In this document: positions 1 to 64,000 of the stretch, in pieces | Numbering within the stretch: position 1 is the first letter of the stretch | Layout: each line of letters opens with the position of its first letter | NCBI GenBank assembly: GCA_963843795.1 | Contig: CAWJLW010000006.1 | Coordinates: 3,422,375 to 3,486,374, forward strand | DNA: 64,000 bases | From: an uncultured bacterium | GTDB taxonomy: Bacteria; Armatimonadota; Abditibacteriia; Abditibacteriales; Abditibacteriaceae | Direction: 5' to 3' | Translations under genes and position numbers: made by a program | The notes under the pieces: model-generated | What the model saw: only the letters and a program-made list of their open reading frames with translations | Databases searched by the model: none | Told to the model about the DNA's origin: nothing

Positions 1-1446
1 GCCATCGTTATCGTAATCGCCAACTGCCAAACCGCGGCCGATGCGAGGCCTAACTAAATCGCCCAGCAAAGCCGTATCGGTCACTTCTTCGAACCCTTTT
101 CCCGTGTTGCGCAAAAGTTGCTTGGCCTGTTCGTAGGTCACGTCCTGTCGCCGTTGTCCGGGCAGCATTTGAACGTGTCCGTTGTTGATAATGAGGTCTT
201 TCCAGCCATCGGCGTCGTAATCGAAGAACTCGCAGCCAAATGACAAAAATTTGAGATGCGACAAGCCCAAACCGGCGCTCGCAGTCACATCTTCGAAAAC
301 TCCCGGCGCAACGCGGTGGAATAAAATATTGGGTCGCTCGGAGAAATTAGTGACATACAAACTTTCGCGTCCCGAACGATCATAATCGGCAATTGCGACG
401 CCCATGCCCGCCATCGCCTGACCATTTTCGCCAAAAGCCACGCCCGCCTCAACCGCAATATCGGTAAACGTGCCATCGCCGTTGTTACGCCACAAAAAGT
501 TGGGTGTTAAATCGTTGGCTACGAAAACGTCCATGCGGCCATCATCGTTGGCATCAACCCAAGCGACCGCCAGACCACGACCTTTTTTCGCGTTGATTCC
601 GACGCGCTGCGTGACATCGATAAAGCCGCGCGCGGTATTGTGGTAAAGTCGGTGCGGCTCGGCATCATACAACAGCGGCGAACAATAATCGCGCTTGCCA
701 TCGGGCGTTTTGCACTCACGGTCGGTTTGCCAGCTCCATTGCGAGTAATAGCACACATACAGATCCAAGCGGCCATCGTTATCGTAGTCGCCCCACGCCG
801 CGCTCGTTGCATAGCCAAACGATTTTCCCAAACCCTGAGCTTTGGTTACGTCCTGCCAGCGCCCGCTGCCGCTTTCATTGCGCAGCAAATGATTGGCACC
901 GTAAGAAGTGATGAAGAGATCGTCGTAGCCGTCGTTGTCGTAATCGGCGACCGCGACGCCCTGGCCGTAACCGAAATCGCGGTCGATGCCGGAACCTTTG
1001 GTGACATCGACAAAAGTTCCCTCGCCCTGATTGCGATACAAACGACAGAACGGTCGCGGCGCGCCGGGTTTATCGCCTGTCGGACCCGACTGCACCAGAA
1101 AAATATCCAGATCGTCGTCATTATCGAAGTCGATAAAAGCACAGCCGGGCGGCGTGCTTTCCACGTAGAAGAAATCGCCCGTGCCGCCGCTGTCGTGCTT
1201 GAAATCGATGCCCGCGCGCCCTGCGACATCAACAAACAGCGCTTTGCTTTCATCTATCTCTATACTTTCTTGATTTTTCGTGCCCGAAGTACTTGCAGGA
1301 GCCGGAACAGAGTTGGAAACCGAATTTTCGGCACTTTGTGTATCGTGCCGACAACCGGTTAACGAGCCGCTCATCAGAACAATCAATAACACTAATCCGA
1401 CAAAATTCGTTGTGCGCAGCCGATGAGGAGAAAAAACACAAATCAT
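1..1446 (-). CDS. CRTAC1/ASPIC-UnbV family FG-GAP repeat lipoprotein (3' end runs off window)
   Basis: Not in the ORF track. Manual translation from ATG 1446 gives MICVFSP...SGSLTGC (lipobox), FVDVAGRAGIDFKH and AFIDFDNDDDLDIF; the same frame reads GDYDNDG at positions 21..1. Confidence 0.85.
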   Translation of the reverse strand, partial: MICVFSPHRLRTTNFVGLVLLIVLMSGSLTGCRHDTQSAENSVSNSVPAPASTSGTKNQESIEIDESKALFVDVAGRAGIDFKHDSGGTGDFFYVESTPPGCAFIDFDNDDDLDIFLVQSGPTGDKPGAPRPFCRLYRNQGEGTFVDVTKGSGIDRDFGYGQGVAVADYDNDGYDDLFITSYGANHLLRNESGSGRWQDVTKAQGLGKSFGYATSAAWGDYDNDGRLDLYVCYYSQWSWQTDRECKTPDGKRDYCSPLLYDAEPHRLYHNTARGFIDVTQRVGINAKKGRGLAVAWVDANDDGRMDVFVANDLTPNFLWRNNGDGTFTDIAVEAGVAFGENGQAMAGMGVAIADYDRSGRESLYVTNFSERPNILFHRVAPGVFEDVTASAGLGLSHLKFLSFGCEFFDYDADGWKDLIINNGHVQMLPGQRRQDVTYEQAKQLLRNTGKGFEEVTDTALLGDLVRPRIGRGLAVGDYDNDG

Positions 1447-1491
1447 GAAAGTTCAAACGCCAACCGAGCCGCAGCCGATTTGGTGTTAAAT

Positions 1492-2874
1492 TTAGTTGGC
1501 GAAATCCGCTGTCGCGTTTCTGGGATCGAAACTATTGGCCTGGTTGCCAGAGCCCGCCGCAGCCAATTGTTGAGTGGCGCTTTGAGTACGCTCATCGCGC
1601 GGTTTCAGCATCGCAGCTTTGGTGATGTGCCAGTTTGCCTGCTGCTGATTATTTTTCTGTAGCGCACGTAAACCTTGCTGCAAATGCTGTTCATACATCT
1701 TCTCCAGACGCGCTTCGGCAGCTTTGACACGGGGATCGTTGGGCTTCAATTTTTTGGCAATTTCCAAATTCTTCTCTGCGCCCAGCGGTTGCTCCGAATC
1801 CATCAGCGCCAAAGCCAATTGCAACACGGTTTCAAAGTCTTGCGGATTATTGGCGTAACGTTGACGCAGCGAAGCCACGCGCGTGTTTTGCTTTTGCACT
1901 TCTTCAAAACGGCGCAACCATTTCTGTGCTTCGGCGGGCTGCCCGAGTTGCCGATGCGCGTTGCCCATTTCAAACAGATAAACCGGATTTGCCGTGGGCG
2001 ATTGCCCGACGATTTGCAAATTCTCGATAGCTTTTTTCGGTTCGCGCGCCCTTAGAAGGACTTTTCCCAGATACAAACGCGATACGGAATCGTTCGCGTT
2101 GATTTGCAGCGCTTTTTCCAGATCGCGCCGCGCCGCGCCCAACGATTGCGCATCGCCGCCACTTTCATATTCCACCACACCACGCATCGAATACGCCGCG
2201 CCCAATGTCGGATCAATCGAGAGTAAGCGCTCGATGAAGGGCCGCGCTTCCTCGTAGTGATTCAAGCCAATCAGCGAATCGCTGAGCAAAATGAGCGTGT
2301 CGACATTTTCCGGCTCGAGCTTGGCCAGACGCTGCAAATAGGTAAGCCGCGCTTCTTCATCGCCCTGCAATTCCAGCACTTTGACCATCACACGTAAGGC
2401 ATCGCGCGCATCGGCATCGCGCTTCAATTCCATTTCGGCATAACGCCGCGCAGCTTCATTATCTTGGAGCTTGGCCGCCGCTGCCGCCAAACCGCTATAC
2501 AAACCGACGCGGCTCGAATCCAATTTTTCGACGTGCTGCAAAGCATCGTAAGCATTTTTCCAATCGTTCAATCGCACGTAAGCCTGACCCAAACTCTGCC
2601 ACGCCTCGACATTTTGCGGACTCAATTCCACAACCCGACGCCATTCTTCAACGGCGGGCGCAACTTGGCCGCTATCGAAATACTTCTGTCCGGCTGCCAG
2701 ATGCTCGCGAATTGGTGCCTGCTGGCGTTCGCTCCAAAAATTGAAACCCCACGCCGTCGCCGCGAGTACAAACAAAATCAAGACATGCTTCAGTTGCAGA
2801 CCCGCGCGCGGTGCATCGGTAGAAACGACAGATTTGGGTGAACGCGGCGCAGCAGACATAATTAATCTTGACAA
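1492..2874 (-). CDS. Tetratricopeptide-repeat protein with N-terminal membrane anchor
   Basis: Repeated TPR-like helices (AWQSLGQAY, AYSMRGVV, SRLYLGKVLL) and a hydrophobic N-terminal segment. Start may be ATG 2859. Confidence 0.85.
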   Translation of the reverse strand: MSRLIMSAAPRSPKSVVSTDAPRAGLQLKHVLILFVLAATAWGFNFWSERQQAPIREHLAAGQKYFDSGQVAPAVEEWRRVVELSPQNVEAWQSLGQAYVRLNDWKNAYDALQHVEKLDSSRVGLYSGLAAAAAKLQDNEAARRYAEMELKRDADARDALRVMVKVLELQGDEEARLTYLQRLAKLEPENVDTLILLSDSLIGLNHYEEARPFIERLLSIDPTLGAAYSMRGVVEYESGGDAQSLGAARRDLEKALQINANDSVSRLYLGKVLLRAREPKKAIENLQIVGQSPTANPVYLFEMGNAHRQLGQPAEAQKWLRRFEEVQKQNTRVASLRQRYANNPQDFETVLQLALALMDSEQPLGAEKNLEIAKKLKPNDPRVKAAEARLEKMYEQHLQQGLRALQKNNQQQANWHITKAAMLKPRDERTQSATQQLAAAGSGNQANSFDPRNATADFAN

Positions 2875-3105
2875 ATAAGAACGGACATTAACGAAAAAGA
2901 AGTGCCATTAGTTTAAAAGATGGCGCAGTTCGCTGTTTTGTCGAATGTATCGCGATTACAATACGAAACGGGTGCTGCAAGTACCTGCGCAAGCACTTGC
3001 AGCGCGCTTTGCGCTTTCAAATCTTGTTGTGGTGCAAACTTGGTATCGTTGTACGGTTTGGTATCTGGGGAATTAACTATTGAGATGCGCGAAAATGGAA
3101 AATTT

Positions 3106-5028
3106 ATGAGCGAAGTTGCGATTTCGATAACGATGCGCGTGCGCATTGTCATCGCGGTTTTAATAGTGTTGGCTGCGCTGAGCGGTTGTCGGCGAGATGC
3201 ACCGGAGCCAAGTCAGAATTCCGCCGCTCCCACTGCAATTCCAGCGAATTCTTCGGTGGATAATTCGGCGAAGAACATTTCGTCGTCGGAAAAAAACGTC
3301 GTGCAATTTGTGGATATTACGCGCGCGGCGGGCATTAGTTTCAAACACAACAACGGCGCGTTCGGGCTGCGCCTTGCGCCCGAAAACATGGGCAGTGGAG
3401 CAGCGTTTTTCGATTACGACAACGATGGTTTTCCCGATATTTTTCTGGTCAACGGGCGCGATTGGAGCGATAGCGAGCTGGCCGAGTATCGCAATCATAA
3501 CGGTCGCGAACACGTCAAACGTTACAATTTCAAAATTCCCGCGCGTCGCACTATTCGTCGCAGCGGCGGCGCGTTGTATCACAATAACGGCGATGGCACT
3601 TTTCGCGATGTGACGGCGAATTCGGGCTTGAACATCGAAATCCAAGGTATGGGCGTAGCCGCGGGCGATTACGATAACGACGGACGCACCGATTTATATG
3701 TGACGGCTTATCCGCGCAATTACCTGTTCCATAATGAAGGAGAAGGGAAATTCCGCGAAGTAGCAGCGCAATCAGGAGTGCGAAATTCGGGTTGGAGCAG
3801 TTCAGCGGCGTGGCTCGATTACGATAAAGACGGCCAATTAGATTTGTTCGTGGGCCGTTATTACCAATGGAATCCGGCGATTGATGCCTACAAAGATTAC
3901 AAAGGCCAAAAGGCGTATAGCGCGCCGGAACAATATCGACCTCAGTGCAGCCAGTTGTATCGAAATTTGGGCAAGGGGCGATTTGTCGATGTCTCGCAAA
4001 AGGCGGGCATTTGTTCCGAAGCAGCTTCAAATGCGGAAACGTCACTGAAAAGTAAAACGCTGGGCGTAGCGATTTGCGATTACGACAACGATAGCTGGCC
4101 CGACATCGCTGTTGCCAACGACCGTCAGCGTAATTTTTTGTTTCACAACAACGGCAAAGGCGCTTTCACCGAAGTGGGGATGCGCGCGAATATCGCCTTA
4201 AGCGATAGCGGACAGGAGCGCGCTGGAATGGGAATCGATGCGGGCGATATCGACCATTCCAATCGCGAAAGCCTACTCATCACTAATTTTTCCGGCGAAA
4301 CAGTAAATCTTTATCAGAACATGGCCAACGGCCTGTTCCGAGATATTGCTCCAGCTTCCGAAGTGGGACGCGTGAGCCTGCCGTTTCTCAGTTTCGGCGC
4401 TCTTTTCGTTGATACCGATAACGACGGCTGGCTCGATATAATGATCGCCAATGGCCACGTCAACGACATCGACCTCAAATTGGCACTGCAGCCGCCGCTG
4501 CTTTTTCATAATTTGGGAAAGCTTCCACAGAACTTGATGAATAGCACAAAAATCACCGATTTCGTTCCCCAATTTCGTTCGATTGGCTTGGAAAGTGGCG
4601 CGCCTTTGAGCGAGCCGATGATGGGACGCGGGCTGGCCAGTGCGGACATCGATTTGGATGGCGATGTCGATATACTCATCACCACCAACGGCGGCCCCGC
4701 TCATCTACTGCGCAACGATGGCGGCAATCGTGGAAAAGCGATTCGTGTGGTGCTCAAAGGCAGCAAAAGCAATCGCGATGCGATTGGCGCGTTGGTATGG
4801 GCCGAAATCGGCAGCGATCTGGTGCGTCGCCGCGTGCGCAGCGGCTCGTCTTACCTTTCGCAAAGCGAATTGCCGGTGGCTTTAGGATTGGGAAACGCGC
4901 CTAATGCGACGATTGTAGTGCGCTGGCCGTCGGGCAAATTGATGAATTTTCCGAAAATAGCCGCCAATCAAACTATTACCATCGACGAGAATAAGGGAAT
5001 TGTAAAGCGCCAGCCGCTCGCGCGCTGA
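3106..5028 (+). CDS. CRTAC1/ASPIC-UnbV family FG-GAP repeat lipoprotein
   Basis: Lipobox LSGC, many DYDNDG repeats, C-terminal ASPIC/UnbV motif (NRDAIGA...SYLSQS...VRWPSG). Start trimmed from the 2920 ORF; ATG 3106 or 3133. Confidence 0.88.
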   Translation: MSEVAISITMRVRIVIAVLIVLAALSGCRRDAPEPSQNSAAPTAIPANSSVDNSAKNISSSEKNVVQFVDITRAAGISFKHNNGAFGLRLAPENMGSGAAFFDYDNDGFPDIFLVNGRDWSDSELAEYRNHNGREHVKRYNFKIPARRTIRRSGGALYHNNGDGTFRDVTANSGLNIEIQGMGVAAGDYDNDGRTDLYVTAYPRNYLFHNEGEGKFREVAAQSGVRNSGWSSSAAWLDYDKDGQLDLFVGRYYQWNPAIDAYKDYKGQKAYSAPEQYRPQCSQLYRNLGKGRFVDVSQKAGICSEAASNAETSLKSKTLGVAICDYDNDSWPDIAVANDRQRNFLFHNNGKGAFTEVGMRANIALSDSGQERAGMGIDAGDIDHSNRESLLITNFSGETVNLYQNMANGLFRDIAPASEVGRVSLPFLSFGALFVDTDNDGWLDIMIANGHVNDIDLKLALQPPLLFHNLGKLPQNLMNSTKITDFVPQFRSIGLESGAPLSEPMMGRGLASADIDLDGDVDILITTNGGPAHLLRNDGGNRGKAIRVVLKGSKSNRDAIGALVWAEIGSDLVRRRVRSGSSYLSQSELPVALGLGNAPNATIVVRWPSGKLMNFPKIAANQTITIDENKGIVKRQPLAR

Positions 5029-5090
5029 AATTTCCTGCCGCGCAAACTTCAATTTCCATTTGACATTTCCCTTTTCATTCGACATCCACC

Positions 5091-7001
5091 ATGAAAATCT
5101 TTCTTCCGTTTCGCACGACCACGACCTGGCCCACGACAGCGCTAATTTGTGGGCTTGGCCTGATGCTTTCAGGTTGTGCTTCCACCAACACCGCGCAAAC
5201 TGCCGGTGAAGCCGAGCCGGTTCAGTTTTCGGATATAACGCAATCGTCGGGTGTGACATTCACGCATTACACGGGCGCGCGAGGTTTGCAATGGATTCCC
5301 GAAGTCATGGGCAGCGGTGTGGCGTTCATTGATGCCGATGGCGATGGCTATCAGGATATCTTTTTCGTCAACGGGCGCGATTGGACGGAGGCCGAAGTCG
5401 AAAATTATCGCAAAGGCAACGGCGGCCAACATTTATTGAAACATGGTTTCGCCATTCCGCCCGCACCTCCCAGAAAGCGCGCCACCTGCATCTTGTATCG
5501 TAACAACGGCGATGGCACCTTCACCGACATTACCAAAAACAGCGGGCTGGATATCGAGTTATACGGCATGGGCGTTTGCGTGGGCGACTACGACAACGAT
5601 GGCCACAGCGACATTTATGTCACGGCTTATGACCGCAATTACCTGTTTCGCAACTTGGGAACGGATCCAAATCAGAAAACCAAAGTTCGCTTTCGGGAAG
5701 TCGCACAGCAATCCAAAGTACTTGACGGTGGCTGGAGCATCGCTGCGAGCTGGCTCGATTACGACAAAGACGGAAAATTAGATTTATTTGTCAGTCATTA
5801 TCTCGATTGGAAACCCGCGCTCGATTTCTGGCTGGCGACAGGCAAAACCAAAAGTTTCGCTGGCCCCGAGCATTATAAACCGGTGACGAGCGCCCTGTAT
5901 CATAATGAAGGCAACGGTCGTTTCGCCGATGTTTCCGAGCGCGCGGGCATCACCACACAGCGCATGGGCCAGAAAACGGAGAAAATACTAGGCAAAGCAA
6001 TGAGCGTGACGGTGTGCGATTACAACAACGACAGCTGGCCCGATATCGTCATCGCCAACGATTTGATGCCCAACCATCTGTTCAAAAATAACGGCGACGG
6101 AACTTTTACTGAAACCGGCATGGCCAGCGGCATTGCTTATGGAAGTACGGGCATCGCGCGCTCGGGAATGGGTGTAGACAGCGTGGACATTGATCACACC
6201 AATCTGGAAAGTGTCGCCATCAGCAATTTTTCTTCCGAGATGGCGGGGCTTTATCAAAATCAAGGTAACGGAACTTTCATCGATGTGGCCGCCGCCGCCG
6301 GAGTTGCCGAAGTGAGCGCGCCTTACACCGGTTTTGGCTGTCTTTTCAGCGATCTTGATAATGACGGCTGGCCCGATCTCGTGTTGGCCAACGGCAACGT
6401 TTACAACCGCTTTGAATCCAGCGCTCGCAGCGCTGGACTTCGCCAGCCGCTACAACTTTTGCACAACAAAGGTAGTGAACTGGTGGCCAAAAAGGTATCT
6501 TCTCAAAAAGAGGTGCGACTCACCAATGGATTGTTTGAAGATTTGACGAAAAATAGCGGCGAAGGCTTTCAAAAGCGTTTGGTGGGACGAGGTTCGGCCA
6601 GTGCAGATATTGATTTGGATGGAGATAACGATTTGGTCGTGACTTCCAACGCCGAAGCTGCCGCGCTTTTGCGCAACGATGGCGGCAATCGCAACCACGC
6701 GATTCGCGTCGTGCTGCGCGGCACAAAAAGCAATCGCGATGCCATTGGTGCTGTGGTGTGGGCCGAAATCGGCACCGAAAAAATACGCCGTCGCGTACGC
6801 AGTAGCTCGTCTTATCTTTCGCAAAGCGAGCTGCCAGTAACTTTGGGGCTGGGACAAAATCAGCAGGCCAACGTTATCGTGCGCTGGCCCTCGGACAAGC
6901 TCAGCCGCTTTGAAAATGTTGCGGCCAACCAAATCATTACCATCGACGAAACCAAAGGCATCGTGAATAAGCGGCCTTTTGGCCAATTAAGCGCGCGCTG
7001 A
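5091..7001 (+). CDS. CRTAC1/ASPIC-UnbV family FG-GAP repeat lipoprotein (paralogue of preceding gene)
   Basis: Lipobox LSGC, DYDNDG repeats, C-terminus closely similar to 3106..5028. Confidence 0.88.
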   Translation: MKIFLPFRTTTTWPTTALICGLGLMLSGCASTNTAQTAGEAEPVQFSDITQSSGVTFTHYTGARGLQWIPEVMGSGVAFIDADGDGYQDIFFVNGRDWTEAEVENYRKGNGGQHLLKHGFAIPPAPPRKRATCILYRNNGDGTFTDITKNSGLDIELYGMGVCVGDYDNDGHSDIYVTAYDRNYLFRNLGTDPNQKTKVRFREVAQQSKVLDGGWSIAASWLDYDKDGKLDLFVSHYLDWKPALDFWLATGKTKSFAGPEHYKPVTSALYHNEGNGRFADVSERAGITTQRMGQKTEKILGKAMSVTVCDYNNDSWPDIVIANDLMPNHLFKNNGDGTFTETGMASGIAYGSTGIARSGMGVDSVDIDHTNLESVAISNFSSEMAGLYQNQGNGTFIDVAAAAGVAEVSAPYTGFGCLFSDLDNDGWPDLVLANGNVYNRFESSARSAGLRQPLQLLHNKGSELVAKKVSSQKEVRLTNGLFEDLTKNSGEGFQKRLVGRGSASADIDLDGDNDLVVTSNAEAAALLRNDGGNRNHAIRVVLRGTKSNRDAIGAVVWAEIGTEKIRRRVRSSSSYLSQSELPVTLGLGQNQQANVIVRWPSDKLSRFENVAANQIITIDETKGIVNKRPFGQLSAR

Positions 7002-7110
7002 ACTTTCTGAAGCCAATCGCATTCAGCGCTGTTGTTGCACGAATGCGTGCTTTAGCGCGCGTGTTGCGAAGAATTGTCCACAGCGCTCCTGCAAGTACTT
7101 GCAGGCACAA

Positions 7111-7146
7111 AAAACGCCGCGACGAATGAATTCGTCGCGGCGTTTT
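7111..7146. terminator. Bidirectional intrinsic terminator
   Basis: AAAACGCCGCGACGAA-tgaa-TTCGTCGCGGCGTTTT between convergent genes. Confidence 0.8.
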
Positions 7147-7169
7147 GATTGAGTCGTAAAGCCAGTGGC

Positions 7170-7952
7170 TTAGTTCCAGCGCTGTTGCAATACTTGCAAA
7201 CCGTCAATTGCTGATTGTTCGGGCGTGTCGCAGTTGATACCGTTGGGGTTCCAGTCATCGTTGCACTTGTTGTCGCCGCCACTGATGCCACCATTCATGT
7301 TGCCCCACATATTGAAAGGCGTGATGGTAGACATTGGGCGCAGAGACTTGACGTGACCGTCTGCGAACAGGTAGTTGCTCGTGCTCAAATGTCCACGGAA
7401 GCCGCCATTGGCGCCGGCATCTTGCCACTGCGTGCCCGTCCACCAAGGTGCACCGTAATCCGTCCAGTTGTAACCACTTTCAGCCACCATGATCTTTTGG
7501 GCGGCCGATTCGGGAACTGCAATGGACAACGGCGGATGGCTGCTGTCGGGCATCAGGCGAGCACTCGTCGCGTAAGAAACCGGAATATTAGGATTGGGTG
7601 CCTTGCCATCAGCCATGACTTCTGTCGAACTGTTGGAAGGACATTTGAAAAGCTGAGTGCTCTTGACGTAAGGCTGAATCATTTGCGCCCATGTGCCAGC
7701 ACCGTTGGCTCGCACTGGATAGAGCTCATCGTAATCCTGCGTGTATTGCATGATTCCCAAGCCAATCTGCTTCAAGTTGCTCGAACACGAAGCCCGTCGT
7801 GCATTTTCACGAGCGCGCGCAAAAACTGGAAACAAAATCGCTGCCAGAATCGCGATGATCGCAATCACGACCAATAATTCAATCAGGGTAAAACCCTTGC
7901 GCGTGCGGGTTGTCATTACCGGCAACGCTCCACCATCTGTTACTTTTTTCAT
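7170..7952 (-). CDS. DUF1559 protein with prepilin-type N-terminal cleavage/methylation motif and H-X9-DG motif
   Basis: [45 protein letters not shown] and [24 protein letters not shown] before ATG 7952. Confidence 0.92.
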
Positions 7953-8014
7953 AAAACTCTCCTTGTGCAACGAATCAGCAAAATTTAAGCATTGCAATAT
8001 CAATCGTTAAACGA

Positions 8015-8044
8015 ATTATAAATGTCTTTACTAAACTAAGTCAA
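8015..8044 (-). promoter_or_regulatory. Sigma70-type promoter for the DUF1559 gene
   Basis: Minus strand TTGACT-N18-TATAAT in an AT-rich intergenic region. Confidence 0.7.
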
Positions 8045-8304
8045 GTAAAAACAAAATTTTTCGCAACTTTTTTTCACTTTTTTGTTCGAAGCAAAGTTTG
8101 CGATATCGCAAAGCAAAACGAACATTCACGCGTGTTTCTGCACCAATTTCGATTATCGGGCGATAATTGCGCGAACGGCTATCTTATTACTTACCCTTAA
8201 AATCGTTTTTTGTAACTTTAAATCGATAAATTTACTGATTCATGTGAAATTTACCACTTAATCAAGTCTTTATGTTCCCCGCGTTGGTATGTCGGTAGAA
8301 ACCA

Positions 8305-8360
8305 AAGCAAAAAGCGCGCTGCAAGTACTTGCGCAAGTACTTGCAGCGCGCTTTTTGCTT
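8305..8360. terminator. 56-bp perfect palindrome (tandem GCAAGTACTTGC doublet) downstream of clpC
   Basis: AAGCAAAAAGCGCGCT-GCAAGTACTTGC-GCAAGTACTTGC-AGCGCGCTTTTTGCTT, 16 bp after the clpC stop. Confidence 0.8.
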
Positions 8361-8376
8361 CTTGACGACGGTAGTT

Positions 8377-11028
8377 TTATTCCATCATTTTCGACAAACG
8401 ATCATCATCCCCATCTGCCGGAGTAACATCGCCACTTTTTTCGACAGCTACGGTTTGCGCTTCCGAATTGTCGGCATCCACGTTTTCGGTTTCCACGCCA
8501 TCGACGTTTTCGATGCCTTCGTCTTCGCCCGGCAATTCGGTCAGAAACACCGTTTCACCATTTTGCGCGTCAACGTAAATCGTGTCGCCCGCTTTGAAGT
8601 CGCCCATCAACAAACGCTCGGCTAATGGGTCTTCGATCAAGCGTTGCACCGCGCGACGCAGCGGACGCGCGCCAAACGCGCGGTCGTAGCCTTCTTTGGC
8701 CAGCAATTCTTTTGCGCCTTGCAACAATTCCAGTTTGATGTCGCGGCGGCCCAATTCTTCGGTCACGCGCTGGCTCATCAAATCGACGATGGTCAAGATT
8801 TGTTCCTGATTGAGGTGATGGAACACGATAACTTCATCCAGACGGTTGCGGAATTCAGGACGGAAGCCTTTGGCGAAAGCGTCCATCACGCGCTTGTTCA
8901 TTTCTTTGTAAACCGCATCGGAATCTTTGCCCTCAACGCTCATGTCACGGAAACCGACGTTACGGTCGTTGATGCTGCCCGTGCCGATGTTGCTGGTCAT
9001 GATGATGACGGTGTTCTTGAAATCGACCGTGCGGCCCTGCGCATCGGTCAAGCGGCCATCGTCGAAAATTTGCAACAAGGTGTTGAAAATTTCGGGATGT
9101 GCTTTCTCGATTTCATCGAACAAAACTACCGAATAGGGGCGACGGCGCACGGCTTCGGTCAACTGTCCACCCTCATCGTAACCCACATAACCGGGAGGCG
9201 AGCCCAACATCCGGCTGACGTTGAAATGTTCGGAATATTCCGACATATCCAAACGCACCAGCGCCGCTTCATCATCGAAGAGGAAGTGCGCCAAACTGCG
9301 CGCGAGTTCGGTTTTGCCGACACCGGTTGGGCCGACGAACATGAAAACACCAACCGGACGTTTCGGGTCTTTCAAACCGGCGCGACCACGACGGACGGCC
9401 TTGGCGATGACTTTGATCGCTTCGTCCTGACCGACCACGCGCTCGTGCAGCTCTTCTTCCATACGCAGCAATTTCTGCGTTTCTTCTTCGGTCAGCTTAC
9501 GCACCGGTACGCCGGTCCATTCGCTGACGATGTGCGCGATATCATCATCGCTCACCACAGGGCGGCTTTCATCGCTTGAACGCTCTTCGCGCCACGCGTC
9601 TTCGGCAGCCTGTAATTTGCCTTCGAGCTCGACGCCCTTATCCCGCAGCTCGGCAGCTTTTTCGTATTCATCGCCTTCAACAGCGGCTTCTTTTTCGATG
9701 TTCAGCTCGGCTAATTCCTTCTGCAAATCGCGCAGGCTTTGCGGTGGCAGCGCGACCTGCAATTTGACACGCGAAGAAGCTTCGTCAATCAAGTCAATCG
9801 CTTTGTCCGGCAGTTGGCGCGCAGTGATGTAACGCTGCGAAAGTTCGACCGATTCTTTGAGAGCTTCGTCGGTAATTTTCACGTTGTGAAATTCTTCATA
9901 ACGCGGGCGCAAGCCTTTCATAATTTCCAGCGTGTCTTCGGTCGTGGGTTCGGGCACCAAAACCATCTGAAAACGCCGTTCCAGAGCGCCACTTTTTTCG
10001 ATATATTTGCGATATTCGTCCAGCGTCGTCGCGCCGATGCAGCGCATTTCGCCGCGCGCTAAAGCCGGTTTCAGCATATTGCTGGCGTCAATCGCGCCCT
10101 CAGCGGCACCCGCGCCGATGATGGTGTGCAATTCGTCGATAAAAACGATAATTTTGCCGTTGCTGGCGCGGATTTCTTGCATGATGCGCTTCATGCGCTC
10201 TTCAAATTCTCCACGATATTTAGTGCCCGCGACAACCGTTGCCAAATCCAGTGCGATGAGTTTTTTGTCTAACAAGGGTTCAGGAACATCACGCGACACA
10301 ATGCGCTGGGCCAACCCTTCGACGATGGCGGTTTTGCCGACACCTGGCTCACCAACCAGAACCGGATTGTTTTTGGTGCGACGGCACAAAATCTGAATCG
10401 CGCGTTCAATTTGCGGCCCGCGCCCGATGACCGGATCAAGTTCGTTGTCCAGCGCCATCTGATTAATATCGCGTCCGAACTGATCCAGAGCCGGAGTTTG
10501 CGAGCGACCGGTGCGACCTTTTTCGCCGCGTTCCCCACGCTCGCCGCTGCGCTCGCTGCGTTCGCGCTCGCTTCCCGATTCCAACGAAGGTGATTCCGGG
10601 CCAAGATATTCCATAACCCGCGTCCGCGTTTTTTCCAGATCGAGGCCCAGCTTACGCAGCACCTTGGCCGCCAAGCCATCTTTTTCGCGCAACAGCGCAA
10701 GTAACAAATGTTCAGTGCCAATATAATTGTGTCGCATACGTCGCGCCTCGTCGGCGGCGAGTTCGAGCACGCGCTTGGCTTTGGGTGTCAGTTTGGGTTC
10801 GGGCGCGTTGGAACCTTCGCCGGTTTCGACTTCGGATTCAATTTCGCCCCGCACCTTTTGCAGATTGACGCCCATTTTTTGCAGCACCTGCGCGGCCACA
10901 CCTTCATTTTCGCGTACCAGGCCGAGTAATAAATGTTCAGTTCCCACATGAGCCGAGTTCATTTTGCCGGCTTCTTCTTGCCCCAGCAAAATCACTCTGC
11001 GCGCCCGTTCGGTAAATCGTTGCCACAT
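8377..11028 (-). CDS. clpC: ATP-dependent Clp protease ATP-binding subunit ClpC
   Basis: [12 protein letters not shown]lp-N repeats, two AAA modules ([16 protein letters not shown]), short UVR-type middle domain, GARPLRR. Confidence 0.95.
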
Positions 11029-11236
11029 ATTGGTTTGCTCCTTGAATCACTTCTTAATGCGCCGCAAGTACTTGCAACGCGTTTTCATTGTCTGAAAGTG
11101 TAGTGTGTTTGTGTGAACACTGTGTTTCATGATACAAGTACTTGCATCATGAATTGTCATTTTATTGCTTTGAAAATCTCCATACTTTCAACGATTGGTT
11201 TTGCCATCAGTGTGAAATGTCGCTTGCGCACAACCT

Positions 11237-11270
11237 AATCGCCTCCCACAAGTAATTGCGGGAGGCGATT
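11237..11270 (-). terminator. Hairpin downstream of the CARF-like gene with a degenerate palindrome at its apex
   Basis: AATCGCCTCCC-ACAAGTAATTGC-GGGAGGCGATT. Confidence 0.6.
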
Positions 11271-11346
11271 GCTATGATTGGCAGGAGATTTTCAGAATTG
11301 TATTTATAGACCCATTGTGCGCAAATGCGTTCCACTTGCCGCCATT

Positions 11347-11790
11347 TCACAACGGCGAAACTTCCACCAGTTCACCCACAACTAACGGATGCCGCGCTTG
11401 TTCGCCCGCGCTGCGGCGGTCGATGACGGCGACTTCGCGCACCGCGTGATTTTCGTCTTGCGCGCGGCGCAAAACGTAAGCGACCGAGCGCACACATTCC
11501 TGCAAAACCGTCGTGCCGCCGGTCAGGTTGATGATGTTGGTTTTCCCCGCCGTCAGCACCAGCTCGCGCGCCAGACAACGCGCTTCATCGAAGCCCGCCA
11601 TTGCATCGTCTAAAACGTGCGTTTCGTGGCTGAAGCGCGAATGATAAAAACGCGCCGCATCCAAAGCCGCGTGCAAGTTTTTTACGGCTTCGGGCGAAGT
11701 AATCACGACCACACGCTGCGGGCGCGTCAGTAAAATTGCCGAATATAAAGTGCCGTAGGCCAAACCCAGCGGCGAATAAAGAACCGTCAT
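11347..11790 (-). CDS. Stand-alone CARF-like (Rossmann fold) domain protein
   Basis: 147 aa. N-terminal strand VLYSPLG, VVVITS strand and IINLTGGTT motif resembling the CARF h-h-(D/N)-h-T-G-G motif; no effector domain. Confidence 0.6.
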   Translation of the reverse strand: MTVLYSPLGLAYGTLYSAILLTRPQRVVVITSPEAVKNLHAALDAARFYHSRFSHETHVLDDAMAGFDEARCLARELVLTAGKTNIINLTGGTTVLQECVRSVAYVLRRAQDENHAVREVAVIDRRSAGEQARHPLVVGELVEVSPL

Positions 11791-11871
11791 TGAAAACCAA
11801 ACTTAAAATAATCTGCCAGAACATTGTGACATATCGCTACAAAGAGCTGTGGGGTAAAACGTGACGCGGCC

Positions 11872-11900
11872 TTGACAAGCGCGCGCCCATTCATTACATT
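11872..11900 (+). promoter_or_regulatory. Sigma70-type promoter upstream of rtcB
   Basis: TTGACA-N17-TACATT. Confidence 0.65.
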
Positions 11901-11977
11901 GCTTTTGCCGCGCGCAAAAAATAACAGTGATTATTTACGGCGCGCACCAATCAAAATTTTTCGTAAGGAGAACGCCA

Positions 11978-12091
11978 ATGCGCAAAACCATTTCATCAAT
12001 TTCACCCAGATTAACGCCGCTGACTTTGGCGTTCTCGAAACGTTTTCTCCACAGATTTTCGTCCGCAGCTTCAACGTGTTTTCGGCATTGA
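11978..12091 (+). CDS. Putative 37-aa small protein or leader peptide
   Basis: TAAGGAG SD 7 nt before ATG; MRKTISSISPRLTPLTLAFSKRFLHRFSSAASTCFRH. Below the ORF-track cutoff. Confidence 0.35.
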   Translation: MRKTISSISPRLTPLTLAFSKRFLHRFSSAASTCFRH

Positions 12092-12248
12092 AGTTCATGC
12101 GGCACGAGGCCGCATTCTTTTAGAATTTGGCCCTTTTGCGGCGCGATTGCTTTCGAGCAGTCGCGCTTTTTGCGTTTTTGCGCCTGCGAGTACTTGCAGG
12201 ATGCAACGTCGCCTTTTGCGGCACAAGCACACAAGGACACACCCATTT

Positions 12249-13685
12249 ATGAACGAACAACTTTTGACCGGCAAGCTGCTCAAAGCGCGCGGCTGGCCCG
12301 AAGGAAAAGTCATCGGACTGGCCAAAGCCGCCGGTGAAAAATTACAACGCACAGGACTTTCGCGCGACGAAGTTTTGCTTCGTCTGGATGCCGTGCGCGA
12401 AAACCCGCGTGACTGGCTCGAAGACGTAACTTTCGGTGCCGTCGCGCTGGAAACGTTGCGCCGCGAAGTCGTGGAGCAGGCGCGTTACGACGACAAATTG
12501 CGCGACACACCGTTGGAATTTCCAATCTGGGGACGCGACGGCATTGATGTCGGCGCCATCGCACAAATGGAAACTTCGATGGCGCTGCCCATCACCGCTG
12601 CGGGCGCACTGATGCCGGACGCGCACATCGGCTACGGCTTGCCCATCGGCGGCGTGCTGGCGACAACCGATGCGGTGATTCCGTATGCGGTCGGCGTAGA
12701 CATCGCCTGTCGCATGAAAATTTCGATTTACGAAACCTCGCCACACGTCATCGGACAACACCAGTCGAAATTGCAGCGCGCCTTGCGCGACAATACCGGT
12801 TTCGGCATGGCGGTGAAATGGACGGGCGAAGAAAAACGTCAGCACGATGTTTTGGACGATCCCGCGTGGCAGGAATTGCCGATTCTCAAAGGCTTGCATC
12901 GTAAAGCCGTTGAGCAATTGGGCACGTCGGGCAGCGGCAATCATTTCGTCGAATGGGGCGAATTTGAATTGACGGAAGATTCCGCCGATTTGAATCTTCC
13001 CAAAGGCAAATATCTGGCGTTGTTGTCGCATTCGGGTTCGCGTGGTATCGGCCACAAAATCGCCACCTATTACTCGAAATTGGCAACGCAGATGCACCCG
13101 ATGTTGCCGCCGAGTGCCAAGAATTTGGCGTGGCTGCCGTTGGAAAGTGCGGAAGGTCAGGAGTATTGGCTGGCGATGGAGTTGGCGGGACGTTTTGCCA
13201 GCGCGTGCCATAGCGAAATTCATCGCACCGTCGCGCGAGCGGCGGGTTTCAAGCCCATCGCGAGCGTGGAAAATCACCACAACTTTGCGTGGCGCGAAAC
13301 GCTGGAAGATGGCACGCCGGTGATTGTGCATCGCAAGGGCGCGACTCCGGCGGGCGAAGGTGTTTTGGGAATTATTCCGGGTTCGATGGCCGATCCGGGT
13401 TATGTGGTGCGTGGGCGCGGTTTGCAAAGTTCGCTCAATTCGGCCAGTCATGGCGCGGGGCGTGCGATGGGCCGACGTCAGGCGATTAATTCGCTGACTC
13501 ATTTGCAGCGCGACCGCTATTTGCAAGAGCGCGGCGTGACGCTGTTGGGCGGCGGTTTGGACGAAGCGCCGCAAGCGTATAAAAATATCGACGAAGTGTT
13601 GGCGGCGCAGACCGATTTGGTCGATGTGATCGGCAAATTCTCGCCGCGCATCGTGCGCATGGCGGATGAGCCGGGCGATATTTAA
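12249..13685 (+). CDS. rtcB: RNA ligase RtcB family
   Basis: MPDAHIGYGLPIGG, VGVDIACRM, GSGNHFVE, HSGSRG, NHHN, HRKGAT, HGAGR, DEAPQAYK. Start trimmed to ATG 12249. Confidence 0.95.
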   Translation: MNEQLLTGKLLKARGWPEGKVIGLAKAAGEKLQRTGLSRDEVLLRLDAVRENPRDWLEDVTFGAVALETLRREVVEQARYDDKLRDTPLEFPIWGRDGIDVGAIAQMETSMALPITAAGALMPDAHIGYGLPIGGVLATTDAVIPYAVGVDIACRMKISIYETSPHVIGQHQSKLQRALRDNTGFGMAVKWTGEEKRQHDVLDDPAWQELPILKGLHRKAVEQLGTSGSGNHFVEWGEFELTEDSADLNLPKGKYLALLSHSGSRGIGHKIATYYSKLATQMHPMLPPSAKNLAWLPLESAEGQEYWLAMELAGRFASACHSEIHRTVARAAGFKPIASVENHHNFAWRETLEDGTPVIVHRKGATPAGEGVLGIIPGSMADPGYVVRGRGLQSSLNSASHGAGRAMGRRQAINSLTHLQRDRYLQERGVTLLGGGLDEAPQAYKNIDEVLAAQTDLVDVIGKFSPRIVRMADEPGDI

Positions 13686-13815
13686 ACGGAGAGGAAAGAG
13701 AAAAGAAAACCACGCTGCAAGTACTTGCCACACGAATGCAGCAATGTAGCGCAACCTTTTCTCTTTCTTCTTTTCTCTTTCTTCTTGATTGCTGCAGGTA
13801 CTTGCAAAGGAAATT

Positions 13816-14814
13816 ATGCGGGAAATTTATGGTTCATGGGCGTTGAAAGAAGCGATGGCCGAAGAAATGCGGCGCGATGAAAACGTCTTTATTCTGGGCG
13901 AAGATATCGCCGAATATGGTGGTGCTTTTAAAGTAACACAAGGTTTATTGGAAGAGTTCGGCGCCAGTCGCATTCGCAACACGCCGATTAGCGAAAATTC
14001 TATTGTCGGCGTTGGTGTCGGCGCGGCGATTACCGGTTTGCGCCCGATTGTCGATATTATGTTTCAAGATTTCATCGCGCTGGCGATGGATCAACTGGTC
14101 AATCACGCCGCCAAATTTCATTATATGTACGGCGGCCAATGCCGCGTGCCGTTAGTTGTCCGCACACCTGCGGGCGGCGGTCGCTGTTACGGCCCGACGC
14201 ATTCGCAGAGTTTGGAAGCGTGGCTGATGCACGCGCCCGGCATCAAAGTCGTCGCGCCTGCCACGCCATACGACGCCAAAGGCTTATTGAAAAGCGCCAT
14301 TCGGGATGATAATCCGGTTTTATTCGTCGAAAGCAAATTGTTGTACGGCATCAAAGGCCATGTGCCGGAATTCGACGAAGAAGGCGGCGATTACACGGTG
14401 CCAATTGGCGAAGCGCGCGTCGCCCGCGAAGGTTCAGATTTGACCTTGATTTCTTACAGTCGAATGGTCGGCGAATGCGAGCGCGCGGCCGAAGTTCTGG
14501 ACGAAAACGGCATCAGTTGCGAAGTGATCGATTTGCGTTCTCTGGTGCCACTCGATATGGATACGGTCGCAGCGAGCGTCGAGAAAACCGGTCGCGCGGT
14601 TGTAGTTTGCGAAGATTGTTCTACGGCGGGCGTGAGCGCGGAACTAATGGCGCGCGTGATGGAAGAATGCTTCGATTTTCTGCACGCACCAGTGCGCCGC
14701 GTAGCGGGTGCGGATACGCCGATTCCATGCGCCGATAATCTGGAACAGGCGGCGCTGCCGGATGCGCAGAAAATCATTGATTGCGTGGCGCAACTCATGA
14801 GCGATTACGCTTGA
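13816..14814 (+). CDS. 2-oxoacid (pyruvate/acetoin) dehydrogenase E1 beta subunit
   Basis: GEDIAEYGGAFKVT, NTPISE, GPTHSQ, DAKGLLKSAIRDDNPV, EVIDLRSL. Confidence 0.92.
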   Translation: MREIYGSWALKEAMAEEMRRDENVFILGEDIAEYGGAFKVTQGLLEEFGASRIRNTPISENSIVGVGVGAAITGLRPIVDIMFQDFIALAMDQLVNHAAKFHYMYGGQCRVPLVVRTPAGGGRCYGPTHSQSLEAWLMHAPGIKVVAPATPYDAKGLLKSAIRDDNPVLFVESKLLYGIKGHVPEFDEEGGDYTVPIGEARVAREGSDLTLISYSRMVGECERAAEVLDENGISCEVIDLRSLVPLDMDTVAASVEKTGRAVVVCEDCSTAGVSAELMARVMEECFDFLHAPVRRVAGADTPIPCADNLEQAALPDAQKIIDCVAQLMSDYA

Positions 14815-14849
14815 TTGGGCGCTGCAAGTACTTGCAGCTGTGATTTGAT

Positions 14850-16457
14850 ATGAAAGTTTTCACACCCGAACAAATGCGCGCTTTCGACAAAAGCGCCAGC
14901 GAGAAATATCAGATTCCGTCGATTGTTTTGATGGAAAACGCAGCTTTGCGCGTCGTGGAATGGCTGGAAGCCAAATGTGCACCGTTGAGCGAAAAGCGCA
15001 TCACGATTTTGTGTGGCAAGGGCAACAACGGTGGTGATGGTTTCGCCATCGCGCGCCAGCTTTTAAATTGCGGCGCGCGCGTGCAAGTACTTGCAGAAGA
15101 GATTAAGCGCGGCGGCGACGCGAAAATCAACGCGCAAATCTGGCAAAACTGCGGCGAAACCGTTTCCGACCCAGCGCAGTTGAAATTGGATTTTCGACGC
15201 GGAGATATTGTCATTGATGCGCTTTTGGGCACTGGTTTTCACGGCGAAGTGCGCGGTGATTGGCTGGAACGCGCTTTCGATGTGTTGCTTTCAGCACGTT
15301 CGCAGGATGCAAAAATCATCGCGATTGATGTGCCTTCGGGCTTGAACGCTGCGACCGGCGAGGCAGCGGGAATGTGCGTTGATGCAGATGTGACGATTTC
15401 GTTCGCCGCGCCCAAACGCGGCTTTTTCGTGCGTGATGGTTTGGCCAAATGCGGTGAAATCTGGATCGGTGACATCGGCAGCGCGCCTGCGCAGATGCAA
15501 GAAAGCAACACTAATTGTGCCTTGATTACGCGCGACTGGGCGCGCGCGCATCGCCCGCAGCGTTCGGAAGATGCACACAAAGGCGATGCCGGGCGCGCGT
15601 TGATTATCGGCGGCAGTCGCGGCATGAGCGGCGCGGTCGCATTGGCCTCGCGCGCGGCTTTGCACAGCGGCGTTGGATTATGTCTGGCGGCGGTTCCCGA
15701 TGCAATTTTAGATACGTTCGCGGCTTCAATTTTAGAAGCGACTTCGACACCATTGCCGTGCGACCGAGACGGCGCATTGCTGCCGGAAGCCTTGGCCACT
15801 TTGCGCGACAAATGGGAACCAATGCAAGTCGTCGCGCTTGGCCCCGGCGTTGGCCGCAGCGATAAGACGCAAGAACTCATTCACCAAATCGTACGCGAAT
15901 GCCCGCAGCCGTTGATAATTGACGCCGATGCACTACACGCTTTGCCCAAGATTGCCACCGAAGTGAAAGCGCGAAAAGCACCGACGATTCTTACACCGCA
16001 TCCGGGCGAAATGGGCACGTTGATGAATATTTCGGCGCACGAAGTGAACGAAAAGCGTTATGAAATCGCCGCGCAGTGTGCCGAGAAATATGGCGCGATT
16101 GTGGTATTGAAAGGCGCGCGTTCGATAGTCGCACTTCCCAAAATCGCACTTTCCGAATGCGAAAATAAAAGTTCGCTGTGGGTAAATCTCACTGGTAACG
16201 CGGGAATGGCGACTGGTGGCAGCGGCGATGCGCTAACCGGAACCATTGCGGGCATTTTAGCGCAATTGAAAGACGCTGAAACTGCGACAATTTTCAGCGT
16301 TTATCTGCATGGTTTGGCGGGCGACATCGCAGCGCACACGCGCGGCAATGGTTTGACAGCGGGCAATATTGTCGATTCTTTGCCCCCCGCGCTGTTGGAA
16401 TTGGAACGCGAATCTAGCCCGACGATGATTAATTATCGCTTGCATCTATTGGCCTGA
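14850..16457 (+). CDS. nnr: Bifunctional NAD(P)H-hydrate epimerase/dehydratase (YjeF/Nnr)
   Basis: LMENAA, CGKGNNGGDG, IDVPSG, HKGDAG, LTPHPGEM, MATGGSGD. Confidence 0.93.
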   Translation: MKVFTPEQMRAFDKSASEKYQIPSIVLMENAALRVVEWLEAKCAPLSEKRITILCGKGNNGGDGFAIARQLLNCGARVQVLAEEIKRGGDAKINAQIWQNCGETVSDPAQLKLDFRRGDIVIDALLGTGFHGEVRGDWLERAFDVLLSARSQDAKIIAIDVPSGLNAATGEAAGMCVDADVTISFAAPKRGFFVRDGLAKCGEIWIGDIGSAPAQMQESNTNCALITRDWARAHRPQRSEDAHKGDAGRALIIGGSRGMSGAVALASRAALHSGVGLCLAAVPDAILDTFAASILEATSTPLPCDRDGALLPEALATLRDKWEPMQVVALGPGVGRSDKTQELIHQIVRECPQPLIIDADALHALPKIATEVKARKAPTILTPHPGEMGTLMNISAHEVNEKRYEIAAQCAEKYGAIVVLKGARSIVALPKIALSECENKSSLWVNLTGNAGMATGGSGDALTGTIAGILAQLKDAETATIFSVYLHGLAGDIAAHTRGNGLTAGNIVDSLPPALLELERESSPTMINYRLHLLA

Positions 16458-16629
16458 AAGTCTGAGTTGCAAAGCTTGATCCTGTGATTTAATTTTGGGT
16501 ATCAATTTCTTGTTGAGGCATTTATTCGTTTATAAACGCGCCAGCAAGTACTTGCTGGGTTGCTTGGACAAATAATTGGGTTTATTCGCGCCACAAAACG
16601 GGTAATCTGTCATCAAACTTAATTCGCCC

Positions 16630-19318
16630 ATGAAACTTAAATCGCCCATAAAACCCGACTTCCTTTTCGTCACATTTGGCCTTGGCGCATTGACATTTAC
16701 CGGCATCGCTCTGGTGCGCGCCGCGCCGCCGCGCAAGCCGTACGTTCCTCTCAAGCCCGCGCATCCCAACGCCAAACCGGCGTCGAAAACACCGCCACTC
16801 TCTGCGGCGCAGAAAAATGCGATAGTGCCGGTGCGCGATTTTATCAACCAGCGTTGTCTGGATTGTCATAGTACAGAAGTTCAAAAGGGCGACTTAAATC
16901 TGGAAGCCTTGAAGTTCGATTTCGCTGATCCGCGCGAATTTGCGATTTTGAGCAAAGTCCACGACCGCGTGCGCGATGGAGAAATGCCACCGCCCAAAGC
17001 CGAACAGCCCACGGTCAGCGAACGTATGGCTTTCAAAAATGCTCTCGCTCAGCAACTCATTAGTGCTGAAAATGCGCAACTGGCACCGACGGGACGCACG
17101 GTTTTGCGTCGTTTGAATCGGTATCAGTATGAAAACACGGTGCGCGATTTGTTGAGCGCGCCATGGTTGCAGTTGAAAGAAATGTTGCCCGAAGATGGGC
17201 AAATGTCACGTTTCAATACGGTCGGCGAAGCGCTAGATGTTTCGCACGTTCAAATGTCGCGCTATCTGCAAGCCGCCGATTACGCCCTCAATCAGGCCAT
17301 GGTGCCCGCCGTGGAACGTCCGGCAACCACAATCAAACGTTATTACACGCGTGACGAGGGCAGTTTTTCCGGCGCCTACGATGTCGGGCCGGATGTGCGC
17401 AGCACTTTTCCCGTGCTGGGTTCGGGACCCGATCAAGAACACCGCCGCCCGCCCTTGACCGTTGGCGATAGCAATCCCAAGCAGCGCGACGAAGAAGGTG
17501 TCGGCGTAGTTCTCAGCACTTACGAACCAACCGAAATTCGTTGGAGCCACTTCAAGGCGCCGGTCGCGGGCCGTTACCAATTGCGCTTCATGACCAATAC
17601 GATTTGGGTCGGGGCCAAGAAAGCCAAAGATTGGTGGAATCAGGATTACACCAACATCACCAAGGGCCGCCGCAGCGAGCCGATCACGATTTATTCGGAT
17701 AGAGAACCGCGTTTGTTGCGCCGTCTGGGAAGTTTCGACGCCACTCCCGAGGCTGTGCCGCACTCAATGGACGTCTGGCTTTTGAAGGGCGAAACGATTC
17801 GGCCCGATGCGGCGCGGTTTCTGCGTCCGCGTCCGGGCGCGATGCGCAATCCGTGGGCGACGCCCGAAGGCCAACCCGCAGTTTCGTTTCGTTGGATGGA
17901 AGTTGTCGGGCCGATTTACGATGAGTATCCGACAGCGGGACACAACTTGATGTTCGGTGCGATTGCCGTTGAAAGCGGTTGATAAAACGATTCAAGTCGT
18001 GCCGACTGATGCCGCCAAAGATGCGCCGCGTTTATTGCGCGCTTTTCTGACGCGCGCTTATCGCCGACCGGTCAGCGATAGCGATGTCGCGCGGTTTTTG
18101 CCGGTCGTACAAAACGCTTTGGGCGCGGGCTACAGTTTTTCGGATGCGATGATCGCCAGTTATTCCGCCGTGCTGTGCTCGCCGGGCTTTTTGTATTTCG
18201 ACGAAGCGCCTGGCCCGTTGAACGATTACGCTCTGGCCGCGCGCTTGTCGTATTTCCTGTGGAATTCGGCTCCCGATTCAACGTTGTTGGGCTTGGCCAA
18301 AAGCGGTCAATTGAAAAAACCCGACGTGTTGCGCGCGCAAACCAATCGTTTATTGAACGATTCACGTTCGCAGCGTTTTGTGGAAGCGTTTTTAGACTAC
18401 TGGCTCGATTTGCGAAAAATTAACAACAACGACGCCGACACGTTGTTATATCCCGACTACCAACTGGACGATTTGCTAGTCGAATCGAGCGTGCTGGAAA
18501 CACAAGATTTTTTCAGCGAACTGTTGAGGCAAAATCTGCCCGCAAAAAATATTGTAGCCTCGAATTTCGCGATGTTGAACGAGCGTCTGGCGAACTTGTA
18601 TGAAGTTAAAGACGACAAGGGCGGCGAAATTTCCGGTGTGAATTTGCGTCGCGTGAGTTTGCCGCCCGATTCGCCGCGCGGTGGTTTGATGACTCAGGCG
18701 AGCGTATTGAAAGTGACAGCGAACGGTACCACGACTTCGCCGGTTTTGCGCGGCGCGTGGATTATGGAGCGCATTTTGGGCGAACCTTCGCCACCGCCGC
18801 CGCCCGGCGTGCCCGCCGTCGAGCCGGATATTCGCGGCGCAGCGACGATTCGCCAACAATTGGAAAAACACCGTTCACAGTCGAGTTGCAACAGTTGCCA
18901 TCACAAAATTGATCCGGCGGGTTTCGCTCTAGAAAGCTTTGATGTGATGGGCGGCTGGCGCGATAAATATCGCGCTCTGGGTGATGGCGACGGTAAATTT
19001 CAAAAAGTCGCCGGTTTCGGGCATAACGGTGATACATTCACTTTCAGCACCGCGCTGCCAGTCGATTGTAGCGGGCAACTTCCCGACGGGCGCGCTTTCA
19101 AAGATGTGCGCGCATTGAAAGCTTTGCTGGTGCAGGACGACGCGAAATTGGCGCGAAATCTGGTGCGTCAATTGTTGATCTACGGAACAGGCGCGCCGCC
19201 GCGTTTCGCCGACCGGCCCAAAATCGAAGCGATTTTAAAGCGCACCAACGACCACGATTACGGAGTGCGCGATCTGGTGCAGGAAATTGTGCAAAGCGAA
19301 CTGTTTCGCAACAAGTAA
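16630..19318 (+). pseudogene. DUF1592/1588/1587/1595/1585 planctomycete-type cytochrome c protein, split by a +1 frameshift near 17960
   Basis: ORF 16630..17982 has CLDCH and LRRLNRYQY; ORF 17957..19318 has [19 protein letters not shown] and CNSCH. They overlap in the +1 frame. May be an assembly error rather than a true pseudogene. Confidence 0.75.
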
Positions 19319-19391
19319 AATAAAAGCGGGCTGCAAGTACTTGCAGCACATTTACAGAACACTTGCCGAAGAATTTGAACGAGAAAACATC

Positions 19392-20747
19392 ATGAAAAAA
19401 CCAAAGCTTTCGATGCCCAATGTTTCGACGGGACGCTGTCTTGACCGTCGCCAGTTTCTGCGTGGAATCGGTGTGATGTTGGCGCTGCCAGTTCTGGACG
19501 CCATGGTGCCCGCATTTTCGCAAGCCGCGCGCGCCGACGTCAGTAAAAAAGAAGCCATCGACGCGCTTGATGGCACGCCGCCGCGCCGCATTTTAGCGGT
19601 CTGCAACAACCTGGGTTTGCTGCCCGAAAACTTTTTTCCAACCACCGCCGGACGCGATTATCAATTGTCGCCCTACTTGGAACTCTTAAAAGATTTTCGC
19701 AACGAATTGACAGTTTTCAGCGGCGTTTCGCATCCCGATGTCGACGGCGGCCATCCCGCCGACAATTGTTTTCTCACCGCCGCCCCGCATCCGGGACGCG
19801 GCGGTTTTCGCAACAGCATTTCCATCGACCAATATGCTGCGGAACGTTTGGGTCATCTGACGCGCTTTCCGACTTTAACGCTGGGCGTGAACGTTTCGCA
19901 GGGACAGCGTAGCCTTTCATGGACGGGCGCGGGCGTGCTGATTCCATGCGAAGAAAAAGCGTCAGAGGTTTATAAACAATTGTTTTTGCAGGGCACGCCC
20001 GAAGAAGTTGCGGGACAGGTACGGCGCTTAAAAATGGGTCAAAGCATCATGGATTCGGTGGCCGGTCAAGCGCAGGAATTGGAGCGCAAAGTCGGTGTGC
20101 GCGACCGCGAGCGTTTGGATCAGTATTTCACCGGCGTCCGCGAATTGGAAAAGCGCATGACGATGGCGCAAGAATGGGAGCACAAGCCCAAACCCAAAGT
20201 CGATTTTCCGATGCCGGTCGATCCGGGCAGCCCGCGCGAATATATGGAAAAAGCGCGCTTGATGTACGACATGTCGCGTTTGGCTTTTGAAAACGATTCG
20301 TGCCGCTTTATCACGTTGCTGTTAGACAGCGTATCGTCGCCCGCCATCGAAATTGACGGCAAAAACGTTAGCGACAGTTATCACAACCTGTCTCATCACG
20401 GCAAATCGCCCGATAAACTCACCCAACTCAAAACCATCGACGAAGAACACATGAAACTTCTGGCCGATTTGTTCGGCAAACTGAAAAATGTGCGCGAAGG
20501 AAATGAAAACCTCCTCGACCGCAGCATGATTCTCTACGGCAGCAATTTGGGCAACGCCAACACCCACGTCACCACCAACTTGCCAACTCTAATCGCAGGC
20601 GGCGGTTTCCAACATGGCCAACATTTGATGTTCGACCGCGATCATAACTATCCGCTGCCGAATTTGTTCGTTTCAATGCTGCAACGTCTGGGCTTGGAAA
20701 CCGATAAATTCGCGAGTAGCACTGGCACCATGCGCGGCTTTGCATAA
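19392..20747 (+). CDS. DUF1552 family protein with Tat-like signal
   Basis: [45 protein letters not shown]; the usual partner of DUF1592 genes. Confidence 0.88.
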
Positions 20748-20860
20748 AATGATTTTCCCCATCCTGCTTTCTCGTCCTTAAACGCCAAAAGCGAGCCGGC
20801 CAAGAGATCGTAAATGCATTTTAGTCCGCTGCACACACTTTGTCATTCTTATCTCGATCT

Positions 20861-21712
20861 ATGAAAAAACTGTTGTTTATCGCCGCTTTTGGCGGCACTC
20901 TTCTGGCTGGCTGCGGCGCGCCCGCAACTGAATCGACTACTGCCAGTGCGCCACCGCAAACCGCGACCAATAGCACGGTTTCAACCGATAAGAGCGCGCC
21001 GATGGATATAGCCGAACTACGCAAAACCAAAGCGTTCGTCCGCGGCGTTCACGTTGTGCCCGGCATCGGGCCGGTGAGCTTAAAGTTGGATGAAGTCAAG
21101 CTCGATCAGCCTTTTGATGTCGCTAGTGCCAGTTCGTTTGTCGCGGTCACACCGGAAAAGAATTTAAAAATCACTGCGATTGGAAGCGCGAATAATGTGG
21201 TAAGCGGGCCGATGCCGGTTGATTTGGAAGCGGGCGAAGATTTGACGGTTGTAGTAAATGGCGTGTCGGGCGATGTGGCACTGTTGCCGCTGAAAAGCGA
21301 TAGTGGCGGGCCGGATGCCGAGCAAGCCAAACTGTCGATTTTGCACGCGGCCAAAGGGTTGAACGCCTTGAAAATTGAAATTGATGGCAAACCATTTCGC
21401 GGCGACGTGGAGCACGGTGAAGACACCGATTACAAAACGCTCGCGCCCGGACAACACCAATTGAAAATTTCCTACTCACAGCAGGCTCAGGCCACACCAG
21501 TGCCAACGCCGACTCTGGTGCCAAACCAGATTTCGCCTCAACCCACGGCGTTTCAACCGCGCCAACAAATCACGCTCACGGCTCCGCTCGACGTGGCGGC
21601 AGGCAAAGTGTATTCGGCCATTGTTTATTACGATGTGCAAAAGTTGCCGCAATTGAAAGTGCTGGAAGATCGTTTCGCCGATACGTTGAAAATCGCGCCG
21701 ATTGTGAAATAG
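20861..21712 (+). CDS. DUF4397-like lipoprotein
   Basis: Lipobox LLAGC; two repeats VRGVHVVPG and LSILHAAKG; AGKVYSA. Confidence 0.7.
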   Translation: MKKLLFIAAFGGTLLAGCGAPATESTTASAPPQTATNSTVSTDKSAPMDIAELRKTKAFVRGVHVVPGIGPVSLKLDEVKLDQPFDVASASSFVAVTPEKNLKITAIGSANNVVSGPMPVDLEAGEDLTVVVNGVSGDVALLPLKSDSGGPDAEQAKLSILHAAKGLNALKIEIDGKPFRGDVEHGEDTDYKTLAPGQHQLKISYSQQAQATPVPTPTLVPNQISPQPTAFQPRQQITLTAPLDVAAGKVYSAIVYYDVQKLPQLKVLEDRFADTLKIAPIVK

Positions 21713-21726
21713 TCGCGACCGCACAA

Positions 21727-21760
21727 AAAAGCACGCTGCAAGTACTTGCAGCGTGCTTTT
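21727..21760. terminator. 34-bp perfect palindrome, bidirectional terminator-like, with GCAAGTACTTGC core
   Basis: AAAAGCACGCT-GCAAGTACTTGC-AGCGTGCTTTT between convergent genes. Confidence 0.8.
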
Positions 21761-21773
21761 GGCTCAAACTTTC

Positions 21774-22880
21774 TTAATCGTTCAAAGGTTTATCAACTTG
21801 TGCCCAGGTGCGTCGTGCGCTATTATCGCTCGCGCCGAAATTGGTTTTCTCGCTGCCAGTTTTGTCGCTCGACTTGGCATTTTGTGCGCCGGATGAAGTG
21901 ATATGTTCGCGCAAAAGCGCGATTCCGCCTTGCAAAATTGCATCGTCACCTAATTCGCTTTGGACGATTTTCACCGCTTTGCCCGTGCCCGGCATCACGA
22001 CTTTGAGCGCAGTTTTTTCAATCATTGGCAGCATCCATTTGCCGCACGCTTCGACTACGCCGCCGCCGAAAACGACCGTTTCGGGATCAACGGTGTGCAA
22101 CACGCTCGCAGTTGCCAAACCGAGGGCGTAACTGGCGCGCTTGATAACATCTGTCACTAAAGGGTCTTCTTGTTTGAGGGCTTCTTTGAGCGCACCAGAG
22201 CGAATGCGCGACAATTTTTTGTCGCCAACAATGTCGCTGAGAACCGATTTCTGGCCGCCTTTAATCGCGGCGCGCAACTGGTTTTCAATTGAAGTGCGCG
22301 AACACAATTCTTCCAGAATTAAGTATTTCTTGCCCGTAATGCCAGTTATCGTATCAGCGTCTTGCGGCAAAATGAAGTGACCGATTTCGCCGCCTAAACC
22401 GCGAAAACCTTCGATCAATTGACCGTTTAAAACCAAACCGCCGCCGATGCCTGTGCCGACGAAAATGCCGAAGCTCGACTGCGCTCCGCGCGCTGCGCCG
22501 CGCCAGGTTTCGCCCACAATTCCCAAGTTCGCATCGTTGCCTACAATCGCTGGAACACCGAAACGCTTACTCATCAGTTCGCCCAAGGGCGTTTGATTCA
22601 ACGGCGCGTTCGGGGTTTCGACGACGAAACCCTTACTGGTTTCAACGATTCCCGGCACGCCGAGGGCGATGCCCGCGACATCATCACGCTGCAAATCGGA
22701 AATTTTTTCGGCGTTTTTCAACGCGTTTTCAATACAATCGCCAAGCTGCACGATTAGTTTGTCGTGATCGCGACGTTCAGTTTTCTCTTTGTGGCGCGCG
22801 ATGATGTTGCCTTCGGCGTCGGCTACGGCAGCCAAAATTTTGGTGCCGCCCATGTCCACTGTCACAAAATATTCGCTCAT
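21774..22880 (-). CDS. ROK family sugar kinase (glucokinase-like)
   Basis: VDMGGTK, NDAN, VGTGIGGG, GEIGH; no N-terminal HTH. Confidence 0.9.
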   Translation of the reverse strand: MSEYFVTVDMGGTKILAAVADAEGNIIARHKEKTERRDHDKLIVQLGDCIENALKNAEKISDLQRDDVAGIALGVPGIVETSKGFVVETPNAPLNQTPLGELMSKRFGVPAIVGNDANLGIVGETWRGAARGAQSSFGIFVGTGIGGGLVLNGQLIEGFRGLGGEIGHFILPQDADTITGITGKKYLILEELCSRTSIENQLRAAIKGGQKSVLSDIVGDKKLSRIRSGALKEALKQEDPLVTDVIKRASYALGLATASVLHTVDPETVVFGGGVVEACGKWMLPMIEKTALKVVMPGTGKAVKIVQSELGDDAILQGGIALLREHITSSGAQNAKSSDKTGSEKTNFGASDNSARRTWAQVDKPLND

Positions 22881-23047
22881 AATCAATCCGCGCTCAATGT
22901 CGCAGGAAAATAGTGTCTTAAAAGTGAGATGCGCGCTTGATTTTAATCAACCATCATAATACGCGCCAACTTTTTACGGCTGCAAGTACTTGCAAGGCTT
23001 ATTGTTCACTTGCCTTGTTATGCGGCAAAATTTGAGCACCATTAACG

Positions 23048-23116
23048 AAAAGACCTTCGCAACTTTAGCGCCAACGCCGCTTAGCGTTCAACGCCCAAAG
23101 TTTACGAAGGTCTTTT
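23048..23116 (-). terminator. Long imperfect hairpin after the reductase gene
   Basis: AAAAGACCTTCG...CGAAGGTCTTTT with additional internal pairing. Confidence 0.55.
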
Positions 23117-23140
23117 TCGACTTGCAGGCTTCAATGCAAT

Positions 23141-24856
23141 TTAAAACAAGGTTTCCAATTCGTCGTCGCTCTGGCGCTCAACCCACTGCGCGAACGTTTC
23201 TTTGCCCTGCTTGCGGCCTTTGTATTCGCCGATCAATTTTTCAATCGCTGGTACCACTTCATCGTGGCTCAAACGCTTGATGCGACGGTTGAAGCGCGCT
23301 TTATCGCCCATTGCGCCACCCAGAAACACATCGAAATGCTCGACCAGTTCGCCGTCGATTTTCTTGGTGCAGCCTTGCAAGCCCACATCCGCGATCCAAT
23401 GCTGGCCGCACGAGTTCGGACAACCGTTCACGTTAATACGGAAAAATTCCGAATCGCTCCATTTCACTTTGGCATCCAGCATCTCGACCATCTGCGCCGC
23501 ACGCGCTTTGGTTTCGGTCACGGCCAGGTTGCAAAATTCGATACCGGTGCAAGCCACCATGCCGCGCCCAATCGCGCTGATTTCAATCGGCAAACCGATT
23601 TCTTTCAAACGTTCAATGGCCCTCGAAACTTTGTCGTCTGGCACGTTGATGAGATAAAATGATTGCATCACTGTTAAGCGGATATCGCCGCTGCCGCATT
23701 CTTTGGCGATATCGGCGATGGCAAACATTTGGTCGGAAGTCAGACGTCCGGCCACGACCGGCACGCCGATGAAGTTCAAACCGGCCTGCTTCTGCGGATG
23801 CACGCCGATTCGATCTTCATAACCAAGCGCCGGTTCCTGCGCTTCGCCGTCGGGCAGCTGGTAACCGATGACTCGCTCGATTTCGGCGCGGAACTTGGGC
23901 ACTCCCCAATCGGCCATCAAGTACTTCAGGCGCGCGTGCTTGCGGTTTTTGCGATACCCGAAATCGCGATACAATTGCGTTACCGCCTCCAACACTTCTA
24001 GGGCGCGTTCGGGTGCAACGAAAACGTTCAAATCCTGCGCGATATGCGGCTCGGTCGAAAGGCCTCCGCCTAGCATCACACCGTAGCCAACTTCGCCATT
24101 AGCGCGCTTGACGCCGTACAACGACATGCAGTTAATTTCGCATTGTCCGGCGTTGCGATGACCGAAAACGCCGACTTTGAACTTGCGCGGCAAATCGGCA
24201 TATTCCGGCTTGGACGAAAAATAATTGGTGGCTTCCCAAACAAAGTCAGTCGGATCAATGACATCCAAACTATCGACGCCGGTCAAAGGATTCGACACTA
24301 AGTTGCGGCAAATATCGCCGCACGCACCGAACAAGCCGTGCTTGACGCCCAGCCCGACGGTTTCCAGGCGATCCATAATTTCCGGCACATCGCCAACTTC
24401 CAACCAGTGCATTTGAAACGTCTGGCGCGTCGTAATGTCGCCGAAACCGCGCCCGAAATCGCGCGCCAAACCTGCGCACACGAGCATAGTTTCGTTGTTG
24501 ACCCAGCCGCCCGGAATTTTCAGGCGAATCATGAAATAACCATCTTTGGGCCGCTGCTGGTAAATGCCAATCCATTTGAAACGCTCGAAATCATCGGCAT
24601 CGATGGATTCGAAACCGCCTTCGGCATAACGATCCACGATATCGCCCCACACTTTGGGGCCGGGCTTTTCCAGTTTGATGCGCTCGTTGTTCGACAGTTC
24701 AGCGCGCTCATCGCCCATCGCGGCTAAAGTCGCGGGCCGTCCATCATCTGCAAACCGCAGGGCTTGCAAACGCTTGGCAGCGCGCTCTTCAGGGGTTAGC
24801 ACCACGCGCTTGGGGGCCGCTTCGGGCGCAACAGTTGTAGTTTCTTCGTTCGACAT
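23141..24856 (-). CDS. Ferredoxin-type nitrite/sulfite reductase (siroheme, 4Fe-4S)
   Basis: DITTRQ, LPRKFK, CTGIEFC and GCPNSCGQH cluster ligands. Confidence 0.92.
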   Translation of the reverse strand: MSNEETTTVAPEAAPKRVVLTPEERAAKRLQALRFADDGRPATLAAMGDERAELSNNERIKLEKPGPKVWGDIVDRYAEGGFESIDADDFERFKWIGIYQQRPKDGYFMIRLKIPGGWVNNETMLVCAGLARDFGRGFGDITTRQTFQMHWLEVGDVPEIMDRLETVGLGVKHGLFGACGDICRNLVSNPLTGVDSLDVIDPTDFVWEATNYFSSKPEYADLPRKFKVGVFGHRNAGQCEINCMSLYGVKRANGEVGYGVMLGGGLSTEPHIAQDLNVFVAPERALEVLEAVTQLYRDFGYRKNRKHARLKYLMADWGVPKFRAEIERVIGYQLPDGEAQEPALGYEDRIGVHPQKQAGLNFIGVPVVAGRLTSDQMFAIADIAKECGSGDIRLTVMQSFYLINVPDDKVSRAIERLKEIGLPIEISAIGRGMVACTGIEFCNLAVTETKARAAQMVEMLDAKVKWSDSEFFRINVNGCPNSCGQHWIADVGLQGCTKKIDGELVEHFDVFLGGAMGDKARFNRRIKRLSHDEVVPAIEKLIGEYKGRKQGKETFAQWVERQSDDELETLF

Positions 24857-24886
24857 AAAACTCCTTAATCAATCACTTTCGACAAT

Positions 24887-25312
24887 TTAGTTTTCGTTAT
24901 CTCGCAGAACGCGCTGCATTCGCAATTGCGTCGCGGCTCGCAGGGCAGGCCAACGCGCACGTTCTTCGTCATCAATTTGCGCCAGCGAAAACTCAATTTC
25001 AGCCTCCACGCATCGCAAAAAGTCGTCGCAATCGACCTGCAGGTACTTGCAGGTCACCAGTTCCAGTTTCCATCGCGCGCGCATCAATTGCCGCGCTGCG
25101 CCAATGGCGTTTCCACGACGATGCTGATAAATCGCGACCGCGCCGTGAATCAAGCCATTATAAAAAACACGCCGCATGCCACGTTCTTCACGCCATAAAA
25201 TTTCCAGCACTTCATGACAATCGAAAAACTTTTCCGCGCGCCATAAATGCCAGAATTCAGCATATTCTTCCGGTGCATCGTCTGCCAAAACCGGAAAATA
25301 GGCGGCTTTCAT
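24887..25312 (-). CDS. DUF309 family protein
   Basis: FFDCHEVLEILW...FYNGLIHGAVAIYQHRRGN. Start trimmed to ATG 25312. Confidence 0.85.
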   Translation of the reverse strand: MKAAYFPVLADDAPEEYAEFWHLWRAEKFFDCHEVLEILWREERGMRRVFYNGLIHGAVAIYQHRRGNAIGAARQLMRARWKLELVTCKYLQVDCDDFLRCVEAEIEFSLAQIDDEERARWPALRAATQLRMQRVLRDNEN

Positions 25313-25457
25313 AACAACTGATTTAACCACAAACGAGCTCAGTCTCCCACAATTCCCACCTTCCGAGTAGGATTTGAAACCATCGACAAAAAAAGCCCGC
25401 AAGTACTTGCGGCATACTTGCGGGCTTTTCCAGCGCTTATTCAAGGTCTTGCTTATC

Positions 25458-26279
25458 TCACATATTGAGATAAGTACGTAATTTGCGGTGCAATTGGTCA
25501 CGTCCGCGGGCCAGTCGACTTTTGACCGTACCAGAAGGCACTTTCAAAATGTTAGCGATATCGTTAACTTCCATACCTTGGAAATGATGCATCACGATCA
25601 CAGCCTGATGATCATCAGACAAAGTGCCCACAGCCTGACGAACGCGCTTTTGCAATTCGTCATTGGTCATGGTTTCCTCAGGAAGTTTGGCGACATCAGG
25701 AAAGTCCATCGGCTCGACATCGCCTTCGCTATCGACACGTGGCGTGTCGATAGATTGAAAACGCACACGCTTTTTGCGGCGAGCACGATCGCGGCACAGG
25801 TTCAAAGCGATGCGATACAAGTAAGTTGAAAACGCTTCATCGGCGCGCAGAGTTGGCAGAGCATCGTGTAAGCGCATGAATACATCTTGCGTCACGTCTT
25901 GAGCGTCATCGGCGTCGCTGAGCATTCCATAAACGGCGTTGTAGATGCGGCGATGGTAAAGTTGAAAAATTTCTTCAAAAGCGGCTTTGTCGCCTTCTTT
26001 AGCGCGTTGCAGCACTTTAAGAAAAGCGGCTTTGGCAGGGTCGATGGGACGAGGTTCAACTTCAGCAGCGAGTTCGGTATCGCTGGGAAGCGCGCGCTGC
26101 TGGGTTTGTTCGAGTTCTTTTTCGACTTGTGCCGGTGCCATTGCCGGTACAGACGGCAAAGCTGAGGCCACACTTTGTTCGGCGACGGGTTTTGAAGGTT
26201 TTGTTTTGGTTTTAGTCTTTTCAATGACCAAAGGGCCACCAAAAAGCGGTTTGGGGAGCGGAAAAGTATTGGTAGACAT
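25458..26279 (-). CDS. ECF RNA polymerase sigma factor with N-terminal extension
   Basis: GDKAAFEE, DAQDVTQDVF, FSTYLYRIALN, EVNDIANILKVPSGTVKSRLARGR. Confidence 0.92.
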   Translation of the reverse strand: MSTNTFPLPKPLFGGPLVIEKTKTKTKPSKPVAEQSVASALPSVPAMAPAQVEKELEQTQQRALPSDTELAAEVEPRPIDPAKAAFLKVLQRAKEGDKAAFEEIFQLYHRRIYNAVYGMLSDADDAQDVTQDVFMRLHDALPTLRADEAFSTYLYRIALNLCRDRARRKKRVRFQSIDTPRVDSEGDVEPMDFPDVAKLPEETMTNDELQKRVRQAVGTLSDDHQAVIVMHHFQGMEVNDIANILKVPSGTVKSRLARGRDQLHRKLRTYLNM

Positions 26280-26429
26280 GATGCCTCGCGTTATAAATGA
26301 TGGGTGCGGTTCAAGGCCGCAGATCAACTGTCGCAAACAACACGCCAAAAGACGTTCAGAATAATTGTAAGTTTCAAATTCTTACAAATATTTTGCCTTT
26401 TTCGATTTTAAGTTGAGAAGCTGCGAGCT

Positions 26430-26678
26430 TTATTCGCGCGAAGTTTTCAGTTCGGCGACGGCTTTTTCGATGGATTCGAGCTTGGCTTCGCAGCTTTCAA
26501 TTAATTGTTCGGCGCGTTCAAGAGGTGTTTCCTGCAAATTCAATGCACGCACCCGACGCTTCCACAAAATAGCTGCGATTAAAGCCGTTACTGCTACGCC
26601 AGCGACCACGCCACCATACCATAGCGCCTGAGACGAAGAATTTTTTCGGGTTCGGGAATCGTTAAAAATGCTGAACAT
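26430..26678 (-). CDS. Small membrane-anchored hypothetical protein
   Basis: One hydrophobic helix followed by a short coiled-coil-like segment; co-oriented with neighbours. Confidence 0.6.
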   Translation of the reverse strand: MFSIFNDSRTRKNSSSQALWYGGVVAGVAVTALIAAILWKRRVRALNLQETPLERAEQLIESCEAKLESIEKAVAELKTSRE

Positions 26679-26762
26679 AATAAAAAAGCGCGCTGCAATT
26701 CAACTGCAACGCGTGCCGTAAAGTGCAATCCCTAAAAATTGCAATTGACGAATTATGAATGC

Positions 26763-27218
26763 TTAGTTGGTATTTTTGAGGTCGAATGCGTTGGCGTCCG
26801 ACAAGTCAATAATATCGTTTTCATCAACTTCGTAAGTATCGTCTCCGGTTTGGCTGGCAAAAATCCGCTTGACGAAATTGAGTAGTTCGGCGGGATTAAA
26901 AGGTTTGGTGAGATACAAATCGGCGCCCTTTTGCCATCCACTGAAGACATCAGCATCTTGAGCTTTGGCGGTTAGCATAATCACGGGAATCTCCGCCATT
27001 TCAGGATCGGCTTTCATTTTTTCCAATGCTTCCAAGCCATCCATTTCGGGCATCATGACGTCCATCACGACAAGATCGGGTTTTTCTTTTCCGACTTGCT
27101 CCAACGCTTCGCGGCCATTGGTGGCAGTCACGACTTCGTAGCCCGCTTTTTGCAGGTTAATTTGCACCAAGCGCACGATGTGACGCTCGTCATCGACCGC
27201 CAAAATCTTCTTCGCCAT
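26763..27218 (-). CDS. Single-domain response regulator receiver
   Basis: ILAVDDE, DVMMPEMDG, MLTAK, YLTKPF; acidic tail and no output domain. Confidence 0.92.
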   Translation of the reverse strand: MAKKILAVDDERHIVRLVQINLQKAGYEVVTATNGREALEQVGKEKPDLVVMDVMMPEMDGLEALEKMKADPEMAEIPVIMLTAKAQDADVFSGWQKGADLYLTKPFNPAELLNFVKRIFASQTGDDTYEVDENDIIDLSDANAFDLKNTN

Positions 27219-27299
27219 ATTTTCTCCCGCTCTGCACACAAGTTCCTACACGCACCAATATGCTTTTCGATACTATCGTGATTATAACTTTCTCGGGCC

Positions 27300-28208
27300 T
27301 CAACTTGCAAAATTGTCGCCACCCACCGGTGCGATTTCCTCAGTTCCCCATACGTTCCACGAGAGCGCATCGTATTTTGTGCGCTCTAAGCATTCCGCAG
27401 CCTCGGCTTCGCATTTCGTCAACTTGCTGGCCTCAAAACGCGCACCACAAAACTGCTCCATGCCCGCGCGCAGTGCGTTCGTTACATCTGCGCGCGTACC
27501 TCTAAATCCCAATTCATGTAACGTTGTCACGCGATTACGCCACGCTAAGTCGCTGTTCTGGGAGTTTTTGTTTCCGAGAGGTTTTTCCCCTAGTGCGCGC
27601 TGCCAGTGCATTACGTCCAAATCGAGCAAGATCGAACCATGTTGCAAAACGCTCACGCGCGGCGAGCGGGTTTTGCGGCACTGCGCCGCACCAATCAATT
27701 TGCGACCATCGACAATCGTGTCGCATTGCGCTGCGCTGAGAAAACAATTTTCGGTTTTTGCTGTTTTGCAGGTACTTGCAGAACGGTTTTGAGCGCCAAA
27801 TTCCGCGTGGGCATCCGACAACTGCGCGCCAATACCCAGCGTTTGCAAGCCCGCCAGCAAACCGCGCGAAATCCAACGATAGCTTGCTGTGACCGAAGTT
27901 TGGTCAGGGGGCAAAATGTCCAGAACAAAAGTTACGCTATAGGTAATTTCGTATCCGCGCTGATGCCAGACGCCGCGCCCGCCAGTCGGACGGCGCACCC
28001 AATCGACAGGTGCGATAGTGCTTGTCTCAGTTCGTAAGTGTTCGGGAATTTTTTGAAAGCGCCCCAACGATAAACACGAAGGTTGCCAATCGTAGAAGCG
28101 CAAAGTGGGAAGCGAATCGCTCGCATTTTGTGCGTTCAGCAGCGCTTCATCAACCGCCATATTGTAAGCGCCACTGTGCGCGCCTTCTTCAATTAATCGC
28201 CAGTTCAT
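27300..28208 (-). CDS. Lipoate-protein ligase A / octanoyltransferase family
   Basis: NMAVDEAL, VRRPTGGRGVWH, GRKLIGAAQ, LQHGSI. Confidence 0.88.
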   Translation of the reverse strand: MNWRLIEEGAHSGAYNMAVDEALLNAQNASDSLPTLRFYDWQPSCLSLGRFQKIPEHLRTETSTIAPVDWVRRPTGGRGVWHQRGYEITYSVTFVLDILPPDQTSVTASYRWISRGLLAGLQTLGIGAQLSDAHAEFGAQNRSASTCKTAKTENCFLSAAQCDTIVDGRKLIGAAQCRKTRSPRVSVLQHGSILLDLDVMHWQRALGEKPLGNKNSQNSDLAWRNRVTTLHELGFRGTRADVTNALRAGMEQFCGARFEASKLTKCEAEAAECLERTKYDALSWNVWGTEEIAPVGGDNFAS

Positions 28209-28251
28209 AAAAGTGTCCTGCAAGTACTTGCAGGGCGTTTGTGGCTTCGCT

Positions 28252-29445
28252 TTAGCGCGTTTTGGCTGAAGATTCTTTCAATTGTGGCGCGATTTTGACT
28301 GGGGAAACGGGCCGTTCCTTGGCGATTAACTGTTCCAGCATCGCGAACATCGCGCTGGCGATAGCGCCCGGATCAATTTCCAGAATCGTCAGATTATCTT
28401 CGTGACCGCGCAGCACCGTCGAGCCGGTGTTGGTATGCGTGGCAATTTTCAAATCTTTACCAACCTGAACGCCCTTTTGTTCAAGTGTCACCAGCGCGCC
28501 ACGCGTCATCATATCATCTAAAATGACCAGACCGTCGGGCATATTTTGTTCAAAGGTTTCAAAGGCCGCGCGGTAGCCTTGTTCTTGATTGGAGACATCG
28601 CGCATTGCTTCGCTGTTTTCGTCCAAATCGTCCAAACGCCACACGCGGTCGGCACGATACGGCAAATCGGCGTCTTGCAAAGCCAGACGAAACGCATCCA
28701 ATTCGGGGAATGATTGCTCGCCATTTTTACGTCCCAAACCGACGCCGACCGGAATCCACAAGCCGATGTCACGGCAGCCTTGTGCGGCCAGCGATTGCAC
28801 ACCCAAGCGCGCGACTTGGGCCCAATCGATCATGACGCGATAGGGAGCAATGGGAAGATACGAAAGTGCAACAACGGGAATATCTTTAGCGGTTAGCCAG
28901 CGAACAGCTTCCGAATTGGCCTCGCATACCAAAAGCAGACCATCCACCGTTTTGTCTTCCAACGCCTGCAACAAATCGTCATGAACCGGCAGACCTTCGC
29001 GCGAAGGCACCGCGAGATAAAGACTGAATTTTTCATCGCCCGATGCCGCCCGCGCGCGCGCGCGGTCAACCAGCAAGCCGCTAAAAGGTGAAGCGCTGGT
29101 ATTAAAAATATCGCGGTCGTAAACCAGACCGATGGCCTGTTGCAAAGGCCGTGCTTCGGCGCGCGGAGCCACGTAAGTTCCCGAACCCTGACGACGATAA
29201 ATAATGCCTTGAGCTTCCAATTCGCTTAACGCGCGATTCAACGTCATCATGCTAACGCTAAGTTGCTCGGACAACACCTGCATCGTAGGCAAACGGGCAT
29301 CTGGACCTAACTCGCCCGCCATTTCTTGCAAGCGCGCGCTCAAAGCCTGAGTTTTGGTGCGATAAACCACGGGGTTTTTCTCACCTGCAACGTTGCTCTC
29401 AGCTTTTGCCATTCTGTTATTTTTGACCGCCGTTTTTATCGCCAT
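28252..29445 (-). CDS. GntR-family regulator with LacI-type sensor domain
   Basis: RLPT...VSMMTLNRALSELEAQGIIYRRQGSGTYV; C-terminal periplasmic-binding-like domain. Confidence 0.88.
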   Translation of the reverse strand: MAIKTAVKNNRMAKAESNVAGEKNPVVYRTKTQALSARLQEMAGELGPDARLPTMQVLSEQLSVSMMTLNRALSELEAQGIIYRRQGSGTYVAPRAEARPLQQAIGLVYDRDIFNTSASPFSGLLVDRARARAASGDEKFSLYLAVPSREGLPVHDDLLQALEDKTVDGLLLVCEANSEAVRWLTAKDIPVVALSYLPIAPYRVMIDWAQVARLGVQSLAAQGCRDIGLWIPVGVGLGRKNGEQSFPELDAFRLALQDADLPYRADRVWRLDDLDENSEAMRDVSNQEQGYRAAFETFEQNMPDGLVILDDMMTRGALVTLEQKGVQVGKDLKIATHTNTGSTVLRGHEDNLTILEIDPGAIASAMFAMLEQLIAKERPVSPVKIAPQLKESSAKTR

Positions 29446-29481
29446 AATTATTTTCTTCCAAAATTTGCTTTTTTTCGCACT

Positions 29482-30423
29482 TTAACTTATGCTATCATTT
29501 TCAGGCCTAGAGCGCAGAGTCACACTGGCATTTAAGCGCAGGGAATTTTCGGGAGTTTGCAAATCAGTGACGCGCACCAAAAGCGGCCATTGATTTTCTG
29601 CATCCAAAACGTAAATTGGATTCACATCACGTAAGAACAACTTCGCCAGCGGCTCGGCCAGTACAACTCCCTGCGTTTTCAACTGCGGTTTACTCAGCCA
29701 CAATTCGCGATCCCGCCGAATTTCCAAACCCGCATCCAATTCAAAATCAACGGGCACGTTGACCAAAGGCATTGGCTTCTGCCCCGTTACTCGAACGCGC
29801 TTTCCGGGCAAAAGCTGAACTTGCGGCTCACTGACATCAGTCAGCTTTTGCTGCACGAAACTTTTCAAGGCCGCAGCCTGCAAAGTGAGCTGCGCTTGCC
29901 CGCCGCTGGAACTAACTAATTTGATTTGCGAAGTTTTGCGCAGCGCTTTCCAATCGAAAACCACATCGCCCAAATGGAGGTCGAGAGCGCTCACCTGCAA
30001 ATCGTTCCACTGAAAATCGCGCGCTTGCAATTCAAAGGTGCCAATACGCCCGCGACTTTTCGCATTCGGAACGACTTGAACGCTCAGTCCGCCCGCCGGT
30101 GCGCCAGGTTTTGTTGCACCAGTCGCGGCGCGGGCTGGAAGCGCATTTGCTGAGCGCATCGGCGGCAAAACGCCTTGAGTCAATGGATTAGCAACTGCCG
30201 CGCTGCTTTGTCCCAGCGTAAAATTCGCTACGTCGAGATGAACGCGCTTAAAACGGCCTTTGAGCACATCATTACCGCGCGTGCCTTCGACCGAAGCCTT
30301 GATTTGTGCGCCAGGAAACTTTTGCGCGAGGGTTTTTTCCATCACGCGCGCCGCTTTGTCGGGCGTGGCTTGAGAATTGAAAAACAAGAAACCACCCAGA
30401 AGCGCGGCCAAAAAATAAGCCAT
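29482..30423 (-). CDS. DUF2993/LmeA-like protein
   Basis: N-terminal hydrophobic segment, VLKGRFKRVHLDV, beta-rich body. Confidence 0.55.
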   Translation of the reverse strand: MAYFLAALLGGFLFFNSQATPDKAARVMEKTLAQKFPGAQIKASVEGTRGNDVLKGRFKRVHLDVANFTLGQSSAAVANPLTQGVLPPMRSANALPARAATGATKPGAPAGGLSVQVVPNAKSRGRIGTFELQARDFQWNDLQVSALDLHLGDVVFDWKALRKTSQIKLVSSSGGQAQLTLQAAALKSFVQQKLTDVSEPQVQLLPGKRVRVTGQKPMPLVNVPVDFELDAGLEIRRDRELWLSKPQLKTQGVVLAEPLAKLFLRDVNPIYVLDAENQWPLLVRVTDLQTPENSLRLNASVTLRSRPENDSIS

Positions 30424-30478
30424 AATTTTTACTCGCTAAACCGTATTACCTAAGCGCTGCAAGTACTTGCAGCGCAAC

Positions 30479-31744
30479 TTAATCATCAAAAGCTGGCATT
30501 TTCAATTCGCGCGGCCCCAATGTTACAACTGTAAAATCGCGCGGTGGCTGCGCTTGGTAATATTTGGCGATGCTTTCCGGCGTCACACGATTGATCGCTT
30601 CGATAATTTCATCGGTGGGTCGCACGCGGCCCAAAATCCATTGATCGCGTGCAATCGAAGCGGCGCGCGCGCGGCTGGATTCTTCCTGCATCACCAAACC
30701 CGATAACATCCCGACGCGCGCGCGTTCGACTTCTTCTTCGCTGACGCCTTTGGCGATACGACGCAATTCGCCAATCAAGACATCAAGTGTTTCCTGAGCG
30801 CGTTCGGGCTGCGTTCCAGCATACGACAGCACGAAACCGCAATTGCGCACGCTCGAAGCCGAGGCTGAAACCGAATATACCAGACCGCGTTTTTCGCGCA
30901 CTTCGGTGAACAAACGCGCGCCCATGCCACCGCTAAGAACCGACATCGCGACACGAAAATCATAAAAATGCGCGTCGCTTGCGCTTTGGCCCGCATACGC
31001 CACACCGATGTGATGCTGCGCCGAATCGTGCTGAATGTGCTGATAAATCGGCCTTTCCAACGCTTGCGCCGTTCCGGGTTGCGGTGCGCTACCGCCCCAA
31101 TCGCCAAATAATTTTTCGACTTGCGTAATTGTAGCTTCCCAGTCGAATTTGCCCGCGAGCGACAGGATTGCGCCTTCGGGTTTGAAGCGCTGCGCGTGGT
31201 CGGCGCGCAAATCATCTAAAGTCAAGGCTTCCAAACCAGATTGCGTACCGATGGGCGAGCGACCATATTGATTGGGAAAATATACGCGCCGCAATTGCAC
31301 AAACATTTTGCGCGCGGGCGCATCATCTAACGAGGCCAAACTTTGCAGCGCCAAGTCGCGCTGCGCTTCCCATTCGTCTTCCGGCAAGCGCGGACGGCGC
31401 AAAATATCAGCGTAAAGTTCCAACGATTCGGGTAGGTAATCGCCCAAAGTCGCGCCGCTGAAATTGGAATATTCGATTTCCACACCGCCGCCGCGGTCAA
31501 TGCCCAGATCGTCCAGCGCGTCGGAAAGTTCACGACTATCACGTTCGCCCGCGCCGCAGTAGCTGAGGCTTTCCAGCACGTTCGTCAGTCCATCGCGATT
31601 TTCAGGTTCGGTCGCGCTACCGGCGGGAATCAGAAAATTCCACGCCGCGGCCTGCTTATCGGCCATAGGCTCGCCAACAATAGTGAGACCATTCTTTAAA
31701 CGATGCGTGCGCGTAGTAGCTTTAGAAGTTTGAGTTGAATTCAT
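30479..31744 (-). CDS. M16 peptidase family protein, probably non-catalytic subunit
   Basis: LKNGLTIV, VLSGGMGARLFTEVREKRGLVYSV; the HXXEH position reads NVLES. Confidence 0.87.
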   Translation of the reverse strand: MNSTQTSKATTRTHRLKNGLTIVGEPMADKQAAAWNFLIPAGSATEPENRDGLTNVLESLSYCGAGERDSRELSDALDDLGIDRGGGVEIEYSNFSGATLGDYLPESLELYADILRRPRLPEDEWEAQRDLALQSLASLDDAPARKMFVQLRRVYFPNQYGRSPIGTQSGLEALTLDDLRADHAQRFKPEGAILSLAGKFDWEATITQVEKLFGDWGGSAPQPGTAQALERPIYQHIQHDSAQHHIGVAYAGQSASDAHFYDFRVAMSVLSGGMGARLFTEVREKRGLVYSVSASASSVRNCGFVLSYAGTQPERAQETLDVLIGELRRIAKGVSEEEVERARVGMLSGLVMQEESSRARAASIARDQWILGRVRPTDEIIEAINRVTPESIAKYYQAQPPRDFTVVTLGPRELKMPAFDD

Positions 31745-31844
31745 TGTCGCTCCAGAAAGCGACAGTGTAGCAAAGCGTTTCGATTTTTCTGCTTTTAAGC
31801 TGCTACCGCGCGCTGCAAGTACTTGCAGCGCGCGGTGTCGTTAA

Positions 31845-32303
31845 TTATCGCAACAGCGACCAATCGCGGTGATCTTCGGTATCGCCCAGTAACAATTGAA
31901 TGTAGGCGATTTGTCCGTGATGATGCACCATATCCATCACCGGCATCGTCGCCAATAAGTGCAATGAAAGCGCGCCCATCGGTAATTCGACCGGCTTTTT
32001 CAATTCATCTGCTTCCAGCGCACGCATTGCTGCCGTGTATTTGTGCGCGGCTGCCACCAGCTGCGTTTTGGCGTCCTCACGATTCTCGGGCGTTTCCGCT
32101 TTGCCCGCGCCCATCGCGCCATTTTCCAACAGCGGCGTCATCCGACTAAGAACACCTAAAATGTGCCCGATCATTTCTAAAGCCGAAGGCGCGGTCGGTG
32201 CTGGTTTCCAGTTCAGCTTATCATCAGGAATGAAATCCAAATTGTAAGCGATGTTGCCCGCCGCCCATTCCATTTGTCGCGCAGTAGTTTCTAAAACGTG
32301 CAT
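31845..32303 (-). CDS. DinB/YfiT-like protein
   Basis: IPDDKLNWKP, SALEMIGH, HHHGQIAYI. Start trimmed to ATG 32303. Confidence 0.85.
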   Translation of the reverse strand: MHVLETTARQMEWAAGNIAYNLDFIPDDKLNWKPAPTAPSALEMIGHILGVLSRMTPLLENGAMGAGKAETPENREDAKTQLVAAAHKYTAAMRALEADELKKPVELPMGALSLHLLATMPVMDMVHHHGQIAYIQLLLGDTEDHRDWSLLR

Positions 32304-32369
32304 CGATTTTCCTGTAAACAAAAAAGCGTCCTGCAAATACTTGCAGGACGCTTTTTGCATTTTCTGTAA

Positions 32370-32768
32370 TTAATAACCGCCGCTGTTGGCGCAGCTTCCG
32401 CAACCACCGGCACCGGCGGGCACGGCTTCGGCATCTTCGCCGTCTTTGGGCGTAAAGCTGGTGCCACAACCGCAGGTACTGGCGGCATTGGGATTGTCGA
32501 TTTTAAAGCCGCCACCCATCAAACTATCAACATAATCTACGTTGGCGCCTTCGATATACATCAGCGAGCGCGGATCAACGATGACGTTCACGCCATTGAC
32601 GGCAAATTCAGTATCGCCTTCCATGGGCGCTTCTTCCAAACTCATGCCATATTGAAATCCCGAGCAACCGCCACCGGCCACGAAAACGCGCAGGCGCGCA
32701 TCGGCTTTGTCTTGTTGTTCCAGCAAACCTTTGATTTGTTCGGCTGCTGCATCTGTCAAGTTAATCAT
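32370..32768 (-). CDS. A-type Fe-S carrier (HesB/IscA/ErpA family)
   Basis: GGGCSGFQY and NPNAASTCGCGTSF. Confidence 0.95.
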   Translation of the reverse strand: MINLTDAAAEQIKGLLEQQDKADARLRVFVAGGGCSGFQYGMSLEEAPMEGDTEFAVNGVNVIVDPRSLMYIEGANVDYVDSLMGGGFKIDNPNAASTCGCGTSFTPKDGEDAEAVPAGAGGCGSCANSGGY

Positions 32769-32913
32769 TCTTATCTCCTTCTGCGCTCCGCTTGCCGAAA
32801 CGCTTTAATTAAATCCAATGCACATTGTAGCACGCTCGCGCACAATTGCCACCGACGACACAACCGCTTAAATCGTTCCCGCAAGTACTTGCAACTGTAT
32901 TGCGCAGCTAGAA

Positions 32914-34107
32914 TTAACCGGCGTTATCGGATTCATTTCCTGCCGCAAGCGCGCGCGTTTCCGGTGATAACTGCCGCAATTCGTGCAACACCTGCGGCAA
33001 CAATTCCACAACCGTCGCCACGTCTTCGCTTGTATTGCCGCGCCCCAGCGAAAAGCGTGTGCCTGCGCGCGCTAAACCGACGGGTCGTCCAATCGCCAGC
33101 AGAACCGGACTCGGATCGAGGCTGCCCGCCGCGCACGCGCTGCCCGTCGAGCAGCATACGCCCGCGCGCGCGTCCAGCTCTAAAATCAAACCTTCGCCTT
33201 CGATACCTTCAAACGAAAAATTGACGATGCCCGGCACGCGTGCCGCGCCTTCGCCATTTAAAAACGCGCCACTGCAAGTACTTGTCACGCCCGCAATGAA
33301 CGCATCGCGCAACTGCTGTACGTGCGCTTCTTCGCCGTTTTTCAACGCTTGCTGCGCTAAAACCGCTGCCGCGCCCATTCCGACAATCGATGGCACATTT
33401 TCGGTTCCGGCACGCCGCCCTTTTTGCTGATGCCCACCTTCGATCAATGCGCCAAAACGCACGCCGCGCCGCACATAAGTCGCGCCCGCACCTTTTGGCC
33501 CATAAAATTTATGTGCCGAACACGTCAGCACATCGACGCCCAATTCGCGCACATTCAACGCCAGATGCCCGACCGTCTGACACGCATCGACATGAAACAA
33601 GATGCCGCGCTCGCGGCAAGTACTTGCCACGCTTTGAATCGGCTGCAGGGTGCCCATTTCATTATTCGCATGCATCAGCGAAGCCAAAATTGTGTCCTCG
33701 CGTAGCGCAGCTGCAAATTCATCGGCATCGATCACACCATTATTTTGCGGATTAACAAAAGTGATTTCAAAACCTTCATCCTGCAAGGTTTGCAGCGGGT
33801 GCATCACCGCATCGTGCTCTAAGGCGCTGGTCACGATGTGTCGACCTTGATCTTTCAAACGAGTAGCAATGTTTTTTAGGGCGTGATTATTGCCTTCGGT
33901 CGCGCCGGAGGTAAAAACGATTTCCGCCGCCCGCGCGCCGAGCAAAGTTGCGACTTGTTCGCGCGCGTTTTCGACGGCGAACTTGGCGATTTTGCCTTCG
34001 TGATGCAAGCTGGACGGGTTGCCGAAATGCGCACCGAGATACGGCAGCATCGCTTCCAAAACTTGAGCGTTGAGCGGCGTGGTAGCGGCGTGATCGAAGT
34101 AAATCAT
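32914..34107 (-). CDS. iscS: Cysteine desulfurase (NifS/IscS family)
   Basis: IYFDHAATTP, FTSGATE, SAHKFYGPKG, STGSAC. Confidence 0.93.
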   Translation of the reverse strand: MIYFDHAATTPLNAQVLEAMLPYLGAHFGNPSSLHHEGKIAKFAVENAREQVATLLGARAAEIVFTSGATEGNNHALKNIATRLKDQGRHIVTSALEHDAVMHPLQTLQDEGFEITFVNPQNNGVIDADEFAAALREDTILASLMHANNEMGTLQPIQSVASTCRERGILFHVDACQTVGHLALNVRELGVDVLTCSAHKFYGPKGAGATYVRRGVRFGALIEGGHQQKGRRAGTENVPSIVGMGAAAVLAQQALKNGEEAHVQQLRDAFIAGVTSTCSGAFLNGEGAARVPGIVNFSFEGIEGEGLILELDARAGVCCSTGSACAAGSLDPSPVLLAIGRPVGLARAGTRFSLGRGNTSEDVATVVELLPQVLHELRQLSPETRALAAGNESDNAG

Positions 34108-34128
34108 GGGTATATTTCGCGCTTTTTG

Positions 34129-34605
34129 TTTCGCGCAGAGACGCAGAGATTTCGCAGAGAGCGCAAAGAGTTTTTAGAATTTGTTGACCAATCGAACGAT
34201 GCCATCTTTCAAAAGCACTTCGTTGAAATTGATGAGCAATCCCAAACGTTTGTCGGTGAGCTTGAGATAAGTCAGCAATTGTTTGGAATGAACGGGTGTC
34301 AGCTTATCGACAGATTTGATTTCGACAATAATCAGGTCTTCCACAACCAGATCGGCACGAAAAGCAGTTTCAAAGGTGAGAGCTTTATAACGAGCCGGAA
34401 TCGCTACTTGAAGCTCCACATTCCAGCCGCGCAAATCCAGTTCGTAAGCCAACGCGCCTTCATACACAGATTCAAGCAAGCCCGGCCCCAGCGCCCCGGT
34501 GAACTTCCAAAGACGCATCAACAATTTGACCAGAAATCTCGTTAATTCTCATTTCTCTCAATTTCCTCTGCGTCCTCTGCGAAATCTCTGCGCCTCTGCG
34601 CGAAA
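34129..34605. mobile_element. Putative GxxExxY cassette bounded by 40-bp inverted repeats
   Basis: 34129..34168 and 34566..34605 are inverted copies (36/40 identical by manual alignment), each built from four CGCAGAG-like units, and enclose only the GxxExxY gene. Mobility is inferred. Confidence 0.6.
34174..34552 (-). pseudogene. GxxExxY family protein (PD-(D/E)XK-like) with a +1 frameshift near 34495
   Basis: ATG 34552 gives MRINEISGQIVDASLEVHR; an extra G in a G4 run precedes ALGPGLLESVYE...RADLVVE..IVEIKS..QLLTYLK..GLLINF. Span is 379 nt (3n+1). Confidence 0.85.
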
Positions 34606-34606
34606 T

Positions 34607-35779
34607 CTAACCGGTTAAATCGGCCATTGTTTTCAACGGTTTGCCTTCGGCAAATTCGCGCGCTTCGACTGAAAGTGTCGCTGCGCGCCGCGCCACATTA
34701 CCCGCAATTTCTTCGTAAATGCGCGCGCCTTCGCTGTCGCGTTCGGTCACGGTAATCGGCAAACCGCTATCGCCGCCGCGCGTGATTTCCATCAAACGCG
34801 GCACTTCGCCCAACAACGGCACATCAAACATCCGGCACGCGCGCAAACCGCCGCCTTCGCCAAACAAATAATGGCGCGTGCCATCGGGCGCTTGAAAATA
34901 ACTCATGTTCTCCACGATGCCCAAAATCGGCACCGGCGTGCCCTGCGCGGCCAATTTCTCAAACATTCGGCCCGCGCGCAATACGTCTTCGGTGGCCACG
35001 GCTTCGGGCGTCGTGACAATCACCGCGCCCGTTAAAGGCGCGCTTTGCACGAGCGTCAGTTGAATATCGCCAGTTCCGGGCGGCAGGTCGATGATGAGAT
35101 AATCCAATTCGCCCCATTCGACCGAACCCAGAAACGTTTGAATCATTTTGCCGACCATCGGGCCGCGCCAGATAATTGGGTCAGTTTTAGCGGTCAGGAA
35201 GCCCACCGACATCAATTTCACGCCATGACGCTCAATCGGATAAATGCGCTGTTTGCCGTTTTCTTCCTCGCCCATCGGCTGCTCGCCTTCGGCCACGCCC
35301 ATCATAATCGGAATCGACGGCCCGTAAATGTCGGCGTCCAACAAGCCAACTTTCGCGCCGCTTTGCGCCAGCGCAATGGCCAGATTCACCGCTGTGGTGC
35401 TTTTGCCGACGCCGCCTTTGCCACTCGCCACCGCGATGGCTTGCTTGATGCCGGGAATGAGGTTGGCGATGGCGGGCATGGTGCGCGTCTGCGCCGTCAT
35501 CTTGACCGCCACGCGCTCGACGCCAGATAGCGCCTGCACCACGTCGCGCGCTTGTTGTTGCATCTGATCTTTGACCGGACACGCGGGCGTCGTCAATTCG
35601 ACATCGAACGCGACGTTGCCGCCACAAACGCGCAGGTTCTTGATAAAGCCCAATTCGACAATCGAGCGGCCTAAATCGGGGTCTTGAATGGCGGAAAGCG
35701 CGGCTAAAATTTCGTCTTTGGACGCAACTCCGCCACTATCGGGCATATCGTGTAAATCTTCGGCAAATTCTTGACTCAT
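34607..35779 (-). CDS. mrp: Mrp/ApbC (NBP35) Fe-S cluster carrier ATPase
   Basis: N-terminal DUF59-like domain (LTTPACP), SGKGGVGKST, DADIYGPS, WRGPM, DLPPGTGD, VENMS. Confidence 0.94.
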   Translation of the reverse strand: MSQEFAEDLHDMPDSGGVASKDEILAALSAIQDPDLGRSIVELGFIKNLRVCGGNVAFDVELTTPACPVKDQMQQQARDVVQALSGVERVAVKMTAQTRTMPAIANLIPGIKQAIAVASGKGGVGKSTTAVNLAIALAQSGAKVGLLDADIYGPSIPIMMGVAEGEQPMGEEENGKQRIYPIERHGVKLMSVGFLTAKTDPIIWRGPMVGKMIQTFLGSVEWGELDYLIIDLPPGTGDIQLTLVQSAPLTGAVIVTTPEAVATEDVLRAGRMFEKLAAQGTPVPILGIVENMSYFQAPDGTRHYLFGEGGGLRACRMFDVPLLGEVPRLMEITRGGDSGLPITVTERDSEGARIYEEIAGNVARRAATLSVEAREFAEGKPLKTMADLTG

Positions 35780-35805
35780 AATAATTTATAGTTTTCAGAC
35801 AAATG

Positions 35806-35915
35806 AACCACAGAGAACACAGAGAATTTTTCAAAGTTGCTTTTTGCGATGCTGTGGATACGCTGCAAGTACTTGCAGCGAAAATTCTCCAAAAATCTCT
35901 ACGAACTCTGTGATT
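35806..35915. repeat. Imperfect inverted repeat of CACAGAG units enclosing a GCAAGTACTTGC palindrome
   Basis: AACCACAGAGAACACAGAGAATTTTT (35806..35831) versus AAAAATCTCTACGAACTCTGTGATT (35891..35915); core at 35865. Confidence 0.6.
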
Positions 35916-35941
35916 ATTTCGATTGTGGTTACTTTCAATTT

Positions 35942-36665
35942 TCAACGCAAACGCAACAAAGGCCGCAGCGACCGCAAGCGTTTGACCTGTTTGATTTCCG
36001 GCGTTTCACCAGAGGGCAAATCGCGTTTTTTGCGCACCAACCACAGCGGCGTCCAGCCGATGCGTTGAGCGGGTTCGACATCTTTGTGCAGATTGTCGCC
36101 AATATAGATGCAATCGTCGCGTTGCAACTGCGGGCGAATCGCACACGCCAATTGCCAGGCGCGCTCGAAAATCTGCGGCGAGGGCTTGGCGCTGCCGACT
36201 TCGGCGCTGCTCAAAACAAACGAAAAGTATTGTTTCAGCCCGACATTTTCCAAAATCTGCGGCAGTTCGTAATCCCAGTTGGAAACCACGCCCATCGCGA
36301 CGCCGCGCTGTTTGAGCTTTTCCAAAACCAACCGCGCTTCGGGAAAGACGCGAAAACGAATCGAATCGCTCAACACTTCGGCACAATTTTCCAACGACAA
36401 GTTGAAATCGCGCTGTTTTTCGCGCAACGCTTCTGCAAGTTACTTGCGCGCACTGTTTTCGTAAATCCAACCAACTTTCGCGGTCGCGTGCCAACATTGA
36501 GCGTTCGATATAAAACGCCATTTCGCGGTGCGCCGCTCGCACGATGTCGTCGCGCGAAAACTCCCAGCCACAACGCGCAAAATTGCGCTGCAAATGACCG
36601 TAAAAGTCGTCCAATTCGACCAAAGTTCCGTAAGCGTCGAAAATCAGAAACGGCGATTTTTTCAT
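35942..36665 (-). pseudogene. HAD-superfamily hydrolase with a +1 frameshift at 36440
   Basis: Motif I (IFDAYGTL) is in ORF 36006..36665; motifs II-IV (VVSNWD, KP, YIGD) are in ORF 35942..36427. Deleting one base in GCAAGTTACTTGC joins them. Confidence 0.85.
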
Positions 36666-37144
36666 GATGTTTCTTCCAGCGAACCAGCGCGCTTTTCGGC
36701 TTCGCTTTTCAGCGCGCTCAGCATATTATCGGCGTTGTCTTGCATCAATTTCTGAATCACTTTCTGCATCAGCGCGCCCAACAGCGGAATGTCGAAACGA
36801 TAATTCACCTGTAAATCAATGCGCGTCTTATCGCCATCTTGCACGAACAAATAATCGCCGCCATATTCGGAAAAATCGCCGCGCAATTGCCAGAAATGGC
36901 AACTGTGATCGTTGATATTCCAAATATCTTCTTCCGTCCAGTTGATATTGCGATTCAATTGCTTGATGCGGCCTTTCCACTCGGAAACTACGCGTGTGTT
37001 GCCGCCACCTTGCTCTTCGCGTGAAGCGACTTTCACGTCTTCCAAGTCGGGCATGATGCGCGGATAATTTTCCACGTCCTGTGCCAACTTCCACACTTCC
37101 TGCAAAGGCGCGTTAATTTCAATATGACTTTCCACTTGTGGCAT
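36662..37144 (-). CDS. SRPBCC/polyketide cyclase-like (START fold) protein
   Basis: VESHIEINAPLQEVW...DVENYPRIMP; C-terminal helix MLSALKSEAEK. Confidence 0.85.
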   Translation of the reverse strand: MPQVESHIEINAPLQEVWKLAQDVENYPRIMPDLEDVKVASREEQGGGNTRVVSEWKGRIKQLNRNINWTEEDIWNINDHSCHFWQLRGDFSEYGGDYLFVQDGDKTRIDLQVNYRFDIPLLGALMQKVIQKLMQDNADNMLSALKSEAEKRAGSLEETS

Positions 37145-37170
37145 AATCTTTTCCTTTTACGCTGTCGTGT

Positions 37171-38472
37171 TTACGCTTCCGGCGCTTCACCATCTGCGCT
37201 TTCGCCATCGAAATCGGCACCGGCATCAATCAATAATTGCGCGGTTTGTGCGACTGACTCTTCAAACGCGGTCGCGGCCCATTCGATTTGCTCATCATTA
37301 ATCATCAGCGGCGGCTCGAAGCGCGTTACGGTCGCATTATTAAACGTATAGGGCACGACCAAAACATCGCGTTGCGCCATTCCGGACAAGACCAAACCGG
37401 TAATATCTTCGTGGCCAAATTCGACGCCGATCATCAGGCCGCGCCCGCGCACATCTTTCACGCACTGCGGATATTTGTTTTGCGTGGCTTTCAAGCGCGC
37501 CATCAATTTTTCGCCCTGCACGCGCGAACTTTCCACCAAGTTTTCCTCTGCAAGTACTTGCAGAGCCGCCAACGCCGCCACGCACGCCAGCGGATTGCCG
37601 CCGAAGGTCGTCGAATGAATCAGCGGGTTTTCCTGCCAGAATTCCCAAACATGAGGCCGCGCCACGACTGCGCCAATTGGCACACACGCACCGCTGAGGG
37701 CTTTGGCCAGCAACAACATATCGGGCACCACGCCCGCATGTTCGCACGCCCACATTTTGCCGGTGCGGCCCAAACCACACTGAACTTCGTCCAGCACTAA
37801 AAGCGCGCCGTGCGTGTCGCATAATTCGCGCGCGCGGCGCAGATATTCATCGCTTGCGACGTGAATGCCGCCTTCGCCTTGCACCGGTTCGACCAAAAAC
37901 GCGGCGACGGTTTCATCAATCGCAGCTTCCAGCGCTTCAATATCGTTGAAGGGAATTAAGGTGCAATCATTAATGAGCGGGGCGAAAGGTTTTTTGTATT
38001 TGTCGCGGCCCGAAACCGAAAGCGCGCCCAGCGTTTTGCCGTGATAAGCGCCTTCGGTGGAGACGAGTTTGGTGCGTCCGGTCGTGATGCGGGCGAATTT
38101 GATGGCGGCTTCGGCGGCTTCGGTGCCGCTGTTGCAGAAAAACGAATATTGCAAATCGCCCGGCGTAATTTCAGCTAACTTTTTCGCTAATGCAGCTTGA
38201 GGTGCGTTGAACAAAACGCGCGACGATTGCGACATTTTTTCCAACTGTTCTTTTACGGCTGCGATGACTTTGGGATGCGAATGTCCGACGCTCATCGTGC
38301 CATAACCGCCCAGACAATCGAGATATTTGCGGTCCGAAGTGTCCCAGACCAAGCAGCCAAGCGCGTGCGATTCGACGCCTTCAAAGCCGATAAATTTCAG
38401 CACTTGAGAAAGGGCGGGATTGACGTAAGTTTCAAAATCTTCGATGACTTGTTGTGAACTGAGTTGATCCAT
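37171..38472 (-). CDS. Class III PLP aminotransferase (putrescine/acetylornithine aminotransferase-like)
   Basis: YLDCLGGYG, NSGTEA, EPVQGEGG, DEVQCGLGRTG, LAKALSG, TFGGNP. Confidence 0.9.
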   Translation of the reverse strand: MDQLSSQQVIEDFETYVNPALSQVLKFIGFEGVESHALGCLVWDTSDRKYLDCLGGYGTMSVGHSHPKVIAAVKEQLEKMSQSSRVLFNAPQAALAKKLAEITPGDLQYSFFCNSGTEAAEAAIKFARITTGRTKLVSTEGAYHGKTLGALSVSGRDKYKKPFAPLINDCTLIPFNDIEALEAAIDETVAAFLVEPVQGEGGIHVASDEYLRRARELCDTHGALLVLDEVQCGLGRTGKMWACEHAGVVPDMLLLAKALSGACVPIGAVVARPHVWEFWQENPLIHSTTFGGNPLACVAALAALQVLAEENLVESSRVQGEKLMARLKATQNKYPQCVKDVRGRGLMIGVEFGHEDITGLVLSGMAQRDVLVVPYTFNNATVTRFEPPLMINDEQIEWAATAFEESVAQTAQLLIDAGADFDGESADGEAPEA

Positions 38473-38537
38473 AGCAATTCCAAAACTCCAGAGAAAATGG
38501 GCGCGTTCAGTGTAGCTAATGTGCGCAGCAGTTCTTC

Positions 38538-38571
38538 AAAAGTGCGCTGCAAGTACTTGCAGCGCACTTTT
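38538..38571. repeat. 34-bp perfect palindrome with GCAAGTACTTGC core between divergent genes
   Basis: AAAAGTGCGCT-GCAAGTACTTGC-AGCGCACTTTT. Confidence 0.85.
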
Positions 38572-38591
38572 CTGGCCCAATAAGGGCAAAG

Positions 38592-38620
38592 TTGTGAATT
38601 ATCGACGCGATTGCTATACT
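38592..38620 (+). promoter_or_regulatory. Sigma70-type promoter for the rpmH operon
   Basis: TTGTGA-N17-TATACT with extended -10 TGn. Confidence 0.6.
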
Positions 38621-38728
38621 GCGCACGCTCGTAATTTTCATTTGTGACCGATGATGGGACAAATAGCGCGGGCACGTTTGGTAAACAAGAAACCGAATAA
38701 AATCGTTGTAGTTATTGAGAGGTAAATT

Positions 38729-38866
38729 ATGAAAAGAACTTATCAGCCCAAGAAACGGCCCCGCAAGCGCAAGCATGGTTTTCGTGCCCGCATGGCGACG
38801 CGCGGCGGACGCAGTATTATCGCGCGCCGGCGCAGTGCCGGCCGCACCAAATTGACGCAGTGCTAA
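38729..38866 (+). CDS. rpmH: 50S ribosomal protein L34
   Basis: Not in the ORF track. [51 protein letters not shown]. Confidence 0.96.
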
Positions 38867-39004
38867 AATTGGCTGCGCAACTTTTTAGAATGCCGGTCAA
38901 AGATGCCGCCGTGTTTTAGAGTTCAATCGCCAAACAATTGAACCTTGAACGCGGCGGTTTCGCGTATTTACTCGCTGCATTCTCGAAATTTTCATTTTCA
39001 AATC

Positions 39005-39355
39005 ATGCTACCGCGCGCCCAACGTTTAAGCGTCGCTGAATTTGAGCGCGCTTTCAATCGCAGTCGTTCCACTCGTGGCGCCACTTTAAACATGCGCGTC
39101 CATCGGCGCGACGACGGACGCGAAATCGTGCGCGCAGCGTTTGTCGTGCCCAAAAAATTGGGACGCGCGGCGTGGCGAAACAAGGTGCGTCGGCGCGTGC
39201 GCGAAGCGTATCGACAGTGCAAGTACTTGCACGACGAAAATTGCAAAATGCGCGGTTGCGATTTGATATTTTTTGCCAGTGCAAAGGCCGAAAATGCGCC
39301 GCTGCAAGTACTTGTCACTGAAATAGAGCACTTGTTGCGACGTGCGACCCGATAA
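39005..39355 (+). CDS. rnpA: Ribonuclease P protein component
   Basis: MLPRAQRL, AAFVVPKKLGRAAWRNKVRRRVRE (RNR-like motif); follows rpmH. Confidence 0.92.
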   Translation: MLPRAQRLSVAEFERAFNRSRSTRGATLNMRVHRRDDGREIVRAAFVVPKKLGRAAWRNKVRRRVREAYRQCKYLHDENCKMRGCDLIFFASAKAENAPLQVLVTEIEHLLRRATR

Positions 39356-39386
39356 AATGTGCTGCAAGTACTTGCGGAGACAAACG

Positions 39387-39662
39387 ATGTTAAAGCGGGC
39401 GATGTTGTGGTGTATTCGCGGTTATCAGCGCGTGTTATCGCCGCTGCTACCACCTTCGTGTCGGTTCACGCCGACGTGTTCGCATTATACTTACGAATGC
39501 ATCGAACGCTTTGGGCCGCTGCATGGCGGCTGGCTCGGTTTTAAGCGTCTCTGTCGCTGCCAGCCATTTTGCAAAGGCGGTTTCGATCCCGTTCCTTTGC
39601 CCGAAAATTACGACGCCCAAAACGAATTGCACAAGTTAGACGAAAAGGTTTCCGATGAATGA
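39387..39662 (+). CDS. yidD: Membrane protein insertion efficiency factor YidD
   Basis: YQRVLSP...CRFTPTCSHY...RCQPFCKGGFDPVP. Confidence 0.94.
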   Translation: MLKRAMLWCIRGYQRVLSPLLPPSCRFTPTCSHYTYECIERFGPLHGGWLGFKRLCRCQPFCKGGFDPVPLPENYDAQNELHKLDEKVSDE

Positions 39663-41463
39663 CAAACGCCCGGCATTGGGCGAACAATTGATCCGCTCGC
39701 TGCTCCTCTCTTTTGCGGCGATGTGGGCGATTTCTTACTTTTTCGGTTGGCCCGGCCAGCCCAAGAAAGACGCCGAACAAATCCGCGACACCAAAATTGT
39801 AGAAAGCGCCACGCTGGAAAACGCGTTCGGCGGTTTAGCCCGCGGCCAACTTCCAAGCGCAGATGCGGCCAAAACCGAAATCGGCGAACTCGAAAAAGCT
39901 ATCGCTAAAAACGACAAAGACCCCTATGCGATGTGGGCGCATCTGCGCAGCGCGTTGTTGCAACAATACGTGCTGCACGATTGGCCTGCGGCGACAAAAA
40001 ATTACGACGCCATCATTTCCCACGCCACGCCCGACGCCATCGACGCGCAGGCGATTTTTCAAAAAGGCGACTGGCAATGGTTCAACGCTTCTGACTCGCC
40101 CTTGCGCGATGAAGCTCAGGATGCCGGACAAACCGGCGCATCGAATGCCGGAACTGCGCCCGCGCCTACACGCGCGATTGCCGTTGCGACGTTGGAAACC
40201 TTGATTCATCGCGGACGCGCCGCCTCTGGCTATCTCGACACGCAAATTTACGTGCCCATTTTAGATGCGCGCTCGCCAGATATTGCCGCAGCCAAAGCCA
40301 CTCGCGATGCCACCGGTGGTTTCGAGTTAAAAAAGGTCAACGAACTCAAGGGCACGCTGGAAAACCCGGCTCCACAGGGCATTTTAGATCGCATCAATCT
40401 TTATTACAGCAAAACCTGGCTCAACCAGTTTTTCGATATGCTGGTGCGCGCGATGGGTTCCAAGCCCTCATATTCATATGGTTTAGCGATTATTCTGCTC
40501 GCAATTGTGCTACGCGTGTTGATGCAGCCGATTAACCGCCGCCAATACGAAAGCACGCGCGGTATGGCAATTCTTGGCCCTGAAATGAAAAAAATTCAGG
40601 AAAAGAACAAGCCCAAGCCGTCCGATTCGCCTCAGGTGCAGCGCGAAAAGCAGATGAAGTCGATGACCGAAGTGCGCGAATTGCAAAAAGCGCATGGTGT
40701 TAATCCACAGGTCGGCTGCGCGCTGGCTTTGGTGCAGTTGCCGGTCTTCTTTTTTCTCATCAACCCGCTGATGATGCACTACGAGCCGAAAATGGCTCTC
40801 GTGGGTGCTTCGTTTGGCTGGATTGCCAGTCTGGCGCGCCCCGATTACCCATTATTGGCGTTGTATGGCTTGTCGATGCTGGTTTCGTTTCGTTTATCGG
40901 CGACGCCCGCGACCGACGACATGCAGAAGCAAATGCAGATGATTACGACGTTCGTGATGCCTATCATGCTGCCGTTCTTCATGAAAGGCTTTTCCGCCGC
41001 GTTCATTTTGTATTGGATTTCGTTCAACATCGTGTCGATGATTTTCCAATACCGCATGATGAAGGCGACCGATCCCGAAAAAAGCGTCATTAAAACCCTG
41101 ATGGGGCAATCTTCGATGGTGCCCGCCACCGGTGTGGTCGAAAAAGCCACAGATGCCTTGCCGCCGCGTCCGAAAAATGCCACACGCGACAAAAGTCGGA
41201 GCAGCAGTGGCAGCAAAGTGAAAACTCTGGCGCCAGTAGCAAGCAGTGACCCAGATTTGGGCGACGAAAATTCGAGCAGCAAAACCAGGGAAAAAGTCGA
41301 TGTCGGAAATATCGTGGCTTCCAACGGAGCGCCGCACCACAACGGCAAAAATGGCAACGCCGAAAACGGGATTGCCGAAGACAGCAGCGATGAGACGGCG
41401 AGCAAAACTGGTAAAAATCGCGGCAATTCCGCGCAGCGCGCGCGCCGTCGCCGTCGCTATTAA
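39655..41463 (+). CDS. yidC: Membrane protein insertase YidC
   Basis: YGLAIILLAIVLRVLMQP, PEMKKIQEK, GVNPQVGC, QLPVF, LYW; synteny with yidD and jag. Confidence 0.88.
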   Translation: MNDKRPALGEQLIRSLLLSFAAMWAISYFFGWPGQPKKDAEQIRDTKIVESATLENAFGGLARGQLPSADAAKTEIGELEKAIAKNDKDPYAMWAHLRSALLQQYVLHDWPAATKNYDAIISHATPDAIDAQAIFQKGDWQWFNASDSPLRDEAQDAGQTGASNAGTAPAPTRAIAVATLETLIHRGRAASGYLDTQIYVPILDARSPDIAAAKATRDATGGFELKKVNELKGTLENPAPQGILDRINLYYSKTWLNQFFDMLVRAMGSKPSYSYGLAIILLAIVLRVLMQPINRRQYESTRGMAILGPEMKKIQEKNKPKPSDSPQVQREKQMKSMTEVRELQKAHGVNPQVGCALALVQLPVFFFLINPLMMHYEPKMALVGASFGWIASLARPDYPLLALYGLSMLVSFRLSATPATDDMQKQMQMITTFVMPIMLPFFMKGFSAAFILYWISFNIVSMIFQYRMMKATDPEKSVIKTLMGQSSMVPATGVVEKATDALPPRPKNATRDKSRSSSGSKVKTLAPVASSDPDLGDENSSSKTREKVDVGNIVASNGAPHHNGKNGNAENGIAEDSSDETASKTGKNRGNSAQRARRRRRY

Positions 41464-41538
41464 GCAGCAAACGCCCTGCGAGACTTGGCAAGTACTTGCA
41501 GGGCGTTTGTGGCTTTAAATTCAAGTGAAGGAAATTTT

Positions 41539-42663
41539 ATGTCATTGAATGAGATGAGTTTCAGTCCGGTTCGGATGCGTGGTAGTAGTGAAGAAAGCGC
41601 CATCGCACAAGCGTTAATGATCGTGGGCGCCACACGCGAGCAAGTGCAGATCGAAGTCGTTGAACAAGATGAAAAAGGTGTCACGGTGCGTGTCAGCCCG
41701 CGCCAAAGCACTTCCGAAAAAGAAGAAGCCGCAACCGAAGTCGCTGGCGATGACGCCAACGACGCCATTACCGGCGCAACCCAGGACGACGAAATTGCGC
41801 CCGATTTGAAAAACGAAACACCTTTGCCACAAAACGATAGCAGCGATTACGCTTCGAGTGCGGCGGGCGATTTGGACGCCACCATCAACCCCGAAACCAT
41901 CGCTGAAATCGCGACCGTAAGTGAAAGCGAAGATGAAGCAGATGAAAGCGCAGAGCCCGAATTGATGGAAGCGGAGTCGATGGATTCCGAAGCAACAGAA
42001 GCGCAAAGTGCAGTTTCGGCCAGCGCACCGGTGAGCGAAGAAGCGCGCGAACGAGCAGGCGCGATGGCGCGCGAGATGTTGGAGCGCATGGGACTGGATG
42101 CCAATGTCAGTGTGGCCGACGGCCCATTTTCCAGCTTGGAAGCGGGCGACGAAGATGCGCAGAGCCGGGTTTATTTGCAAGTCGAAGGCGAAGATGTTGG
42201 CATTTTAATCGGCAAACATGGAGCGACGCTGCAATCGTTTCAATATCTATTGAATTTGTCACTGAATAATGCCGTCCACAACGCGCGCGATAACGAAGAC
42301 GGCGAAGGCGAAGAAAACGCCGCAATGCTGCGCGTGGTCGTGGACGCGGGCGGCTATCGGGCCAAGCGCGCCGATATGTTGGAAAAATCGGCGCAAGATG
42401 GCGCTGAACGCGCGCGCCGCGACCGCCGCTCGATTCGCCTGGAACCGATGCCCGCGCACGAACGCCGTCTGGTTCATATGGCGCTGCGCGACGAAGTTGG
42501 TCTGGTCACGAGCAGCGAAGGCCGCGAGCCGTTGCGTCACGTCGTGATTTCGCCCGAAGGCATGCGCCCCGCATCGAATGAGCGCGGCAGTGGTCAAAGC
42601 TCGCGCAGCGGCAATCGTAGCGCGCGCAGCGGCGGTTATCGCGGCGGACGAGATCGGCGATAA
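41539..42663 (+). CDS. jag: RNA-binding protein Jag/EloR/KhpB
   Basis: Jag-N region, KH domain (GILIGKHGATLQSFQY), R3H (LEPMPAHERRLVH). Confidence 0.92.
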   Translation: MSLNEMSFSPVRMRGSSEESAIAQALMIVGATREQVQIEVVEQDEKGVTVRVSPRQSTSEKEEAATEVAGDDANDAITGATQDDEIAPDLKNETPLPQNDSSDYASSAAGDLDATINPETIAEIATVSESEDEADESAEPELMEAESMDSEATEAQSAVSASAPVSEEARERAGAMAREMLERMGLDANVSVADGPFSSLEAGDEDAQSRVYLQVEGEDVGILIGKHGATLQSFQYLLNLSLNNAVHNARDNEDGEGEENAAMLRVVVDAGGYRAKRADMLEKSAQDGAERARRDRRSIRLEPMPAHERRLVHMALRDEVGLVTSSEGREPLRHVVISPEGMRPASNERGSGQSSRSGNRSARSGGYRGGRDRR

Positions 42664-42696
42664 GTCGAAGCTGAAGTGGAAGTTTGGTGATGAGCG

Positions 42697-43104
42697 ATGA
42701 AACTTTTTGGTGGCACGGCTGAGAAAAAGGCGAAAAAACAAGCCACGCCATCGCGCCGCCAATGGCTGGCGTTGCGCCCGTTGCGCAATCCGCAATTAGA
42801 GTGGAGCGACGAAAACGATGCGGTGGTTTTGCACATCAAGCGCGTCAAAAATTGGAAGACGCAGATGCTAAATCTGCTGATTCCGATTCCCAGCGAACAC
42901 ACCGTCGAACTGGATAAAATCGGGACGGACGTGTGGCGTTTAATTGACGGCACGCGCAACATTGGCCAGATCGCGCGCGAGCTAGCCGAACAACACCAGA
43001 TCGAAAAACGCGAAGCCGAAGTTTCGCTGCAACAATTTTTCAAAGAATTGGGGCGACGCGGTTACATCGGCTTCGCTGTCGAATCCATTCCCGACGCGAA
43101 ATAA
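42697..43104 (+). CDS. PqqD-like (RiPP recognition element fold) protein
   Basis: VELDKIGTDVWRLIDGTRNIGQIARELAEQH...FFKELGRRGYI. Confidence 0.78.
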   Translation: MKLFGGTAEKKAKKQATPSRRQWLALRPLRNPQLEWSDENDAVVLHIKRVKNWKTQMLNLLIPIPSEHTVELDKIGTDVWRLIDGTRNIGQIARELAEQHQIEKREAEVSLQQFFKELGRRGYIGFAVESIPDAK

Positions 43105-43302
43105 AGCGCTGCAAGTACTTGCAGCGCGCTTTTGCAATTCATCATTTTATGCGCCACGTTGCAAAAACGTGATATTTGGGCATAATGAAGCGTCCAAGAA
43201 GCGTCTAAAGGCGCTGCAAGTACTTGCAGCAAGCCGCCAGTTGATAGATTTTGGGTTTTACGATTTAGCGTTGAGTTTTGGTTCAGGTTTTCAGGGAGAA
43301 TT

Positions 43303-43908
43303 ATGGCGACGATGAGTGCGGGGCCGGCAAAAATCGAGCGGCAGATTTCGCTGCCGTTCAATCAGGCGTTTAAAATTGCTTTACGCAATATCACGATTCG
43401 TCTGGGCCGCGCGATGATTACCGGTGCGGGCACGATGTTGGGCATCGCGTTCTTAATGAGCGTGTTCACGACGGCGATTCTGCAAACCGCTTCGGGAGAA
43501 GCCATCGAACTGGCGCAGCAGCAGAAAAACACCTGGTTGGTTGTGATGAGTTTGCTGGTATCGGTTGTCGGCATCACGAACTCGATGCTGATGAGCGTGA
43601 CTGAGCGCTACAAAGAAATCGGAACGATGAAATGTCTGGGCGCGCTGGACAACTTTATCGTGAAGCTGTTCTTGATCGAATCGGGGTTGCTGGGATTTTT
43701 CGGAGCGCTGTTCGGGGCTTTAATCGGCGGCGTGTTCATGTTGCTAACCAAAACCGCGTTGTTGGGTAGCGTGAATTGGCTCGATTGGATTGGCAAGCTG
43801 GTGATTTGCGTGATTATCGGCACCTTTATGAGCGTTATTGCAGCGGTTGGACCGGCGATGCGGGCGGCGAAAATGGCTCCGATTGATGCGATGCGCACCG
43901 AAGTATAA
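43303..43908 (+). CDS. FtsX-like ABC transporter permease (short)
   Basis: GITNSMLMSVTERYKEIGTMKCLGA...PAMRAAKMAPIDAMR. Confidence 0.9.
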   Translation: MATMSAGPAKIERQISLPFNQAFKIALRNITIRLGRAMITGAGTMLGIAFLMSVFTTAILQTASGEAIELAQQQKNTWLVVMSLLVSVVGITNSMLMSVTERYKEIGTMKCLGALDNFIVKLFLIESGLLGFFGALFGALIGGVFMLLTKTALLGSVNWLDWIGKLVICVIIGTFMSVIAAVGPAMRAAKMAPIDAMRTEV

Positions 43909-43951
43909 AATCTCAAATTGTTGGCTGTCAGAGAAAAAGTGAGGCAATAAA

Positions 43952-44743
43952 ATGGCAGAAGTGCTGGATAGAGTGGACGCAGATGAAGAAGCCGCCGTTG
44001 ATGATTATACCGGTCAGGAATATGTGGTGCGCGCGCGTGGCGTGAAGCGCATTTACGAAATCGGCGGGCAGCCGGTTCACGCGCTGCGCGGTGTCGATAT
44101 CGACATCAAGCGCGGCGAGTATATTTCGATCATGGGGCCGTCGGGTTCGGGCAAATCGACACTTTTCAACATGATTGGCGGCTTGGATAAGCCGACTGAT
44201 GGTACAGTTTTCATCGACGAAGTTGACCTCGCGCAGCTGGATGCGTTTGAACTGGCGTGGCTGCGTTGTCGCAAAATCGGCTACATCTTCCAGACTTTCA
44301 ACTTGATTCCCGTCATGACAGCATGGGAAAACATTACTCTGCCAATGATTTTCGCCGGAGCGAGCCTTGATGAGCAGATGGAAAAAGGTAAGAAGCTGCT
44401 CGAAATGGTCGAACTCGGCCATCGCATGAACAACAAACCAAGCGAGCTTTCCGGTGGTCAGCAACAGCGCGTGGCGATTGCGCGCAGCTTGGCCAACGAT
44501 CCGGCGATCATTCTGGCCGACGAACCAACCGGAAACTTAGATCAGAAAACCGGTAAGTCGATTATCGAACTGTTGAAGCGTTTGAACAAAGAATCGGGCG
44601 TGACAATTATCACTGCGACGCACGACGACAAAATGCTCGATGTATCGGATCGTATCGTTTGGGTGGCCGATGGCGCCATTGAGAAAGTGCGCCGTCGTGA
44701 TCAGGTCGATATCAACGTCGGCACTATCGGCGGCGTGCATTGA
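43952..44743 (+). CDS. ABC transporter ATP-binding protein (LolD/MacB-like)
   Basis: GPSGSGKST, LSGGQQQR, ILADEPTGNLD, ATHD. Confidence 0.94.
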   Translation: MAEVLDRVDADEEAAVDDYTGQEYVVRARGVKRIYEIGGQPVHALRGVDIDIKRGEYISIMGPSGSGKSTLFNMIGGLDKPTDGTVFIDEVDLAQLDAFELAWLRCRKIGYIFQTFNLIPVMTAWENITLPMIFAGASLDEQMEKGKKLLEMVELGHRMNNKPSELSGGQQQRVAIARSLANDPAIILADEPTGNLDQKTGKSIIELLKRLNKESGVTIITATHDDKMLDVSDRIVWVADGAIEKVRRRDQVDINVGTIGGVH

Positions 44744-44748
44744 ATTCG

Positions 44749-44782
44749 AAAAAACGCCTGCAAGTACTTGCAGGCGTTTTTT
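44749..44782 (+). terminator. 34-bp palindromic terminator with GCAAGTACTTGC core
   Basis: AAAAAACGCCT-GCAAGTACTTGC-AGGCGTTTTTT, 5 bp after the stop codon. Confidence 0.8.
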
Positions 44783-44855
44783 ATTGGTTTTGCCCGCGCG
44801 ACGCATTTTCGGTATGCTTTAGCTTGGTAACACACGAAAGCGAAGGCGAATCATT

Positions 44856-45596
44856 ATGAGTCAAGAAATGGAAACCGCAGCACAAAATATCGAAACCCGA
44901 TTGGGCGATTGGGCGATGCCATGCGACGATAACGATAACGGCCAACCCAAAGTTTCTTTGGGCTTGCTGCTGGTAATTTCGGGGCCGTCGGGCGTCGGCA
45001 AAGATACGGTGTGGCAAACAGCCGCGCCGATGCTGCCCTCGTTTTGCAAAGCCATCACCTGCACCACACGCGCCCAGCGCGAACACGAAGTCGAAGGCGT
45101 CGATTATTATTTCGTTTCCGATGAGGAATTCGACCGCCTGATTCGCGAAGACCAATTATTGGAATGGGCCGAAGTTCACGGCAATCGCTATGGCGTGCCC
45201 GCCGTACCAGTTCTGGAACGCTTGAACGATGGTCATGACGTAGTCTGCGTGATTGATGTCCAAGGCGCGATTGCCGTGCGCGGGCGCTGGCCCATGTCGC
45301 TGTTAATTTTCCTACGCCCGCCCAGCGACGAAAGCAATACCGAAGCCCAAACTCTCGCACACCGTCTGCGACAGCGCGCGCCATTGGACGAAGCCGAACT
45401 AAAACTGCGTTTGAAAACTGCTGCATGGGAACTGGCGCAAACCCAGTTATACGATCACGCGATTGTCAATGAAAAAGTTGAAGACACCGCGCGCGAACTG
45501 AGCGAAATTGTGCTGCGCGAAAAGAAACGCTGGACACGGACCCATCAAGCCGGTCAAAACGGCGGCGTCTCCGAAGAGTCCATTTCGGACGAATAA
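44856..45596 (+). CDS. gmk: Guanylate kinase
   Basis: SGPSGVGKDT, TTRAQREHEVEGVDYYF, LEWAEVHGNRYG, IDVQGA. Confidence 0.94.
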   Translation: MSQEMETAAQNIETRLGDWAMPCDDNDNGQPKVSLGLLLVISGPSGVGKDTVWQTAAPMLPSFCKAITCTTRAQREHEVEGVDYYFVSDEEFDRLIREDQLLEWAEVHGNRYGVPAVPVLERLNDGHDVVCVIDVQGAIAVRGRWPMSLLIFLRPPSDESNTEAQTLAHRLRQRAPLDEAELKLRLKTAAWELAQTQLYDHAIVNEKVEDTARELSEIVLREKKRWTRTHQAGQNGGVSEESISDE

Positions 45597-45615
45597 ACCG
45601 AGCTTCCAACTTTCT

Positions 45616-45648
45616 AACCCGCCTGCTTTCGAGGCGGGTTTTGTTTTT
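45616..45648 (+). terminator. Intrinsic terminator-like hairpin after gmk
   Basis: AACCCGCCT-gctttcg-AGGCGGGTT followed by a T-rich tract. Confidence 0.6.
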
Positions 45649-45666
45649 GCTTTACGAGATTTTAGG

Positions 45667-46875
45667 ATGCAAAATAAAACCATCGTACTGGGCATTTGCG
45701 GCGGCATTGCGGCTTACAAAAGCTGCGATCTGGCTTCAAAACTCACTCAGCTCGGTGCGCGCGTGCAAGTCGTGATGAGCGCCAATGCCTCGCGCTTTGT
45801 GACGCCGCTCACTTTTCAAGCCCTGACTCAGCAGCCAGTTCACACTTCTCTGTGGCCCGAAAACTACGACGCAGGCGGCGTGGCCGCAGCAATGGCACAC
45901 ATTACTCTGGCCACTGAAGCCAATGCCATCCTCGTCGCGCCCGCTTCGGCCAATTGCCTGGCGCGCTTGGCGCACGGCTTGGCCGACGACCTTTTATCGA
46001 CTTTAATTCTGGCCACGCGCGCGCCGGTCTTGCTTGCGCCCGCGATGAATCCCGCAATGCTGTCGCATCCGGCCACGCAAAACAACCTGCAAGTACTTGC
46101 GGGTCTGAATTATCAAATTATCGAACCCGAAAGCGGTCGCATGGCGTGCGAACACGTTGGTCAGGGCCGTTTGCCAACGACTGAAGTTTTAATCTCGCAT
46201 CTCGAACGCGTTTTGTTCCCCACGCGCGACATGGAAAATCTGCGCGTTATAGTGACGGCTGGCCCGACGCGCGAAATGCTCGATCCGGTGCGCTACATTT
46301 CCAACCGCAGTTCGGGCCGCATGGGCTACTCCATCGCCGCCAACTGCGCGCAACGTGGCGCAAAAGTCACGCTGATTTCCGGCCCGACTGCGCTGCCCTG
46401 CCCACGAAATGTCACGCGAATTGATGTCATCAGCGCGCAAGAAATGCAGAGCGCTGTCGAAGCCAATTTCGCCCATTGCGATATTTTCATCGGCGCCGCC
46501 GCGCCTGCCGATTACCGCGCTAGCGAAATTTCTGATCAGAAAATCAAGAAATCGGGCGACGAAAAATTGCAGTTAAATTTAGTCGCTAATCCCGACATCA
46601 TCGGCGCAATCGGCGCGCGCAAACGCGACAATCAAATCGTCATCGGCTTCGCAGCTGAAACCCAAAATCTCATCGAAAACGCGCAAAATAAACTGCGCGC
46701 GAAAAACTTAGACGCCATCATCGCCAACGACGTGACACAAAGCGACGCAGGCTTCGATGTGGACACCAATCGCGTGACCTGGATTACTGCGAATGATGCG
46801 CACGAATGGCCGCTGCTGAGCAAAGATGAAGTGGCGCAACGCATCGGCGATGAAATTTTGCGATTGCGCACGTAA
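45667..46875 (+). CDS. coaBC: Phosphopantothenoylcysteine decarboxylase/ligase CoaBC
   Basis: GGIAAYK, APAMN, TAGPTRE, DPVRYISNRSSGRMG, GFAAET. Start trimmed to ATG 45667. Confidence 0.95.
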   Translation: MQNKTIVLGICGGIAAYKSCDLASKLTQLGARVQVVMSANASRFVTPLTFQALTQQPVHTSLWPENYDAGGVAAAMAHITLATEANAILVAPASANCLARLAHGLADDLLSTLILATRAPVLLAPAMNPAMLSHPATQNNLQVLAGLNYQIIEPESGRMACEHVGQGRLPTTEVLISHLERVLFPTRDMENLRVIVTAGPTREMLDPVRYISNRSSGRMGYSIAANCAQRGAKVTLISGPTALPCPRNVTRIDVISAQEMQSAVEANFAHCDIFIGAAAPADYRASEISDQKIKKSGDEKLQLNLVANPDIIGAIGARKRDNQIVIGFAAETQNLIENAQNKLRAKNLDAIIANDVTQSDAGFDVDTNRVTWITANDAHEWPLLSKDEVAQRIGDEILRLRT

Positions 46876-46893
46876 AATACAAAAATTTGAGCT

Positions 46894-47325
46894 ATGGGAT
46901 TTTATTTGAGTCGCGGGGAAGAAGTCGAAAAACGATATGGAATAAGTCGCTGGCCAGCTATGATTAATCTGGCTCGTGCTTTTGGATGGGAGTCTGCAGG
47001 AACAATTTTAGATGATGAATCGGGCGTTACTCCGATTGGCAAATGGTCGGGCAGTTACGAAGACATGGCTTACCAATTAGTTACCGCCCAAGATGCCAAC
47101 AATCTGGCAGATGCAATCGAGCGCGCTCTGGCTTACTTTCCGCGTCAAGACCAAGAACGGACATTGGCGTATCAGGTCAAAACCAATTGGTGGCGACCAC
47201 CAAACGAATACGAAAACAAGGCACTGCGCTGGTTTTTCAAAGAACCTGAAGCGATTGAGCCAGAAGAAAAAAGCCTTGCGGATTTCGTCGATTATTGTAG
47301 GAAAGGCGCATTCAGAATTTTCTGA
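46894..47325 (+). CDS. Hypothetical protein
   Basis: 143-aa ORF directly after coaBC, more AT-rich than its neighbours; no motif recognised. Confidence 0.65.
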   Translation: MGFYLSRGEEVEKRYGISRWPAMINLARAFGWESAGTILDDESGVTPIGKWSGSYEDMAYQLVTAQDANNLADAIERALAYFPRQDQERTLAYQVKTNWWRPPNEYENKALRWFFKEPEAIEPEEKSLADFVDYCRKGAFRIF

Positions 47326-47407
47326 CGATGCGCAAAAGACGCTGCAAGTACTTGCAGCGTCTTTTGACCAACAAGCAGTTTCTTGCAGGAACAGACAAAA
47401 TCCAATC

Positions 47408-48112
47408 GTGATTTCACAGCAACCTCCAACAGAAAGTAGAGAAATCAAAAGCTTCGATTGGCTTTGGTTCGGCGCTTGGTGGGTTACGGTTTTGTGCGAA
47501 TTCTTTTACGTTTCAGCTATTCTCTGTCAGCGAAACAATCTGTTTCAATCGGGCAATGCGGGATTTGGCGATTTCTTTCTCGTGGCTTTTCTGAGCCCGA
47601 TTTTCTTTTCTCTCGCGCCGCGACATAATTGGATTCCGCAGAAACGCTCGGTATCCGAAATTTTGAAACGAAATGGAGCTTGTTATCTGCTTCAATTTTT
47701 TCTCGTGCTGCATTGGGAATATTTGGGCGATGCGCTGGGCGCGCAGTTTTCATTGACGTCCAGCGATCTTGGGGCGCTGGATTCGCGTTCTCAATTGGCG
47801 CTATTGGTTATCATCGCGCTGATTGGCGGGCTTCTGATGTTTCACTTGATTTGGGCGCATCGCGAGAAAATCTTTTTGCCTTATCTCGTCGCGCTTTGTG
47901 GCGTGCCTTTAATAGTGGGAATCATCAGCTTTTTGCTGGGCAAAAGTTATTATCTGCACGTTCATCACTACTGTTTGGGCGCGTATCTCTTTCCGTTTTT
48001 CCGGTTTCGCAATAAGATTTCACTGATTGCGCAGGCGATATTTCTAGGCCTCATAGTTGAAGGCATCAGTCGTTGGGGCGCAGACCCGTTATGGATTTCA
48101 GCGCTATCGTAA
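47408..48112 (+). CDS. Hypothetical multi-pass membrane protein
   Basis: Several hydrophobic helices and an HVHHY motif. Start estimated at GTG 47408. Confidence 0.65.
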   Translation: MISQQPPTESREIKSFDWLWFGAWWVTVLCEFFYVSAILCQRNNLFQSGNAGFGDFFLVAFLSPIFFSLAPRHNWIPQKRSVSEILKRNGACYLLQFFLVLHWEYLGDALGAQFSLTSSDLGALDSRSQLALLVIIALIGGLLMFHLIWAHREKIFLPYLVALCGVPLIVGIISFLLGKSYYLHVHHYCLGAYLFPFFRFRNKISLIAQAIFLGLIVEGISRWGADPLWISALS

Positions 48113-48171
48113 AAAGCAATAAATTGTTGCTGCAAGTACTTGCAGCAGCACTTTATTGCTGATTTATCGGC

Positions 48172-49296
48172 TTACAATCCGGCGATAATTTGCTCCATGA
48201 CGGTGGGCGGTGGCGAAGGGATGACGCTTTGAATTTTAGAAGCGATGCCCGGCCAATTCTTTTTGGAATCGCTGTTAAGAGCTAAATTTCCGCTGCGGAA
48301 GCCATGTTTTTCCCACGCGATACGTTGAAACTCTGCGTCGTTTTTCAACGCGTTTAAAAGGCGCACGCCGTTTTCGGTGAGCGCGATGAGCGGATGCGCG
48401 CTCCACGAAGTCGGGCGCGGATAAAGAATGCGCACTTGTTGATTCAAAGTCGCGCGCGACTGTTCGTGGGCGATGCCGAATTCGATCAGTTGGTTTTCGT
48501 AACCGACCATCAGCGGATAAGCGCCTTCGCCCATTTGTAGAAACTGCTCGAACAAATTGCCCGAACCAGTTTGCAAGTAGCCCAAACGCCGAAAAAATGT
48601 CTTTAAGGTTGGCTGCACCTGCTTGGCCGATTGCGCATCGACCACTTCGCCTTTGTTGAGCACATTGGCCAAAAGTCCGGCGAACATCAGGCCGGAATTG
48701 CTTTTTTTCGGGTCGGTCGAATGCACCGCAATCGGGCCGTAAAACTGGGGAAGGCCAATGTCTTTCCACTTTTTGTCCTGCGCCATCAGCTCGACTAATT
48801 TGGGAAATTCTACGATGAAATACGAGCCATCAATGCGCTTGACGATACCTTGTTCGATCAAAGCCTCGGTGGTGTCGGCCCACGAATAGAGCACTAAGGG
48901 CGAATTGAAAATCACATCGGCCTTGCGAAAAGGCGCTTTTTTCTCTTTAAAAATTTCCAGAGCGATTTCGCTGGATGGCCACAGAAAATCTAAGCCTGCT
49001 GGTACATTTTTGACCATTTCAATCGAACCGACGCGCTTGGAATCTATGCTCAATCCGTATTTGTCGCGCAGAATTCGCTGCACGTCTTCGTCTTCCAAGA
49101 AGCCACTTTTTTCGCTGCCGATTTGTCCTTTCACCGTGATTTGCGCGGGCGACGCGGCGGGTTTGCCTTGTGGCATTTGCGCCACCGGCTCTGGAGGAAT
49201 TGGTTGCTGCGATTTGGGCAGCGTTCGCCAGACGCCAATGGCAATTCCCACCGCGATAATCAGTAAGGCCAATTTGCCGATACCGGTAATTTTCAT
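48172..49296 (-). CDS. Substrate-binding-like protein associated with a vWA protein
   Basis: N-terminal anchor, IGSEK, STDPKKSNSG, VGYENQL; resembles the N-terminal domain of the adjacent gene. Confidence 0.75.
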   Translation of the reverse strand: MKITGIGKLALLIIAVGIAIGVWRTLPKSQQPIPPEPVAQMPQGKPAASPAQITVKGQIGSEKSGFLEDEDVQRILRDKYGLSIDSKRVGSIEMVKNVPAGLDFLWPSSEIALEIFKEKKAPFRKADVIFNSPLVLYSWADTTEALIEQGIVKRIDGSYFIVEFPKLVELMAQDKKWKDIGLPQFYGPIAVHSTDPKKSNSGLMFAGLLANVLNKGEVVDAQSAKQVQPTLKTFFRRLGYLQTGSGNLFEQFLQMGEGAYPLMVGYENQLIEFGIAHEQSRATLNQQVRILYPRPTSWSAHPLIALTENGVRLLNALKNDAEFQRIAWEKHGFRSGNLALNSDSKKNWPGIASKIQSVIPSPPPTVMEQIIAGL

Positions 49297-49308
49297 GATT
49301 TTCTCGCT

Positions 49309-50967
49309 TTAGTTGTAGCCTTTGACTTCGCGGAAGGTTTTCACCAAATCTTTGCGCCCATCGAAAATTTTGCCCGAGGTCATTTGCGTTAATTTTTGCA
49401 TCTGGCGTTCGCTGGCCGAGCCAAACAACACCGCATTCACGGGAAATTCGACTTGCTGCCGACTGGTTTCCAAAGCTCTCCTGACTTCTTCCAAGCGACC
49501 GATGTTGCTTTGGCCATCGGTCATGAGCACAATCGAAGGAAAATAGTTTTCCAGATTTGGCTCCGCGTCCATAATCGCGATGGCGCGGGCGGTTGGCAAA
49601 TAAATATTGGTACCGCCATTGGGCACCATCGCGATGACTTTGGCCACCAAATCTTCCAATTGCCCGCTTTGGTTGCCGCGCACTTTCCATTCGTCGATTA
49701 TCTTCTGATTGAAGGGAATAATGACATTTACATCGGCGGGCGTGGCTTGCAGCAAGTACTTTTTGGCTTCGGAAGGTTTCAGCAACATGCGCATCGCCGA
49801 TTTCAACTGCTCGACGCCCTGTCCTTCCATGCTACCCGAAAAATCGACGCAATAAACCGTGAAAGAGGGCTTGCGAAAAGCGGTTTGATAAAGCTCCAAA
49901 GCTTCGCGCACCGCTGCGGGTTCGGGAAACCGAATCGGCGTCAAATTCTTTTTGACATCAATTCCCCATTCGGGATTGAAAACTGCGGGGTCGGCATCGG
50001 ACATCGTTAAGCCGACCGAACCCGTGCGACAGCCCTGCGCGGTAATCTGTTTTTGCGCTTCAGCGCCTAACAGAAAGGTTTGGAGTTCTTCAAAAAAGGA
50101 CGCTTTGGCGCTGTCGTTCGAATCGATGAAACCCAGCGGCGAATCGGCGACGGCCAAGCCATCTTTGGGATAAACGATATACAGCGGCTCTTTGCCCTGC
50201 GCGGCTAATTGCTGGTTCAAAGCGATGACGAGGGATTCGTAATTCACCATCGCGTCGTAATTTTCGTACTTCTCAGCGAACAAATCTTTGAGCCAGCCCG
50301 AACTGCCGGACGTGCGATTAACCGCGCCCAGAATGCGCTTAATTTTGGCGCGCACATCCGAATTTTCCAATTGAGCAGATGTCAGCATATCGGGCGCTCC
50401 GGCAAAGGCGTAAAGATAACCGAGATAAGCGCACGCACCGCTGTTCGATTGCGTGGCGCTCGTCATCATAAAGCGCAGCTTTCCGCTTTCCGAAGCCTGT
50501 AAAATCTGATTGACCGAAACCGGCTTGCCCACCCATCCCAAACTTTGCGCGACCGATTTTTTGACGCCCATCACAACCGGCGTGCGATAAATGCTCTGGC
50601 GCTTGACGACTTTCTTTTGGCTATCGCCCAAATCAAGCCACAGCGAACTGGCGGGCCAAACCGCATCGGCGGGCAACGTGCCATCTTCCAAACCGCGCAT
50701 CATATCGACCGAACCTTGATAGGTCATCAGCAATTTGACGCCTTTGGCAGCGGCAATTTTTGTTACTAATGGCTCGAATTCTTTGTTTTCCGAACCCGAC
50801 ACCAAGCGAAATTCTCTGAGCGGCAGAGAAGTCGGATTTTGCGCAACAGAGGTTGAAGCAGTCGTATCGGCGGACTTGGTATCAGGCGAGGAACAGCCCA
50901 CGACGACCAGGCAAGCGCCCAAAACTAACAGCGAGGTTAGACAAAATGACCAGTTTTTCTTGTGCAT
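49309..50967 (-). CDS. Solute-binding domain plus vWA domain lipoprotein
   Basis: Lipobox VVGC, SGSENK, TQSNSG, MIDAS motifs DFSGSM, GGTNIY, MTDG. Confidence 0.87.
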   Translation of the reverse strand: MHKKNWSFCLTSLLVLGACLVVVGCSSPDTKSADTTASTSVAQNPTSLPLREFRLVSGSENKEFEPLVTKIAAAKGVKLLMTYQGSVDMMRGLEDGTLPADAVWPASSLWLDLGDSQKKVVKRQSIYRTPVVMGVKKSVAQSLGWVGKPVSVNQILQASESGKLRFMMTSATQSNSGACAYLGYLYAFAGAPDMLTSAQLENSDVRAKIKRILGAVNRTSGSSGWLKDLFAEKYENYDAMVNYESLVIALNQQLAAQGKEPLYIVYPKDGLAVADSPLGFIDSNDSAKASFFEELQTFLLGAEAQKQITAQGCRTGSVGLTMSDADPAVFNPEWGIDVKKNLTPIRFPEPAAVREALELYQTAFRKPSFTVYCVDFSGSMEGQGVEQLKSAMRMLLKPSEAKKYLLQATPADVNVIIPFNQKIIDEWKVRGNQSGQLEDLVAKVIAMVPNGGTNIYLPTARAIAIMDAEPNLENYFPSIVLMTDGQSNIGRLEEVRRALETSRQQVEFPVNAVLFGSASERQMQKLTQMTSGKIFDGRKDLVKTFREVKGYN

Positions 50968-51003
50968 AGTTTTTCACTCTGCACTGATTGTGGCTGATTA
51001 TGC

Positions 51004-51576
51004 TCAAATTGTCCATTGATCGTGTGCCAAACCTGACAAAAACCATTTGGTTCCAATCGGTTGCCAGACCAGCCACAGCGACGACCAGTTGTAATACGTA
51101 TCGCCGCTATCGGCCCAATAATATTCAACAAAAATACCGTTGGGATAGCGTTGACGCAGGTTATTGATGGTGTTGCCACGATTTTCGATTCGGTTGAAAC
51201 GCGGGCGCACATTTTGAAATTCGCGGTCGTAAACGAATTTAGCGAAATAATCTTTCCATTTAAGGTAAATCGAGTCGCCGCGCCCGTCGTAGCGGCCCCA
51301 CATGAAAATTTGCTGAAAATTAGGGTGGCGCACATCATCGCGATTCCATTGCGGGCCGTAATCGGAAACGTTGATGTAGGGCGAAGTTTGCAGACCGCGA
51401 ACCGGATCGACAAAGCTCGCCAATTTGGGCCAGTCGGAATTTTTCAGGGCGGTAAGTACTTGCCACGAACTTTCGCCGACAATGGTTTCGGCCCGCGCCG
51501 AACTAATTTCGGCGCGCGCGGTCGAACCAATGCACAAACAGCACGCGACCAAGAACAGGAACGAGAATTTCTTCAT
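51004..51576 (-). CDS. Secreted hypothetical protein
   Basis: Signal peptide MKKFSFLFLVACCLCIGSTARA; ends HDQWTI. Start trimmed to ATG 51576. Confidence 0.75.
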   Translation of the reverse strand: MKKFSFLFLVACCLCIGSTARAEISSARAETIVGESSWQVLTALKNSDWPKLASFVDPVRGLQTSPYINVSDYGPQWNRDDVRHPNFQQIFMWGRYDGRGDSIYLKWKDYFAKFVYDREFQNVRPRFNRIENRGNTINNLRQRYPNGIFVEYYWADSGDTYYNWSSLWLVWQPIGTKWFLSGLAHDQWTI

Positions 51577-51596
51577 AATTTTGCACAGCGCCCCAT

Positions 51597-53786
51597 TTAT
51601 CGCGGTTCCAGAATCACCGTCGTGCCACTTTGAAAGACGACGCGATTGCTGTTGATAAGTTGCTGCAATTGCGCGGCGAGATAAGTGCGCCGCTCTAAGT
51701 CGCCGATGAAAATGTGGGTGATTTTCAAGCTGCGTAGCAAGTCGGGCGCGAGTTCGGGGCGCGTGTAAATCGTTTGCGCGGCCAAATGGCGCGGCTGCAT
51801 ATCGCGGCCCAAATCGGAGCCCCAGTAAAAATTGTGCTGCGTCCATCCTAGCACATCGGGAACGCCGGTCAGCGCGGCCACGCGACCATATTCACTGTAA
51901 GAATTGAAAGTGAGTTGCGGGCCGACCGCTTCCAAAACCACGCTGTCGCGCGGCGCGTTGCGACTGAGCCAAGCAATGGCCGCTTGATCATCGGGCGACA
52001 GAAATTGCGCCCCATTAAGTGAAAGCGTACCAGTTGGATTCGTGACAAAGGCGCGATTCCACACGCAAGACAAGCTGCACGAAATCGGGATGAGCCAGAA
52101 CAGCAGCCAAAACGCGCCCGCAAGTACTTGCGCCCAGCGCGGCAAGCGTTGCAACAGCCACCACGCGCCGCACGCGCCCGCACTACCCAGCAGCAGCCAC
52201 GCTTGCACACCGAATTTAAAAACTGTGTCTTGATGGCGCAAATCGTCGCCGAAAAAACCCTGAATGTAAAAGCGTGTCGGCGCGAGTAACGCCAACATTC
52301 CGCACAGCGAAAGCAAAATCCAGAAAAGTGGAAACGCTTTGTCCGCTTCAATTTCTTCCAATTTGTCGCGGCGTGGCCACAGCGCGATGATGAAAACCGC
52401 GCCCAGCAGCCACAATCCGAAAATGCCGCCCCATAACAGCAGCCAAGAGGTGCGCGGCGGCGCCCAAAACTCTTGAACCAAGCCTTGGATTTGCGCGTGA
52501 AAAGTTTGCAAATAAGGCAGCGCCAAGAGCGGTCCCAGTGAAAATGCCGCGACCAGCCACAGCAGCGCAAACCAAATCTTTTCATCACGGCGCAACGTTA
52601 AGAGCGCCGCACCCAAACCCAGCAAACCATATAACGGCGCGTCCCAGGTGTTGGTTAGTACGAAAACGCCCAGCATCACGCCGATCAGCGCAAGTGTCGC
52701 GCGTCGCGGCCAACTTTGCACGTTGCAAGTACTTGCAACGTCAATTTCGGGCGTATCGAAAACCGCGATTTGACTGTCTGCAGATTCGTGTTTTGATTCG
52801 CGCTGACGGCGCAGTTTTTTGCGTTGCGATTTGGATAAGTGCGACCAATCGGCTTCGTTTTCCGTTGCGGCTGAGGGCGCGCTTGTGGAAATTTCAGTCG
52901 ATGGAGACGACGCGAAAAGCGCCCAACACAGCGAAAAGAAAAGCGCGGCCAATGAAAGCGCATAAAAGTGGGCGTGTGCGTCGCCCAACACCATCGTGAA
53001 CAAAGGATATTCGTTGATAGTGCCTTCAATGACACGAGAAGTTTTCCACCAATCGATCAAACTGGGCGAAAGGGGCGAAAAACCGCCCTCACTCGCTTGA
53101 CGCAACGGCTCGAAATGACCGCACAAAGCGACAATTGCCATCGACCAAGCGCCACGCCACCACGACCGCGTGAGAGCCGCGCACAACGAGGTCAGCGTCG
53201 AGATGAACAGTGCACAAAAGAGCGGCTGAATCAAGTTGTAAGCGAGATAAGTGGGCGTAGCCAACGCGCGCGCCAAATTGCCAGCCATCAGCGGGCCGAA
53301 ATAATAATAGTTGGTGAACGGCGTGCCCGCCAGCCACGGATTGGAAAACGGTAGCCAACCGGCGCGCGCCGCGCTGCCCATGAGGGCTGCGTCCATGGGC
53401 TTTTCCATATCCGACACGACGGGATAACGCAGACGAATCCACAAAAAAGCCAAATACGCCAGAAGGAAAACCGCGTCCGAAACCCACAGCGCCCGCCGAT
53501 TTTCGCCTTTCCACTGCTGAAATTCGGTGGTGCGCGCGAAACGCCACCACAAAGCGATGGGCACTCCCACAAATAAAACCGGCGCCAATTGCAGCGACGC
53601 GATGTGCAAAATTGATAGCTCGAAGCTCAACAGCGTCAGTAAAACGATGAGTAGCACGCGCCCCGCCGCCAGCCCACCATCGGGCAAATTGGGGAAGATG
53701 CGCCGCGAAAAGGGCAACGCGGCGTGGCCGAGTGCGGTCGTGGCGAGAAGCCAGATAAAAATGAGGGCGATGGTCGAAAAATCCAC
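51597..53786 (-). CDS. DUF2298 / YYY-motif membrane protein (GT-C-like)
   Basis: EKPMD, NPWLAG, NYYYFG, TINEYP, DAHAH, NTWD, TVFKF. Confidence 0.85.
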   Translation of the reverse strand: MDFSTIALIFIWLLATTALGHAALPFSRRIFPNLPDGGLAAGRVLLIVLLTLLSFELSILHIASLQLAPVLFVGVPIALWWRFARTTEFQQWKGENRRALWVSDAVFLLAYLAFLWIRLRYPVVSDMEKPMDAALMGSAARAGWLPFSNPWLAGTPFTNYYYFGPLMAGNLARALATPTYLAYNLIQPLFCALFISTLTSLCAALTRSWWRGAWSMAIVALCGHFEPLRQASEGGFSPLSPSLIDWWKTSRVIEGTINEYPLFTMVLGDAHAHFYALSLAALFFSLCWALFASSPSTEISTSAPSAATENEADWSHLSKSQRKKLRRQRESKHESADSQIAVFDTPEIDVASTCNVQSWPRRATLALIGVMLGVFVLTNTWDAPLYGLLGLGAALLTLRRDEKIWFALLWLVAAFSLGPLLALPYLQTFHAQIQGLVQEFWAPPRTSWLLLWGGIFGLWLLGAVFIIALWPRRDKLEEIEADKAFPLFWILLSLCGMLALLAPTRFYIQGFFGDDLRHQDTVFKFGVQAWLLLGSAGACGAWWLLQRLPRWAQVLAGAFWLLFWLIPISCSLSCVWNRAFVTNPTGTLSLNGAQFLSPDDQAAIAWLSRNAPRDSVVLEAVGPQLTFNSYSEYGRVAALTGVPDVLGWTQHNFYWGSDLGRDMQPRHLAAQTIYTRPELAPDLLRSLKITHIFIGDLERRTYLAAQLQQLINSNRVVFQSGTTVILEPR

Positions 53787-53876
53787 ACGCGCAGTTTAAC
53801 GGCACAAGCAGCGGAGCAGTGCAAAGAAGCGGCGCAAATTGTGGTTGCAAGTACTTGCAGCTACATACAAACGCGA

Positions 53877-53908
53877 AAACTCTCCGGCGAAAGTTTGCCG
53901 GAGAGTTT
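53877..53908 (-). terminator. Intrinsic terminator after degP
   Basis: AAACTCTCCGGC...GCCGGAGAGTTT. Confidence 0.65.
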
Positions 53909-53921
53909 CGGTTTAGCACTT

Positions 53922-55610
53922 TTAGGAAAGGTTATCGGTTTTTTGCGGCACTTTGATGAGATTGTAAACACTAACGCCATCAGCATCTTTCGATTGCACC
54001 AGCACGCGGGCACCGGGCGTAAAAGTCTTTTCCAATTTCAGGTAAGCGGCCTTATTGGGCACCGCTTGCCATGCGCCACCATTGACGCGCAAACGCGCAA
54101 TAATCAGGCCGCGTCGCAAATCGGCTTCATCGGCGGGCGAGCCGGGCGTGAGATCGCGAATCGCCAAACCGCCGGTCGATGGCTTAAAGCCAAATAATCC
54201 GCGCTCGGATTCGGTGAGTTTGCTCGAATCAGACAGGTCAAGGCCTAAGGGCGTCGCGTTGGCGTCAACTGACAGTTTGGGCGTTGGCGTTTGTTCGCCG
54301 GGACGCGTTCCGAGCTTAAGAGCGATCTGCTTTTTTTCAATCGTGTTGCCAACCGGACGCACAACGGAAAGATTCAGGGTCGTGCCCGGCGCTTTGGACG
54401 ACACATAACGGCGAAATTCTTCGCTGCTGGTCGCGGGTTGGCCATCGACCGAAGTGATGATGTCATCGACTTGTAGGCCAGCATCTTTGGCGGGTCCAAT
54501 CGGCTTGCCATCTTCTTCGGGCAGCATGCCTATGTGCATTCCACCTTCGATACCGAACTCTTCGGCCACGCCGGGATTGAGGCGCATGAAGGAAATGCCC
54601 AGAAAACCGCGCTGGATCGTTTTGCCTTCCATCAAACGCGGCAAATAATTTTTCACCGTATTCGACGGCACAGCGAAGCCGATACCGACGTTAAAACGCG
54701 AAGGCGACAGAATCGCCGTGTTGACGCCGATGACTTTGCCATCCAAATCGAACAATGGGCCGCCCGAATTGCCGGGATTGATCGAAGCATCGGTTTGAAT
54801 GTAATCTTGCAGCGACGCGCCACTTTTGCCGTCCAAATGGCGACTCTTGGCCGAAACCACGCCGACCGTGACGCTTTGCGCCTGCGAGAAGGGAGCGCCG
54901 ATGGCAATCGTCCATTCACCCGTTCGCACAGCATCAGAATCGCCGAACTGCACCGGCTGCAAATTAGCAATTGGGCGGTTGAGTTTCAGGACCGCTAAAT
55001 CGCTATCTTCATCAAAGCCCACTACAGTGGCCGAAGGGTTATCGGGCTGCTCGGAATCCGCGTTGAACAAAACGCGCACAAAGCTCGCGCCGCGCACGAC
55101 GTGATAATTGGTGAGAATGTAGCCTTCGCGCGAAATCACCATGCCGGTTCCCAAAGCGCGCGGACGGGCGCGCGGGTCGGTTTGACCAAAAGGAAACGGC
55201 ATGCCAAACGGCGCATCGCCTTCGTCTTCTTCATCGGGATCAGCGGGTGCCGGTTTGGTTTTGGAATCGGGCTTTTTCGGATCGGTTTTTTTGCTGTCCG
55301 GTTTTTCTGTGCTACTGCTATCGTTGCCGCTTGGGTTGCGCTGCGATTCGATGGTCACGACGCTGCCACGCACACGCTGAGCCACGCGCACGAACGCTTC
55401 CTGTACCGCATCGGCAGCACGCAACGAACTTCCAGGCGCAGCGGTATTGGTTTCGGCAGTGTTACCGACCGTCGGCGTAGCGGGCAAAGGGGCGCTGTTC
55501 GCATCGTTTTGAGCGTGCACGCCCGAAAGCGGCGTCAACAAAACCGATAAAGCAAAAAAAGAGGCCGCACGAGAAACGAGAAGGCGCGAGCGCAGGGGAG
55601 ATGAAATCAT
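53922..55610 (-). CDS. degP: HtrA/DegP-family periplasmic serine protease
   Basis: Signal peptide, TNYHVV, DLAVL, TDASINPGNSGGP, two PDZ-like domains. Confidence 0.92.
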   Translation of the reverse strand: MISSPLRSRLLVSRAASFFALSVLLTPLSGVHAQNDANSAPLPATPTVGNTAETNTAAPGSSLRAADAVQEAFVRVAQRVRGSVVTIESQRNPSGNDSSSTEKPDSKKTDPKKPDSKTKPAPADPDEEDEGDAPFGMPFPFGQTDPRARPRALGTGMVISREGYILTNYHVVRGASFVRVLFNADSEQPDNPSATVVGFDEDSDLAVLKLNRPIANLQPVQFGDSDAVRTGEWTIAIGAPFSQAQSVTVGVVSAKSRHLDGKSGASLQDYIQTDASINPGNSGGPLFDLDGKVIGVNTAILSPSRFNVGIGFAVPSNTVKNYLPRLMEGKTIQRGFLGISFMRLNPGVAEEFGIEGGMHIGMLPEEDGKPIGPAKDAGLQVDDIITSVDGQPATSSEEFRRYVSSKAPGTTLNLSVVRPVGNTIEKKQIALKLGTRPGEQTPTPKLSVDANATPLGLDLSDSSKLTESERGLFGFKPSTGGLAIRDLTPGSPADEADLRRGLIIARLRVNGGAWQAVPNKAAYLKLEKTFTPGARVLVQSKDADGVSVYNLIKVPQKTDNLS

Positions 55611-55854
55611 GGTTCCTCCAACAAAAGTGTGGAATTTAGGAGTTAAAAGGCAAGGTTAAAAGCAAGGTTAAAATAACGTTTGCAAAGCGACTATTGTTGA
55701 CAGCGCGAATGGCATTACGGTTCCGCTCATATCATTTGGAACTGCTGATGCAGAACCGCTTGATGAAACTCCGGCAAGTACGTGCCAAAAAACAACGACC
55801 GCCAGAGCTTTTCTGGCGGTCGTGCAGTTGGCCCTGCAAGTACTTGCAGGCTGA

Positions 55855-56712
55855 TTATGAATCTTGGTCGAACTGCTCGCGCATTTCCATCACTGCCGCA
55901 CGATGGCGCGCACTCGCACGCTGACGCAAGTTATCCACAGCGATATACGCACCGATTTCGGCATACATCGCCATGCGATAGCGCACGCCGCGCCACACGC
56001 CAATTTTTTCTTCCTTGATCGGATGCGTTACATCGTTTAGCGCGACTTCGCGCACCGTCAATTTCCATGCGTGGCGCACATAGCGCGTTATCGCGGTTTC
56101 AACTCCAAAGCGCGAGCGCGTTAAATCGGGCACGGCTAAAAACACATCGCGTCGAATCGCGCGCTGTCCGGTGATCGCGGCGATTTTGCGATGGCACAGA
56201 CTCAGCCACCAACCAACTGCGCCCCCGCGCGCGGTACCGAATAGGCCCAGCGTCATATCGGCGCGCTCGCGCGGATTTTCGACGCACATCGGTTCCAGCA
56301 TCGCATCGACTTGTTCGCTGCGCAAACCGATGAGATCGGCGTCTAAAAAAAGTAAAATTTCACATTCGGTGCGCAAAGCACCGTGCGTCATCGCGCCGCC
56401 CTTGCCCAAATTTTGTTCGAGCTCAATGACGCGAATAATCGGGCGCGGCGCCTGAGAGTTATGCACGAACCACGAGGCGAAACCGCGCGCCTCATCGGCG
56501 GTGGTATCGTCGCAACCATCGGTTACAACAATTAGTTCATCGACGCGCTGCGCACCCGCGACAGCTTTGAGTACATTAGTGATGCGCCCCGCCTCATTAT
56601 AGGCCGGAATAATGGCGGCACAACGTAAAACGTTGGAAGCAGGAGCGTTGGAAACTCGGGATGGATTGGAAAAAGAAGTGTTGCGTTGCGGGGTGAAGAT
56701 GTCGTCGGCCAT
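55855..56712 (-). CDS. Glycosyltransferase family 2
   Basis: IIPAYNE, NLGKGGAM, LFLDADL, TGQRA, FGVE. Confidence 0.88.
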   Translation of the reverse strand: MADDIFTPQRNTSFSNPSRVSNAPASNVLRCAAIIPAYNEAGRITNVLKAVAGAQRVDELIVVTDGCDDTTADEARGFASWFVHNSQAPRPIIRVIELEQNLGKGGAMTHGALRTECEILLFLDADLIGLRSEQVDAMLEPMCVENPRERADMTLGLFGTARGGAVGWWLSLCHRKIAAITGQRAIRRDVFLAVPDLTRSRFGVETAITRYVRHAWKLTVREVALNDVTHPIKEEKIGVWRGVRYRMAMYAEIGAYIAVDNLRQRASARHRAAVMEMREQFDQDS

Positions 56713-56829
56713 AGTCGAAAATAGCACGGCGCCGGACGAAGAGTGCCGCGTCCGGCGCCGTGCAAAATTTGGGGCGATTTCCAATATCGCTATCTCAGAA
56801 CTGCTGCGATTTGCGTCTCGAAAGGCGCT

Positions 56830-57159
56830 TTAATTGTTCAGCACTTCTTCGACTTTGGACGACAACTGCGATTCGTTCATATAACCAACGGCCTGATTAA
56901 CGACTTGACCATCTTTGAAGAAGATCAGGTTTGGAATGCTCATTACACCATATTTCATGGCGACATCCTGATTTTCATCGACGTTGCATTTGACGACTTT
57001 AAGTTGACCGGTGAATTTTTGCGCCACTTTGTCCAAAACCGGCGACAACATTTTGCACGGTTGGCACCATTCGGCCCAAAAATCAACGACAACTACGTTG
57101 TCGGCATCGACGACTTCGCTTTCAAAGTTACCTGTTCCCACTGCTGCGACTTCAGCCAT
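56830..57159 (-). CDS. trxA: Thioredoxin
   Basis: VDFWAEWCQPCKM, YGVMSIPNLIFFKDG; GGAG SD before ATG 57159. Confidence 0.93.
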   Translation of the reverse strand: MAEVAAVGTGNFESEVVDADNVVVVDFWAEWCQPCKMLSPVLDKVAQKFTGQLKVVKCNVDENQDVAMKYGVMSIPNLIFFKDGQVVNQAVGYMNESQLSSKVEEVLNN

Positions 57160-57332
57160 AATTTGTTCTCCTTGACACTGCGATTCAAAGCTCGCTTGAA
57201 AATTCATTAACGAAAATCTCAAACGAAACTGCGCGCACTCCGTGCCATATCCGATAATTTTCTACTGGTTCTTATTTTCTACCGCCAAGCACCTGCAAGT
57301 ACTTGCCAACCGCTTTTCACCGAATTAACCGG

Positions 57333-58511
57333 TTAAAACAGTGGTTTGCTGCGCGCGCGTGGCACTTCGCGCGCAGTTTTTTGGTATGCACGATGCGCGC
57401 CCACCAGGCGCAAAAACAGCGTATCCAGAGCAAGATTTGCGTTGGCGTTCCGCAAAATATAGTGACGTGTTTTGCCGATTTGGTCAAGACCTTCGGCCCA
57501 AATCGGTGCCATTTGAGCCTGATTCGCATTCAAAGAATGCAGCCAGCGCACCCGATAAGCGTTCGACAATTCGTCCAAAAAACGCATCAACTGTGCCCGC
57601 ACCAGTGCACGCCCCAATTTCCTATCGCCTTCCTCATCGCTGTCATTGCCAGCCACACGCACACGATTGATCTGATCTTCTTCGCCCCAGCGCTCGGCAA
57701 GGACTTGCGCGTCTTCGCTCAATTTCAACGCTCCGACCGGCACGCCGCGTTCGATGCGCTGCATGAACTGCACCAGCTCATCGGCACGCGAAATCACTTT
57801 ACCACCGCTTTGCAGCGCTGCAACTTCTTGTTCGGCAGCCAGTTTCGCCCGTCCGGGCCGACCGGCGCAACGCAACAAAACACGCTCGATGGCATCGGGC
57901 GTCAAATCTGGCCACTGGCTTTGTAACCAAGCGCGCATTTCACGCTGCGAAACCACGCCCAAGGGAACTTCCCAGCAGCGAGAACGAATCGTGTCCAAAA
58001 GTTGCGCCGGTTGATCGGTCAAAAGTACGATTTTCAAGCCCTCAATCGGCTCTTCAAAAGTTTTCAGCAGCGAATTTTGCGCGTTCTCGTTCATGCGGTC
58101 GGCCTGCTGTATGATCATCACCTTGCGCGGTCCGCTGGTGGGCCGATAAGTCGCTTCGGTGAAAAAATCGCGCGCGCTTTCCATCAAAATCCGGCTCGAA
58201 TCGAGGGCTTCTGGTGCTGTGACCGGATTGGTTTTCGACACAATCGGACGACATACTCGAAAATCGGGGAAAGTTTCGATTTCGACTTGATGACACGTCC
58301 GACAAACGCCGCACGGCGCGGGCAAATCTCTCTCGTTTTCCAAGCTGTGTGGGCACAACAACAACTGGGCGAAACGCAACGCAAACGTCCATTTTCCCAC
58401 TTGCGATGGGCCGGTAATCAGCATTGTTTGCGGAATCTGATCGCGCGCAAAAGCACGGCGCAATGCGCGCCATTTCGCTTCGTGGCCAAGTAGAATCATT
58501 GAATCACTCAT
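57333..58511 (-). CDS. holB: DNA polymerase III delta-prime subunit
   Basis: TGPSQVGK, PCGVCRTC, NSLLKTFEEP, TIRSRC. Confidence 0.9.
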   Translation of the reverse strand: MSDSMILLGHEAKWRALRRAFARDQIPQTMLITGPSQVGKWTFALRFAQLLLCPHSLENERDLPAPCGVCRTCHQVEIETFPDFRVCRPIVSKTNPVTAPEALDSSRILMESARDFFTEATYRPTSGPRKVMIIQQADRMNENAQNSLLKTFEEPIEGLKIVLLTDQPAQLLDTIRSRCWEVPLGVVSQREMRAWLQSQWPDLTPDAIERVLLRCAGRPGRAKLAAEQEVAALQSGGKVISRADELVQFMQRIERGVPVGALKLSEDAQVLAERWGEEDQINRVRVAGNDSDEEGDRKLGRALVRAQLMRFLDELSNAYRVRWLHSLNANQAQMAPIWAEGLDQIGKTRHYILRNANANLALDTLFLRLVGAHRAYQKTAREVPRARSKPLF

Positions 58512-58550
58512 AAAATGATGCTGCAAGTACTTGCAGAGCGAAATTGGAGT

Positions 58551-59366
58551 TTATGTGGTGCCGAAATGGGGCAGCAGAGCGCTGGGATCAATTGCATCAT
58601 GCGGCAGTTGATAACGATTATCAGTCGAAATGCGCAATCGATTTCCGCTTAAATTCGGCAGCGCTTTGTGAATTGTGAAAGCGTGAAAAAACAAGGCGTC
58701 GCCCGCGCGGAAATCACACGTATGCCAATCGGCCTGACTTTCATCGACCGGAACGCCACGCCCACCGACTGCACCCGGCGAAACTTCGCTGTGTTCCAGA
58801 AAACCGCGCTTGTGAGATCCACTCCAAACCGCTAGACCGCCCAAACTTTGCGGACAATCGCCCAGAGGCATCCAACAAGAATACGTATTTTCGCTGCCGC
58901 GAATATAAAAATGATCTTGATGGGCGGGCGTCGTGGCGACTTGAAAATTGGGAAACGTGATGCGCCCGATGCGGCGCGGATGTGTCAAAACTTCTTCGCT
59001 ATCGCAGCCCAAAACGCGGGAGGCGATTTCTAACAGTGGCGCTTGCTGTGGGAAATCGTGAAAGCGCGGCAACTTTAAAACCTGCCGATAAACCTTCATA
59101 TAGTCGGGATGACCTTCGCTAGTTGGCGGCTGCGCCGGTCGCACCACAGCATCCATGAGGTCGTAATCGGGATGCAGCCAACCGGCTTCACGACACAATT
59201 GTAAAACATCGCGCCGCACATCCAAAACCGATTCCTCTGGCACTAAATCGCGAAAAAACAAGTAGCCATTTTCGTCCATGCGCGCGCGCAAAACCGCGTC
59301 GTTCTCACTCGGCGTCGATTCGATGAACGGCGCATAAGTATCCGAAGTTGCAGTGGCAGTTGTCAT
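58551..59366 (-). CDS. Phytanoyl-CoA dioxygenase family (2OG-Fe(II))
   Basis: ENGYLFFR, TPAHQD, GSHK, AGDALFFH..TIH..RISTD. Confidence 0.9.
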   Translation of the reverse strand: MTTATATSDTYAPFIESTPSENDAVLRARMDENGYLFFRDLVPEESVLDVRRDVLQLCREAGWLHPDYDLMDAVVRPAQPPTSEGHPDYMKVYRQVLKLPRFHDFPQQAPLLEIASRVLGCDSEEVLTHPRRIGRITFPNFQVATTPAHQDHFYIRGSENTYSCWMPLGDCPQSLGGLAVWSGSHKRGFLEHSEVSPGAVGGRGVPVDESQADWHTCDFRAGDALFFHAFTIHKALPNLSGNRLRISTDNRYQLPHDAIDPSALLPHFGTT

Positions 59367-59470
59367 AATTTCGTCTCCCAATCGAAGATACAACTCAGCT
59401 TATTCTCTCACAAATCGGCCTGCAAGTACTTGCAGTGCAAAATTCAATTTGCTTTGATGAATCGAAATGT

Positions 59471-59506
59471 GAAAGCGGCTCTGCAAGTACTTGCAGAGCC
59501 GCTTTC
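59471..59506 (-). terminator. 36-bp perfect palindrome with GCAAGTACTTGC core
   Basis: GAAAGCGGCTCT-GCAAGTACTTGC-AGAGCCGCTTTC, 19 bp after the stop of the MBL gene. Confidence 0.75.
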
Positions 59507-59525
59507 GCCTACATTGATAAAAATT

Positions 59526-60404
59526 TCAAGCGCGGTTTTTCTTGCCACGCTTCGACCACAACCAAAATGCCAATCCGCTCAATATGATTGCCTTGCGCCA
59601 ATCGAAAGGCTTCGGTGGCACGGCGACCACGCCGCTTTCGTCAGTTTGCGCGGCTTCAAATTCGTAACGTCCACTCGGCGGCACGTAAGCTTCGGCCACC
59701 ATGCGCGTGGCGTCAGCGATGTCGTGGCCGGCCATCGGTACGCCGTGACCGCACGCCAGAATGCGCGGCTTCAAAGCGGCCAATTTCTCCATCGAACTTT
59801 TCACCGCGTCGAAATCGCAATTGAACGCGTTGGGCGCGGCATAAACCTCAGGGCCTTCGAGCAAACTTGGCCAATCGTTCATTGCCAAAGTCGTAAACGC
59901 ATCGCCCGCGATTAAAGTGCGATCACTTTCGCGGAACAGCGAAATATGTCCTGGAGCGTGGCCGGGCGTTTCCAGAATTTCCCACTGCTCGCGCAAGGGC
60001 GATTGCCATTCTTCCAAAGGATGGATATGTGGCGTTAAATCGAGCTTCAAAGGCGGCGTGAGGCGCGCTAAAATCGAAGATGGGCCACCAACCGTCGGAT
60101 CGGCGGGCGGATAAGCGGAAATGCCGGTGAGATAAGGCAATTCCAACGTGTGAGCGTAAATCGGCACGTCCCACATTTTCGCCAGTTCCAGTGCGCTACC
60201 CGCGTGGTCGAAATGGCCATGCGTTAAAACAATCGCACTGGGGCGCGCGCCGATGCCGAAACGCTTTTCAATATTATCGCGAATCATAGTGGCGGTTTTG
60301 GGCACGCCAGTATCGATTAAAACCCAGTCGTCGCGCTCGCCAATCGCATACACATTGACAAATACATCGGTGAGATAGCTCACGCCATCAGCAATTTCGT
60401 TCAT
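59526..60404 (-). CDS. MBL-fold metallo-hydrolase
   Basis: LIDTG, THGHFDHAG, TPGHAPGH, IAGDA, CGHG. Confidence 0.92.
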   Translation of the reverse strand: MNEIADGVSYLTDVFVNVYAIGERDDWVLIDTGVPKTATMIRDNIEKRFGIGARPSAIVLTHGHFDHAGSALELAKMWDVPIYAHTLELPYLTGISAYPPADPTVGGPSSILARLTPPLKLDLTPHIHPLEEWQSPLREQWEILETPGHAPGHISLFRESDRTLIAGDAFTTLAMNDWPSLLEGPEVYAAPNAFNCDFDAVKSSMEKLAALKPRILACGHGVPMAGHDIADATRMVAEAYVPPSGRYEFEAAQTDESGVVAVPPKPFDWRKAIILSGLAFWLWSKRGKKNRA

Positions 60405-60443
60405 TTTTCACCAACCTTCCCGGCAAGTACTCGCAGCCTGCGT

Positions 60444-61868
60444 TTACAAAATATAACGACTTAAATCTTCATTTTGGACTAATTCGTTCAAACGTCCGCG
60501 CACAAATTCAGCGTCGATAATTAAATTCGTCTGTCCGCAATCGGGCGCATCGAAAGCGATGGCTTCGAGCAGGCGTTCGACCATCGTGTGCAAACGGCGC
60601 GCTCCGATGTCTTCGGTGTTGTCGTTCACTTGGCGTGCCAAACGCGCGATTTCCGCGATGCCGTCTTCTTGCCACGTCAAATGCACATCGTCGGTGCCCA
60701 AAAGCGCGGCGTATTGTTTGAGTAAAGCGTGACGCGGTTCAGTAAGAATGCGCCGAAAATCATCTTCGGTCAGCGGTTCAAGTTCGACGCGAATTGGGAA
60801 GCGGCCTTGCAATTCGGGAATGAGATCGCTCGGCTTGGAAACATGAAAAGCGCCTGCCGCGATGAACAAAATGTGATCGGTGCGCACCATGCCGTGCTTG
60901 GTGTTGACGTTCGAACCTTCGACTAAAGGCAAAATATCGCGCTGCACGCCCTCGCGCGAAACTTGCGGACCACCACCTCCGCTGCCTTCGCGTCCGGCGA
61001 CTTTGTCGATTTCGTCGATAAACAAAATGCCGTTTTGCTCAACGCGTTCGATAGCTTGCGAAATCACTTCATCCCGGTCGATGAGCTTTTGGGCTTCTTG
61101 GTCTTTGATGATTTTTCGCGCTTCTTTAATTTTCACACGCCGCGTTTTGGTGTTGGCAGGGAACAGATTGCCGAGCATATTCTGCATATCGCCGCCCATT
61201 TCTTCGCCGCCGGGCGAAAAAAACATCGCGTTGTTGGAACGCTTTTCTTCGACTTCGATTTCGACTTCGGCGTTTTCCAGTTCGCCGCGTTCGAGCTTTT
61301 CCTTCATTCGACCGCGTAAACGCTCGGTTTGCTCGACTTGCGCTTGATACGACGAAGATTGCGCGCGTTGCGGCTCGTCATCAACGGTGCCGCCGAACAT
61401 CTGCGAAAACGGATTGGCGCCGCGAGGTTGCGGCGGTGTGGGTTTTTCAACCAGCAAATCCAATAAACGTTCACCCACGCGCTCTTGGGCGCGTTCCTGC
61501 ACGCTTTCCAATTGTTCTTTCTCGATCATCGAAATCGCGGCTTCAACTAGGTCGCGCACCATCGCGTCCACGTCGCGCCCGACGTAGCCGACTTCAGTGA
61601 ATTTCGTTGCCTCGACTTTGACAAATGGTGCACCGGCCAGAGTTGACAAGCGGCGCGCGATTTCGGTTTTGCCCACACCGGTTGGGCCGATCATCAGAAT
61701 GTTTTTCGGCACGACATCTTCGCGCATTTCGCCTTCCAAACGCTGACGCCGCACGCGATTTCGCAGCGCGACAGCGACGGCGCGTTTAGCGGCGTCTTGC
61801 CCGACGATGAATTTATCGAGTTCGGCCACGATCTGTCGCGGCGTCATGTTTTCCAGTTGCAATTGCAT
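60444..61868 (-). CDS. hslU: ATP-dependent protease ATPase subunit HslU
   Basis: [49 protein letters not shown]. Confidence 0.97.
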   Translation of the reverse strand: MQLQLENMTPRQIVAELDKFIVGQDAAKRAVAVALRNRVRRQRLEGEMREDVVPKNILMIGPTGVGKTEIARRLSTLAGAPFVKVEATKFTEVGYVGRDVDAMVRDLVEAAISMIEKEQLESVQERAQERVGERLLDLLVEKPTPPQPRGANPFSQMFGGTVDDEPQRAQSSSYQAQVEQTERLRGRMKEKLERGELENAEVEIEVEEKRSNNAMFFSPGGEEMGGDMQNMLGNLFPANTKTRRVKIKEARKIIKDQEAQKLIDRDEVISQAIERVEQNGILFIDEIDKVAGREGSGGGGPQVSREGVQRDILPLVEGSNVNTKHGMVRTDHILFIAAGAFHVSKPSDLIPELQGRFPIRVELEPLTEDDFRRILTEPRHALLKQYAALLGTDDVHLTWQEDGIAEIARLARQVNDNTEDIGARRLHTMVERLLEAIAFDAPDCGQTNLIIDAEFVRGRLNELVQNEDLSRYIL

Positions 61869-61893
61869 GATTTAAAGTGTATTCGATGGCGCT

Positions 61894-62433
61894 TTATTCA
61901 ACGGTTTCGACCGTAATGTTATCGTTGGTGTAAATACAAATCGAAGCCGCGATGCGCAGCGAATTTTCGGCGATGTCGCGCGCGCCCATTTCCGTATGAC
62001 GCATCAGAGCGGTCGCCGCAGCCTGCGCGAACGTGCCGCCGCTGCCGATGGCCGCGATACCTTCGTCGGGTTCGATCACGTCGCCGTTGCCCGACAAAAG
62101 AAACATTTCTTCCGCGTTGGCGACGATCATCAAGGCTTCCAAACGGCGTAGCGCGCGGTCGGTGCGCCAATCTTTGGTCAGTTCAACCGCAGCGCGGCGC
62201 AGTTGTCCGCGATGCTCGTCTAATTTCGATTCAAAGCGTTCAAACAGCGTGATTGCATCGGCAGCGCTGCCCGCGAAACCGGCGATGACCTGATTATTAC
62301 TGCCCAAACGCCGCACTTTTCGCGCGGAATTTTTCACGATGTGATTTTCGACGCTCACCTGTCCGTCGCCCGCAATGGCGGTTTTGCCATTGCGCCGCAC
62401 ACCGCAAATTGTTGTCGCATGAAATATCGTCAT
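61894..62433 (-). CDS. hslV: ATP-dependent protease subunit HslV
   Basis: [33 protein letters not shown]. Start trimmed to ATG 62433. Confidence 0.96.
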
Positions 62434-62481
62434 AATTTTTAAGATTGAAATAAGGCGCTGCAAGTACTTGCGGAGCGAAAA

Positions 62482-63168
62482 CTATGTTTCGCTCGGGTTA
62501 GTTTTCTTGGCATCTTCGATTTCGCGTAGTCCGCTCAGCGCGCGTTGCAGCCACATGATGACCAGAAAACGCGCGACAATAGAGAACACCATCGAGCCGT
62601 CCCACGCGACGTTGCGGTGCATCAAGTTGATAATCAAATCGGCGACGGCGATGCCTAAACCCAATGATGCGCCCCACAATTTTTCTTTGTGCAATGCCCA
62701 CGCGGCCAGAAAGAAAATTGGGCCAGTGATGAGCGGGCGCGTGACGCCGCCTTGCGCGAACAAGCTGAGACCGAGAATTAAGTCACCAACGCCGACGATA
62801 ACTAAAAGCCACATCGCGTTGCGGATGTTTTCGCGCGCTGCGATAAAAGGTACCAGGGGCAACAAATGTCCGTCGTGCCACGCCACGATTTTATGCGACG
62901 GGCGCGCGGCCAGAATTGGCTTGACGTAATCTTCATCTGCGGCGGGCAACGGTTGTCCGGGCTTTAAATCGGCAGGAATGGATTGCACACGCAAAGTTGC
63001 GCCATCGGGCAGAACGCGTTCGGCACCGGTTTCGAGTTCGTCGCGTTTGCCGACATCACCCAATTGCTTGCGGTCGAGGGAAATGGCGAACGAGCCACCC
63101 ATCAGCTCCGACACAACCGTTAAACGCGGTTTGCCCGATTCGTCTATGGCGAAAAAAGTACGTTGCAT
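62482..63168 (-). CDS. Hypothetical membrane protein
   Basis: Soluble N-terminal half plus about four C-terminal hydrophobic helices; co-oriented with neighbours. Confidence 0.65.
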   Translation of the reverse strand: MQRTFFAIDESGKPRLTVVSELMGGSFAISLDRKQLGDVGKRDELETGAERVLPDGATLRVQSIPADLKPGQPLPAADEDYVKPILAARPSHKIVAWHDGHLLPLVPFIAARENIRNAMWLLVIVGVGDLILGLSLFAQGGVTRPLITGPIFFLAAWALHKEKLWGASLGLGIAVADLIINLMHRNVAWDGSMVFSIVARFLVIMWLQRALSGLREIEDAKKTNPSET

Positions 63169-63263
63169 CGTTGAAATGAAAACCGCCGACAATCAAATGC
63201 CCTGCAAGTACTTGCAGGGCATGATTTGCGTTTCCAGTTTAGCGCTTATTGTGCATCCGGCGT

Positions 63264-64000
63264 TTATTGCGAAGCCATCATTTGTTCAACGTCTTCGCGC
63301 GTCGGCATGGCGATTTGCGCCCCGTGTCGCGTCGCGGTTAGTGCCGCAGCCGCATTGGCAAAGCGCACGGCATCTTCCAATTGCTTGCCTTCGGCCAAAC
63401 CGCTGGCAATTGCGCCCGCGAAAGTGTCACCCGCCGAAGTGGTATCGACGGCTTTGATTTTAAAGCCTGGAACGCGCGTTGCGCCTTCTTGAGTGGCGAC
63501 CAAAGCGCCGTCTTTGCCCAGAGTGGTAATGACGTGTTTCACGCCCTGATCGAGCAAGGGACGGCAGGCATAAGCAACGGTTGAAGTGGCGACATCGGTC
63601 GCGCCGGTGAGAACGAGAATTTCGGTTTCGTTGGCAATCAAAATATCGGTGTATTCCAAAAGTTCGGCGGGGAGGGTGCGTGCGGGCGCGGGATTAAGAA
63701 TCACGCGCGTGTTGCTTTCGACCGCGATGCGGGCGGCGTGCAGCACGGTTTCCATTGGAATTTCGAGTTGTAAGATCATCGTCCGCGCGCTGTCGATGCA
63801 GGGGCGCGCTTTTTCGACATCTTCCGGACGCAAGTGCATGTTGGCGCCGGGAGCAACGACGATCTGGTTTTCACCATTATCATCAACGAAAATCAAAGCG
63901 ACGCCCGACGGCTCATTTTCATCCCGCAAAACGAATTGAGTGCCCAAGCCCACACGCGAAAAAGAGTTCATCGAAGCTTCGGCGAACACATCGTTGCCCA
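63264..64000 (-). CDS. rbsK: Ribokinase (5' end outside window)
   Basis: GENQIVVAPGAN, LQLEIP, LNPAPA, NETE, VDTTSAGDTF. Confidence 0.92.
   Translation of the reverse strand, partial: GNDVFAEASMNSFSRVGLGTQFVLRDENEPSGVALIFVDDNGENQIVVAPGANMHLRPEDVEKARPCIDSARTMILQLEIPMETVLHAARIAVESNTRVILNPAPARTLPAELLEYTDILIANETEILVLTGATDVATSTVAYACRPLLDQGVKHVITTLGKDGALVATQEGATRVPGFKIKAVDTTSAGDTFAGAIASGLAEGKQLEDAVRFANAAAALTATRHGAQIAMPTREDVEQMMASQ

Follow-up and report, generated by a model that had tools for sequence, protein, structure and literature searches.

The stretch of DNA analysed here (the window, 64 kb in length) comes from an uncultured Abditibacteriaceae bacterium (genome G000) and is studded with copies of GCAAGTACTTGC, a 12-bp palindromic core centred on GTAC. 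Exact copies number 39, between positions 7091 and 63215 (starts 7091, 8321, 8333, 11064, 13717, 14824, 15083, 16544, 19333, 21738, 22982, 25399, 28220, 30459, 31815, 32881, 33616, 35865, 37550, 38549, 39219, 39364, 41488, 43111, 43216, 44760, 46089, 47344, 48132, 52120, 52725, 53847, 55836, 57295, 58523, 59422, 59483, 62460 and 63204), and another 14, spread over 2977..60434, carry one mismatch (starts 2977, 2989, 11134, 12186, 13794, 25039, 27768, 32333, 33274, 39304, 51452, 55774, 57697 and 60423). One hundred dinucleotide shuffles of the window yielded a mean of 0.11 and a maximum of 2 such matches, compared with the 53 present. The original prediction had arrived at the same counts of 39 and 14. 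Thirteen of the 15 near-copy positions it named are indeed one-mismatch copies, but those at 1285..1296 and 11248-11259 have two mismatches, and the copy at 57697 had been omitted. Its division of the exact copies into 32 intergenic and seven coding shifts to 33 and six with our home-made gene caller, on which this split rests. Extension to TGCAAGTACTTGCA is seen in 25 of 39 copies and to CTGCAAGTACTTGCAG in 20 of 39.

Several intergenic copies sit in hairpins. The tandem at 8321 and 8333 is embedded in a 26-bp stem with A/T ends (8305..8360), 3' of a clpC-like gene, and resembles a bidirectional terminator (fold z -7.8). Cores extended by 11 further paired bases occur in a convergent-gene spacer at 21727..21760 (terminator-like, z -4.7), in a divergent spacer at 38538..38571 (a hairpin with A/T ends, z -5.1) and at 44749..44782 on the forward strand, where a T run follows as in an intrinsic terminator (z -5.3). 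Twelve further paired bases surround the core at 59471..59506, with another core 61 bp upstream at 59422, a distance of about six helical turns, and a single spacer holds a cluster at 39219..39375 (39219 exact, 39304 with one mismatch, 39364 exact; spacings 85 and 60 bp). Within genes the core is read in frame, as Q-V-L-A at 15083..15094 (forward strand, gene 14850-16457) and as A-S-T-C at 33616..33627 (reverse strand, gene 32914-34107), the latter without a stable hairpin (z 0.36). The copies at 37550..37561 (reverse strand, gene 37171-38472) and 46089..46100 (forward strand, gene 45667-46875) use the QVLA frame, and the reverse-strand gene 51597-53786 contains a pair (52120..52736), with 52120 in the QVLA and 52725 in the ASTC frame.

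Counted against a Markov background, as had been proposed, the core is in strong excess throughout the genome, with 2,567 exact copies where about 0.2-8 are expected (0.19, 0.20 and 8.1 at orders 2, 4 and 6; motif-masked genome), next to 506 one-mismatch copies. The enrichment is not confined to one contig; all 11 contigs carry copies. Short-read contigs from run X1 span 33478-33808 and 43099-43443 without a single difference, bridging the copies at 33616 and 43216. Keeping in mind that X1 may be the source sample of the genome, independent support comes from other genomes and from metagenome assemblies in which this word or related ones recur; together with the genome-wide copies and the short reads, these lead us to reject an assembly artefact. 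A scan of a genome collection for a 16-mer, leaving out the genome itself, returned at least 36 single matches in 36 different records, which we regard as scattered chance matches. Rfam gave 0 matches for the element, and a literature search of article text (lists of over-represented words in supplements might bear on novelty) found no description of the 12-mer, so that neither a paper nor an Rfam family identifies it as the core of a known REP or MITE family.

Copies are distributed more evenly than random at 0.6 per kb (variance/mean 0.58, 5-kb bins). The 35 full 100-kb bins hold 47-83 copies each, with a mild rise with distance from the skew maximum (rho 0.43, p 0.01). Being palindromic, without strand polarity and without confinement to origin or terminus, the core does not behave as Chi, KOPS, matS or parS, none of which had been recognised in it originally either. 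Density is 2.82 per kb outside genes versus 0.21 in coding sequence; 70% of copies are intergenic and the 764 in-frame coding copies (30%), which divide 498/148/118 among reading frames, have left an imprint on the proteome. QVLA occurs 569 times against 37.6 expected and ASTC 137 times against 3.9, whereas the reversed control peptides are flat (ALVQ 28 versus 37.6 expected, CTSA 3 versus 3.9). The three largest copy gaps carry IS, type I R-M or VirB-like genes and 0 exact copies where 15-20 are expected in each, although this test of scarcity in acquired DNA is partly circular because the islands were chosen as the largest gaps. The comM element of a second genome (G009) has 11 copies in 29 kb, against 11 in 11 kb of flank.

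One simple explanation for the hairpins might be that the element is primarily an RNA signal, a terminator or a processing hairpin. At least 468 sites have nine or more further paired bases, compared with about 5 after random re-pairing of flanks, and long stems are found at 66% of convergent-gene sites, with fold z-scores from -4.7 to -7.8 in the window. However, such stems are present at only 1.8% of the 764 coding and 26% of co-directional sites and, in G009, at 0 of 91 co-directional sites and 15% of 26 convergent ones. T runs are equally common on the antisense and sense sides (400 versus 381), the core lacks covariation (21 symmetric double changes versus 2,567 perfect sites), and the helical phasing described below is a property of double-stranded DNA. 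A primary RNA role, which we would now call very improbable, is thus already largely refuted; the processing hairpin that had been among the original options is likewise disfavoured.

Palindrome sites arise by substitution and stay conserved between species. No gap lies nearby in 58 of 77 site-by-relative codon alignments, and a comparison of two metagenome species reveals both synonymous and missense gains of the motif. Amino-acid identity at motif codons (102 of 370) is below the 200 expected, so the sites occupy permissive positions; uptake sequences of the USS and DUS type are likewise reported at permissive coding positions (PMC2817400). Identical sites are found in species K or M for 26 of 55 G000 coding sites, versus 359 of 5,680 random 8-mers, a control that is not codon-class matched. 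Furthermore, at 6-7 of 42 sites in genome G001 the word has switched in concert, at homologous positions, from one lineage-specific form (dialect) to another. The original view of a lineage-specific, actively maintained signal akin to HIP or uptake sequences is borne out by this conservation at homologous positions, the substitution origin, the genome-wide spread and the dialects.

REP and REPIN elements with RAYT are also short palindromes between genes, often in terminators, and a REP/MITE-type repeat spread by a RAYT (TnpA-REP) transposase would fit the enrichment between genes. G000 has one Y1_Tnp gene, and an intergenic site gained between species K and M lies opposite a 14-nt alignment gap. 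Yet this sole gene is flanked by a different, GTAG-type repeat; there is no linked transposase, no insertion signature and no shared flank sequence beyond about 11 bp. The many in-frame copies within genes lie mostly in gap-free alignments, and sites are kept in place across species. We therefore reject a transposase origin and a RAYT link, and consider this scenario scarcely credible.

The core is flanked on both sides by A/T tracts with a phase of 10.2-10.5 bp, also at synonymous codon positions. The tracts are symmetric, near +8, +19, +29, +39 and +48, and reach about 50 bp each side. Phasing amplitude in coding sequence is 0.28, compared with at most 0.09 for eight well-sampled control words, and the period of 10.2 at synonymous positions lies below the background period of 11.2-11.3. 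Close copies keep to whole turns as well: 149 pairs fall preferentially at multiples of 10.5 bp (Rayleigh Z 20; with near-copies added, 238 pairs and Z 29). A/T tracts are half a turn off the dyad at 82% of sites versus 48% of random positions. Phased tracts and whole-turn spacing lead us to conclude that the signal acts as double-stranded DNA with a predicted bend, its use in terminators being secondary.

These observations also suit our main rival explanation, in which a dimeric nucleoid or topology protein of high abundance binds the palindrome, has the phased DNA on each side wrapped around it and organises the chromosome about every 1.6 kb, the sites being maintained by purifying selection. 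The palindrome is retained as a whole (2,567 full sites versus about 110 and 101 one-sided 10-mers), as suits a dimeric reader, and HIP1 has been linked to chromosome structure (PMC5861425). Several points argue against this model. The histone fold PF00808 is present in 0 of 5 genomes, and no protein emerged as a candidate; beyond the first tract, phasing reaches significance in G009 (0.21 versus a random maximum of 0.128), is borderline in both G001 and species K, and is not seen in species M; one genome nested in genus g6 (G017) is without the sites; and concerted dialect switching is harder to explain by selection on thousands of weak sites than by drive. On balance we deem a wrapping site unlikely, albeit worth serious attention.

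Among 31 genomes of the class, six others iterate dialects built around AGTAC, namely CAAAGTACTTTG, TCGAGTACTCGA, CGAGTACTCG and, in G006, RAGTACGGTCGA, which occurs as inverted pairs and singles. GTAC is kept in all of them. Neither the dialects nor the helically phased flanks featured in the original prediction. The word is a perfect palindrome in six of the seven motif genomes, unlike the known DUS and USS words, which are non-palindromic; the G006 word is directional, with 129 of 162 half-sites paired into a 24-bp palindrome. G006 AAGTACGGT matches the Hin-USS, AAGTGCGGT, at 8 of 9 positions and shares its inverted-pair layout, building USS-like inverted-pair terminators (terminator-like by sequence), but the one mismatched position lies within the GCGG inner core, which uptake requires (PMC7811141). 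In a quick ComEC tree (G014, with too short a frame, was dropped; G028 had no match; G011 has a very long branch, which may reflect a wrong frame) 2-3 changes account for the motif label, and a single origin followed by losses may apply.

Why should GTAC persist in every dialect? An orphan PF01555 N6/N4 methyltransferase is present in 22 of the 31 genomes, including all seven with the motif. GTAC is almost absent from several sister genera, which indicates that some process targets it; its observed/expected ratio is 0.75-0.90 in a three-genome clade without the enzyme and 0-0.73 in carriers, although the contrast rests on that one clade, G002 and G016 being GTAC-poor without the enzyme. A specific avoidance of AAGTACTT in genera g2 and g5 was rejected, GTAC being avoided there generally. 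No PabI-type GTAC glycosylase was found in five genomes. By analogy with Campylobacter CtsM and methylated HIP1, the central GTAC could be methylated by this conserved beta-class enzyme, a possibility we hold with considerable reserve. Methylation might even suffice: in a repair ratchet of the kind Elhai modelled for HIP, the enzyme would mark GTAC and biased mismatch repair would lengthen the palindrome, with no role in uptake. The shared GTAC, its near absence from sister genera, the enzyme in every motif genome and a temperate-phage-like contig bearing half-sites of the G006 dialect (33 in five 10-kb loci that partly overlap) are all compatible with a ratchet. Nevertheless, a 4-bp target does not dictate lineage-specific 12-bp flanks, nor A/T phasing at a distance of 50 bp, 15 genomes lacking the motif have the enzyme too (as broken copies in two of them), one-mismatch variants are most frequent at position 4 (154) as well as position 1 (110) rather than at the ends only, and the best structural relatives in PDB and Atlas comparisons methylate words other than GTAC. 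We judge a ratchet improbable.

Overall, the palindrome has the look of a self-DNA tag of the same kind as DNA-uptake sequences, and one not described before. Our preferred reading, held a little short of even confidence, is that biased natural transformation drives it and that it works like DUS/USS or HIP1, perhaps with a methylated GTAC. The element would comprise about 100 bp: the exact core, a G/C-rich turn and two-sided A/T tracts predisposing to a bend at the core. An uptake or recombination step specific for sequence and shape would favour fragments with a site, consensus-ward point mutations would then spread where genes tolerate them, so that the tag would build up by molecular drive during transformation, and a change of reader would shift the dialect.

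Evidence from the competence genes is mixed. In favour of uptake, the comEC, dprA and comM frames of G000 are intact, and a ComEA-type match and a pilus locus are present. Targeting of comM marks transformable hosts; the gene is interrupted or split in G006, G009 and G017, with serine-recombinase genes adjoining in the latter two, and comM fragments are present in motif-negative g2 genomes too. Against uptake, the occurrence of competence genes shows no correspondence with the motif (ComEC 30, DprA 29, PilD 29 and comM 28 of 31 genomes), and genomes with and without the motif share one gene set in the pilin cluster, with no motif-specific pilin. Comparing pilin sets pointed to no ComP/ComN-like receptor, and neither this comparison nor a search for histone folds identified a reader protein. 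The G000 pilus locus has about 6 frameshifts in about 14 kb, versus at least 0.6 per 10 kb elsewhere, from assembly error or decay. Competence loss in motif-negative G017, where dprA is missing, was rejected: the neighbouring topA is missing too, pointing to an assembly gap.

A self-DNA tag has several known counterparts. Like DUS and USS (bioRxiv 10.1101/2025.10.24.684340, PMC2817400 and PMC7811141), the element comprises thousands of exact copies of a word (9-12-mers there) at a matching density and layout, has dialects on a shared core, is used in terminators, shows a reading-frame bias, falls on poorly conserved residues and is scarce in acquired DNA. USS also have A/T-tract flanks, bent AT tracts favouring uptake (PMC7811141), but these are two tracts, and the two-sided phased flanks here extend further. 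The host here belongs to a different phylum, and most copies are intergenic. With HIP1 (GCGATCGC) and alternative cyanobacterial HIPs (PMC4390886, PMC5861425, PMC13756078 and bioRxiv 10.1101/2024.09.10.611283), it shares a palindrome about once per kb, interspecies conservation, tolerance in genes, a 4-bp methylase-type core with palindromic extension, a lineage with an orphan methyltransferase, and sporadic losses. For HIP1, a periodicity on the kb scale has also been reported. Sequence and phylum differ, however; one word serves most cyanobacteria whereas here it changes within a genus, and the strong intergenic/terminator bias and 10-bp phased flanks set this element apart, the flanks being unmentioned in the passages on HIP1 that were consulted. 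The CtsM-methylated uptake motif of Campylobacter jejuni is likewise a palindromic self mark (methylation being inferred here), but as a methylase site it is short and degenerate rather than an exact 12-mer with dialects (PMC8468864).

Few bacterial groups are known to repeat an exact word thousands of times by substitution, and the function of HIP1 has been debated for three decades. This family adds an independent example that brings its own controls: five dialects, sister genera without the motif, a loss nested inside one genus, and palindromic as well as USS-like forms. These controls make the reader findable by profiling or pull-down and the question of uptake versus architecture testable, and the phased flanks predict a bend at GTAC, a physical property with which any candidate reader has to be compatible. 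More speculatively, and we think it doubtful, Abditibacteriaceae may have an independent form of self-DNA recognition, in which methylated GTAC is read at the apex of a pre-bent 100-bp loop and palindromic (HIP-like) and directional (USS-like) words interconvert within one genus. If true, such a system would stand outside Neisseriaceae, Pasteurellaceae, Campylobacter and cyanobacteria, and HIP1-type and uptake-sequence-type repeats would be two forms of one mechanism.

The palindrome is a real, genome-wide and lineage-structured feature. In the window, GCAAGTACTTGC occurs 39 times without mismatch and 14 times with one, where shuffled window sequence yields a mean of 0.11 matches. The original prediction had put these figures at about 39 and about 14, and its list of near-copies largely stands, except that two of the sites carry two mismatches. 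Across the source genome (G000; 4.30 Mb in 11 contigs, with the window at 3422375-3486374 of contig C6 and a dnaA-like gene directly upstream of it) we count 2,567 exact copies against 0.2-8 expected, spread over 11 of 11 contigs. As regards an assembly artefact, a concern raised at the same time, two window copies are spanned by short-read contigs with no differences. Density along C6 is 47-83 exact copies per 100 kb in all but two bins, the island-rich first (30 copies) and the partial last (none). The three largest motif gaps of the genome contain no exact copies and, read from translations, hold IS elements, a type I R-M cluster or VirB-like genes. The end of C6 (3590136-3623414) has 63% GC, carries VirB-like conjugation genes and lacks the motif; it may be a foreign element or else a chimera at the contig end. 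Elsewhere on C6, the 16S gene at 24228-25750 (L222) lacks the motif, and a signature word of the 23S gene sits near 2.985 Mb, some 2.96 Mb away, which suggests that the two rRNA genes are unlinked; and two overlapping ORFs at window positions 16630-19318, matched in the relative G001 by one protein across both, appear to be a single frameshifted gene.

Gene calls from a home-made caller (3,341 genes) place 764 copies in coding sequence, 1,243 in co-directional, 289 in convergent and 264 in divergent spacers, and seven at contig ends. Coding copies are distributed evenly along gene length and leave an imprint on the proteome (QVLA up 15-fold, ASTC up 35-fold); on small counts, motif density is lower in the most conserved genes, at 0.08-0.10 per kb for those of at least 70% identity compared with about 0.2 otherwise. 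Pooled over sites, the flanks on both sides read AGCGC, followed by a stretch rich in T (+8 to +11). Genome-wide there are 506 one-mismatch copies but only 21 symmetric double changes, which argues that the core is fixed as sequence and not as a stem. Long extra stems accompany 66% of the sites in convergent spacers, 26% in co-directional spacers, 12% in divergent spacers and 1.8% of those in coding sequence, a distribution suggesting that a subset of sites doubles as predicted terminator-like hairpins. The proposal that the motif is itself an RNA hairpin or a REP element we regard as secondary or rejected. A link to RAYT was considered and discarded: the sole Y1_Tnp (RAYT-like) gene of G000, near 752 kb on C6, has its own unrelated repeats, flanking paired GTAG-type palindromes (L005:1095-1290, 1795-1900 and 2565-2670) that are a REP family separate from the motif.

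Among 40 sampled relatives the exact 12-mer occurs 0-3 times each, without iteration, although shorter cores are iterated. Of 301 genomes from the phylum, six have 2,695-4,371 copies of RAGTACTY and none of the others exceeds 396. The words differ by lineage: CAAAGTACTTTG in G001, CGAGTACTCG in G012, TCGAGTACTCGA in G009, G015 and G019, and, in place of palindrome words, RAGTACGGTCGA in G006 (AGTACGGT, 1,317 + 1,370), where 200 kb contain 162 half-sites, 129 of them joined in pairs as a 24-bp palindrome and the other 33 unpaired. Two GC-rich metagenome species (loci L223-L302) have the CAAGTACTTG core of G000, with AGTACT at about 1.2-1.3 per kb in loci that were chosen for carrying the motif. 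No dispersed word was seen in 200 kb of G017, which is nested within genus g6 in a quick ComEC tree, or in 23-140 kb samples of G002, G003, G004, G005, G008 and G010. In G017, GGTCGGGTGCAG does recur locally, within some 11 repeats (L080, G017:C44:100001-120000) that may form a CRISPR or another kind of tandem array. Motif words are also found on phage contigs: the G006 dialect on a 58-kb temperate-phage-like contig (L391-L395) points to an Abditibacteriaceae host, and AT-rich phage contigs (38% GC; L403, L422, L423, L430) bear two to three intergenic TGCAAGTACTTGCA per 10 kb, which may either mimic the host or be independent operators of the phage.

How do sites arise? In 77 codon alignments of G000 sites with relatives, where some sites enter against several relatives, a gap falls within three codons of the site in 19, where random windows give 14%; a 12-nt insertion does not appear consistently. 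AGTAC lies near the same column in G000 for seven of 42 G001 coding sites (six in register) versus 1% by chance, indicating that ancestral common sites were re-worded. Metagenome species K and M have 13 of 17 and 13 of 18 sites in common; the unshared ones differ mostly by substitution, one of them synonymous, and one lies opposite a gap. Finally, of 55 coding sites in G000, 26 have an identical counterpart in K or M, as against 6.3% of random 8-mers.

The flanks carry a further signal. Near copies deep in coding sequence, A/T triplets show maxima at +8 (24% versus a background of about 9%) and again at +18-20, +29-30, +39-40 and +48, with troughs in between. The 10.5-bp amplitude in coding sequence is 0.28 around the motif, compared with 0.02-0.09 for eight well-sampled control words away from it and 0.06 and 0.14 for two small control sets with roughly 105 flanks; for residual AGTACT sites it is 0.145, with a phase similar to that of the motif. 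At third codon positions the wave persists after amino-acid correction (observed/expected 1.37 at +10, 0.75 at +13, 1.27 at +20 and 0.80 at +26; period 10.2) and is therefore not a protein or RNA effect. Between close copies the spacing follows multiples of 10.5 bp (149 pairs, Rayleigh Z 20); at 82% of sites, against 48% of random positions, the A/T tracts are offset from the dyad by half a turn. Under standard A-tract geometry, this would curve the two arms in a common direction and place the central TA step at the apex of the bend. G009 flanks share the phase of G000 (amplitude 0.21 in coding sequence versus a random maximum of 0.128); phasing is borderline in G001 and species K and absent from species M flanks. 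The G000 background itself shows an A-tract periodicity of about 11.2-11.3 bp genome-wide that extends past 100 bp. A dimeric nucleoid or topology protein at the sites would agree with both the palindrome's symmetry and the long phased arms, and we rate it as the main rival reading, though rather unlikely; a histone fold was not found in five genomes. A repair ratchet, of the kind modelled in PMC4390886, accounts for the core but not for the flanks, and we hold it to be improbable.

Competence and pilus genes are family-wide among 31 genomes (ComEC in 30, DprA and PilD in 29 each, comM in 28), ComEA-type matches occur in five of five, and no pilin-cluster difference was found between motif-positive and motif-negative genomes. 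The type IV pilus locus of G000 (L180, C6:385001-403000; pilB, pilT, pilC, pilD and five pilins) has about six frameshifts, exceeding the rate outside it, where 19 frameshifts in 279 loci amount to at least 0.6 per 10 kb, and these may be assembly error or decay. Among the comM loci (L371-L375, L377-L378), that of G009 is interrupted by a 29-kb element that carries a serine-recombinase gene, that of G017 is truncated beside such a gene and that of G006 is split over contigs; extra comM C-terminal fragments occur in many genomes of genus g2. One orphan beta-class methyltransferase is present in 22 of 31 genomes of the class, including all seven motif-positive ones. The G000 copy (C6:2517365-2518135) has named near relatives in Abditibacterium utsteinense, an Abditibacteriaceae bacterium and an Armatimonadota bin, which together with the many DUF1559 prepilins of G000 place the organism in the Abditibacteriaceae. 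GTAC is depleted in carriers (0-0.73) and near normal (0.75-0.90) in a three-genome clade without the enzyme, G002 and G016 being exceptions, a weak hint that the methyltransferase may target GTAC. GTAC is nearly missing in G005, G008, G011, G014, G013 and several g2 genomes (none in 47-50 kb of G005 and G008); the unrelated genera g17 and g56 have hardly any RAGTACTY. A PabI-like enzyme was not found in five genomes.

Searches mostly outside subscription journals returned no description of the G000 12-mer, no match for Abditibacteri with uptake sequence or with palindrome and repeat, and nothing relevant on AGTACT over-representation. Among the matches listed, those for HIPs outside cyanobacteria were only cyanobacterial or HGT work, and those for Abditibacteri with methylation and GTAC did not mention the taxon. 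The motif behaves like DUS/USS or HIP1, yet its sequence lacks what defines either; the comparison draws on work on uptake sequences (bioRxiv 10.1101/2025.10.24.684340, bioRxiv 10.1101/2025.06.16.659825, PMC7811141, PMC2817400), HIP1 (PMC5861425, PMC4390886) and a methylated Campylobacter uptake motif (PMC8468864). PMC7811141 models biased transformation as the source of uptake-sequence accumulation, and two other reports describe a methylation-dependent increase of transformation by HIP1 (bioRxiv 10.1101/2024.09.10.611283; PMC13756078). By analogy, we tentatively suggest that biased transformation could well lie behind the motif. A sequence-specific process has to create and keep thousands of exact sites through substitution, and the same process has to re-word them in concert and reward bendable flanks.
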